Source: a virus
Taxonomy: Duplodnaviria; Caudoviricetes
Length of the DNA stretch: 40,863 bases
IMG/VR virus record: IMGVR_UViG_3300030207_002573
Location: 1-40,863 of that record
Strand: one strand, 5' to 3'
In this document: piece after piece, positions 1-40,863 of the stretch
Numbering within the stretch: the stretch's first letter is position 1
How the letters are laid out: every line of letters starts with the position of its first letter
Translations under genes and position numbers: made by a program
Notes under the pieces: generated by a model
Told to the model about the DNA's origin: nothing
What the model saw: only the letters and a program-made list of their open reading frames with translations
Database searches by the model: none

Positions 1-543
1 ATGGTTTTAGCCAAAGCTACTCATAAACCAAAACTTGAAATAGTAGCTAACCCACGAACAGAAAAGAACATCACACCTAAACAAGAAGAGTTTGCAAGAT
101 TGTATGTATGTGAGGACATCAGCCAAACAGAGGCCGCAGTCAGGGCAGGTTACTCTGTAAAGTCGGCACATGCCATAGCATCACAACTGCTAAATGGTCA
201 ACGCTACCCACACGTAGTAGCGAGGATAGGCGAACTTAAAAGTGAACTTGCTAAAAAATATGAAGTTACTTTTGAGGGCCACGTCAAAAAATTGGCAGAG
301 ATACGTGATGCAGCTATGACTGGTGGTAACTTCGCCGCAGCTGTCGCCGCTGAAAAATCACGAGGCCAAGCCGCAGGCCTCTATATTGACCGTAAAGAAA
401 TACTCCACGGTAAAATAGACCAGATGGATAAAGAGCAAGTAATGAAAGAAATACAAAAGCTACAAAAAGAGTTCCCTGCTCTTGCCGCTGTTGCTGATGG
501 CAATGTGGTAATAGAAGGACAGGTTAAAGATAAGACAAAATAA
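1..543 (+). CDS. terS: Terminase small subunit
   Basis: N-terminal HTH pattern 'ITPKQEEFARLY...SQTEAAVRAGYSVKSAHAIASQLL' typical of TerS; lies upstream of terL. Start is at the window edge. Confidence 0.85.
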   Translation: MVLAKATHKPKLEIVANPRTEKNITPKQEEFARLYVCEDISQTEAAVRAGYSVKSAHAIASQLLNGQRYPHVVARIGELKSELAKKYEVTFEGHVKKLAEIRDAAMTGGNFAAAVAAEKSRGQAAGLYIDRKEILHGKIDQMDKEQVMKEIQKLQKEFPALAAVADGNVVIEGQVKDKTK

Positions 544-577
544 GATATAAAAGCACTTACTCTTTGTACCTCCCAAG

Positions 578-597
578 GTTACTATAACTATAGTAAC
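578..597. promoter_or_regulatory. Perfect inverted repeat GTTACTATA-ac-TATAGTAAC, operator-like
   Basis: Seen directly between terS and ORF 623; overlaps -10-like hexamers TATAAC/TATAGT. Confidence 0.4.
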
Positions 598-622
598 AAT
601 TAACCGAGAAAGGGTTAGACAA

Positions 623-1084
623 ATGGGTACAAGATGTAATATTGTTTTAGAGTGTGGTGACCACGTTAAGTATATTTACAGACATTATGATGGTTACCCT
701 AGTAGCGTAATACCTGAGCTTAAAAAATATGTTGAGGCTATACGGTGGTACGTTGATCACCGCTGTGCTAAACACTCGCGCCAATCCCACTACACAATTG
801 AGTATTTTGCAAAAATGCTAGACTTTTATGCAGACCTTCTTGTGAAGCATTCTGCTTGGGATCAAGCGATGCCAAGGGTTGCAGAAATTGACAATGTGCA
901 AATACCCTACGAGCCTATGCAGTTAGAGGGTAAGTATGAAATTACTACTGGTATACATGGTGATATTGATTGGCTGTATATTATTACCATTGACCAAACG
1001 ACGCACAAGGTTTGTAGCATAAGTGAGTATGACCGTGATAGTTATAACCAATATATGCCAGAGCTTAATTTGAGGAGAGCATGA
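623..1084 (+). CDS. Conserved hypothetical phage protein (YxHxDGYP motif)
   Basis: MGTRCNI...YIYRHYDGYPS N-terminus recurs in phage proteins of unknown function; RBS-like GAAAGGG upstream. Confidence 0.7.
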   Translation: MGTRCNIVLECGDHVKYIYRHYDGYPSSVIPELKKYVEAIRWYVDHRCAKHSRQSHYTIEYFAKMLDFYADLLVKHSAWDQAMPRVAEIDNVQIPYEPMQLEGKYEITTGIHGDIDWLYIITIDQTTHKVCSISEYDRDSYNQYMPELNLRRA

Positions 1085-1383
1085 TGCGTAAGTTAATTGA
1101 GCATGATGCGTTTTTTGATAGTTGCCGTGGCATAGCGGAGGGTGTATTTCCCCATACAAACCCCAGCGGAGTCGTGCATTATTACTATGCAGAAACGCAG
1201 TTAAAGTTGAGCTGTTACAGATCTGTTGATGTGTATGCTGAAAATGGTGCTTTGTGTGGTGCTGACCTTATACGTTACGTTACGTATGGACGCCAAGCAT
1301 CACCATTGCGTAGCCATGTTATGGAATGTCCTGACTGTGCCAAATTGGTAGAGTCAGCAAGGGTAGGTGCAAGCCATGACTAG
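1081..1383 (+). CDS. Hypothetical protein with C-terminal CxxC
   Basis: ATGA overlap with the upstream ORF, AGGAG RBS, CPDC motif. Confidence 0.55.
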   Translation: MMRKLIEHDAFFDSCRGIAEGVFPHTNPSGVVHYYYAETQLKLSCYRSVDVYAENGALCGADLIRYVTYGRQASPLRSHVMECPDCAKLVESARVGASHD

Positions 1384-1849
1384 CAAGCCAGAGAGTAAAC
1401 TTTGGCATAAGTTAAGGGAGGGGACTCAAGACCTAGGCGTGTTTTGGACACGCTTAGAGTCTTGGGCGACTCCAGGGATACCCGACTTACATGGCATAAT
1501 TGACGGAACAAGTTTTTGGCTTGAACTTAAAGTCCACAGGTTAAAGTCACTAAAAAGTATCGCACTGCGTCCGCATCAAATTGCGTGGCAAACCAGATAT
1601 TTTATGAATAAAGGTCAAGTTTACAACTTGGTTCATCATCCTTCGTCCTCTACCCTGAATATATTTGGGGGAGAAAGAGCGATTAAGATGGGAGAGACCA
1701 AGGGCCATGCACCATTAGAACCTGACTGGTGTTGTGGTTCTCCGTTTGATTGGCATGGTGTCATCAATCATATTCTGTCATCATCGTCTCATCTCAAATC
1801 AAATCAAGATTACGACGGAGAGACGATTACGACGGAGAGAGGACAATAG
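1367..1849 (+). CDS. PD-(D/E)xK nuclease (VRR-NUC / Holliday junction resolvase-like); probable start at ATG 1376
   Basis: Motifs 'PESKLW', 'PGIPDL', 'FWLELK', 'LRPHQIAW'. The C-terminal tail runs into the repeat tract. Confidence 0.75.
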   Translation: MQAMTSKPESKLWHKLREGTQDLGVFWTRLESWATPGIPDLHGIIDGTSFWLELKVHRLKSLKSIALRPHQIAWQTRYFMNKGQVYNLVHHPSSSTLNIFGGERAIKMGETKGHAPLEPDWCCGSPFDWHGVINHILSSSSHLKSNQDYDGETITTERGQ

Positions 1850-2178
1850 ATAATGATTGATGATGATATATATATTGATCGTTATTGATCGTTATTGATC
1901 AACCTTGATCGGGGACGATTAATAATTGACGAGAGCAAAAAATACAACAAACGACAACAACAGACCATTGTGGCAGTGTATACAATAACCATTGTTTAAC
2001 TAGCAAAGGTATTGACCAATGGTATTTGTGATTTGTCTTATTGTCGTTTGTTTATTGGCAATGTTTTACGATTATAGTTGAGATTAAGATTACGACGAGA
2101 GAGAGCGTGTGTGTATGCGAGGAGTATTGATATAGGTACGTATACATATATCACGTCAAATCAAATCAAATCTTGTCG
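1760..2178. repeat. GA/TC-rich short repeat arrays
   Basis: TCAAA x3 (1794-1807 and 2156-2172); GATTACGACGGAGAGA x2 (1808-1823, 1825-1840) with a variant at 2088-2105; TTGATC x4 at exact 10-bp spacing (1875-1910). Confidence 0.9.
2019..2081 (+). CDS. Putative 20-aa hydrophobic peptide MVFVICLIVVCLLAMFYDYS
   Basis: Translated by hand; AAAGGT RBS-like sequence upstream resembles those of neighbouring genes. Confidence 0.3.
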   Translation: MVFVICLIVVCLLAMFYDYS

Positions 2179-2204
2179 CGGGCAAGGGCCAAAAATGCCG
2201 TGAT

Positions 2205-2264
2205 AAAAAAAGTTTAAAAAAATGCATTATTGGGGTTTACATATAATGTATTGCACATTATATT
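2205..2264 (+). promoter_or_regulatory. Sigma70-type promoter with A-tract UP element
   Basis: -35 TTTACA (2236-2241), 17-bp spacer, -10 TATATT (2259-2264), A-tracts at 2205-2222. Confidence 0.65.
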
Positions 2265-2327
2265 AATAAGCATGGCAATAACGCCACAACGGGCTTAGCG
2301 GCCCACCATTAAAAAGGGTTTAAAAAA

Positions 2328-2837
2328 ATGGTAAAAGCAAACACAAAGTTTTTAAAAACTTTACAGCCAACTACAGCGGCAACTAACACAGTAACAACTG
2401 GCGCGGTTTTAAAAGGCCCATTGTTAACTAGCACAGGCGCATTTAACTACGCAGCTGTGCAAACGTTTATTAATACCAAAGCTGGGGGCAATGCCAACAA
2501 CGTTGCTATAGTGCCATGTAAAGGCGTTACCTTTGCCAGCTTTACAATGGGTAAAGGCGGTAAGGCCCCATGTAAAACACTAGGCGGTTTTAACGCCCAG
2601 CAATATGGCGTTAGGCAAACCATGCTATGGCATGCGTTAAACGGCCAGCTTACTTTAGGCGCTTGGTTAAACGCCTGTAAAAGCAAGGGGGCGCTTGGTA
2701 TACCCAGCGGTGGGCAAAGCGCAACCAAGCCAATAGTTTTGTTGGCATTGCTTAACGGTGGGTTTAGCCGCAACGCTAACACATGGGGCGTGCCACAGGT
2801 ACAGCTAGTAGTTAAACCCCAAACCGTTAAAGGCTAA
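2328..2837 (+). CDS. Hypothetical basic protein with no Asp/Glu, encoded in a GA/TC-free island
   Basis: 169-aa ORF with its own promoter, AAAGGG RBS and terminator. No family recognised. Confidence 0.8.
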   Translation: MVKANTKFLKTLQPTTAATNTVTTGAVLKGPLLTSTGAFNYAAVQTFINTKAGGNANNVAIVPCKGVTFASFTMGKGGKAPCKTLGGFNAQQYGVRQTMLWHALNGQLTLGAWLNACKSKGALGIPSGGQSATKPIVLLALLNGGFSRNANTWGVPQVQLVVKPQTVKG

Positions 2838-2846
2838 CGGTTTTTG

Positions 2847-2875
2847 TGGGGGGCAAAATTGCCCCCCATTTTTTT
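2847..2875 (+). terminator. Rho-independent terminator
   Basis: TGGGGGGC-aaaatt-GCCCCCCA stem followed by T7, about 10 bp after the stop codon. Confidence 0.85.
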
Positions 2876-3147
2876 GTGCCTATTTAGTTGCCTAGGCAAC
2901 TATTAGCTAAGCAACTAATTTGCCAAGGTACCCCTAAATTTTGGCGCGGCAAAAACCATGCCAACTTTTGCGGCCCCCCTGAGACAAAAATGGTGGTATA
3001 CGTAGCACCATTTACCCTGTTTCGCACGATTCAACATTATCCAAAAACATATTACTAGAAAGTCAAGTCCGTTGACCTACCCCCCCTTTTTGTTAGTATT
3101 GATTATAGGTTCATTGTCCTTGAAAAATTTTCGATATATAAGAAAAT

Positions 3148-4614
3148 ATGGTTAGTGAGTTGGAGCATGTTCCCGAAGAACATTTAAAAAAGTTTGCTAC
3201 GTTATTAGACCGAGCGAGTTATTTAACTAAAGCAGAGTCAGCGCGTAGTGATTTTATGACGTATTGCCAGATGGTGTGGCCTGAGTTTGTGAATGGACGC
3301 CACCATGGAATAATGGCGGAGAAGTTTAACCGATTAGCTTCTGGTGATTTAAAACGGTTAATTGTGAATATGCCCCCCCGACATACGAAGAGTGAGTTTG
3401 GTAGTTATTTATTGCCTTCGTGGTTAATGGGTAGGAAGCCAACATTAAAGATTATGCAGACAACGCATACGGCAGAGTTGGCATTTAGGTTTGGACGTAA
3501 AACAAGAAATTTAATGAATACTGATGAGTATCGAGGTATCTTTGATGTTGAGTTACGAGCAGATAGCCAAGCTGCGGGTAGATGGGAGACATCAAAGGGT
3601 GGAGAATATTTTGCGGCTGGAGTTGGTGGAGCGGTGACGGGCCGTGGTGCGGATTTATTAATTATTGATGACCCGCATTCTGAACAAGATGCGTTATCGC
3701 CTACAGCATTAGAACATGCTTATGAGTGGTATACATCTGGCCCCCGTCAGCGATTACAGCCTGGAGGGAGTATAGTAATTATTATGACTCGTTGGGCTGA
3801 GAATGATTTGACGGGTAAGCTGTTGCGTCAGCAGGCGCGAGATATATTAGCAGATAAGTGGGAAGTTGTAGAGTTTCCAGCATTAATGCCAGAGTCGAAT
3901 GAACCATTATGGCCTGAGTATTGGAAGAAAGAAGATTTATTAGCGGTTAAGGGAAGTTTATCGGTAGGAAAATGGGAAGCGCAGTGGCAGCAAAACCCGA
4001 CGAGTGAGGGAGCTGCGATACTTAAACGTGATTGGTGGCAGGAGTGGGAGAAAGAAGAGTTACCGCATTTAGATTATGTTATGCAATCTTATGATACAGC
4101 TTATAGTAAAAAGGAGTCAGCGGATTACAGTGCTATAACAACGTGGGGAGTTTTTTATCCGTATGATGGAGCGCCAGCAAATATATTACTTGTTGATGCC
4201 CAGAGGGGTAGGTGGGATTTTCCTGAGTTACGACGTAAAGCATTAGAGGAATATAAGTATTGGGATCCGGAATGTGTATTAATTGAGGCAAAAGCTTCGG
4301 GTATGCCATTAACTCAAGAATTGCGTAATATGGGTATTCCGGTGCAGAATTATAGTCCTTCTAGAGGTAATGATAAATATACGCGAGTAAATTCTATTGC
4401 ACCATTACTCGAATCAGGATTAGTATGGGCACCAGATACTCGTTGGTCGGAAGAGGTGATTGAGGAGTGTGCGGCGTTTCCTGCTGGAGAGCATGATGAT
4501 TATGTTGATACGGTAACACAGGCGTTGCGAAGATTTAGAGAGGGTGGTTTTATACAGCACCCAGAAGATTATGAAGATGAAGAGGCACCCCCAAGAGTAA
4601 GGAGTTACTATTAA
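3148..4614 (+). CDS. terL: Terminase large subunit
   Basis: Walker A variant 'MPPRHTKS', Walker B 'LLIIDDPH', 'IIMTRW', nuclease motifs 'SYDTA' and 'HDDYVD'. Confidence 0.95.
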   Translation: MVSELEHVPEEHLKKFATLLDRASYLTKAESARSDFMTYCQMVWPEFVNGRHHGIMAEKFNRLASGDLKRLIVNMPPRHTKSEFGSYLLPSWLMGRKPTLKIMQTTHTAELAFRFGRKTRNLMNTDEYRGIFDVELRADSQAAGRWETSKGGEYFAAGVGGAVTGRGADLLIIDDPHSEQDALSPTALEHAYEWYTSGPRQRLQPGGSIVIIMTRWAENDLTGKLLRQQARDILADKWEVVEFPALMPESNEPLWPEYWKKEDLLAVKGSLSVGKWEAQWQQNPTSEGAAILKRDWWQEWEKEELPHLDYVMQSYDTAYSKKESADYSAITTWGVFYPYDGAPANILLVDAQRGRWDFPELRRKALEEYKYWDPECVLIEAKASGMPLTQELRNMGIPVQNYSPSRGNDKYTRVNSIAPLLESGLVWAPDTRWSEEVIEECAAFPAGEHDDYVDTVTQALRRFREGGFIQHPEDYEDEEAPPRVRSYY

Positions 4615-6989
4615 TGGCATTATCTCCTAAAGCAAACAATGTAGATCGCGCTTTAATACAGGCACCAGTTTCTGATTTAAGTTTTGAAGAAGAGGATTTG
4701 CTGGGCCAAGAGAATGATTTTTTCCAAGGTGAGATAGAAATCGTAGAAGATGATGATGGCGGTGTAGAAATAACCGCAGGTATGGATGAGCAGGTATTTG
4801 GTGAAGAGCCTGCAAACTTTTACGATAATCTGGCTGAAAATTTACAGGATTCTACACTTGCAGAAATAGCGAGTTATGTAACTTCTACAGTAGAAGAAGA
4901 TAAAAGTAGCCGTAGTGATTGGGAAGATACTTATATTAAGGGATTAGATTTGCTTGGTATGCGGTATGAAACACGTACTGAGCCGTTTGAGGGTGCTACT
5001 GGTGTAATACATCCGTTATTAAATGAGGCAATTACACAATTTCAGGCATCAGCATATAAAGAAATGTTGCCAAGCCAAGGGCCAGTACGAGCAAATATTA
5101 TTGGTATACCAACACCCGAAACAGAGCAACAGGCCCAACGAGTACAAACATACATGAATTACCAGCTTATGTATGAGATGGAAGAGTATGAGCCTGAGTT
5201 TGACCAGATGTTATATTACTTAGGGTTAGCAGGGAGTGCATTTAAGAAAATTTACCGCGATGAAATGCTAGATAGGCCAGTAAGTAAGTTTGTGCCTGCC
5301 GAAGATGTGATTGTTCCGTACATTGCAACTGATTTACAATCTGCAGAGCGCATAACTCATGTGATAAAAATGTCAAAAAATGAGTTAAAAAAGCTACAGC
5401 TATCTGGTTTTTACATGGAAATGGATAGTGAGAGCAGTGCTTCGCCAGAAACAGATGATGTACAGTCCGCTTATGATGATATTGAGGGTATAAGCCCTTC
5501 ATATAATGATGAACAATTTACATTGTTTGAATGTCATTGTTTCTTAGATATAGAAGAGTACGCAGATAAGCGTGAAGATGGCGAAAGTTCTGGTTTAAAA
5601 CTGCCATATATAGCAACTGTATGCAAAGATACAGGCGAAGTATTGTCAATTAGGCGTAATTACCTACAAAATGACCCAAATAAAGATAAAATTCAGCATT
5701 TTGTACAATATAAATTTACTCCAGGATTAGGTTTTTACGGTTTTGGGCTTATACATCTGCTTGGTAACTTATCTAGAACGGCAACAGCTAATTTACGACA
5801 GTTAATTGACTCTGGTACCTTGGCAAATATGCCAGCAGGATTTAAAGCTCGTGGTTTGCGGATTGCAGATGAGCAAAGTCCGCTAAATCCAGGAGAATTT
5901 AGGGATGTTGATGTTCCAGGAGGTGATTTAAAAGCATCTTTAATGCCATTACCGTATAAAGAGCCTAGTGGAACGTTGTTTCAGTTAATGGGTTTTGTTG
6001 TTGATGCCGCACAACGGTTTATTGGCACGACTGATATGGGTGTTGGTCAGGGTAATCAAGAAATGCCTGTTGGAACAACTATTGCGTTACTTGAAAGAGG
6101 TAGCCGTATAGTTTCTGCAGTGCATAAACGATTACATGCGTCATTAAAACAAGAATTAAAAATGTTAGGTGCTTTATTTGCAGAGGATCCACGGCCTTAC
6201 CCTTATAATGCAGGAGCTGATGCACAAATAAAAAGTTCGGATTTTGATGGTAGGATAGATATCCTGCCAGTAAGTGATCCAAATATTTTTAGTATGTCGC
6301 AAAGGGTTGTATTAGCACAAGAACAACTCAAATTAGCGGTTGCTGCGCCCGATATGCACAATTTGTATGAAGCATATCACCGAGTGTATGAGGCTTTGGG
6401 TGTAAATAATATTGACCAAATATTAAAACCTGAACCTGAGCAACGCCCTATGGATCCAACAATGGAGAATATGGAAACGAGTAATGTGGCTAATGGGCAG
6501 GGTAAATTACAAGCCTACCCAGAACAAGACCATGATGCTCATATTGCAGTGCATTTAGCATATATCAATAGTAGAGTTGCTCAAATGCAAGCACCTGTAG
6601 CGATATTATTAGAAAAACATATTTACGAACATCTTGGTTTAAAAGCTAGGATAGTTGTACAGCAACAAATGCAGGGACAACAAGTTTCACCAGAACAAGT
6701 AGAGGGTATGATTGCTCAAACGCAGGCACAATTAATTGCACAGTTCCAGCAATCGATGCCACCAGCACAAGAGGAAGATCCACTTGTCAAGATCAAGCAA
6801 CAAGAGTTAGCATTGCGTGAACAGGAAATGTTGGCTGACCAGCAAACAGACCAGAGGAAGTTAGCTCTGGATCAACAACGGCAACAGCAACAATTCCAAT
6901 TAGGCCAAGATAGAATAAACAGTACAGAGGATATTGCACAAATGAGAGCTAGGATTGCTTTGCAAAGAAATGCAAACACTAGAGGTTAA
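4614..6989 (+). CDS. Portal protein
   Basis: 791 aa directly after terL; 'HPLLNEA', 'GSAFKKIY', 'GFYGFGL' motifs; Gln-rich coiled C-terminus like P22-type barrel portals. Confidence 0.85.
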   Translation: MALSPKANNVDRALIQAPVSDLSFEEEDLLGQENDFFQGEIEIVEDDDGGVEITAGMDEQVFGEEPANFYDNLAENLQDSTLAEIASYVTSTVEEDKSSRSDWEDTYIKGLDLLGMRYETRTEPFEGATGVIHPLLNEAITQFQASAYKEMLPSQGPVRANIIGIPTPETEQQAQRVQTYMNYQLMYEMEEYEPEFDQMLYYLGLAGSAFKKIYRDEMLDRPVSKFVPAEDVIVPYIATDLQSAERITHVIKMSKNELKKLQLSGFYMEMDSESSASPETDDVQSAYDDIEGISPSYNDEQFTLFECHCFLDIEEYADKREDGESSGLKLPYIATVCKDTGEVLSIRRNYLQNDPNKDKIQHFVQYKFTPGLGFYGFGLIHLLGNLSRTATANLRQLIDSGTLANMPAGFKARGLRIADEQSPLNPGEFRDVDVPGGDLKASLMPLPYKEPSGTLFQLMGFVVDAAQRFIGTTDMGVGQGNQEMPVGTTIALLERGSRIVSAVHKRLHASLKQELKMLGALFAEDPRPYPYNAGADAQIKSSDFDGRIDILPVSDPNIFSMSQRVVLAQEQLKLAVAAPDMHNLYEAYHRVYEALGVNNIDQILKPEPEQRPMDPTMENMETSNVANGQGKLQAYPEQDHDAHIAVHLAYINSRVAQMQAPVAILLEKHIYEHLGLKARIVVQQQMQGQQVSPEQVEGMIAQTQAQLIAQFQQSMPPAQEEDPLVKIKQQELALREQEMLADQQTDQRKLALDQQRQQQQFQLGQDRINSTEDIAQMRARIALQRNANTRG

Positions 6990-6995
6990 TGGTTT

Positions 6996-7709
6996 ATGCC
7001 TTATTTGATTAGTAATGTTCCGCACTTTAATTGTTGGGTGCGGAGGGAGTTTACTTGTAACCATATGGATTATCATGGCGAGTTTCTCCATGCAGTGGCT
7101 TTTGCGGTAAATACAATACCTGATAGGTCGTTAAGTTTTCAGGTTGTATTTACAGGTTGTGAAGAGCTAGAGGAAACAGGCGAAAATGTACATGGCGGTG
7201 CTATGTGGGCAAGGATGCCAATAGAAGCATTAGTTGCAGATATACCCTTGCAAGAGTGGCCCGAGCCAATGTTAGATCATTTATGCCAACCTTGGGATTG
7301 TGAATCTAGAGACCACAGTGTTGTTATTATGGATCGTGTAAGTTCATCACCGTGGATATGTAAAATAGATGGCGAGTTTTACACTGGCAAATATATGTTT
7401 ACTGTAGATTACACAGGTAATGATATAGCAGATGACCCTGCTCAACATAAACAATCCCATGTAATTTACCTTACTGATGCAGGTCAGTGGACTGGTAATT
7501 TTGTAGCATTGCCTAATAATAGAGTGCGAGCTACTAGTCCGGCTCTTTGGCGTACAGGCGAGGGCGCTCCTAATTTTGCACCATCGCAATGGGTACATTC
7601 TGCAGAGGGCCATGAATCTTACTTAGACCCTGTTACTACGTTTGATAATTTGTATTCTGATAATAGGAAGAAAAAGAATGGCAAAAGCTCCCGCAAAAAG
7701 AAAATTTAA
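6996..7709 (+). CDS. Conserved hypothetical phage protein
   Basis: Long ORF continuing the operon; 'GGAMWARMPI', 'YMFTVD', 'ALPNNR' segments; function unknown. Confidence 0.75.
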   Translation: MPYLISNVPHFNCWVRREFTCNHMDYHGEFLHAVAFAVNTIPDRSLSFQVVFTGCEELEETGENVHGGAMWARMPIEALVADIPLQEWPEPMLDHLCQPWDCESRDHSVVIMDRVSSSPWICKIDGEFYTGKYMFTVDYTGNDIADDPAQHKQSHVIYLTDAGQWTGNFVALPNNRVRATSPALWRTGEGAPNFAPSQWVHSAEGHESYLDPVTTFDNLYSDNRKKKNGKSSRKKKI

Positions 7710-7875
7710 AAAAGTACCTAAGACTAAAAAGGGTGTGCCAAAAGTATATGTGCGAGGTGCTAAAAACCCTAAAGCAAGGGAAGCTGAAATTAAAAGAACT
7801 GCGAAGCTGTATAGGCAAGGTAAACTAACACCTGCTATGATGGAGCGAATTGATAAGCAAAGGAGTAAATCATAA
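7678..7875 (+). CDS. Small Lys/Arg-rich protein
   Basis: Probable start MAKAP at 7678 within ORF 7642-7875; coupled to the next ORF (TAATG). Confidence 0.6.
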   Translation: MAKAPAKRKFKKVPKTKKGVPKVYVRGAKNPKAREAEIKRTAKLYRQGKLTPAMMERIDKQRSKS

Positions 7876-8141
7876 TGGCTACTGCAAAAAAACCCGCTGC
7901 TAAAAAGAGCTCTGGTAAGTATAGTTCTATTCCAGGAGCTGGAAGGTTTTCTAAAAGCACGTTAGATAAGGTTTACAAAAGAGGATTAGGTGCATACTTT
8001 TCTTCTGGCAGTAGACCTAAAACCTCGCAACATGCGTGGGCTATGGGCAGAGTTAAAAGTTTTGTTTCGGGTAAAGGTGGCGCTCGTAAAGCAGATTCTG
8101 ATTTGTTAGGTAAAGGCAAAAGTAAAAAGAAAACAACGTAA
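7875..8141 (+). CDS. Small basic protein (DUF5824-like)
   Basis: 'LDKVYKRGLGAY..SGSRP...QHAWAMGRV' motif; AGGAG RBS. Confidence 0.7.
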   Translation: MATAKKPAAKKSSGKYSSIPGAGRFSKSTLDKVYKRGLGAYFSSGSRPKTSQHAWAMGRVKSFVSGKGGARKADSDLLGKGKSKKKTT

Positions 8142-8152
8142 GGTTAGCACTG

Positions 8153-8332
8153 ATGCCTCATTATACTAAGCCGTTGCGGAAAGTAATAAAAAGTTTAAAC
8201 AAAGCGTCTAAATCACATAGAGGCCAAGCAAAAACTTTAAGTAAAATATTAAAAGACCAGAAAAAAGGATATAGTAAAGTTGTCCAGAGCAAAGCGAGAC
8301 CCAAGGGTAGGAACAGGAAAAAAGCCTCCTAA
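8153..8332 (+). CDS. Small basic protein, 59 aa (absent from ORF track)
   Basis: Hand-translated MPHYTKPLRKVIKSLNKASKSHRGQAKTL...; fills the gap in the operon. Confidence 0.55.
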   Translation: MPHYTKPLRKVIKSLNKASKSHRGQAKTLSKILKDQKKGYSKVVQSKARPKGRNRKKAS

Positions 8333-8582
8333 AACTGGCAGAAGGCTTTACACTGATGAAAACCCTAGAGATACTGTCAGGATAAAGTATGCTACTCCTG
8401 CTGATGCTAAAGCAACGGTTGCGAAAGTAAAAAAGATAAAAAAACCTTTTGCTAGGAAGATACAGATATTAACTGTATTAGAGCAACGCAGTAAATACGG
8501 AGGTAAACCAAAACAAGCAGCCATAGCAAAAGCAGGAAAAAACCAAATAAGAAAAGCAAGACCTAAAAAGAGGAGTGTATAA
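8280..8582 (+). CDS. Small basic hypothetical protein
   Basis: 'DPRVGTGKKP..GRRLYTDENP' motif; TTG start. Confidence 0.65.
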   Translation: MSRAKRDPRVGTGKKPPKTGRRLYTDENPRDTVRIKYATPADAKATVAKVKKIKKPFARKIQILTVLEQRSKYGGKPKQAAIAKAGKNQIRKARPKKRSV

Positions 8583-8713
8583 TGGCTGTAAAAAAATTAT
8601 CCCCTAAACAAAAGAAAATCGCTAGTAAAGCACCACCAAGAAACCAGATAACTGGTGCAGATTTTAAAAGGTTAGGGATGATGAAACGGAAAAATGGGAA
8701 GAAAAGAGCATGA
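8582..8713 (+). CDS. Small basic protein, 43 aa (absent from ORF track)
   Basis: MAVKKLSPKQKKIASKAPPRNQITGADFKRL...; GAGGAG RBS; TAATG and ATGA coupling on both sides. Confidence 0.65.
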   Translation: MAVKKLSPKQKKIASKAPPRNQITGADFKRLGMMKRKNGKKRA

Positions 8714-8982
8714 TGAATCCAGCAACAGATTATGATGGGGATGGCAAAATTTCTATTGAAGAAGAACAAGCCAGTGATGCCCATGATAAACAAGAAACGC
8801 AGAGGTACATGGCTATTTGCGCTTTTGCATTGATGGTTTGTATTACAATTCTTATGTGTACGCCTATTGTTCCTGAAGCAAGAGTAACTGCATTGAGCGG
8901 ATTAATTAGTTCTATGTACTTTGCTCTTGCTAGTTTGTGCGGTGCGTATATGGGATTTAGCACTTGGGCGAATAAAAAATGA
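8710..8982 (+). CDS. Two-TM membrane protein with EF-hand-like loop, holin-associated
   Basis: DYDGDGKISIEE followed by two hydrophobic helices; immediately precedes the holin. Confidence 0.65.
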   Translation: MMNPATDYDGDGKISIEEEQASDAHDKQETQRYMAICAFALMVCITILMCTPIVPEARVTALSGLISSMYFALASLCGAYMGFSTWANKK

Positions 8983-9380
8983 TAAATTTATTAGGCTCTT
9001 TAGTCCAACCTGTTACAGGACTGCTTGATAAATTTATAGAAGATAAAGATCAAAAGAATAAACTTGCCCATGAAATATCTACAATGGCAGAACGCCATGC
9101 CCAAGAGCTTGCAAAAGGCCAGCTTGAGATAAACAAAGCAGAGGCACAAAGTCGTAATATTTTTGTAGCAGGATGGCGTCCGTTTATCGGCTGGACGTGT
9201 GGCGTAGCAATGGCATATAATTATGTTGTGCATCCGATAATGATTTTTACATTAGCACAATTAGATTATCTTGTTGCGCTACCTGCACTCGATTTAGGTG
9301 AAATGATGCCTGTACTGATGGGGATGTTAGGTTTAGGTGGCCTCAGAAGTTTTGAGAAATACAAGGGGATATCTAAATAA
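8979..9380 (+). CDS. Holin (3TM, GTA-release type)
   Basis: 'EINKAEA...FVAGWRPFIGW...LMGMLGLGGLRSFEK' signature; adjacent to endolysin. Confidence 0.85.
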   Translation: MINLLGSLVQPVTGLLDKFIEDKDQKNKLAHEISTMAERHAQELAKGQLEINKAEAQSRNIFVAGWRPFIGWTCGVAMAYNYVVHPIMIFTLAQLDYLVALPALDLGEMMPVLMGMLGLGGLRSFEKYKGISK

Positions 9381-9829
9381 TGTTTATGTTATCAACAAGA
9401 AGTAATGAGCGATTAGAGGGTGTAAACAGCCTTTTAGTCAAAGTTGTTAAAAAAGCGATTACTGTAACTACAGTTGATTTTGGCGTTATTTGTGGTAGGA
9501 GAACACTTGAAGAGCAACAGTCTTTGTTTGCTAAAGGTGCAACGAAGACTATGAAGTCTAAACATTTGGAAGGTAAAGCAGTTGACCTGATGGCTTATAT
9601 AGACGGACGTGCTTCTTGGGAAATAAATGTTTATGACGAAGTAGCGGATGCGATGGCAGAAGCTGCTCGGGAATGTAATGCCGCTGTCCGTTGGGGCGGT
9701 GCTTGGACTACAGCAAACATAGCTGCATGGGAAGGTACAATGGAAGAAGCAATGATGAATTATATCGATATTCGTAGGGGGGAGGGTAAACGACCATTTA
9801 TAGATGGCCCACATTTTGAGTTAATGTAA
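9380..9829 (+). CDS. Endolysin, peptidase M15 (L-Ala-D-Glu endopeptidase-like)
   Basis: 'GRRT..EQ', 'SKHLEGKAVD', 'RWGGAW', 'DGPHFEL' Zn-peptidase motifs. Confidence 0.9.
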   Translation: MFMLSTRSNERLEGVNSLLVKVVKKAITVTTVDFGVICGRRTLEEQQSLFAKGATKTMKSKHLEGKAVDLMAYIDGRASWEINVYDEVADAMAEAARECNAAVRWGGAWTTANIAAWEGTMEEAMMNYIDIRRGEGKRPFIDGPHFELM

Positions 9830-10023
9830 TGTCAGAGCTTTACATATACGAAAAAATGTTGAAAAATATCCGCGAACGGAAAGATGTGGTAGTAGATGCT
9901 ATATGTCATGGCCCTGTACCAGATTTTACTGCATTCAAGGAACTCCGCGCAAAACTCGCGGAACTTGCAATAACAGAACAGGATCTTAGAGACCTGCTAG
10001 AAAAGGTGGAAGATGATGAGTAA
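9829..10023 (+). CDS. Hypothetical protein
   Basis: 64-aa ORF coupled to both neighbours. Confidence 0.65.
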   Translation: MSELYIYEKMLKNIRERKDVVVDAICHGPVPDFTAFKELRAKLAELAITEQDLRDLLEKVEDDE

Positions 10024-10504
10024 AACACTATTGGTCCCCGATCATTATGTGGATAAAAAACCTAAAGAACCCCCAAAAACAAAACAAAAAATAGGTGTGC
10101 TAGAAGAAGCATACGTTCGTGCTGAAGATCGTTTTTTAGACCCTTCAAAAATTACAGATACTGCTATGAGTAGATTGCCAGAACCTACAGGGTGGCGAGT
10201 TTTATTGCTACCGTATCAAGGTAAAAAGCAAACAGATGGTGGCATCTTATTACCAACAGAGGTTAGAGAAAAAGAAGCATTAGGAACTGTTTGTGGTTAC
10301 GTGCTGAAAGTAGGGCCTCTTGCTTATCTAGATGCAGATAAGTTTGGTGAAAACTCAGAGCCTTGGTGCAAAAAAGGCGATTGGGTTATTTTTGGACGGT
10401 ATGCAGGTAGTCGGTTTAAAATAGAAGGAGGTGAGGTTCGTCTTTTAAATGATGATGAAATCTTAGCTCGTATAACTGACCCTGACGATATTTTACATTA
10501 TTAG
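10013..10504 (+). CDS. groES: GroES-like co-chaperonin with N-terminal extension
   Basis: 'PTGWRVLL...TDGGILLP...VLKVGP...GDWVIFGRYAG...RLLNDDEILA'. Confidence 0.9.
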   Translation: MMSKTLLVPDHYVDKKPKEPPKTKQKIGVLEEAYVRAEDRFLDPSKITDTAMSRLPEPTGWRVLLLPYQGKKQTDGGILLPTEVREKEALGTVCGYVLKVGPLAYLDADKFGENSEPWCKKGDWVIFGRYAGSRFKIEGGEVRLLNDDEILARITDPDDILHY

Positions 10505-10517
10505 CACGGAGTGAAAA

Positions 10518-11435
10518 ATGGCAGACGCTGAAGTACAACAAGAAATCGAGTTTGAAGAAGGTGCAGAAGAGGAAAACGTAGAAGTAGACCTCTCGGAGCA
10601 ACAAGATAATGTTGAAGTTGTTGATGAGCAACCAGAACAAAAAGGTACAGACGAACTAGAACAGTATAGTGAGGGCGTACAAAAACGTATAAATAAACTT
10701 ACGGCAAAGATGCGCGAGTCAGAGCGACGTGAAAAAGCAGCACTTGATTTTGCACAAGCAACTAAAAAAGAGCTTGATGATCTTCGCAAAAATGCAAGCA
10801 CTTTAGATAATTCATATGTCTCAGAGTTTGAAAATAGAGTTACGGCTGAAAAAGAGCTTTGGAAAAGTACATTAAAAGAGGCAATCGACCGTGGTGATAT
10901 AGATGCACAGGTAGAGGCACAAGGCAAACTTGGTGAGTTGGGTGTACATTCAGAGCGATTAGCGCAAGTTAAAACGCAAAGAGAGCAAATAGCTCAACAG
11001 CCACAACAGCCACAACAGCCACAACAACTAACTCCATACCAGCAACAGCAGTTAGCAAGTACGCCTCCACCGCCTGACCCTAAAGCAAGTGCATGGGCAT
11101 CAAGGAATGATTGGTTTGGCACAGATGAGCCTATGACATTAACTGCATTTAGTATTCACAAAAAACTTGTAGATAATGAAGGTTACGACCCACAAAGTGA
11201 TGAGTACTACAATGAGGTTGATAAAAGAATGCGAGTTGAATTTCCGCATAAATTTGCAGATGCGACCTCACAAACTCGTACTTCTGGCCCTGCGGTTGCT
11301 AGTGCAAACCGTAATTCTGGTAAATCAAAACAACAAAAAATCAAACTTACAAAATCTGAGGTTGCTATTGCAGATAAACTCGGTGTAAGTTATGAACAAT
11401 ATGCGAGGCAGAAACAACGCCTCCAAACTTCGTGA
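10518..11435 (+). CDS. Putative capsid scaffolding protein
   Basis: Acidic N-terminus, coiled coil, Q/P linker with a 9-bp repeat x3 (10995-11021); position before capsid genes. Confidence 0.65.
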   Translation: MADAEVQQEIEFEEGAEEENVEVDLSEQQDNVEVVDEQPEQKGTDELEQYSEGVQKRINKLTAKMRESERREKAALDFAQATKKELDDLRKNASTLDNSYVSEFENRVTAEKELWKSTLKEAIDRGDIDAQVEAQGKLGELGVHSERLAQVKTQREQIAQQPQQPQQPQQLTPYQQQQLASTPPPPDPKASAWASRNDWFGTDEPMTLTAFSIHKKLVDNEGYDPQSDEYYNEVDKRMRVEFPHKFADATSQTRTSGPAVASANRNSGKSKQQKIKLTKSEVAIADKLGVSYEQYARQKQRLQTS

Positions 11436-11444
11436 GGAACTCTA

Positions 11445-11909
11445 ATGTCTGAAAGAAACCCACGCACTTCCCAAACAAGGGAAAAACAGAGCCGAGCTAA
11501 ACCTTGGCGACCTCCGTCTCAATTAGACGCACCACCAGCCCCAGAAGGCTATCATCATCGTTGGATCCGAGCTTCGGTTATGGGATACGACGATAATAAA
11601 AACCTTTCTGCTCGCCTCCGCGAAGGCTTTGAACTTGTTCGCGCTGATGAGTATCCAGATTTTGAAGCCCCTACAGTCCAAGATGGCAAACATGCCGGAG
11701 TGATTGGGGTAGGCGGTCTGATACTTGCAAGGTTCCCAATTGAAACAAATCGCGAAAGAAACGCATATTTCAAAGAAAAAACTGACGATCAAATGAAAGC
11801 TGTGGATAACGATTTGTTAAGGGAGCAACATCCATCGATGCCTATTAGTAAACCTGATAGGCAGTCTCGTGTAACCTTTGGTGGATCCGAAAAAGGATCC
11901 GATTCTTAA
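11445..11909 (+). CDS. Conserved hypothetical head-module protein
   Basis: 'WRPPSQLDAPPAPEGY..RWIR' motif; GAGGA RBS. Confidence 0.7.
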   Translation: MSERNPRTSQTREKQSRAKPWRPPSQLDAPPAPEGYHHRWIRASVMGYDDNKNLSARLREGFELVRADEYPDFEAPTVQDGKHAGVIGVGGLILARFPIETNRERNAYFKEKTDDQMKAVDNDLLREQHPSMPISKPDRQSRVTFGGSEKGSDS

Positions 11910-11930
11910 TCTTTTATAGGAGAAAAACAC

Positions 11931-12545
11931 ATGGCGAATACAGATTCACCATTTGGGCTTCGTCCACATAACAAGATAGGGTCTACACCGAACGGCAATG
12001 GATTGACGCCTTATAAAGTACAAATTCCTGGAGTAGCAGGTTCATCAAGCGCAATATACCAAGGCGACATGGTGATTCCTCTTACAAACGGTCTTGTAGA
12101 TGTGAGCGCGGCAGACGGTGGTTCGGTAGCGATTCTTGGTGTTATGGGTGGTTGTCAATATACAGCCTTAGACGGAACGCCTACTTTTGATAATAACTAT
12201 CCTGGAACAGCCTCTCTGAAGTCGGGAACAGAAGCAACAGTGTTTGTTTATGACGATCCGATGCAAGTGTATGAAGTGCAGTGTGATGCTTCGCTAACTA
12301 ATTTAGCAACAGCTACCGCACTAATTCATTCAAATGCGGAAGGTGTCAACTTCGGTTCTACTACAGGAAGTGCAGGTATATCTATTGGTGAGCTTTCAGT
12401 CGCAACAGCAGGTGCGACTACTGCAACTGATAATTTCAGGATTGTCGGGTTTAAAGATGTCGAAGGGATTGATTACACCGCAGCTGGTGTTATCGCCTTA
12501 GTCAAATTAAATCTCCCATTCCATACTTCTACATCTGGCATATAA
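11931..12545 (+). CDS. Putative capsid decoration / minor head protein
   Basis: 'MANTDSPFGLRP' start; G/A/T-rich beta-type composition; immediately before the major capsid gene. Confidence 0.6.
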   Translation: MANTDSPFGLRPHNKIGSTPNGNGLTPYKVQIPGVAGSSSAIYQGDMVIPLTNGLVDVSAADGGSVAILGVMGGCQYTALDGTPTFDNNYPGTASLKSGTEATVFVYDDPMQVYEVQCDASLTNLATATALIHSNAEGVNFGSTTGSAGISIGELSVATAGATTATDNFRIVGFKDVEGIDYTAAGVIALVKLNLPFHTSTSGI

Positions 12546-12557
12546 GGAGGATATGAT

Positions 12558-13469
12558 ATGGCTATAGCAAGGTCGCAACTCCTTAAAGAACTTGAGCCAG
12601 GACTCAATGCGCTTTTTGGATTGGAATACGATCGGTATGATAATGAACATGCCGAAATTTACGAAACGGAATCTTCAGACAGAGCGTTTGAAGAAGAGGT
12701 AATGTTATCAGGGTTTGGTAGCGCACCAGTAAAAGGTGAAGGACAAGCAGTTTCATTTGATACTGCTAACGAAGCCTATACTGCTCGTTACACCCATGAA
12801 ACAATCGCTCTTGCGTTTGCGATTACTGAAGAAGCAGTAGAGGATAACCTCTATGACAGACTCAGCTCTCGTTACACTAGAGCATTAGCTCGTTCCATGG
12901 CAAATACAAAGCAGGTCAAAGCCGCAGCCGTGCTAAACAATGCTTTTGATAGCACTGTTACATACGGAGATGGTAAAGAGCTTTGTGCTACCGACCACCC
13001 CACTGTGGGCGGAGGAAACTTCCGTAATGAGTTAGCAACAGCAGCTGACCTAAACGAAACATCATTAGAGCAGTCATTAATTGATATTTCTGCTTTTATT
13101 GATGAGCGTGGGTTGAAAATTGCTCTGCAAGGCCGTAAGATGATTATTCCACCAGCACTTCAGTTTGTTGCTGAAAGGTTGATGGCTTCTAATCTTCGCC
13201 CTGCCACGTCAGACAATGATATCAACGCTGTCCGTAATATGGGTATGCTCCCAGAGGGTTATGTGGTCAACCACTTCCTCACCGATACGGATGCGTTTTT
13301 TATCAAAACAGATGCTCCTAACGGTTTTAAACATTTTGAGCGTAGTGCAATCAGAACATCTATGGAAGGTGATTTTGATACTGGCAATGCTCGGTATAAA
13401 GCCCGTGAAAGATACAGCTTTGGCGTTTCTGACCCAAGGTGTGTATTTGGTTCTCCTGGAGCCGCCTAG
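12558..13469 (+). CDS. Major capsid protein
   Basis: 'MAIARSQLLKELEPGLNALFGLEY...RERYSFGVSDPR' marine phage MCP pattern; strong AAGGAGG RBS; followed by a terminator. Confidence 0.9.
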   Translation: MAIARSQLLKELEPGLNALFGLEYDRYDNEHAEIYETESSDRAFEEEVMLSGFGSAPVKGEGQAVSFDTANEAYTARYTHETIALAFAITEEAVEDNLYDRLSSRYTRALARSMANTKQVKAAAVLNNAFDSTVTYGDGKELCATDHPTVGGGNFRNELATAADLNETSLEQSLIDISAFIDERGLKIALQGRKMIIPPALQFVAERLMASNLRPATSDNDINAVRNMGMLPEGYVVNHFLTDTDAFFIKTDAPNGFKHFERSAIRTSMEGDFDTGNARYKARERYSFGVSDPRCVFGSPGAA

Positions 13470-13473
13470 TATT

Positions 13474-13505
13474 AAAGGGGGGAATAATCCCCCCTTTTTT
13501 CTTTT
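13474..13505 (+). terminator. Rho-independent terminator after the capsid gene
   Basis: AAAGGGGGGA-ataa-TCCCCCCTTT stem followed by T-rich run. Confidence 0.85.
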
Positions 13506-13515
13506 ATTTCTAAAT

Positions 13516-13531
13516 TGTTCCACGTGAAACA
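13516..13531. promoter_or_regulatory. parS: parS consensus site TGTTCCACGTGAAACA
   Basis: 16/16 match to the chromosomal parS consensus TGTTNCACGTGAAACA; intergenic. Confidence 0.75.
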
Positions 13532-13541
13532 TCTTCCCCCC

Positions 13542-13570
13542 TTGTGTTTGGGGGTTTTTTTGTGTACGAT
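13542..13570 (+). promoter_or_regulatory. Putative sigma70 promoter
   Basis: TTGTGT, 17-bp spacer, TACGAT; follows the capsid terminator. Confidence 0.45.
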
Positions 13571-13628
13571 TACTTATCCCTGACAACTGCATTGTGCAGT
13601 TGACACTAGCCAAGACAGGAGACAACAT

Positions 13629-14111
13629 ATGGCTAATTCTACTTTCTCAGGACCAGTGCGTTCTGAAAACGGTTTTTCAGATATAACTAAAAATACAACA
13701 ACAGGTGCTGTCACAAGCACAATGACTCTGCGAACGTATGAGGCAACAATCACTGTTGCTAATGGTGCTACCACAGGTAAAGAGTCTGCTATTGGTATTC
13801 CAGCTAATTTTATCCCAATGGGGGTTACTGTTGCTGTAACCACAGCAGCATCAAACTCTGTAACTTTAAATGATATTGGCACAGATGCTGATACAGATGG
13901 TTACGTAGATGGCATTAGTCCAGCAGTAAACTCAACAGGTTTTAAAGGATTTTTTGGCTGTAATGGTGTTCTCGGTATGTCTGGGTTTACTACTACTGCT
14001 AGTGGTGAAACTCCTGACGAAGTTGAGATAGTTCTTTCTGGTGATCCAGGAGGAGATACAGTAATTGTTTTGAAATTTTTCGGTATCTCTAGCTCCTCTG
14101 ACGCATCGTAA
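13629..14111 (+). CDS. Putative virion structural protein
   Basis: 'MANSTFSGPVRSENGF' start; Thr/Gly-rich; AGGAG RBS. Confidence 0.65.
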   Translation: MANSTFSGPVRSENGFSDITKNTTTGAVTSTMTLRTYEATITVANGATTGKESAIGIPANFIPMGVTVAVTTAASNSVTLNDIGTDADTDGYVDGISPAVNSTGFKGFFGCNGVLGMSGFTTTASGETPDEVEIVLSGDPGGDTVIVLKFFGISSSSDAS

Positions 14112-14123
14112 GGAGAGTTCCGT

Positions 14124-14399
14124 ATGGCAAACTCAGATATACGAGCCAAACGCTTGACAGGCACAGGCGCGGCCTCTACTGGTCGCGCTCGGTTGCGTCA
14201 GGTTCAGGTTTTGGTAGCAGGAACAGCAGGTCGGCTAACTTTTTCTGATGGCAATGGAGGTTCAACCCTTCTTGATTTAGATTTTACGGCAAGTCAAACA
14301 CACTCTGTAAACATTCCAGATGAGGGTGTGCTGTTCACCGACGATATCCATGTTGCTACCGCAACAAACATCACTGCATTGACGATATTCTTTGCGTAG
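14124..14399 (+). CDS. Putative small structural protein
   Basis: AAGGAG RBS; beta-rich 91 aa. Confidence 0.65.
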   Translation: MANSDIRAKRLTGTGAASTGRARLRQVQVLVAGTAGRLTFSDGNGGSTLLDLDFTASQTHSVNIPDEGVLFTDDIHVATATNITALTIFFA

Positions 14400-14407
14400 G
14401 GATTATT

Positions 14408-14692
14408 ATGGCTACAACAAAAGATGTCAAAAGAAGCCCATCTGGTAGGCTTACCTACCGTGGTGTGACTTTTTCGGGATACAATAAACCAAAAAAGACC
14501 CCGAATGGACCAAAAAAATCTGCTGTTTTAGCTAAAAAAGGTAATGAAGTCAAATTAGTGCGGTTTGGTGATCCAAACATGAGTATTAAAAAAGACCAAC
14601 CTGCTAGAAGAAAGTCATTCCGAGCAAGACATAATTGTGACACGGCTAAAGATAAATTTAGTGCGCGATATTGGTCTTGTAAGGCATGGTGA
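14408..14692 (+). CDS. Small basic conserved phage protein
   Basis: 'KLVRFGDPNM...RRKSFRARHNC...ARYWSCKAW' motif. Confidence 0.75.
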   Translation: MATTKDVKRSPSGRLTYRGVTFSGYNKPKKTPNGPKKSAVLAKKGNEVKLVRFGDPNMSIKKDQPARRKSFRARHNCDTAKDKFSARYWSCKAW

Positions 14693-14700
14693 TATAGATC

Positions 14701-14895
14701 ATGGCAATATCGAGGAGTCAAATGTCAAAGCAAATTAGAAAAGTAGGTAGGAAAAAACCTCCTGGACTTTATGCTAATCTCAACGCAAAAAGGAAACGTA
14801 TCGCTGCAGGAAGTGGCGAAAAAATGCGTAAAGCGGGACAAAAGGGTGCTCCTAAAAAAGGTGCATTTGCAGCCATCAGAAGAAGGAGGACATAA
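14701..14895 (+). CDS. Small basic protein
   Basis: 'PGLYANLNAKRKRIAAGSGEKMRK' motif. Confidence 0.65.
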   Translation: MAISRSQMSKQIRKVGRKKPPGLYANLNAKRKRIAAGSGEKMRKAGQKGAPKKGAFAAIRRRRT

Positions 14896-15302
14896 TGGCA
14901 AAAAAACCAGCAAAAAAACCACCCAAGCCTAGAGATGCTAAAGAGGCAAGGTTTCGTAGAGATATGAAAGAGCTAGGTGAAAAAGTACGTAGGGGTGAAG
15001 ACCCCGAAACAGCTGAATATCTACGTAAGCAAGCTAAACGAAATGGGCCTGTGAAAGAAGACACACCACCTAAACCAAAGAAAAAACCAATCAAAAAAAG
15101 AGAGGGCGGAGAAGTGAAAAAACCAAAGAAAATGATGATGGGCGGTAAAGTATCTATGCCTAAGAAAATGAAGCGTGGCGGTAAAGTCTCCATGATGAAA
15201 ATGCGTAATGGTGGCAAGGTTTCCATGCCTAAAAAGATGAGCCGTGGAGGTCGTGTTAAAAAGATGGCTAAAGGCGGTGTAGTCAAAGGTCCTTACAGTT
15301 AA
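14895..15302 (+). CDS. Lys-rich protein with six tandem xxxGG repeats
   Basis: KREGG, MMMGG, MKRGG, MRNGG, MSRGG, MAKGG; AAGGAGG RBS. Confidence 0.7.
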   Translation: MAKKPAKKPPKPRDAKEARFRRDMKELGEKVRRGEDPETAEYLRKQAKRNGPVKEDTPPKPKKKPIKKREGGEVKKPKKMMMGGKVSMPKKMKRGGKVSMMKMRNGGKVSMPKKMSRGGRVKKMAKGGVVKGPYS

Positions 15303-15312
15303 GGTGTAATTT

Positions 15313-16215
15313 ATGGCAGTTTCTGGTTCTACCGATTTTGAACTTGATGTAGCTGAGTACGTCGAAGAAGCATTTGAAAGATGCGGCCTCGAAGTGCGTA
15401 CAGGTTATGATCTTACGAGTGCGCGTAGATCTTTAAATTTACTGTTTGCTGATTGGGCTAACCGTGGTCTTAATAGGTGGACAATAGAGCAGGCTACGTT
15501 ACCTCTAGTCTCAGGTGTGGCTATATACCCTGCTGGAACACTTACTATGACAGTTGCAGCCAGTGGTTCATTTTCGGTAGGAGAAACTATAACAGGTGGT
15601 ACGAGCGGAGCTACGGCAAGTATAACTAGCATCCGCTCTTCTACCGCTATAGATATTACAGTGCCAGAAGGAACTTTTTCAGCATCAGAAACTATAACAG
15701 GTGGTACGAGTTCGGCTACCACCACCGTTTCTTCTGCTATCTCATTAGTGCCAATACAATCTACTATTGATGTATTATCTGCAGTTATTAGGACAGGGAC
15801 TGGTTCCGATCAAACAGATGTTGCTATAAGTAGGATAAGTAGAGATGCTTATATTAATATCTCTAATAAAAACAGCACCTCACGTCCTACACAGTTTTAT
15901 GTAGATAGATTAATTACCCCAGAAATAAAACTCTGGCCTACTCCTAACGACAATACCTACACATTAGTTTACGATAAACTTACTCGTATTGATGATGTAG
16001 ATAACCCACAAAACACAGTAGATGTGCCGTTTAGGTTTTACCCATGTTTATCTGCAGGATTAGCTTATTACATTTCTTTAAAACGTGCGCCACAAAGAAC
16101 ACAACTTTTGAAGGCTGTTTACGAAGAAGAGTTTGAGCGAGCAGCAGCTGAAGATAGAGATAGAGCAAGTTTAAGTTTAACCCCTAGCCGTGATTATTAT
16201 ACGTTTATAAGATGA
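15313..16215 (+). CDS. Putative head-tail adaptor with inserted GETITGGTS repeat domain
   Basis: 'EEAFERCG...ARRSLNLLFADWANRG' N-terminus; position after capsid genes. Confidence 0.6.
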   Translation: MAVSGSTDFELDVAEYVEEAFERCGLEVRTGYDLTSARRSLNLLFADWANRGLNRWTIEQATLPLVSGVAIYPAGTLTMTVAASGSFSVGETITGGTSGATASITSIRSSTAIDITVPEGTFSASETITGGTSSATTTVSSAISLVPIQSTIDVLSAVIRTGTGSDQTDVAISRISRDAYINISNKNSTSRPTQFYVDRLITPEIKLWPTPNDNTYTLVYDKLTRIDDVDNPQNTVDVPFRFYPCLSAGLAYYISLKRAPQRTQLLKAVYEEEFERAAAEDRDRASLSLTPSRDYYTFIR

Positions 16216-16511
16216 AGTATGCTTCTGGAAAATACGCTAGAGCGATTTGTGATAGGTGTGGTTTTGAATACCCATACACCTCATTGCAGAAAGAGTGGAA
16301 TAATTTAAAAGTTTGTCCTGATTGTTTTGAACCCAAACACCCACAATTAGAGCCTCCTCCGCCACCTTTTGAACCAGAGGCATTGTTTGACCCAAGGCCC
16401 GATAGAGCCGAGGGGTTAGATGTTTTTGTAGGGCAAAGAACGTTTCCTGCTTTAGTTACCTCTTCTACTCATGCAATTACTTCTATTGGTAAAGTGGAGG
16501 TTGTCGTTTAA
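16212..16511 (+). CDS. CxxC...CxxC zinc-ribbon protein
   Basis: CDRCG...CPDC; ATGA overlap with upstream gene. Confidence 0.7.
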   Translation: MKYASGKYARAICDRCGFEYPYTSLQKEWNNLKVCPDCFEPKHPQLEPPPPPFEPEALFDPRPDRAEGLDVFVGQRTFPALVTSSTHAITSIGKVEVVV

Positions 16512-17365
16512 TGAGTTTTACATATACAACGCTAAAAGATGCTTTGAAAAATTATACGCAAAATACGGAAGACCTTTTTTTAAATTCTATGGATATGTTT
16601 ATCCGTTTGGCAGAAGAGCGTATTTTAAAATCTACACAGTTAAATGTGTTTCAAAAGAACGTGACAGGTACCTTATCAACAGGTAGCCCATACTTAGCCG
16701 TGCCTAGTGATTTTTTATCACCACACTCATTAAGTGTGACAAACAACAGTTTATATGAATATTTACAATTTAAAGAGTTAGAGTTTGTACAATCTTATAA
16801 CCCTAACTCAGCAACAACAGGTACACCTAAATATTACGGACAATTTGATGTAAACTATTTTGTTATTGCTCCAACTCCAGACTCTACTTATACGGTGGAT
16901 TTAAGTTATTTTTATCGGCCCTCCAGCTTAACTTCAAGCCAATACCTTATTACTATGAATAATGTATCTGGAACTTTTGTTGTAACAGAAACAATAACAG
17001 GTAGCACGAGTGGACAAAGCTCTACTATATCAGTTGTTGAAAGTGCAACAAGTTTGACCGTCGGTATACCTAGCCAGAATTACACAGTTGGGGAAACCAT
17101 AACAGGCGGAACAAGTGGGGCAACAGGAGTAATAACCGCAGTAGGTGCGGATACAACAAATAGTTGGTTAAGTGAAAATGCTGAGGTTGCTCTATTGTAT
17201 GCCTCTCTTGCTGAGTGTTACCTTTTTATGAAAGGTGAGCAAGATGTTATGAATATGTACAATCAAAGATATGGTGAAGCTATCAATCGTTTGAAAAACT
17301 TAGGCGAGGCTTTAGAAGTAACAGATGATTATTCTGCAGGATACATCAAGAAAGAAAGAACATAA
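16511..17365 (+). CDS. Putative adaptor / tail tubular A-like protein with inserted repeat domain
   Basis: 'FIRLAEERI', 'GTPKYY', 'WLSENAEVALLY' motifs plus a GETITGGTSGA insert. Confidence 0.6.
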   Translation: MSFTYTTLKDALKNYTQNTEDLFLNSMDMFIRLAEERILKSTQLNVFQKNVTGTLSTGSPYLAVPSDFLSPHSLSVTNNSLYEYLQFKELEFVQSYNPNSATTGTPKYYGQFDVNYFVIAPTPDSTYTVDLSYFYRPSSLTSSQYLITMNNVSGTFVVTETITGSTSGQSSTISVVESATSLTVGIPSQNYTVGETITGGTSGATGVITAVGADTTNSWLSENAEVALLYASLAECYLFMKGEQDVMNMYNQRYGEAINRLKNLGEALEVTDDYSAGYIKKERT

Positions 17366-17658
17366 TGTTTACAGACAGTTTAAATATGTCAGATAATTTT
17401 TCAGTAGAAGTGCATACAACTAATAATAGGGGGGCAACTCCTGAAGAAGTAGCCTCAAGATGTGTTAAAAAAATAGTTTATGTGTCTGATAAAGCAGAGC
17501 CTGCAATAAGAGAACAAGCAAATGCGTTTGCTGCACATATTGAAAAAGTGATTGCCTCATATATGAAACAAGCTGTACAAAGTGATAGAACGACAGTTTT
17601 TAACGCTTTAGTAGATGCAGGACACCCAGAACTAGCTGAACTGATAAGGAGACTCTAA
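17365..17658 (+). CDS. Conserved hypothetical protein
   Basis: Coupled ORF; 'VHTTNNRG.TPEE' motif. Confidence 0.65.
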   Translation: MFTDSLNMSDNFSVEVHTTNNRGATPEEVASRCVKKIVYVSDKAEPAIREQANAFAAHIEKVIASYMKQAVQSDRTTVFNALVDAGHPELAELIRRL

Positions 17659-17659
17659 T

Positions 17660-18118
17660 ATGGCGTTTAGTGGGAATTTTATGTGTACCTCTTTTAAAAA
17701 AGAGTTACTCTATGGCGTACACGACTTTGATACCTCTGCTTCAGGTGATACGTTCAAATTAGCTTTATATACTAACAGTGCCTCATTTACTGCGGCAACG
17801 ACAGCCTACACTACAAGTAATGAAGTGTCTGGAGCTAACTATTCAGCAGGAGGGGGAACACTAAATACTGTTGATCCTACTACTTCTGGCACAACGGCTT
17901 TAGTAGATTTTGATGATTTAGTGTTTTCAAATGTTACCATCTCTGCAGTAAGAGGAGCGTTAATTTACAATACTACGCCTGATACTACGTCGCTCTCGGT
18001 AAGTAACCCCACCGTATTAGTTCTGGATTTTAGTTCAGATAAGGCAGCTAGTGGGGGAGATTTTACTATCGTTTTTCCTACGGCAGATGCTTCGAACGCT
18101 ATAATACGGATTGCATAA
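17660..18118 (+). CDS. Putative virion structural protein
   Basis: 'CTSFKKELL.G.HDF...FKLALYT...AIIRIA' pattern. Confidence 0.7.
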   Translation: MAFSGNFMCTSFKKELLYGVHDFDTSASGDTFKLALYTNSASFTAATTAYTTSNEVSGANYSAGGGTLNTVDPTTSGTTALVDFDDLVFSNVTISAVRGALIYNTTPDTTSLSVSNPTVLVLDFSSDKAASGGDFTIVFPTADASNAIIRIA

Positions 18119-18850
18119 ATGACCGATGTTGTTGTTCCATTTGGGGGTTGGGGAAGTTTAGGACAGGCTTGGAATGTCCGTGGATGGAATGATGCAATTA
18201 TTACAACAAAAACTGTCACAGTAGTTGCTACTGGTGGTGGTAATAAATATTTTATAGATGGCGTTCAACAACCTACTTTAGTCTTGGCAAGGGAAACTAC
18301 TTACACTTTTGATGTATCTGATTCCTCAGTTTCGGGTCATCCTTTTAGGTTTTCTACTACTTCTGATGGCACACATGGGGGAGGTTCTGAGTATACTTCG
18401 GGAGTAACCGTTTCGGGTTCTGCAGGTTCGGGTGGTGCCACTGTTACTTTCGCTGTTCCAGTAGATGCACCCGACCAATTATATTATTATTGTAGTAATC
18501 ATAGTGGTATGGGTGGTGGAGTTACCGTCTACAATATAGCTATCGTTCCTGGAGCAAGAACAGCAACAACAGCCGTTGCATCTTCAGGTGGAACAGCCGT
18601 CACAATAACAGGTCTTGCAGGCACAAGTGGTTTTGGTTCAGTTATTATTAGTGGTGCTGATACTACTATATTTATAACAACTACTGATATTATTGGAACA
18701 GCCTCAGTTGGGAATGTAACTGTTATAGGAGATGCAAATATCCCCATCGATGTCACAGGATCTGCTGCGGTTGGCGTTGTAGGTTTTGGATTTGTGTGGG
18801 GTCTTAATGTTCCAGACCAAGACCCTAATTGGCAAGAAATAGCTGCATAA
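18119..18850 (+). CDS. Structural protein with cupredoxin-like domain
   Basis: 'SGHPFRF...LYYYCSNHSGMGG' supplies His/Cys/His/Met ligands. Confidence 0.65.
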   Translation: MTDVVVPFGGWGSLGQAWNVRGWNDAIITTKTVTVVATGGGNKYFIDGVQQPTLVLARETTYTFDVSDSSVSGHPFRFSTTSDGTHGGGSEYTSGVTVSGSAGSGGATVTFAVPVDAPDQLYYYCSNHSGMGGGVTVYNIAIVPGARTATTAVASSGGTAVTITGLAGTSGFGSVIISGADTTIFITTTDIIGTASVGNVTVIGDANIPIDVTGSAAVGVVGFGFVWGLNVPDQDPNWQEIAA

Positions 18851-18859
18851 GGAGTTGAT

Positions 18860-20191
18860 ATGAGTACCTATGTAAATAATTTAAGATTAGAAGAAATTGG
18901 TTCTGGTGAACGCGCAGGAACATGGGGTGATGCAACTAATACTAATTTAGAGCTTATTGGTGAGGCTTTTGGGTATGGCACGGAAGCATTAAGCAACGCG
19001 TCTACTGCAACTATCACAATGGCAGATGCTGCTTCAGATGGGGTGCGTTCTATTTACCTTAAACTTACAGGGGCTTTAGGACAAAACTGTACAGTCACTC
19101 TTGCCCCTAATACTGTTTCTAAAATATGGATTATTGAAAATGCCACCACAGATTCTGGTTCTAGTGGGCCTTACTCTACTATTATAAAACAAGGAAGTGG
19201 GGCAACAGTCACTATTCCTAATGGTGATAGAAAAGTTGTTATAACAGATGGTGGTGGTGCTAGTGGTATTGTTTATGATGCGTTTACTGATTTAAATTTA
19301 GCAGGAACAACACAGGCGGCTATTCTCAATACCACAACAAGTTTGCAAACACCTTTAATTGAATTTACAGATGGCGATGATGCTATAGCTATAGCTGATG
19401 GTGGCTTAGTTACTATGGCAAAAGTTACAGCAATCGGGGGAACAACTGCAGGAACAGGTGCGTTTACCACATTAGAGGGTACAACGGTTACAGCCTCTAC
19501 TGCTTTTGTGCCAGATGCCTCGGGTGGGGCAGATCTCGGTACTACCTCTTTAGAGTTTGGTGATGTCTATATAGCTGATGATAAACAAATTAAATTTGGT
19601 AGTGACCAAGATGTCACCATGGAATATGATGAGGATGGCACAGATACATTACTAATTTCAGGCGATGTGACTATTGCAGATGGTACTAATGATTTAAATA
19701 TCGCATCGCACGATGGCACAAACGGTTTAGCATTAGCAGGAACAGTCGTAACTTCTAGTGCAGCAGAATTAAATTACAATGATATAACTACACTTGGGAC
19801 ATCACAGGCAAGTAAAGTAGTTACCGCAGATGCAAATGGTGTTGTAACTTTTGATAATGGTAAGATTGAAGAAAGCACTGCTATCACTTCTTCTAGTAAT
19901 GCAGCAACTCTAAACCTAAGAGATGGTGATAACTTTACTCATACATTATCAGAAAACGTAACATATACTTTTTCCAATCCCGCAGCTTCTGGTAAGGTTT
20001 CTGCTTTTACGTTAAAAGTTGTACAAGATAGTAGTGCAAGAACAATCACATGGCCTACTTCAGTAGATTGGGCAGCAGCAACCGCTCCCACATTAAGTAC
20101 AGGAAGTGGTGCAGTTGATGTTTTTGTTTTTGTCACTTATGATGGTGGTACAATATATTACGGATTTACTGCAGGACAGGCGATGGCATAA
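18860..20191 (+). CDS. Tail fibre protein
   Basis: 'GTWGDATNTNLELI' N-terminal anchor; T/A/G-rich shaft; 'RTITWP.SVDW...PTLS' tip domain. Confidence 0.75.
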   Translation: MSTYVNNLRLEEIGSGERAGTWGDATNTNLELIGEAFGYGTEALSNASTATITMADAASDGVRSIYLKLTGALGQNCTVTLAPNTVSKIWIIENATTDSGSSGPYSTIIKQGSGATVTIPNGDRKVVITDGGGASGIVYDAFTDLNLAGTTQAAILNTTTSLQTPLIEFTDGDDAIAIADGGLVTMAKVTAIGGTTAGTGAFTTLEGTTVTASTAFVPDASGGADLGTTSLEFGDVYIADDKQIKFGSDQDVTMEYDEDGTDTLLISGDVTIADGTNDLNIASHDGTNGLALAGTVVTSSAAELNYNDITTLGTSQASKVVTADANGVVTFDNGKIEESTAITSSSNAATLNLRDGDNFTHTLSENVTYTFSNPAASGKVSAFTLKVVQDSSARTITWPTSVDWAAATAPTLSTGSGAVDVFVFVTYDGGTIYYGFTAGQAMA

Positions 20192-22197
20192 TGAGTACAG
20201 CAAAAAAATTACTTTCTGGTTCTGCTGCTGGTGCAGACCCAATTTATGTAGAAGATGTATTTGCCACTCATGTTTTTACAGGCAATGATGGTTCAGCCAC
20301 ACGAACAAATTATCTCGACCTCGCAACAGATGGTGGGATGATGTGGGTAAAAAACAGATTAACCTCAGATGCATGGAGAGTGTTTGATACAGCAAGAGGT
20401 AATGCAAAATATCTTACATTAAATTCTACTGCTCAGGAATATACTGGGTTTAATCAGGCTTTTACAACAACGGGTTTTTCATTTAATACAGACGATGCTT
20501 CTGTTAATGAACTTGGTGATACGTATATGACCCATAATTTCAAAAAAGCAGAAGGTTTTTTTGATGTATTTACATACAATGGAAATAGTAATGGTTCTAA
20601 TAGAACTTTCAGTCATGATTTAAATGCTGAAATAGGTTTTGCTGTTATCAAAGTTACTAATCAAGATGGTTATAATTGGTACTGTATGCACAGACAATCA
20701 GGAAGTGGGCTTACAGCGCAATACGGATTGTTTGATGCAATTAATGCTTTTGCAAACGGTGCGATAATACATTCTCATTCAACTACTGAAGTTACTTTCA
20801 GTAATGCTAATGGTTTTAATCAATTAGGGCAAACGTATGTTGTTTACTTATTCGCACATAATGATAGTGATGGGGGATATGGGCCTAACGCAGACCAAGA
20901 TATAATCAAATGTGGCGTAGTCACTGGAGGTTCAACTTCAACAGTAGATTTAGGTTTTGAACCACAATGGCTACTCACTAAATCAGTTACCGTAAATAAT
21001 AGTTGGTATATATTTGATACTCATCGTGGGTTCCATGGCCCTGGAAGAGGACCTCGGGTTTTAAATCCAGGATACTTATCTGCAGAGTACACAGAATCTG
21101 CAGATGCAGTGAATATGACACCAACGGGATTTACCTTCAACCCAAACAGATTTAATGGTAATGCTACATATATGTATGTGGCAATACGTCGCGCTCCCAT
21201 GAAAGAAGCTGAATCTGGTAAAGATGTGTTTGATGTTTCAAAATATACAAGCAGTGTTTTTACACCTTATTTTCAGAACGCTGACGGTAGTAAATATATG
21301 GCTTGGATTTCACCAGATGATACGGTGTTCCAAAAACAAACGAACGGCACTGAGGCAGCATTTGCATGGCCTGTTGCTAATAGATTAAGAAGTCTTGATG
21401 ATATAACCAGTTGGACAGTGACTACTACAACAAGCACTCCTGCTTTATTTTTTCATAACACAGACCAAGAATCGACTAGTGGAACTAAAATAGGTAGGTA
21501 TCCTGGAACTACAGGGAATGGAGGAGGTAACCCTGCTTCTTCTACTTTGATTGGTTACGATAGCCCGAACGATAATGTGGTTACTGGATACGCATTTAGA
21601 AGAAGTCCAGGATTCCATGATGTTGTTGTTTATACAGGAAGTAATAGTGCAGATAATGTTGTCAAGCATAATTTGGGTGTTACACCAGAATTTATCATAA
21701 CAAAAGTTATGAATTATAATGGAGAAGATTGGCACGTTTATGTTAATGGTATAAGTAATTCGTTTATTTTAACTGAAGCAGGAGCAGTCTATAGTAATGC
21801 AATCACCGCAGTTTCCTCTACAAGTATGACGCTTGCAAATGATCGCAAGGTTAATTGGTCATATAATTATGTAGCGATGATGTGGGCCACACAAGCAGGT
21901 GTATCAAAAGTAGGTACATACACAGGGACAGGGGGTGACATAACCGTAGATTGTGGTTTTACGGCTGGCGCTAGATTTATAATAATTAAACCAAATGCTA
22001 CTGGCGCATGGTATGTTTTCAATTCAGCAGATGGAATTGTTGCAGGTAGTGACACATATGTACGATTAAATGCCACAGATACATCAGCTTCTGCTGATCT
22101 TATAGACCCTGATAATTCAGGGTTTATTGTAACTTCTACTGGAGGAACTACTATTAATAATAGTGGTACGGTATACGCTTTCTTGGCGGTTGCATAG
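20191..22197 (+). CDS. Tail fibre / receptor-binding protein
   Basis: Repeated 'FDV.TY.G...H.L...P.FII.K' modules common in marine phage fibres. Confidence 0.7.
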   Translation: MSTAKKLLSGSAAGADPIYVEDVFATHVFTGNDGSATRTNYLDLATDGGMMWVKNRLTSDAWRVFDTARGNAKYLTLNSTAQEYTGFNQAFTTTGFSFNTDDASVNELGDTYMTHNFKKAEGFFDVFTYNGNSNGSNRTFSHDLNAEIGFAVIKVTNQDGYNWYCMHRQSGSGLTAQYGLFDAINAFANGAIIHSHSTTEVTFSNANGFNQLGQTYVVYLFAHNDSDGGYGPNADQDIIKCGVVTGGSTSTVDLGFEPQWLLTKSVTVNNSWYIFDTHRGFHGPGRGPRVLNPGYLSAEYTESADAVNMTPTGFTFNPNRFNGNATYMYVAIRRAPMKEAESGKDVFDVSKYTSSVFTPYFQNADGSKYMAWISPDDTVFQKQTNGTEAAFAWPVANRLRSLDDITSWTVTTTTSTPALFFHNTDQESTSGTKIGRYPGTTGNGGGNPASSTLIGYDSPNDNVVTGYAFRRSPGFHDVVVYTGSNSADNVVKHNLGVTPEFIITKVMNYNGEDWHVYVNGISNSFILTEAGAVYSNAITAVSSTSMTLANDRKVNWSYNYVAMMWATQAGVSKVGTYTGTGGDITVDCGFTAGARFIIIKPNATGAWYVFNSADGIVAGSDTYVRLNATDTSASADLIDPDNSGFIVTSTGGTTINNSGTVYAFLAVA

Positions 22198-22210
22198 AAA
22201 AGGAAAAAAT

Positions 22211-22705
22211 ATGACTGAATATAGAGATAAATCCTCAGGAGAGTTAAAAACAAAAGCAGAGTTAATAAAAGATAATGCAAATATGTCTTTCCCTGCAGTC
22301 TGGAATGATAATGTTCTCGAAGCCCTTAATATAGATCCAGTTCTAGAGTCCGCACAACCTGAAACGAGTGCTTACCAAAAAGTGCAACGTAATGGTGCCA
22401 AACAAGACAGTAGCGGTAATTGGGTGCAAGTTTGGGAAGTAGTAGATATGTTTGCAGATACTACTGATGATGATGGTAAAGTTACAAAAAAAGCAGAGCA
22501 TGAAGCCGCATATCAAGCTACTTTAGATGCAGAGACTGCTAAGAATATGAGGATTGCTAGAAACAACTTGCTTGCAGAAACAGATTTCCATGCGTTGCCA
22601 GATTCACCAACAATGTCAGATGCAATGACAACTTATAGACAGGCATTAAGAGATTTACCTGCTCACAGCGATTGGCCGAATGTAGATTTTCCGACTAAAC
22701 CATAG
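22211..22705 (+). CDS. Tail fibre assembly chaperone
   Basis: 'RNNLLAETD...YRQALRDLP...WP' motif; probable start MTEY after the AAGGA RBS. Confidence 0.8.
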   Translation: MTEYRDKSSGELKTKAELIKDNANMSFPAVWNDNVLEALNIDPVLESAQPETSAYQKVQRNGAKQDSSGNWVQVWEVVDMFADTTDDDGKVTKKAEHEAAYQATLDAETAKNMRIARNNLLAETDFHALPDSPTMSDAMTTYRQALRDLPAHSDWPNVDFPTKP

Positions 22706-22715
22706 GAATAAAATA

Positions 22716-24641
22716 TTGCCTCTGACTAAATTAACATTCCGTCCAGGAATTAATAAAGAAACTACTTCTTACAGTAATGAAGGGGGTTGGTTCGATGCTG
22801 ATAAAGTACGGTTTAGAGCAGGATTCCCTGAAAAAATTGGTGGTTGGCTTAAAAAAGCCTCCTCTGCAATTCTTGGTTCTGCAAGAGCTTTACATAATTG
22901 GAGTGCTTTAGATAATAGTACAATTATTGGTATAGGCACTCATCTAAAATATTACTTGTTAATTGGTCAAACATTTTTTGATATTACGCCTGTTCGCTCA
23001 AGTGTAACAGGTGAGGCTACTTTTGCGGCAACTAATGGTAATTCTACCATTACAGTTACAGATGTCGGTCATGGTGCTTTACTGAATGATTTTGTAACTT
23101 TTTCTTCTGCTGCTTCTCTAGGTGGTAACATCACTGCTGATGTATTAAACCAAGAATATCAAATTACTTCTGTTCCTAGCACTAGCACTTTTACTATACA
23201 AGCTAGAGCCGCAGGTACATCCATAGCTTCTATAACAACAACGAGTGGATTAAACCCAAGTCTTGTTAATGCTAATAGTAGTGATACAGGTAATGGTGGT
23301 GGGTCAACTGTTGCTACCTATCAATTAAACGTAGGCATAGATGTAGCCGTTCCAGGAGTTGGATGGGGAGCAGGAACATGGGGTAGAGGCACGTGGAACT
23401 CAGATGCAGATACTGGAAACAGCACTCTTAATTTGCGAATATGGTCTCACGATAATTTTGGTGAGGATTTATTAATTAATGTAAGAGATGGTCAGATTGC
23501 ATATTGGGATAAATCTGGTGGAACAGCAAACAGAGCTGTTTTATTAAATTCATTGTCTGGTTCTGATTCTGCCCCTACGATTGCAAAACAAGTAATTGTT
23601 TCAGATGTTGATAGACATGTTATCGCGTTTGGTTGTGACCCTGCAGATAATATAGGAACTCAAGACCCTTTGCTGATTAGGTTTGCAGATCAAGGAAGTT
23701 TGACAGATTGGGCTTCTACAGCTACTAATACGGCAGGTGATTTGAAACTAGGTGTCGGGTCTGAAATAATTAGAGCAGTCGAAACACGCCAACAAATCCT
23801 TGTGTTTACAGAAACAAGCGTCCACTCTATGCAGTTTATTGGGCCTCCTTTTACATTTGGGTTAAGCACAATAGCAGATAACACAACTATTGCAGGGCCT
23901 CTTGCTGTAACTTCAGTACAAGATACAGTGTTTTGGATGGGTAAAAATGAATTTTATATGTACACAGGCACCGTTCAAAGGATGCCTTGTACTGTAAGAG
24001 ACCATGTATTTTCTGATTTAAACTGGTCACAAGGCAGAAAAATATTTGCTGGATTAAATTCTTCTTTTGCAGAAATCTGGTGGTTTTACCCTTCAGAAGC
24101 CAGCACAGAAAACGATAAATATGTTATCTACAATTACGAGCAACAAATTTGGTACACAGGTTCGTTAGCTAGAACAGCTTGGTTAGATAGGGGTATAGAA
24201 CAATACCCCATTAGCGTTAGTACAGATCATTATGTATACAATCATGAAAATGGTTTTGATGATGGCAGTACAGAACCGCCTTCTGCCCTTAATGCACATA
24301 TAGAGTCAAGTCAGTTTGATATAGGAGATGGTGATCAATTTTCATTTGTTCATCGGCTTATACCTGATATAACTTTTAGAAACTCTACAAATACCTCTCC
24401 TTCTGCTTCATTTACTTTACAAACTAGAGCAGGTCCTGGAAGTGCTTACACGCAAAATGACCCAAGCACAATTACGCGAACAGTAGCAGAAAGCACAACT
24501 ACAGTAGAACAGTTTACAGATTTAGTTCATGTGAGGTTACGAGGTAGATCTTTTGCTTTGAAGGTTTCTTCTACTGCTGTAGCTGCAGGATGGCGATTGG
24601 GTTCTCCAAGGGTAGATGTAAGACCAGATGGTCGTAGATAA
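22716..24641 (+). CDS. Tail nozzle / tubular protein B-like stabilisation protein
   Basis: 641 aa, beta-propeller-like; 'PGINKE.T.Y..EGGW' start; TTG start with AGGA RBS; precedes ejection genes. Confidence 0.7.
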   Translation: MPLTKLTFRPGINKETTSYSNEGGWFDADKVRFRAGFPEKIGGWLKKASSAILGSARALHNWSALDNSTIIGIGTHLKYYLLIGQTFFDITPVRSSVTGEATFAATNGNSTITVTDVGHGALLNDFVTFSSAASLGGNITADVLNQEYQITSVPSTSTFTIQARAAGTSIASITTTSGLNPSLVNANSSDTGNGGGSTVATYQLNVGIDVAVPGVGWGAGTWGRGTWNSDADTGNSTLNLRIWSHDNFGEDLLINVRDGQIAYWDKSGGTANRAVLLNSLSGSDSAPTIAKQVIVSDVDRHVIAFGCDPADNIGTQDPLLIRFADQGSLTDWASTATNTAGDLKLGVGSEIIRAVETRQQILVFTETSVHSMQFIGPPFTFGLSTIADNTTIAGPLAVTSVQDTVFWMGKNEFYMYTGTVQRMPCTVRDHVFSDLNWSQGRKIFAGLNSSFAEIWWFYPSEASTENDKYVIYNYEQQIWYTGSLARTAWLDRGIEQYPISVSTDHYVYNHENGFDDGSTEPPSALNAHIESSQFDIGDGDQFSFVHRLIPDITFRNSTNTSPSASFTLQTRAGPGSAYTQNDPSTITRTVAESTTTVEQFTDLVHVRLRGRSFALKVSSTAVAAGWRLGSPRVDVRPDGRR

Positions 24642-24934
24642 TGGCTAGGCTTTTACCTCCCCCACAGTTTCCTATTGCCCCGAGGGAATATACACAAGAG
24701 TACGCAGATTCTATTGTAAGAACATTTAGTATTTTTATACAACAGTTTTTGAGTCCAGGAGAAGGCAGAAATACAAATTTAACTCTTACTGCTTTGCAAG
24801 AAAATGATTTTAATTTAGAAACAGGCGCTCTTTTTCAACAAGATGGGTTTGTAAAAATAGTGACAGCAAATCGTCCGCACCCCAGTGGAATTAGTGCAAC
24901 GGCAAGTACAGGATCGGTAACTGTTACAGTATGA
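24641..24934 (+). CDS. Hypothetical tail-associated protein
   Basis: Coupled ORF (TAATG). Confidence 0.6.
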   Translation: MARLLPPPQFPIAPREYTQEYADSIVRTFSIFIQQFLSPGEGRNTNLTLTALQENDFNLETGALFQQDGFVKIVTANRPHPSGISATASTGSVTVTV

Positions 24935-25034
24935 TGAAAGTAGGTTGCGAAAAAGTTTTCTTGACTGTATGCTTCTTGCAGCGTAGTCAGGAATCGCTCC
25001 CTGCATAGATGTAAACGATTTAGGGTATCGCAAT

Positions 25035-26711
25035 ATGCAAGGAATTGAATCTTTAGGTTATGAGGTTAAAGACCAACCATTAGTTCCTGATGGTGGTATG
25101 CAAGAACTTAAAGGTGCTGCTGATTTACTTGCAGAGTTTGGTAGAAATGGCGATACGTATGTAGTCCATGCGGCTGAGGGTGAAACAGTGCTTCCTTTGG
25201 AAGTATTAGAAAGTAACCCCAAACTAAAAACAATGATATATCAACAAATGGAGGAGCTTGGGCTACAGCCAGAGCGGTATGTTGTTGGTAATGAGATGAA
25301 CTCGTTAAACCCTGTTACAGGACAACCTGAGTTTTTCTTTAAAAAATTATTTAAGAAAATTAAAAAAGTAGGCAAAAAAGTTATCAATATTGCAAAAAAG
25401 GTAGCCCCTATTATTTTGCCGATTGTTGCTCCTTTTTTGTTACCTGCTATGCCTCTTTTTCTTACGGCAGGTATTGGAAGTCTAGCTGGTAATTTGATTG
25501 CAGGTAATGATTTTAAAACATCGTTAAAAAATGCTGTGATTGCAGGTGGTATGGCAGGTGTTGGTTCTGCTTTATCTGCAGGTAGTTTAGGAGGATTTAC
25601 AGCTACACCTGAAAGTATGGGTTTACCTTCTATAAAAAGTGTTTTTGGTCAAGGTGCTACACCTCCTCCTGCTATTAGCCCCGATGTTGTTCTTAATCAA
25701 GCAGTTCCTGCAGGAGAATTTGGTGGTTCGGCTTTTGGAGTATCTAATGCGCCAGTTACAAACCAAGTATTTGCAGATGCCGGATTGGGGCTAGGCGTAG
25801 AAAATATTGGTTTAGATGCAAGTATTCCAAGTATACCTATAGATACAGGTATCTCTAATAATTTAGTTGCATCTGTTGATCCCAACTTTGCAATCGATCT
25901 AACTACACCACCAGTTAGTGGTCAATCAGCCGCAGGAAGGTTTCTAGAAAGTAAAGCTAGAATGAGCGCCAACCCTTTTGAATTGAATAGGGCAACAACA
26001 ACCCTTAACCAAACGATGCCAAGTGGACAGTTAGCAGGAGCTCCGCCCGAGTTGTTTCAGTCTGGTTTCCAAACTCCCGTGTCTCCTCAAATGGTTAATA
26101 ACAACGTGGGTTTAGGGGCGAATGTTGATTTAACAGGAGCAGCTCCAACCGATGCACGAATGGGCGATTTTCAATCTTTAAACCCAACAGTAAATGCACA
26201 AACGACAAGTGGTTCATTTTTAGATGACCCAATACAAGGGATACAAGATTTATATGGTAGGTACTTATCGCCAAGCCGTCCTGGATTAGCTGAAGATGCA
26301 GGTGTTCTTACAAGATATGGGCCATTATTAGCAGTTGGCGGAGCTGGTATATTAGCAGCAGATGCATTATTTCCTGCAGAACAAGAAGCATTAGATAAAT
26401 CAGCATTTGAAAAAACAGGGCAAGATTTATTAAAAGAAGATATTGCTTCTGGTAGATTCCAATATGGTTTTAATCCACGGATATTTTACGGTTCAAACCC
26501 ATTTTACCAACGATTTACTCGAGCTAGGCAGGGTGGTGAAATAGAAGGTCCTGGAACAGGAACAAGTGATTCTATACCTGCTATGTTAAGTGATGGTGAG
26601 TTTGTAATGACGGCAAAAGCTGTTAGAGGTGCAGGTGGTAACGATCGTGAAAAAGGTGCAAAACGAATGTATGCAATGATGCGACAATTTGAAAAAGAAG
26701 CGGCAGCATAA
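25035..26711 (+). CDS. Putative internal virion / ejection protein
   Basis: 'GRNGDT..VH', 'NPVTGQPEFF', hydrophobic Gly-rich segment, 'GPGTGTSDSIPAMLSDGEFV'. Confidence 0.65.
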   Translation: MQGIESLGYEVKDQPLVPDGGMQELKGAADLLAEFGRNGDTYVVHAAEGETVLPLEVLESNPKLKTMIYQQMEELGLQPERYVVGNEMNSLNPVTGQPEFFFKKLFKKIKKVGKKVINIAKKVAPIILPIVAPFLLPAMPLFLTAGIGSLAGNLIAGNDFKTSLKNAVIAGGMAGVGSALSAGSLGGFTATPESMGLPSIKSVFGQGATPPPAISPDVVLNQAVPAGEFGGSAFGVSNAPVTNQVFADAGLGLGVENIGLDASIPSIPIDTGISNNLVASVDPNFAIDLTTPPVSGQSAAGRFLESKARMSANPFELNRATTTLNQTMPSGQLAGAPPELFQSGFQTPVSPQMVNNNVGLGANVDLTGAAPTDARMGDFQSLNPTVNAQTTSGSFLDDPIQGIQDLYGRYLSPSRPGLAEDAGVLTRYGPLLAVGGAGILAADALFPAEQEALDKSAFEKTGQDLLKEDIASGRFQYGFNPRIFYGSNPFYQRFTRARQGGEIEGPGTGTSDSIPAMLSDGEFVMTAKAVRGAGGNDREKGAKRMYAMMRQFEKEAAA

Positions 26712-26713
26712 TC

Positions 26714-28339
26714 ATGGCAACAGAAGAACAAACCATTATCCAAAGAGAGGCTCCTGAGGTCGAAGCCTTAAAATTAGGTCTGATAAATGCAGCTAAGGGA
26801 CTTGTTGAAACAGCTCCTACAGGTGGTTTACCACAAACACAGTTTGCTGCTTATGATCCTTTTCAAGATACAGCTAGAACATTAGCTACTTCCGCTATTG
26901 GTTCTTATGCTCCTTATTTAACAGAGGCTTTTACAGGCAACCAAGAAGCTACAAATAGATTAAAAAATGCAGTAACTAAAGCATACACTGATGCGCTTGC
27001 TAGTTACACCGATACAGATAGAGATACATTACTACAAACCGCTGGTGATAGAATCACTACTGCATTAGGCACTCCTACAGGATTTGGTGGTATACTTGGT
27101 GCTATCAATTTGGGAGCAGGGGCTACGCAAAACGTCCGTAGAAATATATTTGGTACTCCAGGAGAAGCTGGAACAGGTGCTTTGAGTGCAATTGATGCAC
27201 AACGGCTAGGTATAGACCAAGGGATTACTCGTACAGCTACATCTGATACAGAGCGAGCAAGATTAGCTCAAGTAGAAGCTGTTACAAAAGCTCGTGCAGC
27301 AGGAGATTTTGGTAAACAAAAAGCAACTGATGCAATATCAGCATTAGCAGGAACAGGTTTTAGCCCTACTGAGGCAGGAATAGGTGGTGTTTTTGACCCT
27401 AGTACAGCAGTTACTGAGTTCCTTAACCCTTATACATCTGCTGTAATAGATCAAAGTTTGGCTGATTTACAAAGGGCAAGTGATATTGCGGCTATACGTG
27501 AAGATGCACAGGCAGCACAGGCAGGGGCGTTTGGTGGTTCCCGAGCAGGTATTGTACAAGCAGAACGCGATAGAAATTTGTTAGATGCTCAAGCAAGGAT
27601 TGCATCACAATTAAGGCAACAAGGGTACGGACAAGCTCTACAGCAAGCTCAGCAAGCGTTTGAAGCAGGCAGAGCGGGACAGCAAAATTTAGCACAACTA
27701 ACAGGACAGTTAGGACAGGCAGGAGCAGGTACACAATTAAGTGCAGAACAGTTAGCACAACAGGGAGCATTGGGTTCTGGACAGTTGGGGTTAAGTGCAT
27801 CACAAGCAGCTGCAGACCTTGCTCTTAGAGGAGGACAGTTAGGATTAAGTGCAGAAGAATTAGCATTGCGAGAGGCAGCGCAACAAGGCTCCCTTGCTAG
27901 TGAAGCAGCTAGGTTAGGGTTGAGTGAAGCAGAATTAAGAGCGCAGGTTGGCTTGCAAGGAGCGCAACTTGGATTACAAGGAGCGCAAGGTTTACAAAGT
28001 GTTGCTGGCGATATAGGACGTCAGGCAACGCAACGTGCGGCACTTGGCGAGTTACAATCTGGGTTACAAAGACAAGATATTGATATGATGAACCAGTTAG
28101 GTCAACAACGGTTCCAGACAGAGCAAGCGAAACTAGATGCCCAACAACAAGACCAATTAGCCGAAGTATACGAACCATACCAACGGTTAGGTTTTTACAG
28201 TGATATATTACGAGGAGCGCCATCTACACAAATGAGTATATCACAGGCTTCTACTCCCAATCCTTCTTTACTTAATCAAGTTGTCGGTGGTGCGGCTACA
28301 GGGTTAGGTATAGCAGGAGCAGCTAATAAAATATTTTAG
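26714..28339 (+). CDS. Putative DNA ejection (pilot) protein, Gln/Ala/Gly-rich
   Basis: 'FLNPY...AGAFGGSR' motif and helical QAG repeats. Confidence 0.65.
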   Translation: MATEEQTIIQREAPEVEALKLGLINAAKGLVETAPTGGLPQTQFAAYDPFQDTARTLATSAIGSYAPYLTEAFTGNQEATNRLKNAVTKAYTDALASYTDTDRDTLLQTAGDRITTALGTPTGFGGILGAINLGAGATQNVRRNIFGTPGEAGTGALSAIDAQRLGIDQGITRTATSDTERARLAQVEAVTKARAAGDFGKQKATDAISALAGTGFSPTEAGIGGVFDPSTAVTEFLNPYTSAVIDQSLADLQRASDIAAIREDAQAAQAGAFGGSRAGIVQAERDRNLLDAQARIASQLRQQGYGQALQQAQQAFEAGRAGQQNLAQLTGQLGQAGAGTQLSAEQLAQQGALGSGQLGLSASQAAADLALRGGQLGLSAEELALREAAQQGSLASEAARLGLSEAELRAQVGLQGAQLGLQGAQGLQSVAGDIGRQATQRAALGELQSGLQRQDIDMMNQLGQQRFQTEQAKLDAQQQDQLAEVYEPYQRLGFYSDILRGAPSTQMSISQASTPNPSLLNQVVGGAATGLGIAGAANKIF

Positions 28340-28347
28340 GAAGTATT

Positions 28348-29949
28348 ATGGAACCACTTGACAGACCCATGTTTTCACTGAAACAAGATGGTTCAGTGTA
28401 TTTATCTCCTGCATTACGTTATATGGCACAAAACGCAGATGTACTTAATCAGTCTATAGCTAATGCTAATGCAAGAGGGTTGCAGGGTTTAGCACGGCAA
28501 GCGCAAATAGAGCGCGATGCAGAATTACATTATGCTTTCCATGGTCAGCCAGAAGGCAGGGCATATGGTGGACGGACATTTCTTGGGGGGTTATTAGAGC
28601 CAAGGTTAGGTGATACTTTTGGTTTATCACCAGAGCGAAGAGAAGAATTAATACAAGAACGCGATGCACCAAGTGGTTCAACAGGTATGGTTACGCCTCC
28701 GCCAACTAATAATGAGTTAGTGCCTTTAGTGCCTATTGGTGATTTTGATTCGTCTGTTTTATCACAAGGTCCTGGAGATGGTGGTGGTATGGCAGAAGGC
28801 GGAGAAGTAAAAGCAGATAATGGATACCAATCAAGTGCTGTTGTACAAGGTTATCTTCTTGCAAATCCTGAAGTATTACAACATGCTGTCCGTACAGCAC
28901 AGGGAACAGGTATAGGTCCTGGAACAGAGTTTCAAAGAGTTGTGGAAAATACTGCAAGAGAGCATTTCCGTGATTTTGGAATGGACGAAGGTAGGCAAGT
29001 AGCAGGTTATGCCGATAATGGCAGATCTTTAATGCAGGAAGAAGTAACCAGATTACCTTCTTTAAGACGTCCAACGGAAGGTATTGCTTCTGTACCTATT
29101 TCACCTATCAACCCAAGAATGCTTGCTTTTGCAACTATACTAGCAAACACGCGAGATATGCCAGATCCAGGAACTCAAGGTGAATTACGAGCAGAATTTA
29201 GAAACAAAGGAGGAGGATCTGGTGCAAGTACGATTACTGATATATACAACCTCACTGGTACAATAAGCCCATCGTTACGTGATAGGTTAATTGATCGTTT
29301 TTATGGGGCTACTAATGAAGATAAACTTCCTGGAAGAGTTGATGATATAATTAGTTACATGTTTAGAAGAAACGATGATGGGGACAATGCGTTTGAGGTA
29401 ACTGGAGGAACAGAGGGGTTATTACGAGCATATGATCAATTAGGTATAACAGGAGCAGGTGATACCTATGCAGATAGACAAGTAACAGATTTTCTTGATG
29501 TAATAAGGAAAAATCCCGTTTCTAGTATAAATTTTGATGGGACTGGTGGAGCAGATCAAATTAGTTTAGGAGGACCTACCGGAACAGGTTATGATAGTGT
29601 GCAACAAATGATTGCTGATTTTCCAAATATGGCACAACAATTTGCTGCTGTTCCTACAATTAATCCAGTAGGGATTTTAAATACATTATATAATATGTAC
29701 ACAGGGGATATTAGTAGAAACCCATATGATACAAGTGATGCAACAGGTACACGACCAGATAGGAGTGTACCTTCCCCAATGGATTTTGGAGGGGGAATGA
29801 TAGGAAATGCGCCACTTACAGAACAAGAAATGCAAATAATGGATGCGTTACAATTTAATTCTCCTGGATATCCTGGACTCGTGGGATCAGGAAAAGACAG
29901 CGGATTTGCTGGCATACAAGGAATAAGAGATACCCCTACGTTTACTTAA
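28348..29949 (+). CDS. Putative internal virion protein
   Basis: Long ORF in the ejection cluster; 'LDRPMF' start; MAEGG motif. Confidence 0.55.
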   Translation: MEPLDRPMFSLKQDGSVYLSPALRYMAQNADVLNQSIANANARGLQGLARQAQIERDAELHYAFHGQPEGRAYGGRTFLGGLLEPRLGDTFGLSPERREELIQERDAPSGSTGMVTPPPTNNELVPLVPIGDFDSSVLSQGPGDGGGMAEGGEVKADNGYQSSAVVQGYLLANPEVLQHAVRTAQGTGIGPGTEFQRVVENTAREHFRDFGMDEGRQVAGYADNGRSLMQEEVTRLPSLRRPTEGIASVPISPINPRMLAFATILANTRDMPDPGTQGELRAEFRNKGGGSGASTITDIYNLTGTISPSLRDRLIDRFYGATNEDKLPGRVDDIISYMFRRNDDGDNAFEVTGGTEGLLRAYDQLGITGAGDTYADRQVTDFLDVIRKNPVSSINFDGTGGADQISLGGPTGTGYDSVQQMIADFPNMAQQFAAVPTINPVGILNTLYNMYTGDISRNPYDTSDATGTRPDRSVPSPMDFGGGMIGNAPLTEQEMQIMDALQFNSPGYPGLVGSGKDSGFAGIQGIRDTPTFT

Positions 29950-29965
29950 ATAATGGGCAATTGAT

Positions 29966-32725
29966 ATGATGAATAAAATGATGATGCAACCAATGACCCC
30001 CGCTTCAGAAAACTCGGGCATTGCTTCAGGTATGATGGCCGAGGTTGCTCCACCTGATGGAGTGGAGACCATGCGATCGATGGCTTCTCAGATGGAGCAG
30101 GTATATAATAAACTAGATAGTTCTGAAAATATAGAAGATGTTATTAATGCAATGCGTGGTGATGAACAACCATTGTCAGAACGGTATAATGAGTTAGCTG
30201 AATTAGTTGGCCCTGCCGATGCAAAGAAAACACCTGAGTCTGTTCTTACTGTATTACAGCCTACTTTCCAAATATTACAATCAGTACCTGATGGGGGTAT
30301 TGCATCAGCCCCGATGGGAGGTGTGGAAAGTTCCGAAGAAAATTTTAGTAGCCCCTCTGCCACAGCACCAACTGATCAGGCAGAGGCTGTCCTAGCAATG
30401 TCGCGTGGTGAGCAACCAGTAGGCATGAGGTTAGGCGGTATGCCGATGCCTTTTAGACAGAATTATATGGAGAGAAACACCCCTTTCATAACTTCTAGTA
30501 ATGCTCAAAATATGACAGCTGAGGCATTAGCTAGAAACAATCCAAATGCTCCAGGATTATTAGGTCAATTACAAACTGGTCGCACATTATCTCCTATTCC
30601 GCTTCCAACTTATCCTGATATAGATATAGGTAATATAAGAAGTAAGGTGAAAGATTTTACAGGTCTTTTAGATAGCTTTGATTTAGTTAAAGGGGAAGAG
30701 GATCCTGTAAAGATTGCTGAACAGTTAGATATATTACGTAAACAGTATGCACCTACAGCAGAAGAACCAGAAGATATACTCGCAAGACGTAAGGAGTTTA
30801 TGGGTACAACAGATGCAGATGCTGCAGAAACCCAAGCATTTTTAGCATTAGCTCGAGCAGGTTCACAACTTGCCCAAACCCCAGGATCTTTACTTACAGG
30901 ATTAACAACAGCAGCAGGGCCTTTTGCTGAAAGTTTAAGTAAAATTGCAGCAACTAAAACTAAAGCAGAGCGTGAAGCAAAAGGTGCGGCTTTTGATCTT
31001 TCACTAAAACAAAAAGAAAAGGTTAGGGCTTTTGGGGAAACAACTGCTAATAAAGCTATTGAAGAGGCCCTTGCAAATAAAAGATCAAATGCCAAAACAA
31101 TTAATGATCAAACTGCACTCCTTGTTCGCGAAGGTTTACAAGAAGCAGGTAAAAACAGAGATGCTGCAATTAAAGCAATAAATGCTGGATATACAATTGA
31201 TAAATCTAATAATACTTTAAGTGACCAAGTAGTTTACGCAAGGAAAAACCCAACAACAGGCGAAATGGAAACCCTTGTTTTTTATGATAAGGCCGGAAAA
31301 TATTTAGATCCTAAAACAAACAAATTTGTTGATGGCGCTCCCCCTAATGATTACCGTCCTGTAAAACCCTTAGAGGTAGATGACTTAATTAATGGGCCTA
31401 ATTCAGGAGCATTAAAAGATGCGCTCAAAAGCGCAAAACCTAAACCTCTCCAACTTTTACAAAGAGATGCAAATGGCAAAGCGACTGGTTTTAAAAGGGT
31501 AGAGGGTTTTTTCCTAAACGGTAGGGATTACATACCAAATGCTAATGGAGGGTTTACAGCATTAAATCCTGGAGAATATTTTAGGGATGATGGCAAATCG
31601 ATTTACGAAGTAAAAGATGAGCAAGGTGTTAGATTTAAAATTATTAGAAACCCATCCGATAACTCTATAATTTCTCGTACACCTATAGACGAGCGCTCAC
31701 CAAATGCTTTTGGTGCTGCTACTGGTGGTAACTCCCCTTATGGTAAATATACAGTTACCGAAGAAAACAAAAGTAGATTAGAAAACTTATATGGAAAAAC
31801 ATTAACTGTTGGCGATAGCGTTGATTTAGGTAACCCAACAATTTACAGAGTAACTCCTTCTGCTTCTTTCCCTAAAAACCAAGACAATCAGTACATATTA
31901 CCTGAAAAACTTAGAAATGAGTTACAAGAAAAAACAGCGAATAGAGGTGAATTAATTAGAGAAATAAATGATAAGTTGTTAAATGAAGATTTCTTAAAAA
32001 CTTTTGGTATTAAAGGTGGTATGACTTCATTTATCTCTGGTAATGTTGCAGGTCTTTTTGGTGATACTAAGTTTGCTAGAGCATTAACTGATGTAAATTC
32101 TGAGGAGTATAGAACTACAAGTCAATTACTTGATAGATTAGTTAAACGTTCTTTAGCATTATCGTCAAGGTTCCCTGTAAGAGAATTAGAACAACTTCAA
32201 CAGTTATTGCCAAAAGCAGGTGAAATTTTTACACAACCTACGGCTGTCCTTAAACAGATTCAAACATTTATGGCGGCAAATACAAATGAACAATTAACTG
32301 ATTTACATTTACTAAACCCTGTGGATAACCCTTCAGCAAGAGTATATCAAATGCAGAGTGGGTCAAAAGAAGACCCATTTAGGTTTGATGAAGTGATTAC
32401 CACTACAAACTCAGATGGGGAACAAATGAGATATCTTCCTGCTTTTAATTTTGCCAAAAGGTTAGCTGAAAGTGGTAGAGATTTGCAAAACCAATTTGCT
32501 ATAATGACGGTTAAACAAGCTGAAACACTAGGCTTGCCAGAAAATGTTTGGAAACGTAAAGAAGCTAATCCGCAAGAATTAATAACGGTTAAATTAAAAA
32601 CAATTAGAGCACAACAGGAGGGTAGACCAAACATAACCTTCACAGGTGAACGTGTTGAGACACCACCTGAAAGTAAATCTTTTATTGGTCGAGGTCCGTT
32701 TTTTGGTTTTGGCGTAGCGAGGTAA
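29966..32725 (+). CDS. Putative internal virion / ejection protein
   Basis: 919-aa ORF, largely helical; position in cluster. Confidence 0.6.
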   Translation: MMNKMMMQPMTPASENSGIASGMMAEVAPPDGVETMRSMASQMEQVYNKLDSSENIEDVINAMRGDEQPLSERYNELAELVGPADAKKTPESVLTVLQPTFQILQSVPDGGIASAPMGGVESSEENFSSPSATAPTDQAEAVLAMSRGEQPVGMRLGGMPMPFRQNYMERNTPFITSSNAQNMTAEALARNNPNAPGLLGQLQTGRTLSPIPLPTYPDIDIGNIRSKVKDFTGLLDSFDLVKGEEDPVKIAEQLDILRKQYAPTAEEPEDILARRKEFMGTTDADAAETQAFLALARAGSQLAQTPGSLLTGLTTAAGPFAESLSKIAATKTKAEREAKGAAFDLSLKQKEKVRAFGETTANKAIEEALANKRSNAKTINDQTALLVREGLQEAGKNRDAAIKAINAGYTIDKSNNTLSDQVVYARKNPTTGEMETLVFYDKAGKYLDPKTNKFVDGAPPNDYRPVKPLEVDDLINGPNSGALKDALKSAKPKPLQLLQRDANGKATGFKRVEGFFLNGRDYIPNANGGFTALNPGEYFRDDGKSIYEVKDEQGVRFKIIRNPSDNSIISRTPIDERSPNAFGAATGGNSPYGKYTVTEENKSRLENLYGKTLTVGDSVDLGNPTIYRVTPSASFPKNQDNQYILPEKLRNELQEKTANRGELIREINDKLLNEDFLKTFGIKGGMTSFISGNVAGLFGDTKFARALTDVNSEEYRTTSQLLDRLVKRSLALSSRFPVRELEQLQQLLPKAGEIFTQPTAVLKQIQTFMAANTNEQLTDLHLLNPVDNPSARVYQMQSGSKEDPFRFDEVITTTNSDGEQMRYLPAFNFAKRLAESGRDLQNQFAIMTVKQAETLGLPENVWKRKEANPQELITVKLKTIRAQQEGRPNITFTGERVETPPESKSFIGRGPFFGFGVAR

Positions 32726-32729
32726 TTAC

Positions 32730-35700
32730 ATGTCTCTTGATGATTCATTAGATGAGCGAATGATTCAAGCTGTTTCTGGGCCTGAAATAGACGAAGTAGA
32801 GGTTTTAAAATCTGCACAGGATATAACTAAGGTTGGTGATCCTGTAGAAGGTGCCTCACTTGGTTTTGAAGGTGAAGCACAACCTTCTAGGGTAACTGGT
32901 TTAGGTGATGGTTTAGAGCCTGTATTTGGTGATAGTATTTTAACAACAGCGATAACAGGTTTTAATAGAGGGTTAGCTAATTTAGTTGACCCTGTCATAT
33001 ATAATGCTGCTGTTGCACTCAGGAAAATAGGAGAAGCAACAGGCAGTCCTATGTTGGCAAATATCCAGCCAGAAAGAAACCAAATGGCTCGTGTATTTGC
33101 TTCAGGTGATTTTGAAACACAAAATATTATGAGTAATGTATTAGGTATACCTATTCAATATGGGGAAGGTGCTGATATTGGTGTAACTCCAGAAGAGGGA
33201 TTAGCAAGCGAGTTTGTATATGGGGGAGGTAAATTTCTTGGAGAGGGCGCTCCTGTCGCAATGGGGTTACAAACGGCGGCTAATCTTGCTACCAAGTCTG
33301 CAGGATTACTAACCCCTAAAGTTGTTCCCGTTGAGGGAGGCACTGCGGCTAATGTTGTAGACGATATTTTACGGATGCAAGCACAAGCTCCTGGAACTGT
33401 AGCCGCGACAGAGGCAGGCATCAGTGGTTTAGCAGGTGGTGTTACAGAAACAGCAGATAGTCCCACATTAGGCATGACCGCAGCTTTCTTGCCATCTGCT
33501 ATTCCAGGAATTGTCAAAAACTTACCCGTCGTAAGAGGTGGCACAGGAGCTATAGGTTGGCTGAGACAAAGAACTCCTGGAAAGATAAGTGATTTAAGGG
33601 ATGTTGCCACAGGTGCAAAAAGTGCAACTGAAGGAGAAGGTGGGCAACTTTTAGTTAATAAAGCCCAAAGGATGATACAAGAACAATTAAACCTAAACCC
33701 AGAACAATCAAAAGCCGCTGTTGAACGATTCCAAGAAATTGTAGCTAAAATACCAGAACTTGAAACAATGGCTCCTGGACAAGTATTTGATAACCAAGCA
33801 TTAATAAAAACATTCCAAGATGCTGTATTAGATGCACCTAATGAACAAATCCCTGCTCTTAATGCTTTGTTAGAAGGCTATGTAAGTGGAGCTACACGAT
33901 TTAAAGGTACAATAGGTGTAGAGGGTACCGATACTGGAGTAACTGGCAATAATATTTTAGTAATGGATAGTGCTAGAAAAACATTTAACCTAGGAGTAAA
34001 AAAAGAGGCGGATGACATAGTTGATGAAGAGGCGTTTTTAACACGAGAGGCCAGTAAGATAGAACGCACAGGTTCGCAAAGACAAACAGAAAGGTTAAAG
34101 TTGCAAGCATCACTTGCTAAAAGAGTAGAAGACGCTAGAGAAGCAGTAGAGAAAGAAAAAATTAGGTTAGGTATAGTACAAGAAAGAAGACCTATCAAAG
34201 CTTCAGGTAAGCGCGAAAAAGTATTAACTAGACCAGATGATTTAGTTGAACCAGCGGCAGTATTAGCATTACAACAAAGAGTGCAAAGAGAAATTTTACC
34301 CCGCGAAGGAACAGAAGCTTTTTCGTTTGACAAATTACCTGCAAGTATAAAATCAATAGCGCAGTGGGATTCGAGTAAAGATTTTACTTTTCGTGATTGG
34401 TTATTAGCAAGGGAAGAAGTTAGTAATGCAATTAGTAAGGGGAGCACTTATGGCGATGCACAGCTTCCTACACTCATGGCATATAGAGATATGCTTGAAG
34501 ATTTTGCCATAACTGGTTTTAACAACCTCGGCCCTAAATATAAAGAGTTTATTGATTTTGCTAAAACAAATTTGTACGACCCTTTTGAACGTTCTTTAAT
34601 TATGGGTGTTACAAGGAGAGATCAAAAAGCAGATCGGTTTATTACCCAAGGGGAACAGATTACAAAAACATTTCTAAAACAAGAACCCGAAATATTACGA
34701 AGGTTTGTTAAAACTGTTGGTACAGATGCCCCAGAAGTAAATGATTTAAAAAATGTTTTATTAGATGATTTATATGATTCTGCTTATGTTGGAACCAACG
34801 GCAAATGGGATGATGCAAAAATTAATAAATGGATGGGTGATAATAAAAATTATTTAGAAGAGCTTCCTGGAACAGGTGATAATAATTTTTTCCAAGATTT
34901 AACAAATACACAGCGATTATTACAACAATCATTATTACGTAGGAAACAAGCGACCCAACGTAAAGAAGAAATACAAAAGAGTTTGTTAGGTAAGTTTTTT
35001 GAAAGAGAAACAAAACAAGGCACTCTACAACCAGAAGAAGATTTCCTTACACAATTAGTAATGAGGCCCACAAAAGAAGGTGGGCAACGGACTATGGTTA
35101 AAACTAGGAATGATTTTCTTGCCTCAGAAGAAGGAAAATCATTAGGAAAAACTGGTGCGGAAAATGTATTTAGAAGAACCATCTTTGAAAAATTAGATGA
35201 ACAAATGAACATTATGCAAGACCCAGAAAAATTTAAAGCGTGGATGCAACAAGATAAAAACACACAATTATTAAAAGATGCAGGTTTTTCTGATTCACAT
35301 ATGAAAGACCTATACTTATTAGCTGATGCTTCTGAGCGTATAAATACAATACCCATTTTAGAGTTTAAGGGTTTAAATAGTAGTGGAATTATTGCAAAGA
35401 TTGCAGAAGCTCTTGGCACATCACCTGCTGCTGTTTCTACTAGGGTGCTTGCTGTAAAAGAAAACAGGATTTCCCCAAGAACAGCTTTTATTTATTTAGC
35501 AAGTAGGGCTATAGGAGCGCAAAACCAAATACGAATGAATGCACTTATGCGCGAAGCAATTACAGACCCACAATTAGCAAGAATGCTTACAACAGAATTA
35601 CCTGAAGCAAACCCTGTAGGGCGTATTCCAGGACCAATACAGCGTAAAGTAAATAATTATCTAATTGGTTCTGGTATAGAAGCAGTAGAACAAATAGACC

Positions 35701-35978
35701 AAGAGATGGAAAAGGCTAGACCACTTGCTACCTTCCCTAGTTCGGGACAATCATTTGGTGTAAACCCAGAAACAAACCAGAACATTGAGACGACACCTAT
35801 TGCTCCTGCATCCCCACCACCATCAATGGATTTAAGTCAGATCGCTCCTCCGCCTCCTATCGCACCCACAGGAGGAAGCCAAGTTGATGTTGCATCACTG
35901 TTTCCATTTGATCCAACCTCAGCAGCAATACAAAAGCGACAGCAACAGCAACAAGGTTTAGGCTCATTAATGATCTAA
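32730..35978 (+). CDS. Putative large internal virion protein
   Basis: 1082 aa, last gene of the morphogenesis operon; 'SLFPFDP' C-terminal motif. Confidence 0.6.
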   Translation: MSLDDSLDERMIQAVSGPEIDEVEVLKSAQDITKVGDPVEGASLGFEGEAQPSRVTGLGDGLEPVFGDSILTTAITGFNRGLANLVDPVIYNAAVALRKIGEATGSPMLANIQPERNQMARVFASGDFETQNIMSNVLGIPIQYGEGADIGVTPEEGLASEFVYGGGKFLGEGAPVAMGLQTAANLATKSAGLLTPKVVPVEGGTAANVVDDILRMQAQAPGTVAATEAGISGLAGGVTETADSPTLGMTAAFLPSAIPGIVKNLPVVRGGTGAIGWLRQRTPGKISDLRDVATGAKSATEGEGGQLLVNKAQRMIQEQLNLNPEQSKAAVERFQEIVAKIPELETMAPGQVFDNQALIKTFQDAVLDAPNEQIPALNALLEGYVSGATRFKGTIGVEGTDTGVTGNNILVMDSARKTFNLGVKKEADDIVDEEAFLTREASKIERTGSQRQTERLKLQASLAKRVEDAREAVEKEKIRLGIVQERRPIKASGKREKVLTRPDDLVEPAAVLALQQRVQREILPREGTEAFSFDKLPASIKSIAQWDSSKDFTFRDWLLAREEVSNAISKGSTYGDAQLPTLMAYRDMLEDFAITGFNNLGPKYKEFIDFAKTNLYDPFERSLIMGVTRRDQKADRFITQGEQITKTFLKQEPEILRRFVKTVGTDAPEVNDLKNVLLDDLYDSAYVGTNGKWDDAKINKWMGDNKNYLEELPGTGDNNFFQDLTNTQRLLQQSLLRRKQATQRKEEIQKSLLGKFFERETKQGTLQPEEDFLTQLVMRPTKEGGQRTMVKTRNDFLASEEGKSLGKTGAENVFRRTIFEKLDEQMNIMQDPEKFKAWMQQDKNTQLLKDAGFSDSHMKDLYLLADASERINTIPILEFKGLNSSGIIAKIAEALGTSPAAVSTRVLAVKENRISPRTAFIYLASRAIGAQNQIRMNALMREAITDPQLARMLTTELPEANPVGRIPGPIQRKVNNYLIGSGIEAVEQIDQEMEKARPLATFPSSGQSFGVNPETNQNIETTPIAPASPPPSMDLSQIAPPPPIAPTGGSQVDVASLFPFDPTSAAIQKRQQQQQGLGSLMI

Positions 35979-36646
35979 AGTAAAAATGCTTGTGTATAAT
36001 TACTGAGTTGTTGTTTAGATATATTGTAATATTCCTCAACTAACTCAATACCTGTAAACTCCATACCAAATTGTTTGCAGACAACGCCTGTTGTCCCTGT
36101 ACCCATAAATGGGTCAAGTACATTTTGGTTTGGATGACAGAACGAACGTAAAATAAACTCTACTGCTTTCGGGTGCATTACTGCTCTATGTTGTTCTTTG
36201 TAAGGGTTCTCTGAATATACAGGTGTACAAAAATGATTTTTTGTATACGTATCATTACCTTTAAGTGCGGTATTATTATTACTCAATACTAAAATATATT
36301 CGTAAGCATTAGTAACTGCATCACCACCTGCTGGAGTTGGATTAGATTTATTCCAAATTATTGTTTCTATTATTTGTTCTGCAAAATGCCCAAACAACTT
36401 ATAGAGTTCAACACGATTGTAAAAGTTTTTCTGCACATTATAAAAGACATTACCTTTACAAACTCGTAAACATTGTTCTATAGATTCTACAAGGAAATCA
36501 AAATAATCATCACTAATATCTGTAAACGAAGCGTACTTATCATCCCTCTTTCTATTGTAAGGAGGCGATGTAAACACTGTATCAAACTGTTCATTTGCAA
36601 ATGTTTTAATTACAACAGTGCTATCGCCTAGGATTAAATTATCCAC
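35975..36646 (-). CDS. Orphan beta-class amino DNA methyltransferase (N4-C or N6-A)
   Basis: Catalytic 'TSPPYN' precedes SAM-binding 'VLDPFMGTGTTG'; no cognate endonuclease adjacent. Confidence 0.9.
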   Translation of the reverse strand: MDNLILGDSTVVIKTFANEQFDTVFTSPPYNRKRDDKYASFTDISDDYFDFLVESIEQCLRVCKGNVFYNVQKNFYNRVELYKLFGHFAEQIIETIIWNKSNPTPAGGDAVTNAYEYILVLSNNNTALKGNDTYTKNHFCTPVYSENPYKEQHRAVMHPKAVEFILRSFCHPNQNVLDPFMGTGTTGVVCKQFGMEFTGIELVEEYYNISKQQLSNYTQAFLL

Positions 36647-38073
36647 TCTTTATACCCTTCAGCTAATACTGTAGTGCTTATATCTATTTTACTCCGTAAG
36701 GCTTTTATAACTTTCTGGTCTACTGTATCTTCTGCTGTAATATCTATATAAGTAACTTTGTTTGTTTGCCCGATACGATGCGCTCTATCCTCACTTTGCA
36801 ACCGCACTTCTAAATCGTATCCATTACTGTAGTATATAACGGTATGGGCCTGAGTAAGTGTAAGCCCATAACCTCCTGTTCTTGGTTGTCCTACAAAAAA
36901 CCGTAGTGGGTCATCAGGGTCTTGGAACCGCTCTACAATTAACTGTCGTTGCTCTGCAGGGGTATTACCATAAAACAGTTCTACTGATTTAGAACCGTAC
37001 AATTTTACAAGCTCTTGTTGGATTAAATCTAAATCGTAAGTAAAATTACCCCAGATAATAACTTTACCATCTGTTTCTTCTAATACAGATAACAACTCAG
37101 GTAGTTTACTATTAGCTACTCTTATTGTTCGCCCATCTTCTAATTTAGCAAACCCAGAACAAACTTGTTGTAACCGCAGTATTTGAGTAAGTACTGTAGA
37201 AGCAGACATAATGCCTTCGTTTTCTATAACAGACATAGCGTTCTTTTTCATTTGATCATAAAGAACACGTTGCTCTTTTGTTAATTCTACACTGCGTTGC
37301 GTATACACTTTATCAGGTAAATCTAAACAATCTTCTTTACGCACCCTAAACGAAAAAGGTTCTATAATACCATTTAACTCCTCTAAATTTTGGTAACCTA
37401 CAATATGATTAAAAGAGTGCGCTCCCATCGTTTTACGCACCATTTTAGCATAACGGTTTTGAAATGTCCAAAATGAGGAGTGGCCTAATATGTAATGTTC
37501 TAAAAACTCACATTGTGTATATAAATCTAATGGTGATTTAGTTACAGGAGAGCCAGTAAGTATCCTACGGTATGGGGCGTTCCTTGATATTTTTATAAGG
37601 TTTTTAGTTCTGTTAGCTGTTCTAGATTTAATAGTGGTGCTTTCATCTACAGCAAGCATTGCCTTATGGCACAATATAAATTTAGAGGCAAAATCTACTC
37701 CTCTACTGCTAGATAACGCTTCTACATTCATAAGGAATATTTGCAGTTTATCCGACGGCTCATTTAGTGTAGCTAATTCTGTTAGTTTCTTTTTAGTTTT
37801 TTGTGGTGACCATACAACAATGTTTGCTTCAATATGGTCTGGTAAATGAGTGGGTAGCTCTTTACGTTCCCAGTTTCTGTATACACCTTTAGGCGCTATA
37901 ATAAGGGCAGAATCTATTTTACCCTTATCATACAGCATGGCAATCGTATCTATAAGCACTTTAGATTTGCCTGTTCCCATATCCATAAACAGTGCAAAAA
38001 AGTTTTTATCCCACGATTTTTCCAAAGCATCTAATTGATGCTTATATGGTTGGTATTTAAATTTGTAACGCAT
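36634..38073 (-). CDS. SNF2-family (SF2) helicase
   Basis: 'DMGTGKS', 'VDES', 'LTGSP', 'GGYGLTL', 'QSEDRAHRIGQ'. Confidence 0.92.
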   Translation of the reverse strand: MRYKFKYQPYKHQLDALEKSWDKNFFALFMDMGTGKSKVLIDTIAMLYDKGKIDSALIIAPKGVYRNWERKELPTHLPDHIEANIVVWSPQKTKKKLTELATLNEPSDKLQIFLMNVEALSSSRGVDFASKFILCHKAMLAVDESTTIKSRTANRTKNLIKISRNAPYRRILTGSPVTKSPLDLYTQCEFLEHYILGHSSFWTFQNRYAKMVRKTMGAHSFNHIVGYQNLEELNGIIEPFSFRVRKEDCLDLPDKVYTQRSVELTKEQRVLYDQMKKNAMSVIENEGIMSASTVLTQILRLQQVCSGFAKLEDGRTIRVANSKLPELLSVLEETDGKVIIWGNFTYDLDLIQQELVKLYGSKSVELFYGNTPAEQRQLIVERFQDPDDPLRFFVGQPRTGGYGLTLTQAHTVIYYSNGYDLEVRLQSEDRAHRIGQTNKVTYIDITAEDTVDQKVIKALRSKIDISTTVLAEGYKEWII

Positions 38074-38149
38074 TTTACCCTCTTTCTATTGGGAATAAAT
38101 ACATTTTAAACTTAAATAAAAACACGAGCAATAAAAGGTTTATCAAGTA

Positions 38150-38307
38150 ACTTTGCTATATAGTACCGAAAAATGGAAAACGATAAATTTAAATTCTAAC
38201 ATTTTCCGATATACGATATACAATATACAACTTTCTCGGTACGCGCGACGATTTTGGATTTATTTTTTCTAGGGTTTCTTTGGGTTTTGCCCCTATTATA
38301 GCAAAGT
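38150..38307. other. Putative replication origin / divergent control region
   Basis: AT-rich gap between divergent replication genes, with nested inverted repeats and (G/A)ATATAC x3. Confidence 0.45.
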
Positions 38308-38412
38308 CCATGTAACCTTGAGATATTTTATTTTTTATTGATATAAAAATACTAGTGCCAATTATAATATATGCTAGTATGGCCCATTACCTATTTGCAT
38401 GTGGAGAAAGGC

Positions 38413-38721
38413 ATGACAGTATACATAGTACAAGAAATGCGTGGCCGTGATCTAAGTGATGCGGTTACGTTTGGCGATATAGAAGTTCTGATACCTGCAT
38501 CTGAGCAGGCAAGTTTTTCTACTCAGCCATTAATAAAACAATTAACTCGTAAGTTGAGTAAGTTTACAGATGATGATTACCTGTTACTTTCTGGTGATCC
38601 TGTAATAATTGGGTTAGCTGCGAGTATTGCATCACGGCACAATATGGGCCGCTACAAAATGCTGAAGTGGGATAGGTTAGATAATAAGTATTACCCACTT
38701 GAAGCAAACTTTAATGAATAG
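38413..38721 (+). CDS. Conserved hypothetical protein
   Basis: Probable start MTVYIVQE after GGAGAAAGG; 'DDDYLLLSGDP..I', 'LKWDR...YYP' motifs. Confidence 0.7.
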   Translation: MTVYIVQEMRGRDLSDAVTFGDIEVLIPASEQASFSTQPLIKQLTRKLSKFTDDDYLLLSGDPVIIGLAASIASRHNMGRYKMLKWDRLDNKYYPLEANFNE

Positions 38722-38733
38722 AAAGGGTTTACT

Positions 38734-39288
38734 ATGGATTTTGAGGATGTAGCCACCGATTTAAAAACGGTGGATGAACAGGGTTTAAGTTTAGTCAGCA
38801 AACTAGCTAATCTACAATTAACAATAGAACAGCGTATTGCACAATTAGAAGAAGACCTTAAACAAGCAAAGCGTGATTTGCGTGAGATAGCAGAGGAACA
38901 ATTACCTTCTGCTATGGCAGAACATAGTATTAGTGAGCTTGTATTAGAAGATGGGTCACGTGTAAGCGTAGGTAAATTCTACAGTGCCTCTATAAGTAAA
39001 GATAGAGCAGATGAAGCATTTACATGGTTAGTAGATAATGACTTTGGTGATTTAATTAAAAACCAAGTAGCAACGACGTTTGTTCGTGGACAAGAAGAAC
39101 AAGCAAAACAGTTTGCAGATGACTTAATACACAGGGGCATGGCAGTGAACACAAAAAAGTGGGTGGAGCCTATGACGCTGAAAGCATTTGTAAAAGACCA
39201 ATTTGAACAAGGCAACAATGTTCCTGCTGATTTGTTTGGGTTGTACATAGGTGAGAAAACAAAAATAAGTAAAGCAAAGAAAGGATAA
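38734..39288 (+). CDS. Conserved replication-module protein
   Basis: Coiled coil then 'AFTWL..N.FGDLIKN', 'PMTLKAFV'; GAAAGGG RBS. Confidence 0.7.
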   Translation: MDFEDVATDLKTVDEQGLSLVSKLANLQLTIEQRIAQLEEDLKQAKRDLREIAEEQLPSAMAEHSISELVLEDGSRVSVGKFYSASISKDRADEAFTWLVDNDFGDLIKNQVATTFVRGQEEQAKQFADDLIHRGMAVNTKKWVEPMTLKAFVKDQFEQGNNVPADLFGLYIGEKTKISKAKKG

Positions 39289-39291
39289 AAA

Positions 39292-40086
39292 ATGTCGCAA
39301 GTAGTAAAAAAAGAGGCTAATGAAGTAGCCGTATACGAAGGTTTTGAACAGTTTCAAGGAGAAGGTTTTAGTGAAGTAAAAACAGAAGACCTTGCTATTC
39401 CGTTTCTACGTGTGCTTGCTGATGTAAGCCCACAAGTTAAAAAACGTGATGGTGCTTATGTTGAAGGTGCCGAAGCTGGTATGATATTTAACACAGTGCT
39501 GAATGAAGTATATGAGGCAGAAAAAGATGGTATCTTTGTTATACCATGCCATTACAATCGTCGTTATGTAGAGTGGCGCGGTAGAGAAGAAGGTGGCGGA
39601 TATGTAGGTTCTTACACACCTGATGACCCGATTGTTAAAACAGTTACTCGCAGTGACCAAGGGCAAGATTTATTACCAAATGGTAATCAGCTTACTAATA
39701 CGGCACAGTTTTTTGTATTGATGTTACATCCCGAGTTAGGCCCACAAAAAGCCTTGATGACTATGGCATCTACACAATTAAAGAAGGGCCGTAAATGGTT
39801 GACACAAGCACAATCACTTACTGCTCAGGGTAAAAACGGTTTGTATACATTACCATTAATGTCACAAGTTTATAAGGTTACAAGCGTACCAGAGCAAAAT
39901 GATAAAGGTAGTTGGTACGGTTGGGAGATAGCTAGGGAACGCTCACTAGATCTGAGTAACCAAGGTGATAAAGATGTTTTTGACATGGCGGTTGCTTTTG
40001 CTAAATCTGTTAAGGCAGGTGATGTAGAGCTAAATGATGGCTCTAACCATGTTGGCACAGATTCAGATGATAATGTGCCATTTTAA
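39292..40086 (+). CDS. Putative single-stranded DNA-binding protein
   Basis: 'DLAIPFL.VL...SPQV' N-terminus; acidic tail ending DSDDNVPF like SSB C-termini. Confidence 0.6.
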   Translation: MSQVVKKEANEVAVYEGFEQFQGEGFSEVKTEDLAIPFLRVLADVSPQVKKRDGAYVEGAEAGMIFNTVLNEVYEAEKDGIFVIPCHYNRRYVEWRGREEGGGYVGSYTPDDPIVKTVTRSDQGQDLLPNGNQLTNTAQFFVLMLHPELGPQKALMTMASTQLKKGRKWLTQAQSLTAQGKNGLYTLPLMSQVYKVTSVPEQNDKGSWYGWEIARERSLDLSNQGDKDVFDMAVAFAKSVKAGDVELNDGSNHVGTDSDDNVPF

Positions 40087-40105
40087 TCTATAAGTTTACC
40101 ACCTA

Positions 40106-40191
40106 CAGGGCAGGGAGTTGATCGCTCTGCTCTGCGGAGGCTACTACTTAGGTTTCTAAACCCTTCCTAAGTAAGTAGCCTCCACCCTTTT
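40106..40191 (+). terminator. Tandem hairpins between SSB and primase (terminator / attenuator)
   Basis: Hairpin 40106-40134 and long stem GGAGGCTACT-ACTTAGG...CCTAAGT-A-AGTAGCCTCC (40136-40183), then ACCCTTTT. Confidence 0.5.
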
Positions 40192-40204
40192 ATTGGAGTG
40201 AACT

Positions 40205-40863
40205 ATGGATTTAGCACAAGAATTTTTTGCCTTATTTAAAGGTAGTGATATTGCACACGGCACATATGAAGTAAAAAACAACCGATCTATCGACGGTAAA
40301 AAGCAAGGCACAGCAAAGGTTATAAAAGAGCCAACTAGAGTTGAGATGTGGGAAGAACACCTAAACGGAGGTGTGGGGCTAGGTATTATACCTATTAGAA
40401 GTGATAATACGTGTCAGTGGGGTGCAATAGATATTGACCAGTATGATGTTAGTCATAAAAAATTAATTACTGTTTTAAAAGAAAACAAAATTCCTGCTGT
40501 TGTTGGCAGAACTAAAAGTGGCGGAGCGCATATTTGGATGTTCCTATCAGAACCGATAGAAGCAGAAGAAATGCAACGTAGATTTACAGAGTTAAGCGCG
40601 GCTCTAGGGTTTTCTGGCAGTGAGATATTTCCTAAACAAACAACTATACTGAAAGATAGAGGTGATACAGGTAACTTTTTAAACATGCCGTATCACGGTG
40701 GAAATAAAACAACTCGGTATGGTTTTGATGAAAATGGTGAAGCACTAAATCCGACAGCTTTTATAGAATATGCAAAAACTTTTGTGCTGACTCCTGCAAA
40801 ATTTCGTAAATTAAATTTAAGTTTTGGAACACAAAAAGGAGTTATTGAAGAAGGGCCTCCTTG
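40205..40863 (+). CDS. Primase-polymerase (AEP superfamily), truncated at window end; absent from ORF track
   Basis: Hand translation MDLAQEFFALFKG...GLGIIPI...WGAIDID...RTKSGGAHIWMF...GNFLNMPY; GGAG RBS. Confidence 0.85.
   Translation, partial: MDLAQEFFALFKGSDIAHGTYEVKNNRSIDGKKQGTAKVIKEPTRVEMWEEHLNGGVGLGIIPIRSDNTCQWGAIDIDQYDVSHKKLITVLKENKIPAVVGRTKSGGAHIWMFLSEPIEAEEMQRRFTELSAALGFSGSEIFPKQTTILKDRGDTGNFLNMPYHGGNKTTRYGFDENGEALNPTAFIEYAKTFVLTPAKFRKLNLSFGTQKGVIEEGPP

Follow-up and report, generated by a model that had tools for sequence, protein, structure and literature searches.

A CCWGG footprint tied to the GA/TC step in an HTVC023P-type phage, and a predicted thymine-modification cassette in its relatives

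In the marine phage analysed here, CCWGG survives solely where a Pro-Gly codon pair stands, and there it is written T-CCW-GGA, probably because a bulky group (itself probably a sugar) on the T before C partly blocks host enzymes that cut CCNGG and CCGG. The site counts support reading the CCWGG/CCGG pattern as a selection footprint tied to the GA/TC step, and across loci the footprint follows a cassette of modification genes. The window, i.e. the whole stretch of DNA analysed (40,863 nucleotides), comes from an HTVC023P-type phage, of whose genome it holds 41 kb; about 20 kb is missing. Terminase, polA and gene order (Pam3-like gp32-34, primase, helicase) are common to this phage group and HTVC023P/HTVC027P, the polA of relative G001 being 51% identical to that of HTVC027P. 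Site avoidance is strong in the window's phage, unlike HTVC027P.

Site counts, codon choice and the GA/TC-free island

The window holds 39 CCWGG sites, spread from 1472 to 35632: 34 are TCCWGGA, five have one flank (1472 TCCAGGG, 3760 GCCTGGA, 12597 GCCAGGA, 21040 CCCTGGA and 30881 CCCAGGA) and none is unflanked. With T preceding CCW at a rate of 0.242, the probability of no unflanked site is 3e-15, and that of at least 34 doubly flanked sites is 5e-37. The original prediction had described more than 30 sites, nearly all TCCWGGA, with a few one-flank exceptions; the count bears this out and recovers the same five exceptions exactly. In a synonymous-codon shuffle of ORFs of at least 100 aa, which take in 36 of the 39 sites, 18.8, 17.2 and 4.3 sites are expected with no, one and both flanks, against 0, 5 and 31 observed. 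Under the same shuffle, CCGG occurs 7 times against about 45 expected, and CCSGG 0 times against 13.6. T or A flanks CCGG at 7/7 sites (P = 0.004), on both sides at only one. The rule that every CCGG is flanked, previously drawn from six sites, therefore stands, whereas the number does not, the site at 29579 (ACCGGA) having been missed. A count against a codon model had been proposed as a check, and both the CCWGG flank excess and the CCGG shortage survive it.

Table 1. Positions of the features discussed, in window coordinates.
Feature	Positions	Strand	Basis
CCWGG span; Pro-Gly at every site, 34 TCCWGGA, 5 flanked by T/A on one side only	1471..35633	.	site count
GA/TC-free island of 779 bases; no restraint on TG or CA; without CCNGG or CCGG	2203..2981	.	
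Sigma-70-like promoter inside island, TTTACA-17-TATATT, 10/12; consensus match only	2236..2264	+	
Island gene, 169 aa, zero Asp/Glu	2328..2837	+	
Terminator-like hairpin and T run, end of island gene	2846..2876	+	
Terminase large subunit, 58-63% identity to HTVC023P, HTVC027P, 023Pt_psg01, DSL-LC04; places the phage	3148..4614	+	
CCGG sites 4267, 4339, 7539, 11695, 25780, 29579, 31293; each T 5' or A 3'	4266..31297	.	site count
TCCAGGA example, flanked on both sides; Thr-Pro-Gly of portal gene	5720..5726	+	site count
N6/N4 DNA methyltransferase, SPPY motif	35975..36646	-	
Primase, cut by window end	40205..40863	+	

In the called ORFs, 38 of the 39 CCWGG sites are in-frame Pro-Gly, and the 39th, at 14761, is a Pro-Gly of ORF 14701-14895. 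These sites are forced, because a Pro-Gly codon pair cannot escape CCNGG. The spelling of the pair is strongly skewed: the Gly codon after Pro is GGA in 35/36 cases (217/966 elsewhere), in agreement with the original observation that Pro-Gly is written CCW-GGA, and the preceding base is T in 32/36 (130/527 ahead of other Pro). It had further been held that sites are purged unless flanked and so protected. The GA/TC link in this claim stands, but full protection does not: in 22 genomes, TCCWGGA itself is depleted where avoidable (11 vs 34 expected, frames 1-2) and survives mainly at Pro-Gly-forced positions. We propose that occupancy or blocking is incomplete, and that the phage for this reason loses the sites it can avoid and flanks the forced ones on both sides. 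The proteins carry an imprint as well. Pro-Gly pairs number 714 against 1208 expected, and K, E, Q, M and W, which have no T-ending codon, are rarer ahead of Pro-Gly (p=0.0016); both effects are missing from cassette-less genomes.

The GA/TC-free island, with which the footprint had been said to fit, is real and agrees with it. Its length compares with 64 bases for the second-longest GA/TC-free run and with a maximum of 118 in 100 first-order Markov simulations. The island gene is a paralog of a normal gene that relatives keep elsewhere. Its protein has no Pfam or PHROG family and matches only unnamed viral clusters in the Atlas. The normal paralog, modelled at pLDDT 85, has no Foldseek match and gives VIA Z scores of at most 4.9, with several winged-helix rows. 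Islands of at least 150 bases are present in 19/22 footprint genomes (the window and 21 relatives) and in 0/8 cassette-less ones.

Modification genes in relatives and the footprint across genomes

All 21 clade relatives examined carry a cassette, in a region outside the window, of a dUMP-hydroxymethylase-like thymidylate synthase homolog (TS), HMUDK_hel and a glycosyltransferase. M6 gp58 (TS) and gp55 (HMUDK_hel) match 21/21 relatives, the TS at 39-45% identity, and gp59 (HD nucleotidase) matches 18/21. In the TS motif RSND..G..GAN, the residue that specifies uracil is Asn in the 21 relatives, where CMP hydroxymethylase has Asp. aGPT-Pplase1 (HMUDK_hel, PF18723) is found in 30/37 records and is missing in the 7 cassette-less ones. 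Since relatives carry these thymine-modification genes, the modified base is likely the T of TC, which lies immediately beyond the CCWGG site.

The slot between HMUDK_hel and TS is filled by GT1, by GT2, or by TAGT with a radical SAM gene. GT2 is probably a GT-B-type glycosyltransferase, judging by its model (pLDDT 74; Foldseek GT4-like, E 5e-14), and its best structural matches are GT4-like enzymes on other substrates, not DNA-acting ones. GT1 is a putative transferase, named from its slot position and a 31% match pattern, with no Pfam match. Neither GT1 nor GT2 has a match among cultured phages. That three dissimilar transferases would share one TC context speaks against the thymine reading. 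The P-loop 5-hmdU DNA kinase (PF18748) was detected in 0/24 uncultured records, with M6 and ViI as positive controls, and M6 gp54 (kinase) matches only G030, which is of a different lineage. For the amino-acid:DNA transferase (PF18724), M6, ViI and G030 are positive and no clade genome scores above the cut-off, the three weak clade matches all falling on the HMUDK_hel gene itself. The dCMP deaminase (M6 gp65) has no match in relatives.

The closest view of the region beyond the window comes from L490, which is 90.5% identical in DNA over 7574 bases up to the window end and has its HMUDK_hel, glycosyltransferase and TS genes 4.6-8 kb beyond the primase cut. A search for a contig of the window's own genome covering the missing 20 kb gave 0 matches; 80 primase loci were relatives only, the nearest (L489, 95% identical) ending too soon. 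A host look-up among GTDB genomes, bearing on whether the host is SAR11, gave one match only, a phage-sized contig in a MAG, which was set aside.

CCWGG sites with no, one and both flanks number 3/110/216 in 51 full-cassette polA loci and 1546/1327/229 in 156 loci without the full cassette (neither set dereplicated). They number 6/242/503 in the window and 21 relatives, which are kin and not independent, against 676/373/63 in 8 cassette-less genomes. The pooled counts exclude G028 and G030, which belong to other lineages. For genomes above 60 kb the reading stopped at 60,000, for HTVC027P, DSL-LC04, M6, PhiJL001, CAjan and iggy at 50 kb; G008, G011, G012, G015, G022, G025, G029 and G037 entered family searches only. 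Cassette-less relatives either keep unflanked CCWGG or purge CCWGG altogether: no CCWGG at all, not even as TCCWGGA, occurs in 20 loci where no cassette was detected (18 of them classed as cassette-less and 2 too short for classing), and in the two genomes of this kind that were codon-read (G035 and G036) every Pro-Gly is CCS-GG.

The rule holds in relatives of 36-49% GC, which may differ in host, and G028, of an unrelated lineage (polA 27%) with GT2, has CCWGG at 2/18/10 and two islands. There are also exceptions. L516 has GT2, yet 17/35 of its CCWGG are unflanked; PhiJL001 has TS, HMUDK_hel and a GT without the CCWGG footprint; and unflanked CCGG number 56 in G006, 43 in G016, 35 in G013 and 32 in G028. 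A nested subgroup whose slot is filled by a T4-BGT-like gene (support 96/88 in the polA tree, in which L172/L173 and the fragment L145, on odd branches, were left out of use) shows no footprint in its 4 loci, with CCWGG at 44/36/3 in a total of 68 kb; it may simply meet hosts without CCWGG/CCGG enzymes.

From gene position and footprint, we infer a route in which the TS homolog would make hydroxymethyl-dUMP, to be incorporated by polA instead of T, and the glycosyltransferase would put a sugar directly on hmU in TC, not TG. The modified T adjoining a site would then hinder host enzymes for CCWGG, CCSGG and CCGG, with T on both strands protecting best. One promoter-gene-terminator unit would be kept TC-free and so stay readable by host RNA polymerase on incoming modified DNA. 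The window's own genome would carry the cassette in its missing 20 kb.

Palindromes, control phages and competing readings

Palindromes are depleted beyond codon and Markov expectation, and 6-bp palindromes are avoided broadly. In the pooled genomes, 6-bp palindromes with TC are less depleted than those with TG (Mann-Whitney p 1-2e-4; 16 vs 14 words): GTGCAC occurs 0 times against 470 expected and GGGCCC 0 against 197, and GAGCTC stands at an o/e of 1.14 (both-strand counts). GATC, TCGA and GAATTC are depleted despite their TC (o/e 0.72, 0.49 and 0.67), and when the window is taken by itself the depletion of TC palindromes equals that of TG palindromes (0.55 and 0.53). M6 is the mirror of the clade, with TG palindromes at 0.98 and TC at 0.22. 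A 5' T rescues C...G palindromes (CCATGG 1.95, CAATTG 1.64, CACGTG 1.66), and among A...T palindromes a 3' C rescues ACTAGT (1.57) and AACGTT (1.53) but not AAGCTT (0.99) or ATGCAT (1.00); the flank bias of CTTAAG is present in controls too. Because both kinds of rescue occur, flanks do not pick out the modified base, and their use for telling T from C/G was rejected.

In ViI, whose modified thymine is chemically proven, 142/149 CCGG are flanked (100 of 157 kb). MspI, ScrFI and StyD4I cut ViI DNA incompletely (PMC6449724, suppl. table 2) and HpaII cuts it completely, whereas M6 and phiW-14 DNA is cut completely by MspI, HpaII, ScrFI and StyD4I (PMC6449724). Flank shielding therefore varies with the enzyme and with the modified base.

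As GA on one strand is TC on the other, 7-deazaguanine (preQ0/G+) placed by a phage DpdA at the G of GA, protecting the last G of the site, would fit the footprint too. The original prediction had pointed to this, as in CAjan, and had taken the outer C or G of the site as modified. GA target motifs for 7-deazaguanine are reported for CAjan and iggy (PMC7544227, PMC10484667). In our counts G-modified CAjan has a flank bias at CCGG as well (27/88/20), and the footprint alone thus cannot decide the base. The CAjan/iggy type, however, requires DpdA and Que genes. CAjan/iggy DpdA, FolE, QueD, QueC and QueE match none of 30 sequences (29 relatives and the window, itself without about 20 kb), and DpdA (NF041059) and QueC are found in 0/37 related records and TGT (PF01702) in 0/26, the relatives being mostly near-complete and the controls positive. 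A search for dpdA/queC/folE had been suggested; run in relatives, it found none of them and thymine-modification genes instead, and it is the thymine cassette that the footprint tracks. The earlier choice of C or G is probably wrong, and 7-deazaguanine is very unlikely. It is improbable, too, that the cassette acts instead on the C of TC, with hydroxymethyl-C made first and a sugar then added. TAGT, from a transferase family with known activity on 5hmC, fills the slot in one subgroup, and a CMP hydroxymethylase is the top PDB match for the TS (E 2e-14), but the TS has the uracil-specifying Asn in all 21 relatives, like the M6 gp58 motif, and genome-wide hmC would be expected to protect every CCWGG, with no need to purge. 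The window's methyltransferase is its sole modification gene, and its SPPY motif is presumably of the N4-cytosine type. We give almost no credence to its methylating the C of TC or the A of GA and rejected it as the cause of the footprint: the gene is in only 3/22 footprint genomes, and its presence tracks GGCC/GGSCC tolerance instead, making it a candidate second layer acting on GGCC.

Two other readings concern what the flanks do. That there is no shielding, only avoidance of longer or degenerate targets (e.g. V-CCNGG-B) or a clade codon habit, with the cassette coincidental, would suit 22 related genomes that avoid palindromes broadly, and L516 and PhiJL001 with their cassettes but without the footprint. 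We consider it unlikely, given a two-sided preference of 34:5, one TC rule spanning CCWGG, CCGG, CCATGG, CAATTG and GDGCHC variants, a footprint lost in a nested subgroup and present in unrelated G028 and in ViI, and TC-free islands, which require a TC-reading agent. Alternatively, the modification could be as proposed while the agent at work is not host restriction but a phage nuclease that attacks the host's unmodified DNA at CC(N)GG, or else a reader on the host side, such as a methyltransferase, that the flanking T blocks. The constancy of the CCWGG rule across relatives with possibly different hosts would be in keeping with this, and no host enzyme has been identified. Still, CCGG tolerance varies among close relatives and L516 ignores CCWGG, as differing host systems predict; cassette-less relatives also purge CCWGG; and among annotated genes, which cover part of the ORFs, no CC(N)GG nuclease was recognised. 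This too has a low probability.

Relation to known systems and wider meaning

Rusinov et al. 2018 are said to have described restriction-site avoidance in lytic phages. The present case is alike in that silent changes have removed CCNGG, CCGG and numerous palindromes, and unlike in that forced sites are kept and their neighbours selected, avoidance depending on a modifiable flank. Sugar on a hydroxymethyl-pyrimidine in DNA is also found in trypanosome base J. The phage enzymes T4 BGT and TET-associated GT-A/GT-B likewise put a sugar on such a base; in the accessible part of the report on the latter (bioRxiv 2023.12.21.572611), GT-B genes frequently adjoin ThyS and the tested substrate is 5hmC, whereas here hmU with a TC preference is predicted. 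The cassette resembles that of M6, ViI, phiW-14 and SH-Ab 15599 (PMC8989533, PMC6449724, PMC13458397) in its dUMP-hydroxymethylase-like TS, aGPT-Pplase1/HMUDK_hel (M6 gp55) and HD nucleotidase near polA. M6/ViI-type thymidine hypermodification likewise has a dinucleotide context and protects against restriction, ViI following the same CCGG flank rule; unlike that type, the relatives have a glycosyltransferase in place of the P-loop 5-hmdU kinase and amino-acid:DNA transferase. Furthermore, TG-modifying phages resist BstNI, whereas here CCTGG is not protected from inside, because the context reads as TC only.

The cassette is already published: as far as the accessible text of Wittmers et al. 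2022 (PMC9599517) goes, HTVC023P-type clades V, VIII and IX carry TS and aG/PT-PPlase1 near polA, and the same region also encodes a deoxynucleotidase and a putative glucosyltransferase. That text has the same phage group and gene pair, without target context, site footprint or TC-free island, and no printed account of this footprint was found in the literature searched, with subscription papers largely outside its coverage.

A wider account is offered tentatively. An abundant marine lineage may put a kinase-free, base-J-like sugar on the T of TC by means of a swappable glycosyltransferase, shielding sites from outside the recognition sequence; this would have reshaped its codons, its proteins (Pro-Gly down by 40%) and a single pioneer gene, duplicated and TC-free, with rescue counts reading the context and transferase swaps re-aiming it. 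For a phage group that is very common in the ocean, the analysis links a predicted cassette with one definite step, TC rather than TG, and with a measurable cost, and selection is seen on the neighbours of a protein-forced restriction site. It also names three enzymes whose expression bears on kinase-free glycosylated hydroxymethyluracil in phages. Since the TG preference of M6 was recovered and the CCGG rule was found in ViI, counts of flanks and palindromes may serve to read modification context in uncultured phages.

Flanked CCWGG and CCGG sites

The window (40,863 bases, GC 40%) contains 39 CCWGG sites, of which 34 read TCCWGGA, five have a single T or A flank and none is unflanked. At a rate of 0.242 for T before CCW, the probability of no unflanked site is 3e-15 and that of at least 34 doubly flanked sites is 5e-37, bearing out the original observation that CCWGG occurs only with a TC or GA flank. 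A synonymous-codon shuffle covering every ORF of at least 100 aa, and hence 36 of the sites, gives 18.8/17.2/4.3 sites with none, one and both flanks (the order used throughout) versus 0/5/31 observed. The shuffle also gives about 45 CCGG and 13.6 CCSGG; 7 and 0 are found, respectively. Every CCGG is flanked; this had been stated for six of the seven, the one at 29579 having been overlooked.

All 39 CCWGG sites are Pro-Gly codon pairs. Such a pair is always written CCN-GGN, making CCNGG unavoidable. In the window, GGA is the Gly codon after Pro in 35/36 cases versus 217/966 elsewhere, and the codon before Pro-Gly ends in T in 32/36 versus 130/527 before other Pro. Across the window and its 21 clade relatives, in-frame CCWGG sites number 1/178/432, compared to 243/253/61 expected. 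In avoidable frames even doubly flanked sites are purged (11 vs. 34 expected), so flanking reduces the cost of a site without abolishing it. Pro-Gly itself is depleted (714 observed vs. 1208 expected; Gly-Pro, 752), and residues without a T-ending codon are rarer before it (101/714 vs. 2760/14679, p=0.0016). Eight control genomes without the cassette of thymine-modification genes described below show neither Pro-Gly depletion (518 vs. 528 expected) nor a preceding-residue bias (p=0.58).

The window and two relatives, G001 and G002, tolerate GGCC and GGSCC (observed/expected 0.92 and 1.25 vs. 0.45 and 0.26). Their Gly-Pro pairs are encoded by GGS-CC in 78/113 cases, versus GGW-CC in 554/642 in the other 19 genomes. 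The methyltransferase of these three close kin (see table) is likely a GGCC methylase that acts as a second shield.

Features located in the window and in related loci (L-numbers)
Feature	Location	Length	Remark
Short repeated words	window 1800-2170		just upstream of island
GA/TC-free island	window 2203-2981	779 bases	
Island gene	window 2328-2837	169 aa	paralog of normal gene
Island-gene paralogs (example)	L085:11939-12388; L085:4829-5386		
N6/N4 methyltransferase, SPPY motif	window 35975-36646 (-)		shared with G001 and G002, the G002 copy having one stop
TAGT or GT2 paired with radical-SAM/SPASM gene	L341:11223-12990; L374; L386; L407; L399:12728-13684		possible sugar tailoring
FkbM methyltransferase	L097:15816-16553		added cassette gene; possible sugar tailoring
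Mannose-6-phosphate-isomerase-like cupin	L085:18607-18990		added cassette gene; possible sugar tailoring
T4-BGT-like subgroup	L396:7906-8973; L482; L485; L487		no TC footprint
polA with helicase directly upstream	L145:1612-4716		no cassette between; short locus

The modification cassette and the probable modified base

The window has genes for terminase, portal, capsid and tail, a GroES-like gene and replication genes, and its TerL is 58-63% identical to those of HTVC023P, HTVC027P, 023Pt_psg01 and DSL-LC04. This gene content and identity place the phage among the HTVC023P-type podophages. Relatives with complete genomes measure 57-63 kb, and the window lacks their primase-to-TerS part. In that part, polA is accompanied by genes for a TS homolog, HMUDK_hel (PF18723), a glycosyltransferase and an HD nucleotidase, along with a small conserved gene. 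The closest relative spanning this part, L490, matches the final 7.6 kb of the window at 90.5% identity, and its HMUDK_hel-GT2-TS genes lie 4.6-8 kb beyond the stretch matching the window's end; we infer that the window's own genome carries the cassette too, outside the window. TS together with aG/PT-PPlase1 is known from clades V, VIII and IX (Wittmers et al., PMC9599517). The polA of L145 is 80% identical to that of G001, and this locus is a possible case of cassette loss.

The footprint had been attributed to a modified C or G, with 7-deazaguanine as in phage CAjan. This reading was not supported: searches of the relatives for DpdA, TGT and Que genes gave no match, while the controls were positive, and the system is not of the 7-deazaguanine kind. 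The footprint alone does not name the modified base, since CAjan also has biased CCGG (27/88/20); iggy, another 7-deazaguanine phage, has no bias (188/97/12). The TS homolog, 39-45% identical to gp58 of phage M6, has in 21/21 relatives the Asn of thymidylate synthases, where CMP hydroxymethylase has Asp. The system resembles the thymidine hypermodification of M6 and ViI in its working, with site avoidance in addition, but lies outside the kinase/AADT pathway: the P-loop kinase and amino-acid transferase that make the M6 and ViI bases (PMC8989533, where M6 gp55 is dispensable) are absent from the relatives. The transferase slot is occupied by GT1, by GT2 (a GT-B fold in a structure model), or by TAGT with a radical-SAM gene, and the simplest reading is that hmU is glycosylated directly.

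Sequence context and host pressure

In the 22 genomes, which are kin, TC-containing 6-bp palindromes are spared relative to TG-only ones (p 1-2e-4): GTGCAC and GGGCCC are absent from 1.25 Mb, whereas GAGCTC and GGATCC occur at expectation. Counting against TC sparing, GATC, TCGA and GAATTC are still depleted; in the window alone, the two palindrome classes do not differ. M6 is the mirror image (TG palindromes 0.98, TC 0.22), and its kinase prefers TG (given as unpublished in PMC6449724). TG-modified phages resist CCWGG cutters from within the site (PMC6449724; PMC13458397); a TC-only phage cannot protect CCWGG from inside, which explains the need for flanks. In ViI (L569, L571; positions 1-100000, 100 of 157 kb), 142/149 CCGG sites have a T/A flank, CCWGG is free and CCSGG occurs three times in 100 kb; no published mention of this CCGG rule was found. 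According to the supplementary tables of PMC6449724, ViI DNA is cut partially by MspI, ScrFI and StyD4I and completely by HpaII, while M6 and phiW-14 DNA are cut completely by all four. Hindrance of GC-only sites by flanking modified T was already suggested in that paper.

Among 234 polA loci (not dereplicated; 7 unclassable), CCWGG counts are 3/110/216 in 51 with a full cassette, 3/35/27 in 20 with a truncated one and 1546/1327/229 in 156 without. CCWGG is completely purged from 20 loci without a detected cassette (DSL-LC04 relatives L268, L273 and L287-L290, and 14 more), so TCCWGGA is not spared under CCWGG pressure when the cassette is missing. By transferase, after rough dereplication, the counts are 1/27/72 for GT1 (13 loci), 20/104/214 for GT2 (41 loci; 17 of the 20 unflanked belong to L516), 2/22/52 for TAGT (13 loci) and 44/36/3 for a T4-BGT-like gene (an Atlas lead, score 0.97; 4 loci). 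The T4-BGT-like subgroup, nested within the clade in the polA tree (support 96/88), tolerates TG palindromes (GTGCAC 26 vs. 23, TGCGCA 46 vs. 28) and has possibly switched modification context. An unrelated phage with GT2 (G028; polA 27%) has counts of 2/18/10 and islands, and G030, with kinase-type genes, has no footprint (145/89/14). In L516 the GT2 cassette is intact by length, yet CCWGG is not avoided (17/17/1); TG palindromes are still mostly purged. This locus, PhiJL001 and, by their unflanked CCGG sites, G006, G013, G016 and G028 show that the footprint requires matching host pressure as well as the cassette.

The GA/TC-free island and the overall reading

The island reported previously is real: its length compares with a maximum of 118 bases in 100 simulations. 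It contains a promoter match, a gene whose product has no Asp and no Glu, and a terminator-like hairpin. Most relatives keep the gene's normal paralog, and the family has a weak winged-helix-like fold match (Z under 5). Loss of GA/TC and Asp/Glu in the gene is graded across the clade: the ORF has no GA/TC in the window, G001, G002, G017, G018 and G024 and 1-7 in G005-G007, G009, G010 and G016 (near-complete purge), while the purge is absent in G003, G004 and G027. GA/TC-free runs of at least 150 bases occur in 19/22 clade genomes versus 0/8 controls. Bulky hmU groups can turn off bacterial RNA polymerase (PMC6457204), which makes it plausible that the island is an unmodified first-read unit. 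The adjacent repeated words (TCAAATCAAATC, GATTACGACG, TTGATCGTTA), GA/TC-rich unlike the island, could mark a packaging or replication site.

We found no printed account of such conditional, flank-dependent site retention, though the supplements of a bioRxiv phage-glycosyltransferase preprint may list related TS-GT clusters. Glycosylated T at TC does not explain why three dissimilar transferases share one context. Nevertheless, we consider it probable that CCWGG is kept only at Pro-Gly, as T-CCW-GGA, because a bulky group, probably a sugar, on T before C partly blocks host restriction enzymes.

Follow-up and report, generated by a model that had tools for sequence, protein, structure and literature searches.

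A transcription unit free of GA and TC dinucleotides precedes the terminase gene of an HTVC023P-type marine phage and recurs in its relatives

The window, that is, the whole 40,863-bp stretch of phage DNA analysed here, contains next to the large terminase gene (terL) a transcription unit in which neither GA nor TC occurs on either strand, and this island is a real, strongly selected and recurrent feature. Our recount found a site at 2202 and none again until 2981, a gap of 779 bp, exactly as an earlier note on this DNA had read it, and the second-longest GA/TC gap anywhere in the window is 64 bp. With 3,996 GA/TC in the window (about one per 10 bp), 78 sites would be expected in the island at the rate of the remaining window and 96 from its own base composition, in line with the dozens (one per 8-10 bp elsewhere) that had been estimated before. 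None of the other nine dinucleotide classes has a comparable gap outlier in the window.

The encoded protein does not account for this depletion. Given the exact island protein and the codon usage of the window, about 12.5 GA and 14.3 TC would be expected in the open reading frame (ORF) and none is observed; 0 of 20,000 synonymous simulations were free of GA/TC, and the exact probability is 10^-15.9. All six serine codons are AGC, and the codons GGA, AGA, CGA, ATC, TTC, GTC and CTC are unused. Since the 268 non-coding bases of the island, including a promoter-like site and a terminator stem, are likewise GA/TC-free, the absence of Asp and Glu from the protein is insufficient as a cause, and the earlier claim that the free stretch spans promoter, leader, ORF and terminator holds, while the claim that the constraint lies on the nucleic acid and not on the protein alone is supported. 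Chance and base composition are ruled out by the length of the gap, the expected counts and this probability. A 4-8-bp host restriction site does not fit as the avoided word either: every GA/TC context is missing from the island, and in G001, one of the two nearest near-complete relatives, the two-base GA/TC class gives by far the strongest gap, with a score of 70 versus at most 23 for 3-mers.

An assembly artefact can be rejected, because contigs from another study's run match positions 2240-2407, 2378-2909 and 2919-3247 with 0, 0 and 2 differences, respectively, and because islands of this kind are also present in diverged relatives. Among those relatives, free islands are 537-862 bp long. 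Islands at the locus before terL, which the earlier note had proposed to look for in related phages, do recur there, with no GA/TC at all in 22 of 71 distinct genes at this position.

Table 1. Features of the island, its surroundings and one distant gene, in window coordinates
Feature	Position	Strand	Basis or remark
Terminase small subunit (terS), context	1..543	+	phrog_51, 2.5e-17
Short tandem-like GA/TC-rich repeats abutting the island's left edge	1770..2180	.	
GA/TC-free island (TC absent on both strands)	2204..2980	.	recount; expected 78-96
A-tract before the -35 box, putatively UP-element-like	2204..2224	+	sequence; similar A-tracts upstream in relatives
Sigma-70-type promoter-like TTTACA-17-TATATT (10/12)	2236..2264	+	same position in close relatives
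5' leader with two small hairpins and purine-rich AAAGGG replacing a GGAG-type ribosome-binding site	2270..2327	+	sequence, relatives
ORF of 169 aa, basic, 0 Asp/Glu, 16 Lys/Arg; copy B of a two-copy phage family	2328..2837	+	
Intrinsic terminator-like hairpin and T tract (stem 2846-2869)	2846..2876	+	10 pairs, 7 G-C
Perfect 16-bp palindrome, sole copy in window	2886..2901	.	
C-run then TGA, the island's right edge in most free alleles	2974..2982	+	conserved also in island-less alleles
Terminase large subunit (terL), fixed right-hand neighbour	3148..4614	+	phrog_38, 2e-111; 62% to HTVC027P
N6/N4 DNA methyltransferase, SPPY motif	35975-36646	-	

The edges of the island follow the parts of this unit (Table 1). 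Its left edge is the start of the A-tract, about 30 bp before TTTACA-17-TATATT; the match of this site to the promoter consensus is weak by itself, since six such sites were found versus 4.5 expected by chance. Folding of the 5' leader is not significant (z -1.1), that of 2835-2982 reaches z -4.2, and there is no match in Rfam. On the right, the C-run that ends the island lies 167 bp before terL in the window; the corresponding edge lies 141-187 nt before terL in 16 of the 22 free genes and 347-366 nt before it in the six that have a longer spacer. The 16-bp palindrome is operator-like; among close relatives, some have it on the downstream side of copy B and others on the upstream side, and it is missing elsewhere (sites at L017 9006-9019, L010 3054-3067 and L016 3623-3636).

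Several observations were made around the island. The repeats on its left, of TCAAA type and including GATTACGACG and TATTGATCG three times each, differ in copy number between strains and are possibly terminase or origin sites. A block of about 50 bp within 3072-3147, just 5' of terL and after a second C-run, is conserved clade-wide and might serve as a late promoter or in packaging. As to a possible physical genome end at the C-run, 9 of 62 contigs begin no more than 300 nt upstream of terL and 1 of 55 ends equally close downstream; the beginnings are scattered over 120-283 nt. The single RNA run (n=1) gave one contig of 187 nt at 2869-3052, a small share, which is evidence neither way on transcription. 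Small genes around terS show, in the window's subclade, a strong depletion of TC on the sense strand alone with GA near normal (6 TC versus 18.6 expected, 1 versus 14.3 and 1 versus 19.5); they lie at 623-1084 in the window, at 46442-46933, 47974-48357 and 50463-50984 in G001, and at 58077-58616 and 59654-60010 in G002. Other presumed early genes are not purged and show at most a partial sense-TC depletion.

The island ORF belongs to a family known, in the searches made, from uncultured viruses only. No homologue from a cultured phage was found among 50,697 records, the ORF product has no Pfam, PHROG or PDB-sequence match, and in the Atlas it is matched by unnamed viral clusters only. Structural comparison brought little more: Foldseek gave no significant match, the models have a pLDDT of 90 for copy A and 72 for the window's protein, and the best structural match has Z 4.9 (rmsd 3.4, 84 aligned), with no entry reaching Z 5. 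Many of the weak matches at Z 3-4 (MecI, BlaI, Fur, TFE-alpha, RPA32C) are domains of winged-helix type. For the product, a role as a small basic factor that binds DNA is weakly predicted.

Each phage carries two copies of the family, copy A further upstream and copy B immediately before terL. Copy A is acidic and holds 35-70 GA/TC (48 distinct genes), while GA/TC counts in the 71 distinct copy-B genes are 0 in 22, 1-5 in 17, 6-13 in 9 and at least 14 in 23. In all 45 same-locus pairs, which are related and not independent, the GA/TC count of copy B is below that of copy A. A highly diverged family member of 209 aa (L075 2512-3141) still has only 2 GA and lacks TC; L014 4556-4910, a member truncated at the end of its contig, is GA/TC-free. 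G007 has near-identical copy-B genes at both contig ends (29-460 and 58614-59042), reflecting either contig ends that overlap and vary between strains, or a gene duplicated in tandem.

The two strands are not treated alike. Outside Asp/Glu codons, copy B has less sense GA (TC when read on the template strand) than copy A in 45 of 45 pairs (again related, not independent), and this deficit holds in all 18 pairs whose copy B keeps ordinary sense TC; sense TC is avoided in some alleles only, whereas avoidance of template-strand TC is seen in every pair. The L179 and L225 alleles have 0 GA and 16-23 TC, and others have 0 TC and 2-5 GA, nearly all within retained Asp/Glu codons. The earlier note had argued from the loss on both strands for selection on double-stranded DNA; selection on the DNA of the whole transcription unit is supported, but a strict strand symmetry does not extend across the clade. 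Given that the sense-GA loss is the universal part of the signal and that the protein is basic, one may ask whether the constraint falls on the transcript or the protein (a GA-cleaving RNase, or a requirement for basicity), so that the loss of TC would be a by-product. We regard this as very improbable, and for the fully free alleles it is largely refuted: sense TC is exactly zero in the 22 free genes, promoter and post-terminator DNA are free too, and the ORF remains improbable once the protein is given.

The substitutions themselves point to selection rather than mutation bias, since they are mixed. At 203 differing TC/GA sites in 12 allele pairs, TC is replaced by TT in 36 cases, GC in 38, AC in 28, TA in 26, CC in 22 and TG in 17, and the 36 of 203 for TC>TT exclude a deamination bias. 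The protein has followed. Nine alignment columns are Asp or Glu in at least 70% of 26 copy-A proteins, and none of them is acidic in 11 free copy-B proteins; a two-base constraint on DNA can therefore remove both acidic residues from a protein in which they are otherwise conserved. In a quick tree, the 40 copy-A rows form one supported clade, and free copy-B alleles fall in about eight places, interleaved with non-free ones, a pattern that cannot separate repeated gain from repeated loss. Among 58 metagenome loci of the window's clade with enough upstream DNA, from a contig set that partly overlaps the viral set, the gap reaches at least 150 bp in 41 and at least 400 bp in 18. Closely related phages may differ: L016, with a terL 99.6% identical to that of the window, has a copy B with 10 GA and 18 TC, and the L055 and L054 genes, 91% identical, form an allele pair with and without TC.

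The window is a fragment of an HTVC023P-type marine phage, with a terL 58-62% identical to those of HTVC023P and HTVC027P. G001 and G002 share about 82% DNA identity with it over 31-34 kb, and the capsid and PolA of G002 are 71-74% and 51-52% identical, respectively, to those of HTVC023P/027P, within a common module of terL, portal, capsid, PolA and helicase. We know of no isolate of the window's clade. Next to PolA, near-complete relatives carry genes for an HD-type nucleotidase, for a thymidylate-synthase (TS) homologue and for a glycosyltransferase, as well as an HMUDK helical domain that stands alone. All 11 near-complete clade genomes have this domain (PF18723, HMUDK helical domain / aGPT-PPlase1), which is unmatched in four short close fragments that are uninformative. 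The TS homologue (PF00303) is, in 7 of 7 genomes, 41-45% identical over its full length to the dUMP hydroxymethylase of phage M6. It has Asn where CMP hydroxymethylase has Asp, at what is presumably the substrate-specificity position. A glycosyltransferase of one of two types adjoins the PF18723 gene in 19 of 19 loci checked. Type B matches PF13692 marginally (27.4 bits, cut-off 27); type A has no Pfam or PHROG match, and its Atlas neighbours at 0.98 carry PF00534 and PF11440 (AGT). The two types look unrelated and swap at the same position (clusters of G001-G019, L233-L251), and type A is sometimes accompanied by cupin, nucleotidyltransferase or methyltransferase-like genes, which hints at different sugars. 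The kinase and amino-acid transferase of the M6 cluster (ORFs 38405, 40188 and 41685) match YuA and none of G001-G007, and PF18748 is found in 0 of 4 clade genomes with M6 positive, so the chemistry of this cluster differs from the one studied. The window ends inside the primase gene, before this cluster, whose presence in the window's own phage is deduced from G001 and G002. The earlier suggestion that the phage excludes its own modification from the cassette has thus gained a named candidate, a thymidine-modification cluster of near-complete relatives that lies beyond the window's end.

In HTVC023P/027P-like controls, none of 160 loci contained the family or a gap reaching 150 bp, and PF18723 was found in 0 of 7 near-complete genomes; the link between cluster and island is a single clade-level contrast. 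No TC-, TG- or TS-free island exists in YuA, M6, PaMx11, JL001 or SH-Ab 15599, all of which have the same helical domain.

We consider it probable, with moderate confidence, that the island is a modification-free cassette for the host RNA polymerase in a DNA whose TC thymines are glycosylated. The genome would carry 5-hydroxymethyluracil (5-hmU) made by the dUMP-hydroxymethylase homologue, and the protein with the kinase helical domain, together with the adjoining glycosyltransferase, would decorate it at TC with a bulky mark, predicted to be a sugar. Such a mark might hinder the host RNA polymerase, chiefly when on the template strand. It would be copy B that is expressed when marked DNA enters, its unit kept unmarked and readable on entry by the purge of 5'-TC-3' from both strands, and copy A would serve later. 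We infer the mark, its TC context and the timing of expression; the context is read from the island itself and is circular until measured. Published work offers precedents: TG/TC are the contexts of thymidine hypermodification (PMC6449724, PMC7653180, PMC13458397), NTC is preferred by a phage thymine dioxygenase (PMC13229309), and phosphorylated 5-hmU lowers the output of E. coli RNA polymerase to 10% of that from a 5-hmU template (PMC6457204). Several points speak against the mechanism, among them the five cultured phages that have the helical domain and no island, the L016 allele with its 10 GA and 18 TC, and the unpurged early genes. Templates with glucosyl-hmC are reported to be still transcribed (PMC11550810). 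The thymidine marks studied so far prefer TG, yet TG/CA is undepleted in the island (observed/expected 1.25). Finally, phages whose enzymes are very similar have islands of differing strength; no link with glycosyltransferase type was seen among 17 loci of known state, and G019, G018 and G003, all of type B, have copy-B genes with 2 GA/5 TC, 10/26 and 11/23.

More tentatively, and with somewhat less than even confidence, copy B could be a kind of 'boot sector', a duplicated regulator recoded without TC or acidic residues so that it is readable from marked virion DNA, and whose product opens transcription of the marked genome. This would bear on an open question, that of how an unmodified host polymerase begins to transcribe a hypermodified phage genome, and, if true, such islands would allow the sequence context of an unknown DNA modification to be deduced from assembled sequence only. 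Natural test material is provided by near-identical alleles, some containing TC and some not, and by a second copy of ordinary composition within one genome. The motif-free architecture from promoter to terminator is observed directly, and the mechanism behind it is what we infer; the literature searched, which covered few subscription papers, yielded no account of such a motif-free unit in a modified phage.

The variation from allele to allele is better explained by a different pressure. The TC mark may be real, and the cassette purged to escape a host defence acting on modified thymine, such as a Brig2-like glycosylase or a modification-dependent nuclease, with copy B an early counter-defence gene. 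Brig2 is reported to block the thymidine-modified phages M6, YuA and Ab18 (10.1101/2025.10.29.685425). Such a pressure would depend on the host, as the varying strength of the island in phages with near-identical enzymes and the scatter of free alleles over the tree would suggest, and it accounts for the loss on both strands. A strand-blind nuclease, however, would not give the asymmetry seen in the 18 pairs that avoid sense GA and keep ordinary sense TC, although template lesions left by a glycosylase could. The presence of the family twice per phage clade-wide looks more like a core function. A host defence had also been the second option of the earlier note; we hold the explanation given here to be unlikely, though it is the main rival.

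Rather improbable, in our judgement, is a purge driven independently of the thymidine cluster, by a host enzyme recognising unmodified TC, of the DNA ADP-ribosyltransferase or deaminase type, or by a phage nuclease cutting GA/TC. TC is a known enzyme target, and host-dependent variation would again be explained. This leaves unexplained why the island and the family are confined to the cluster-bearing clade, and one free gene gains little if the remaining genome is unprotected; the low share of C>T (36/203) argues against deamination as the mutational cause.

The marked base might instead be the G or A of GA, either through 7-deazaguanine inserted by DpdA or through methylation by the N6/N4 methyltransferase encoded in the window. 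In phage iggy, DpdA acts strictly on GA (PMC10484667), and the methyltransferase is carried by the window, G001 and G002, all fully free. Nevertheless, none of DpdA, FolE, QueD, QueC and QueE of iggy has a match in any of 7 clade genomes, whereas CAjan is matched by four of them, and QueC is found in 0 of 4 clade genomes with iggy positive. The methyltransferase is present in only 2 of 11 near-complete genomes and absent from G007, G011, G012 and G013, whose copy B has 0 TC. These absences rule out both DpdA/preQ0 and the methyltransferase as a general cause, and a mark on GA seems to us scarcely credible. In G002, one TAA was reported inside the methyltransferase match. CAjan has no island. 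Phage iggy (MN029011), a case of strict GA modification, has three GA/TC gaps inside hypothetical ORFs (at 27693, 39299 and 42699), which in order of length measure 171, 161 and 157 bp, above the usual scatter and far weaker than the window's island.

To return to the modification-free cassette, among its closest known counterparts is the thymidine hypermodification from 5-hmdU in M6, YuA and PaMx11, Salmonella phage ViI, Delftia phage phiW-14 and Acinetobacter phage SH-Ab 15599. The relatives resemble the M6/ViI type in their dUMP-hydroxymethylase homologue, their HD-type nucleotidase and an aGPT-PPlase1 gene beside PolA. They differ in having a glycosyltransferase instead of a P-loop kinase or an amino-acid:DNA transferase, and the window's avoided step is TC only, where the contexts reported for the M6/ViI type are TG and TC (PMC6449724). 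TS and aGPT-PPlase1 have been reported for clades V, VIII and IX of HTVC023P-type phages (Wittmers et al. 2022, PMC9599517), and the window most likely belongs among these clades, since the phage group and the gene cluster are the same; the portion of that paper available describes the cluster as restriction protection and mentions neither a motif-free cassette nor a duplicated gene (PMC9599517). Base J (glucosyl-hydroxymethyluracil) of kinetoplastids shares the predicted sugar-on-5-hmU chemistry and a reported link to the stopping of polymerase (10.1101/753004); unlike the phage system it is eukaryotic and arises from oxidation of thymine in DNA, and the analogy is functional only. A possible likeness to the glycosylation of hydroxymethyl-pyrimidines of the T4 AGT/BGT kind lies in the putative GT-B glycosyltransferase next to the hydroxymethylase, suggested by the marginal match of type B and by the Atlas neighbours of type A. 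The 7-deazaguanine (dPreQ0) set at GA by DpdA in CAjan and iggy has the identical two-base target on the opposite strand, in phages that, unlike the window's clade, have the DpdA pathway. The T7 0.3 region is an example of restriction-site avoidance in early-injected DNA. Such avoidance (PMC12455610) is likewise a local purge of a motif where function precedes the remaining genome. In the window, unlike in restriction-site avoidance, the motif has two bases, the purge is total from promoter to terminator, two amino acids are lost, and the likely writer is the phage itself.

Follow-up and report, generated by a model that had tools for sequence, protein, structure and literature searches.

The window analyzed here, a viral contig of 40,863 nt (40.9 kb), encodes both terminase subunits, portal, GroES, capsid, SNF2 helicase and primase. 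The small terminase subunit (terS, 1..543, plus strand) was assigned by family searches. The large subunit (terL, 3148..4614, plus strand), 62% identical to that of HTVC027P by sequence comparison, fixes both the lineage and the position of the gene of interest. The identity of terL to the Pelagibacter phages HTVC023P and HTVC027P is 58–62%, and, judged by terL, capsid, GroES, primase and SNF2 helicase, the phage is an HTVC023P-type podophage. Between terS with its nuclease-like ORF and terL lies gene B (2328..2837, plus strand), identified by its ORF, a structural model and family searches; it codes for a basic protein of 169 aa that lacks Asp and Glu and has a predicted alpha/beta fold. This position agrees with an earlier sequence-only reading, which described B as isolated in the packaging module. 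The cultured phages HTVC023P and HTVC027P have neither a gene of the B family nor the island described below.

Gene B is embedded in a stretch of 779 bp (2203..2981) where, by a dinucleotide count over the window, GA and TC are both absent, so that the island holds on both strands. At the window rate of 0.098 per bp, approximately 76 GA/TC steps would be expected there. The second-longest GA/TC gap in the window is 64 bp, and no other dinucleotide has a gap of comparable length in it. Given the B protein and the codon usage of the window, the probability of finding no GA/TC is 6e-17; the probability of finding no Asp or Glu in 168 aa is 1.6e-10. The island covers the whole transcription unit and is repeated in all 14 close loci with a B protein, each without GA/TC in the matching region and with GA/TC-free runs of 311–862 bp. 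Avoidance of UV dimers was ruled out as the cause, since TT/AA is enriched inside the island.

The sequence-only reading had also claimed that B possesses its own promoter and terminator, and a consensus scan predicts both inside the island. The predicted sigma70 promoter (2236..2264, plus strand; TTTACA-17-TATATT, 10/12) is conserved in relatives, and its match alone is weak, because the scan yielded 6 such sites, while shuffled sequences gave 4.5. Upstream of it, sequence and promoter alignment reveal a UP-element-like A-tract (2203..2235, plus strand) that lacks the phased GA seen in promoters of a twin gene, A. The ribosome-binding site AAGGGT (2314..2319, plus strand) is free of GA, whereas sequence comparison with relatives shows that the twin-A genes mostly use AGAAAGGAG. 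An intrinsic terminator is predicted at 2846..2876 (plus strand), its core at 2846–2869 in the consensus scan. An Rfam scan gave nothing real. On the left, the island adjoins a conserved GA/TC-rich tract (1789..2202) of GATTACGACGGAGAGA, TATTGATCG and TCAAA repeats with variable copy number; the tract contains an inverted repeat at 1946–2052.

The translation of the ORF contains no Asp and no Glu, all six Ser codons are AGC, all seven Phe codons are TTT, GGA is missing, Arg is encoded only by AGG or CGC, and the stop codon is TAA; the composition reported earlier (no acidic residues, AGC for Ser, TTT for Phe, no GGA) is thus correct in every point. With a net charge of +16 and pI of 10.5, B is not an acidic DNA mimic of the Ocr type. 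The question of whether homologs also lack acidic residues can be answered positively for 37 of the 39 close homologs; one of the other two has 1 Glu, and one has 9 acidic residues. Homologs with Asp or Glu, named earlier together with a structural role as grounds for giving up the proposal, therefore do exist, with no sign that any of them serves a structural function.

B belongs to a gene pair, with A of normal composition upstream and the purged B downstream, before terL. All 14 records that are at least 90% complete hold 2–3 copies of the family. A profile search yielded 49 matches with 0 to 25 acidic residues, of which 46 were kept after three long repeat proteins (P0063, P0077, P0085) had been dropped; alignment A4 was built without these three and two short fragments or duplicates. 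Medians are 12 D+E and 18 K+R in A, and 2 D+E and 12 K+R in B, so the median net charge is alike (+7 and +9), and the conserved Asp columns of A frequently contain Asn in B. Thus, the missing acidic residues are a cost rather than a function. The earlier suggestion that the basic charge of B is special does not hold, because the D/E-bearing twin is equally basic. The loss of Asp and Glu would be the mere price of banning GAN codons.

The two members of the pair differ sharply in dinucleotide content. In rows sharing less than 88% identity, we observed avoidable sense GA 40 times against 542 expected in 41 B rows and 331 times against 527 in 31 A rows; for sense TC the ratios are 313/896 and 832/716, respectively. 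The roles of A and B were taken from locus order, and single-match loci with at most 8 acidic residues were added as B-like, so that the following set of 57 B-like rows is partly circular: 39 are low in both GA and TC, another 11 only in sense GA, none only in TC, and 7 in neither. This nested order indicates that the first step to be lost is TC on the template strand (or GA in the mRNA). The deficit in 33 fully purged B genes starts approximately 100–125 nt upstream of the ATG and continues for approximately 75 nt beyond the stop codon. In the mostly untranscribed segment 50–100 nt upstream of the ATG we counted 19 GA+TC against 154 expected, and 15 against 271 within 75 nt downstream of the stop codon. 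Because the purge reaches untranscribed promoter DNA and affects both strands, the constraint acts on DNA, and the earlier proposal that the amino-acid alphabet of B was set by a DNA-level constraint is supported.

The same data bear on an explanation by selection on the message, in which a CmdT-like toxin of the host, aimed at mRNA, would favor a GA-free transcript for the counter-protein. The mRNA ADP-ribosyltransferase of the CmdTAC system modifies the A of GA, the dinucleotide purged here, in single-stranded RNA, according to the accessible text of its description (PMC11618068). Such a toxin would fit the early loss of sense GA and a ribosome-binding site that avoids it. It cannot account for the loss of sense TC, the exact complement of GA, which is also zero in most lineages, nor for the purge of untranscribed DNA. 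The genome-wide deficit that follows a phage module and the phasing of GA in promoters, both considered below, are likewise unexplained, and we regard a toxin of this kind as a long shot.

The extent of the purge varies between closely related phages. In locus L154, the flanks are 92–96% identical and terL is identical, yet the B allele has 8 acidic residues, 10 GA and 18 TC; its avoidable sense GA is still low (2/16). In genomes G002 and G022, the module is 92–99% identical, and B is fully purged in G002 and partly purged in G022. Hence possession of the module does not by itself dictate a full purge, which, to judge from these sequences, is optional or host-dependent. A quick family tree based on few columns suggests that purging arose or deepened several times. 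The alleles L154:3040-3570 and L127:14297-14827 are swapped, approximately 48% identical and D/E-bearing, in phages that are otherwise near-identical. Contigs of one other run cover the flanks and not the B allele of the window. G010 has B in duplicate; the second copy is 93% identical and probably reflects a strain bubble.

A candidate source of the constraint is encoded by the relatives themselves. In 12 relatives with full sequence, a module beside PolA includes a TS-like protein (PF00303) that resembles dUMP hydroxymethylases, a 5-hmdU DNA kinase (PF18723; E 2e-50 with the representative), an HD nucleotidase and, depending on the genome, a GT4-like glycosyltransferase or an unannotated protein of 334 aa. 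The kinase is present in all 14 near-complete carriers of the family, and kinase and B/A family are both absent from all nine complete module-less relatives (four complete metagenomic HTVC023P-like records and five cultured or curated relatives). In a quick terL tree the carriers form one clade plus G015, so this co-occurrence represents one or two events. The window ends earlier, in the primase, and our phage would possess the module by analogy with relatives whose terL is 94–95% identical. A module of TS and aG/PT-PPlase1 is present in clades V, VIII and IX of HTVC023P-type phages, according to the available part of PMC9599517. In 5 of 12 genomes, the kinase is followed directly by the 334-aa protein c50 (L161:438-1439) in place of the GT4-like glycosyltransferase. 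This protein is a candidate new thymine-modifying enzyme; genomes with c50 sometimes carry an FkbM methyltransferase. The type of the last enzyme (c47 or c50) was tried as a sorter of purged and unpurged B and does not sort them.

Context-specific hypermodification of thymidine, starting from 5-hmdU, is described for M6/YuA, ViI, phiW-14 and SH-Ab 15599 in the accessible parts of PMC6449724, PMC13458397 and PMC8989533. The relatives of our phage resemble the M6/YuA type in the set of TS-like protein, PF18723 kinase, HD nucleotidase and glycosyltransferase by PolA. The modification falls on TG or TC in the available text of PMC6449724 and PMC13458397, with TG preferred in the case characterized in the latter. 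Here, unlike in these phages, only TC is depleted and TG is not: the whole-sequence observed-to-expected ratio of TC is 0.74–0.94 in 13 module-clade sequences and 0.95–1.01 in seven module-less ones, although the two ranges overlap more after codon correction. The marked base is thus probably the T of TC, with the TC-only specificity read off the same depletion that it explains. YuA and PhiJL001 have the kinase and, unlike this lineage, neither a member of the B/A family nor a GA/TC-free island.

Other enzymes could in principle mark or cut these steps. The sequence-only reading had suggested testing B against restriction, type IV and DarTG systems; the phage's own thymine hypermodification is the likelier agent, and we consider it the probable cause of the island. 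In the phages iggy and CAjan, a GA motif is marked by DpdA with a GA-specific deazaguanine (PMC10484667, PMC7544227, in the parts accessible). Unlike in those phages, a Pfam scan found no DpdA, FolE or QueC/D/E among the 47 ORFs of the window and 92 proteins of relatives, which represent most of the 156 listed non-window clusters, and the relatives have a thymidine pathway instead. A gene for an N6/N4 DNA methyltransferase lies at 35975–36646 on the minus strand; our own gene caller gave short split ORFs for it in G001 and G002. This enzyme was rejected as the cause because it occurs in no more than 3 of 13 sequences, which cannot explain a family-wide island.

The right edge of the island is formed by a conserved cis element (2927..2982) that consists of GGTACC, approximately 47 nt, and a C-run followed by GA. 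GGTACC and the C-run with GA are present in 33/52 and 38/52 B rows, compared to 1/31 and 2/31 A rows, and the element is a candidate packaging or late-promoter site. GGTACC occurs only once in the 60-kb G001 and in G002. The position between terS and terL, the basic N-terminal tails of the proteins and the flanking repeats could mean that B and A are DNA-binding proteins of a packaging or chromatin type, and that terminase or an origin needs plain DNA. We find this highly improbable, given that the island edges track the transcription unit and shift with gene length, and that module-less relatives package their DNA without any B/A protein.

The leading DNA of T5 and T7 avoids restriction sites, and by the same logic the island could be the genome end that enters first, cleared of the many host restriction or phosphorothioate-type sites with GA/TC in them. 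Its location between terS and terL, beside an element unique in G001 and G002, would suit such a role, and the avoidance of CCGG, GGCC and GCGC points to restriction pressure on these phages. A site-specific enzyme would not demand the loss of all GA/TC in every context, however, and sites of the CCGG type contain neither dinucleotide. Moreover, GGTACC also precedes terL in module-less relatives, which have the element but no island. No pile-up of contig ends was seen near B. An entering end is therefore a very improbable cause. CCGG is scarce in the window (7 against 42 expected), and GGCC, GCGC or CCGG are almost missing in some relatives (G004, G005, G009); this avoidance appears to be a separate host restriction pressure. 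One contig from another run, possibly identical with the source sample, covers 1873–3672 with 0 differences. Contigs over 1–5000 are deeper at approximately 1600–3100 in four runs, a contig depth that cannot rank parts of the region, so that a terminal repeat may or may not lie there.

A further difference between the twins lies in their promoters. With promoters placed by our own weight matrix, some of them visibly miscalled, GA is found at positions -3, -13 and -23 from the -35 hexamer in 15, 18 and 14 of 30 A promoters, respectively; these offsets upstream of -35 are one helical turn apart. The corresponding numbers for 53 B promoters are 0, 2 and 3, and plain A-tracts are observed there instead. 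Among other intergenic promoters, GA at -13 is found in 30/79 from the module clade versus 1/54 from module-less phages (p=2e-7), and at least two phased GA in 15/79 versus 0/54 (p 4e-4), the lineages being not independent in either comparison; GA at other phases of those promoters is seen 0–3 times. In a count free of any promoter model, GA-N11-TTRTC occurs 306 times in module loci, against 147–193 at other spacings, and 59 times in module-less loci, against 56–103. Phased GA upstream of -35 in module-carrying phages is described here for the first time.

In the window itself, the promoter scan predicts a phage-type promoter with GA at -23 and -13 (534..585, plus strand) upstream of the ORF 623–1084, and another with GA at -13 (38103..38144, minus strand) upstream of the SNF2 helicase gene. 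Promoters with phased GA also precede replication and module genes (c5, c29, c36), whose transcription has to start from incoming DNA. Because GA is avoided elsewhere and kept in phase at promoters, its most natural interpretation is a binding site, and we infer that the binder is B/A. An element at a fixed distance from a sigma70 promoter, missing from the promoter of B, is what a MotA-like activator would use. In YuA, annotated repeats (L198:7722-7749 and four more) are called sigma70 promoters that need a phage cofactor, a possible parallel in another T-hypermodified phage. The protein c29 (L158:10511-11191) is an unknown protein with a conserved C-terminal helical domain, encoded just 5' of the kinase in 11 of 12 genomes; its homology to B was rejected (hhalign probability under 1%).

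A natural explanation for these observations, to which we assign a probability of roughly 0.5, is that the island is an unmarked starter unit and that B is a DNA-binding activator of mark-bearing promoters. The T of TC would be marked after replication, and marks on the template strand would hinder the host RNA polymerase most, so that sense GA is purged first and sense TC second. If template marks do hinder the host polymerase, B is readable straight from virion DNA: being unmarked and preceded by a plain sigma70 promoter, its unit would be the first to be transcribed. B, and then A, would bind the phased marked TC steps and recruit or permit the sigma70 holoenzyme; B would activate A and the replication genes, and A, which is under no coding ban, would take over. 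Given modification by the phage as the cause of the island, the activator role of B is fairly likely. The repeat tract at 1789–2202 would be densely marked, and an origin, a roadblock or a reader sink are ideas for its role.

The effect of marks on transcription is partly documented. Treatment with 5-HMUDK decreases transcription of hmU DNA by E. coli RNA polymerase to 10% (PMC6457204), and T7 RNA polymerase is inhibited more by bulky or charged marks on the template strand, while glucosyl-hmC DNA remains transcribed (PMC11550810), as stated in the accessible parts of these reports. The available sections of the reports on M6/YuA-type phages and the HTVC023P module mention neither a purged gene unit, as seen here, nor a mark-keyed promoter. 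The proposed logic resembles that of T4 MotA, in that a small early DNA-binding protein would open modified phage promoters to the sigma70 holoenzyme. MotA activates middle promoters on glucosyl-hmC DNA; to our knowledge, the early genes of T4 are not purged of the modified context. The differences are that no sequence or fold match of B to MotA was found, MotA being absent from the PDB profile and fold-search listings, that the element here is GA at 10-bp steps, and that the activator would come as twins.

The earlier description of B as an anti-defence or takeover factor fares less well in its anti-defence part, because the phased promoter GA favors a role in transcription. One could still accept the phage's own TC mark but see in B a shield that coats marked sites or blocks modification-dependent nucleases, with the island left unmarked so that it stays uncut until B is made. 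The purge on both strands in 39/57 B-like rows is compatible with this, the swapping of B alleles between near-identical phages resembles host-driven selection, and a domain of the family occurs in a bacterial nuclease of the modification-dependent type near Dsr1. A shield leaves unexplained both the conserved, helically phased GA in the promoters of A and other genes and the order in which sense GA is lost first. Searches of PHROGs, Pfam, NCBIfam and PADLOC revealed no match of B to any known defence or anti-defence protein. A shield is therefore unlikely, and activation of marked promoters is preferred.

More generally, no match to the B/A family was found in Pfam, PHROGs, NCBIfam, PADLOC or PDB sequences, cultured phages contain no sequence match to B, and an Atlas search returned only unnamed viral clusters and a low lead to DUF3489 (0.76). 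A weak search for longer fused forms found none. Models of B (pLDDT 75–76) contain helices at residues 95–105, 110–118 and 136–143 and a strand at 158–162. The best hits of a fold search are weak and winged-helix-like (Z 4.3–4.7), and many of its rows are what we take to be winged-helix or RRE domains; a Foldseek search of the model against PDB and BFVD returned nothing. The predicted fold thus weakly resembles a winged helix or an RRE domain, and DNA binding by B is plausible on the model. Its expression as the first gene is plausible as well.

A separate lead on the family comes from bacteria. The sole match in GTDB genomes is a protein of 401 aa from Microvirga sesbaniae (P0206, L365:9824-11029). 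This HNH nuclease, a relative of VcaM4I (6YEX, E 1.5e-38), contains the family domain inside its N-terminal sensor region (E 1e-28). An IS and a Dsr1-like SIR2 gene are found close to its gene, in a genome without a 5-hmdU kinase. VcaM4I itself is an EVE-HNH protein (PDB 6YEX, PMC7897488), and DpnI-type enzymes have winged-helix sensors (PMC11037411); in the accessible parts of both reports, these are modification-dependent restriction enzymes that couple a sensor to a nuclease. The phage proteins B and A, in contrast, stand alone and have no nuclease part. The fusion, a single case found in 1 of 401 genomes of its class, fits a family domain that reads modified DNA, and P0206 is a candidate nuclease against hypermodified-thymine phages. 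Combining all these elements, we tentatively propose something like a boot sector: TC might be marked genome-wide, phased marked promoters might need a reader, the unmarked twin might start the cascade, and some bacteria might have captured the reader domain to direct a nuclease to marked phage DNA.

For most hypermodified phages, it is still a question how transcription by the host RNA polymerase can begin on so heavily modified a template; a testable answer is offered here for one of the phage groups abundant in the ocean. The open articles searched described no phage gene purged of the context of its own modification and no mark-keyed promoters. Only rarely does a DNA-level ban strip a conserved protein of two amino acids, as it does at this locus, where the normal twin serves as a control, and the target context of an unstudied modification becomes readable from sequence alone. 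The family also offers a domain that is a candidate reader of hypermodified thymine and could help to map such marks. It appears to be wider than the profile search reached: the distant B-like genes L351:8527-9090, L352:389-952 and L354:237-809, missed by the profile, are D/E-free and lie in GA/TC-free islands of 697–787 bp.
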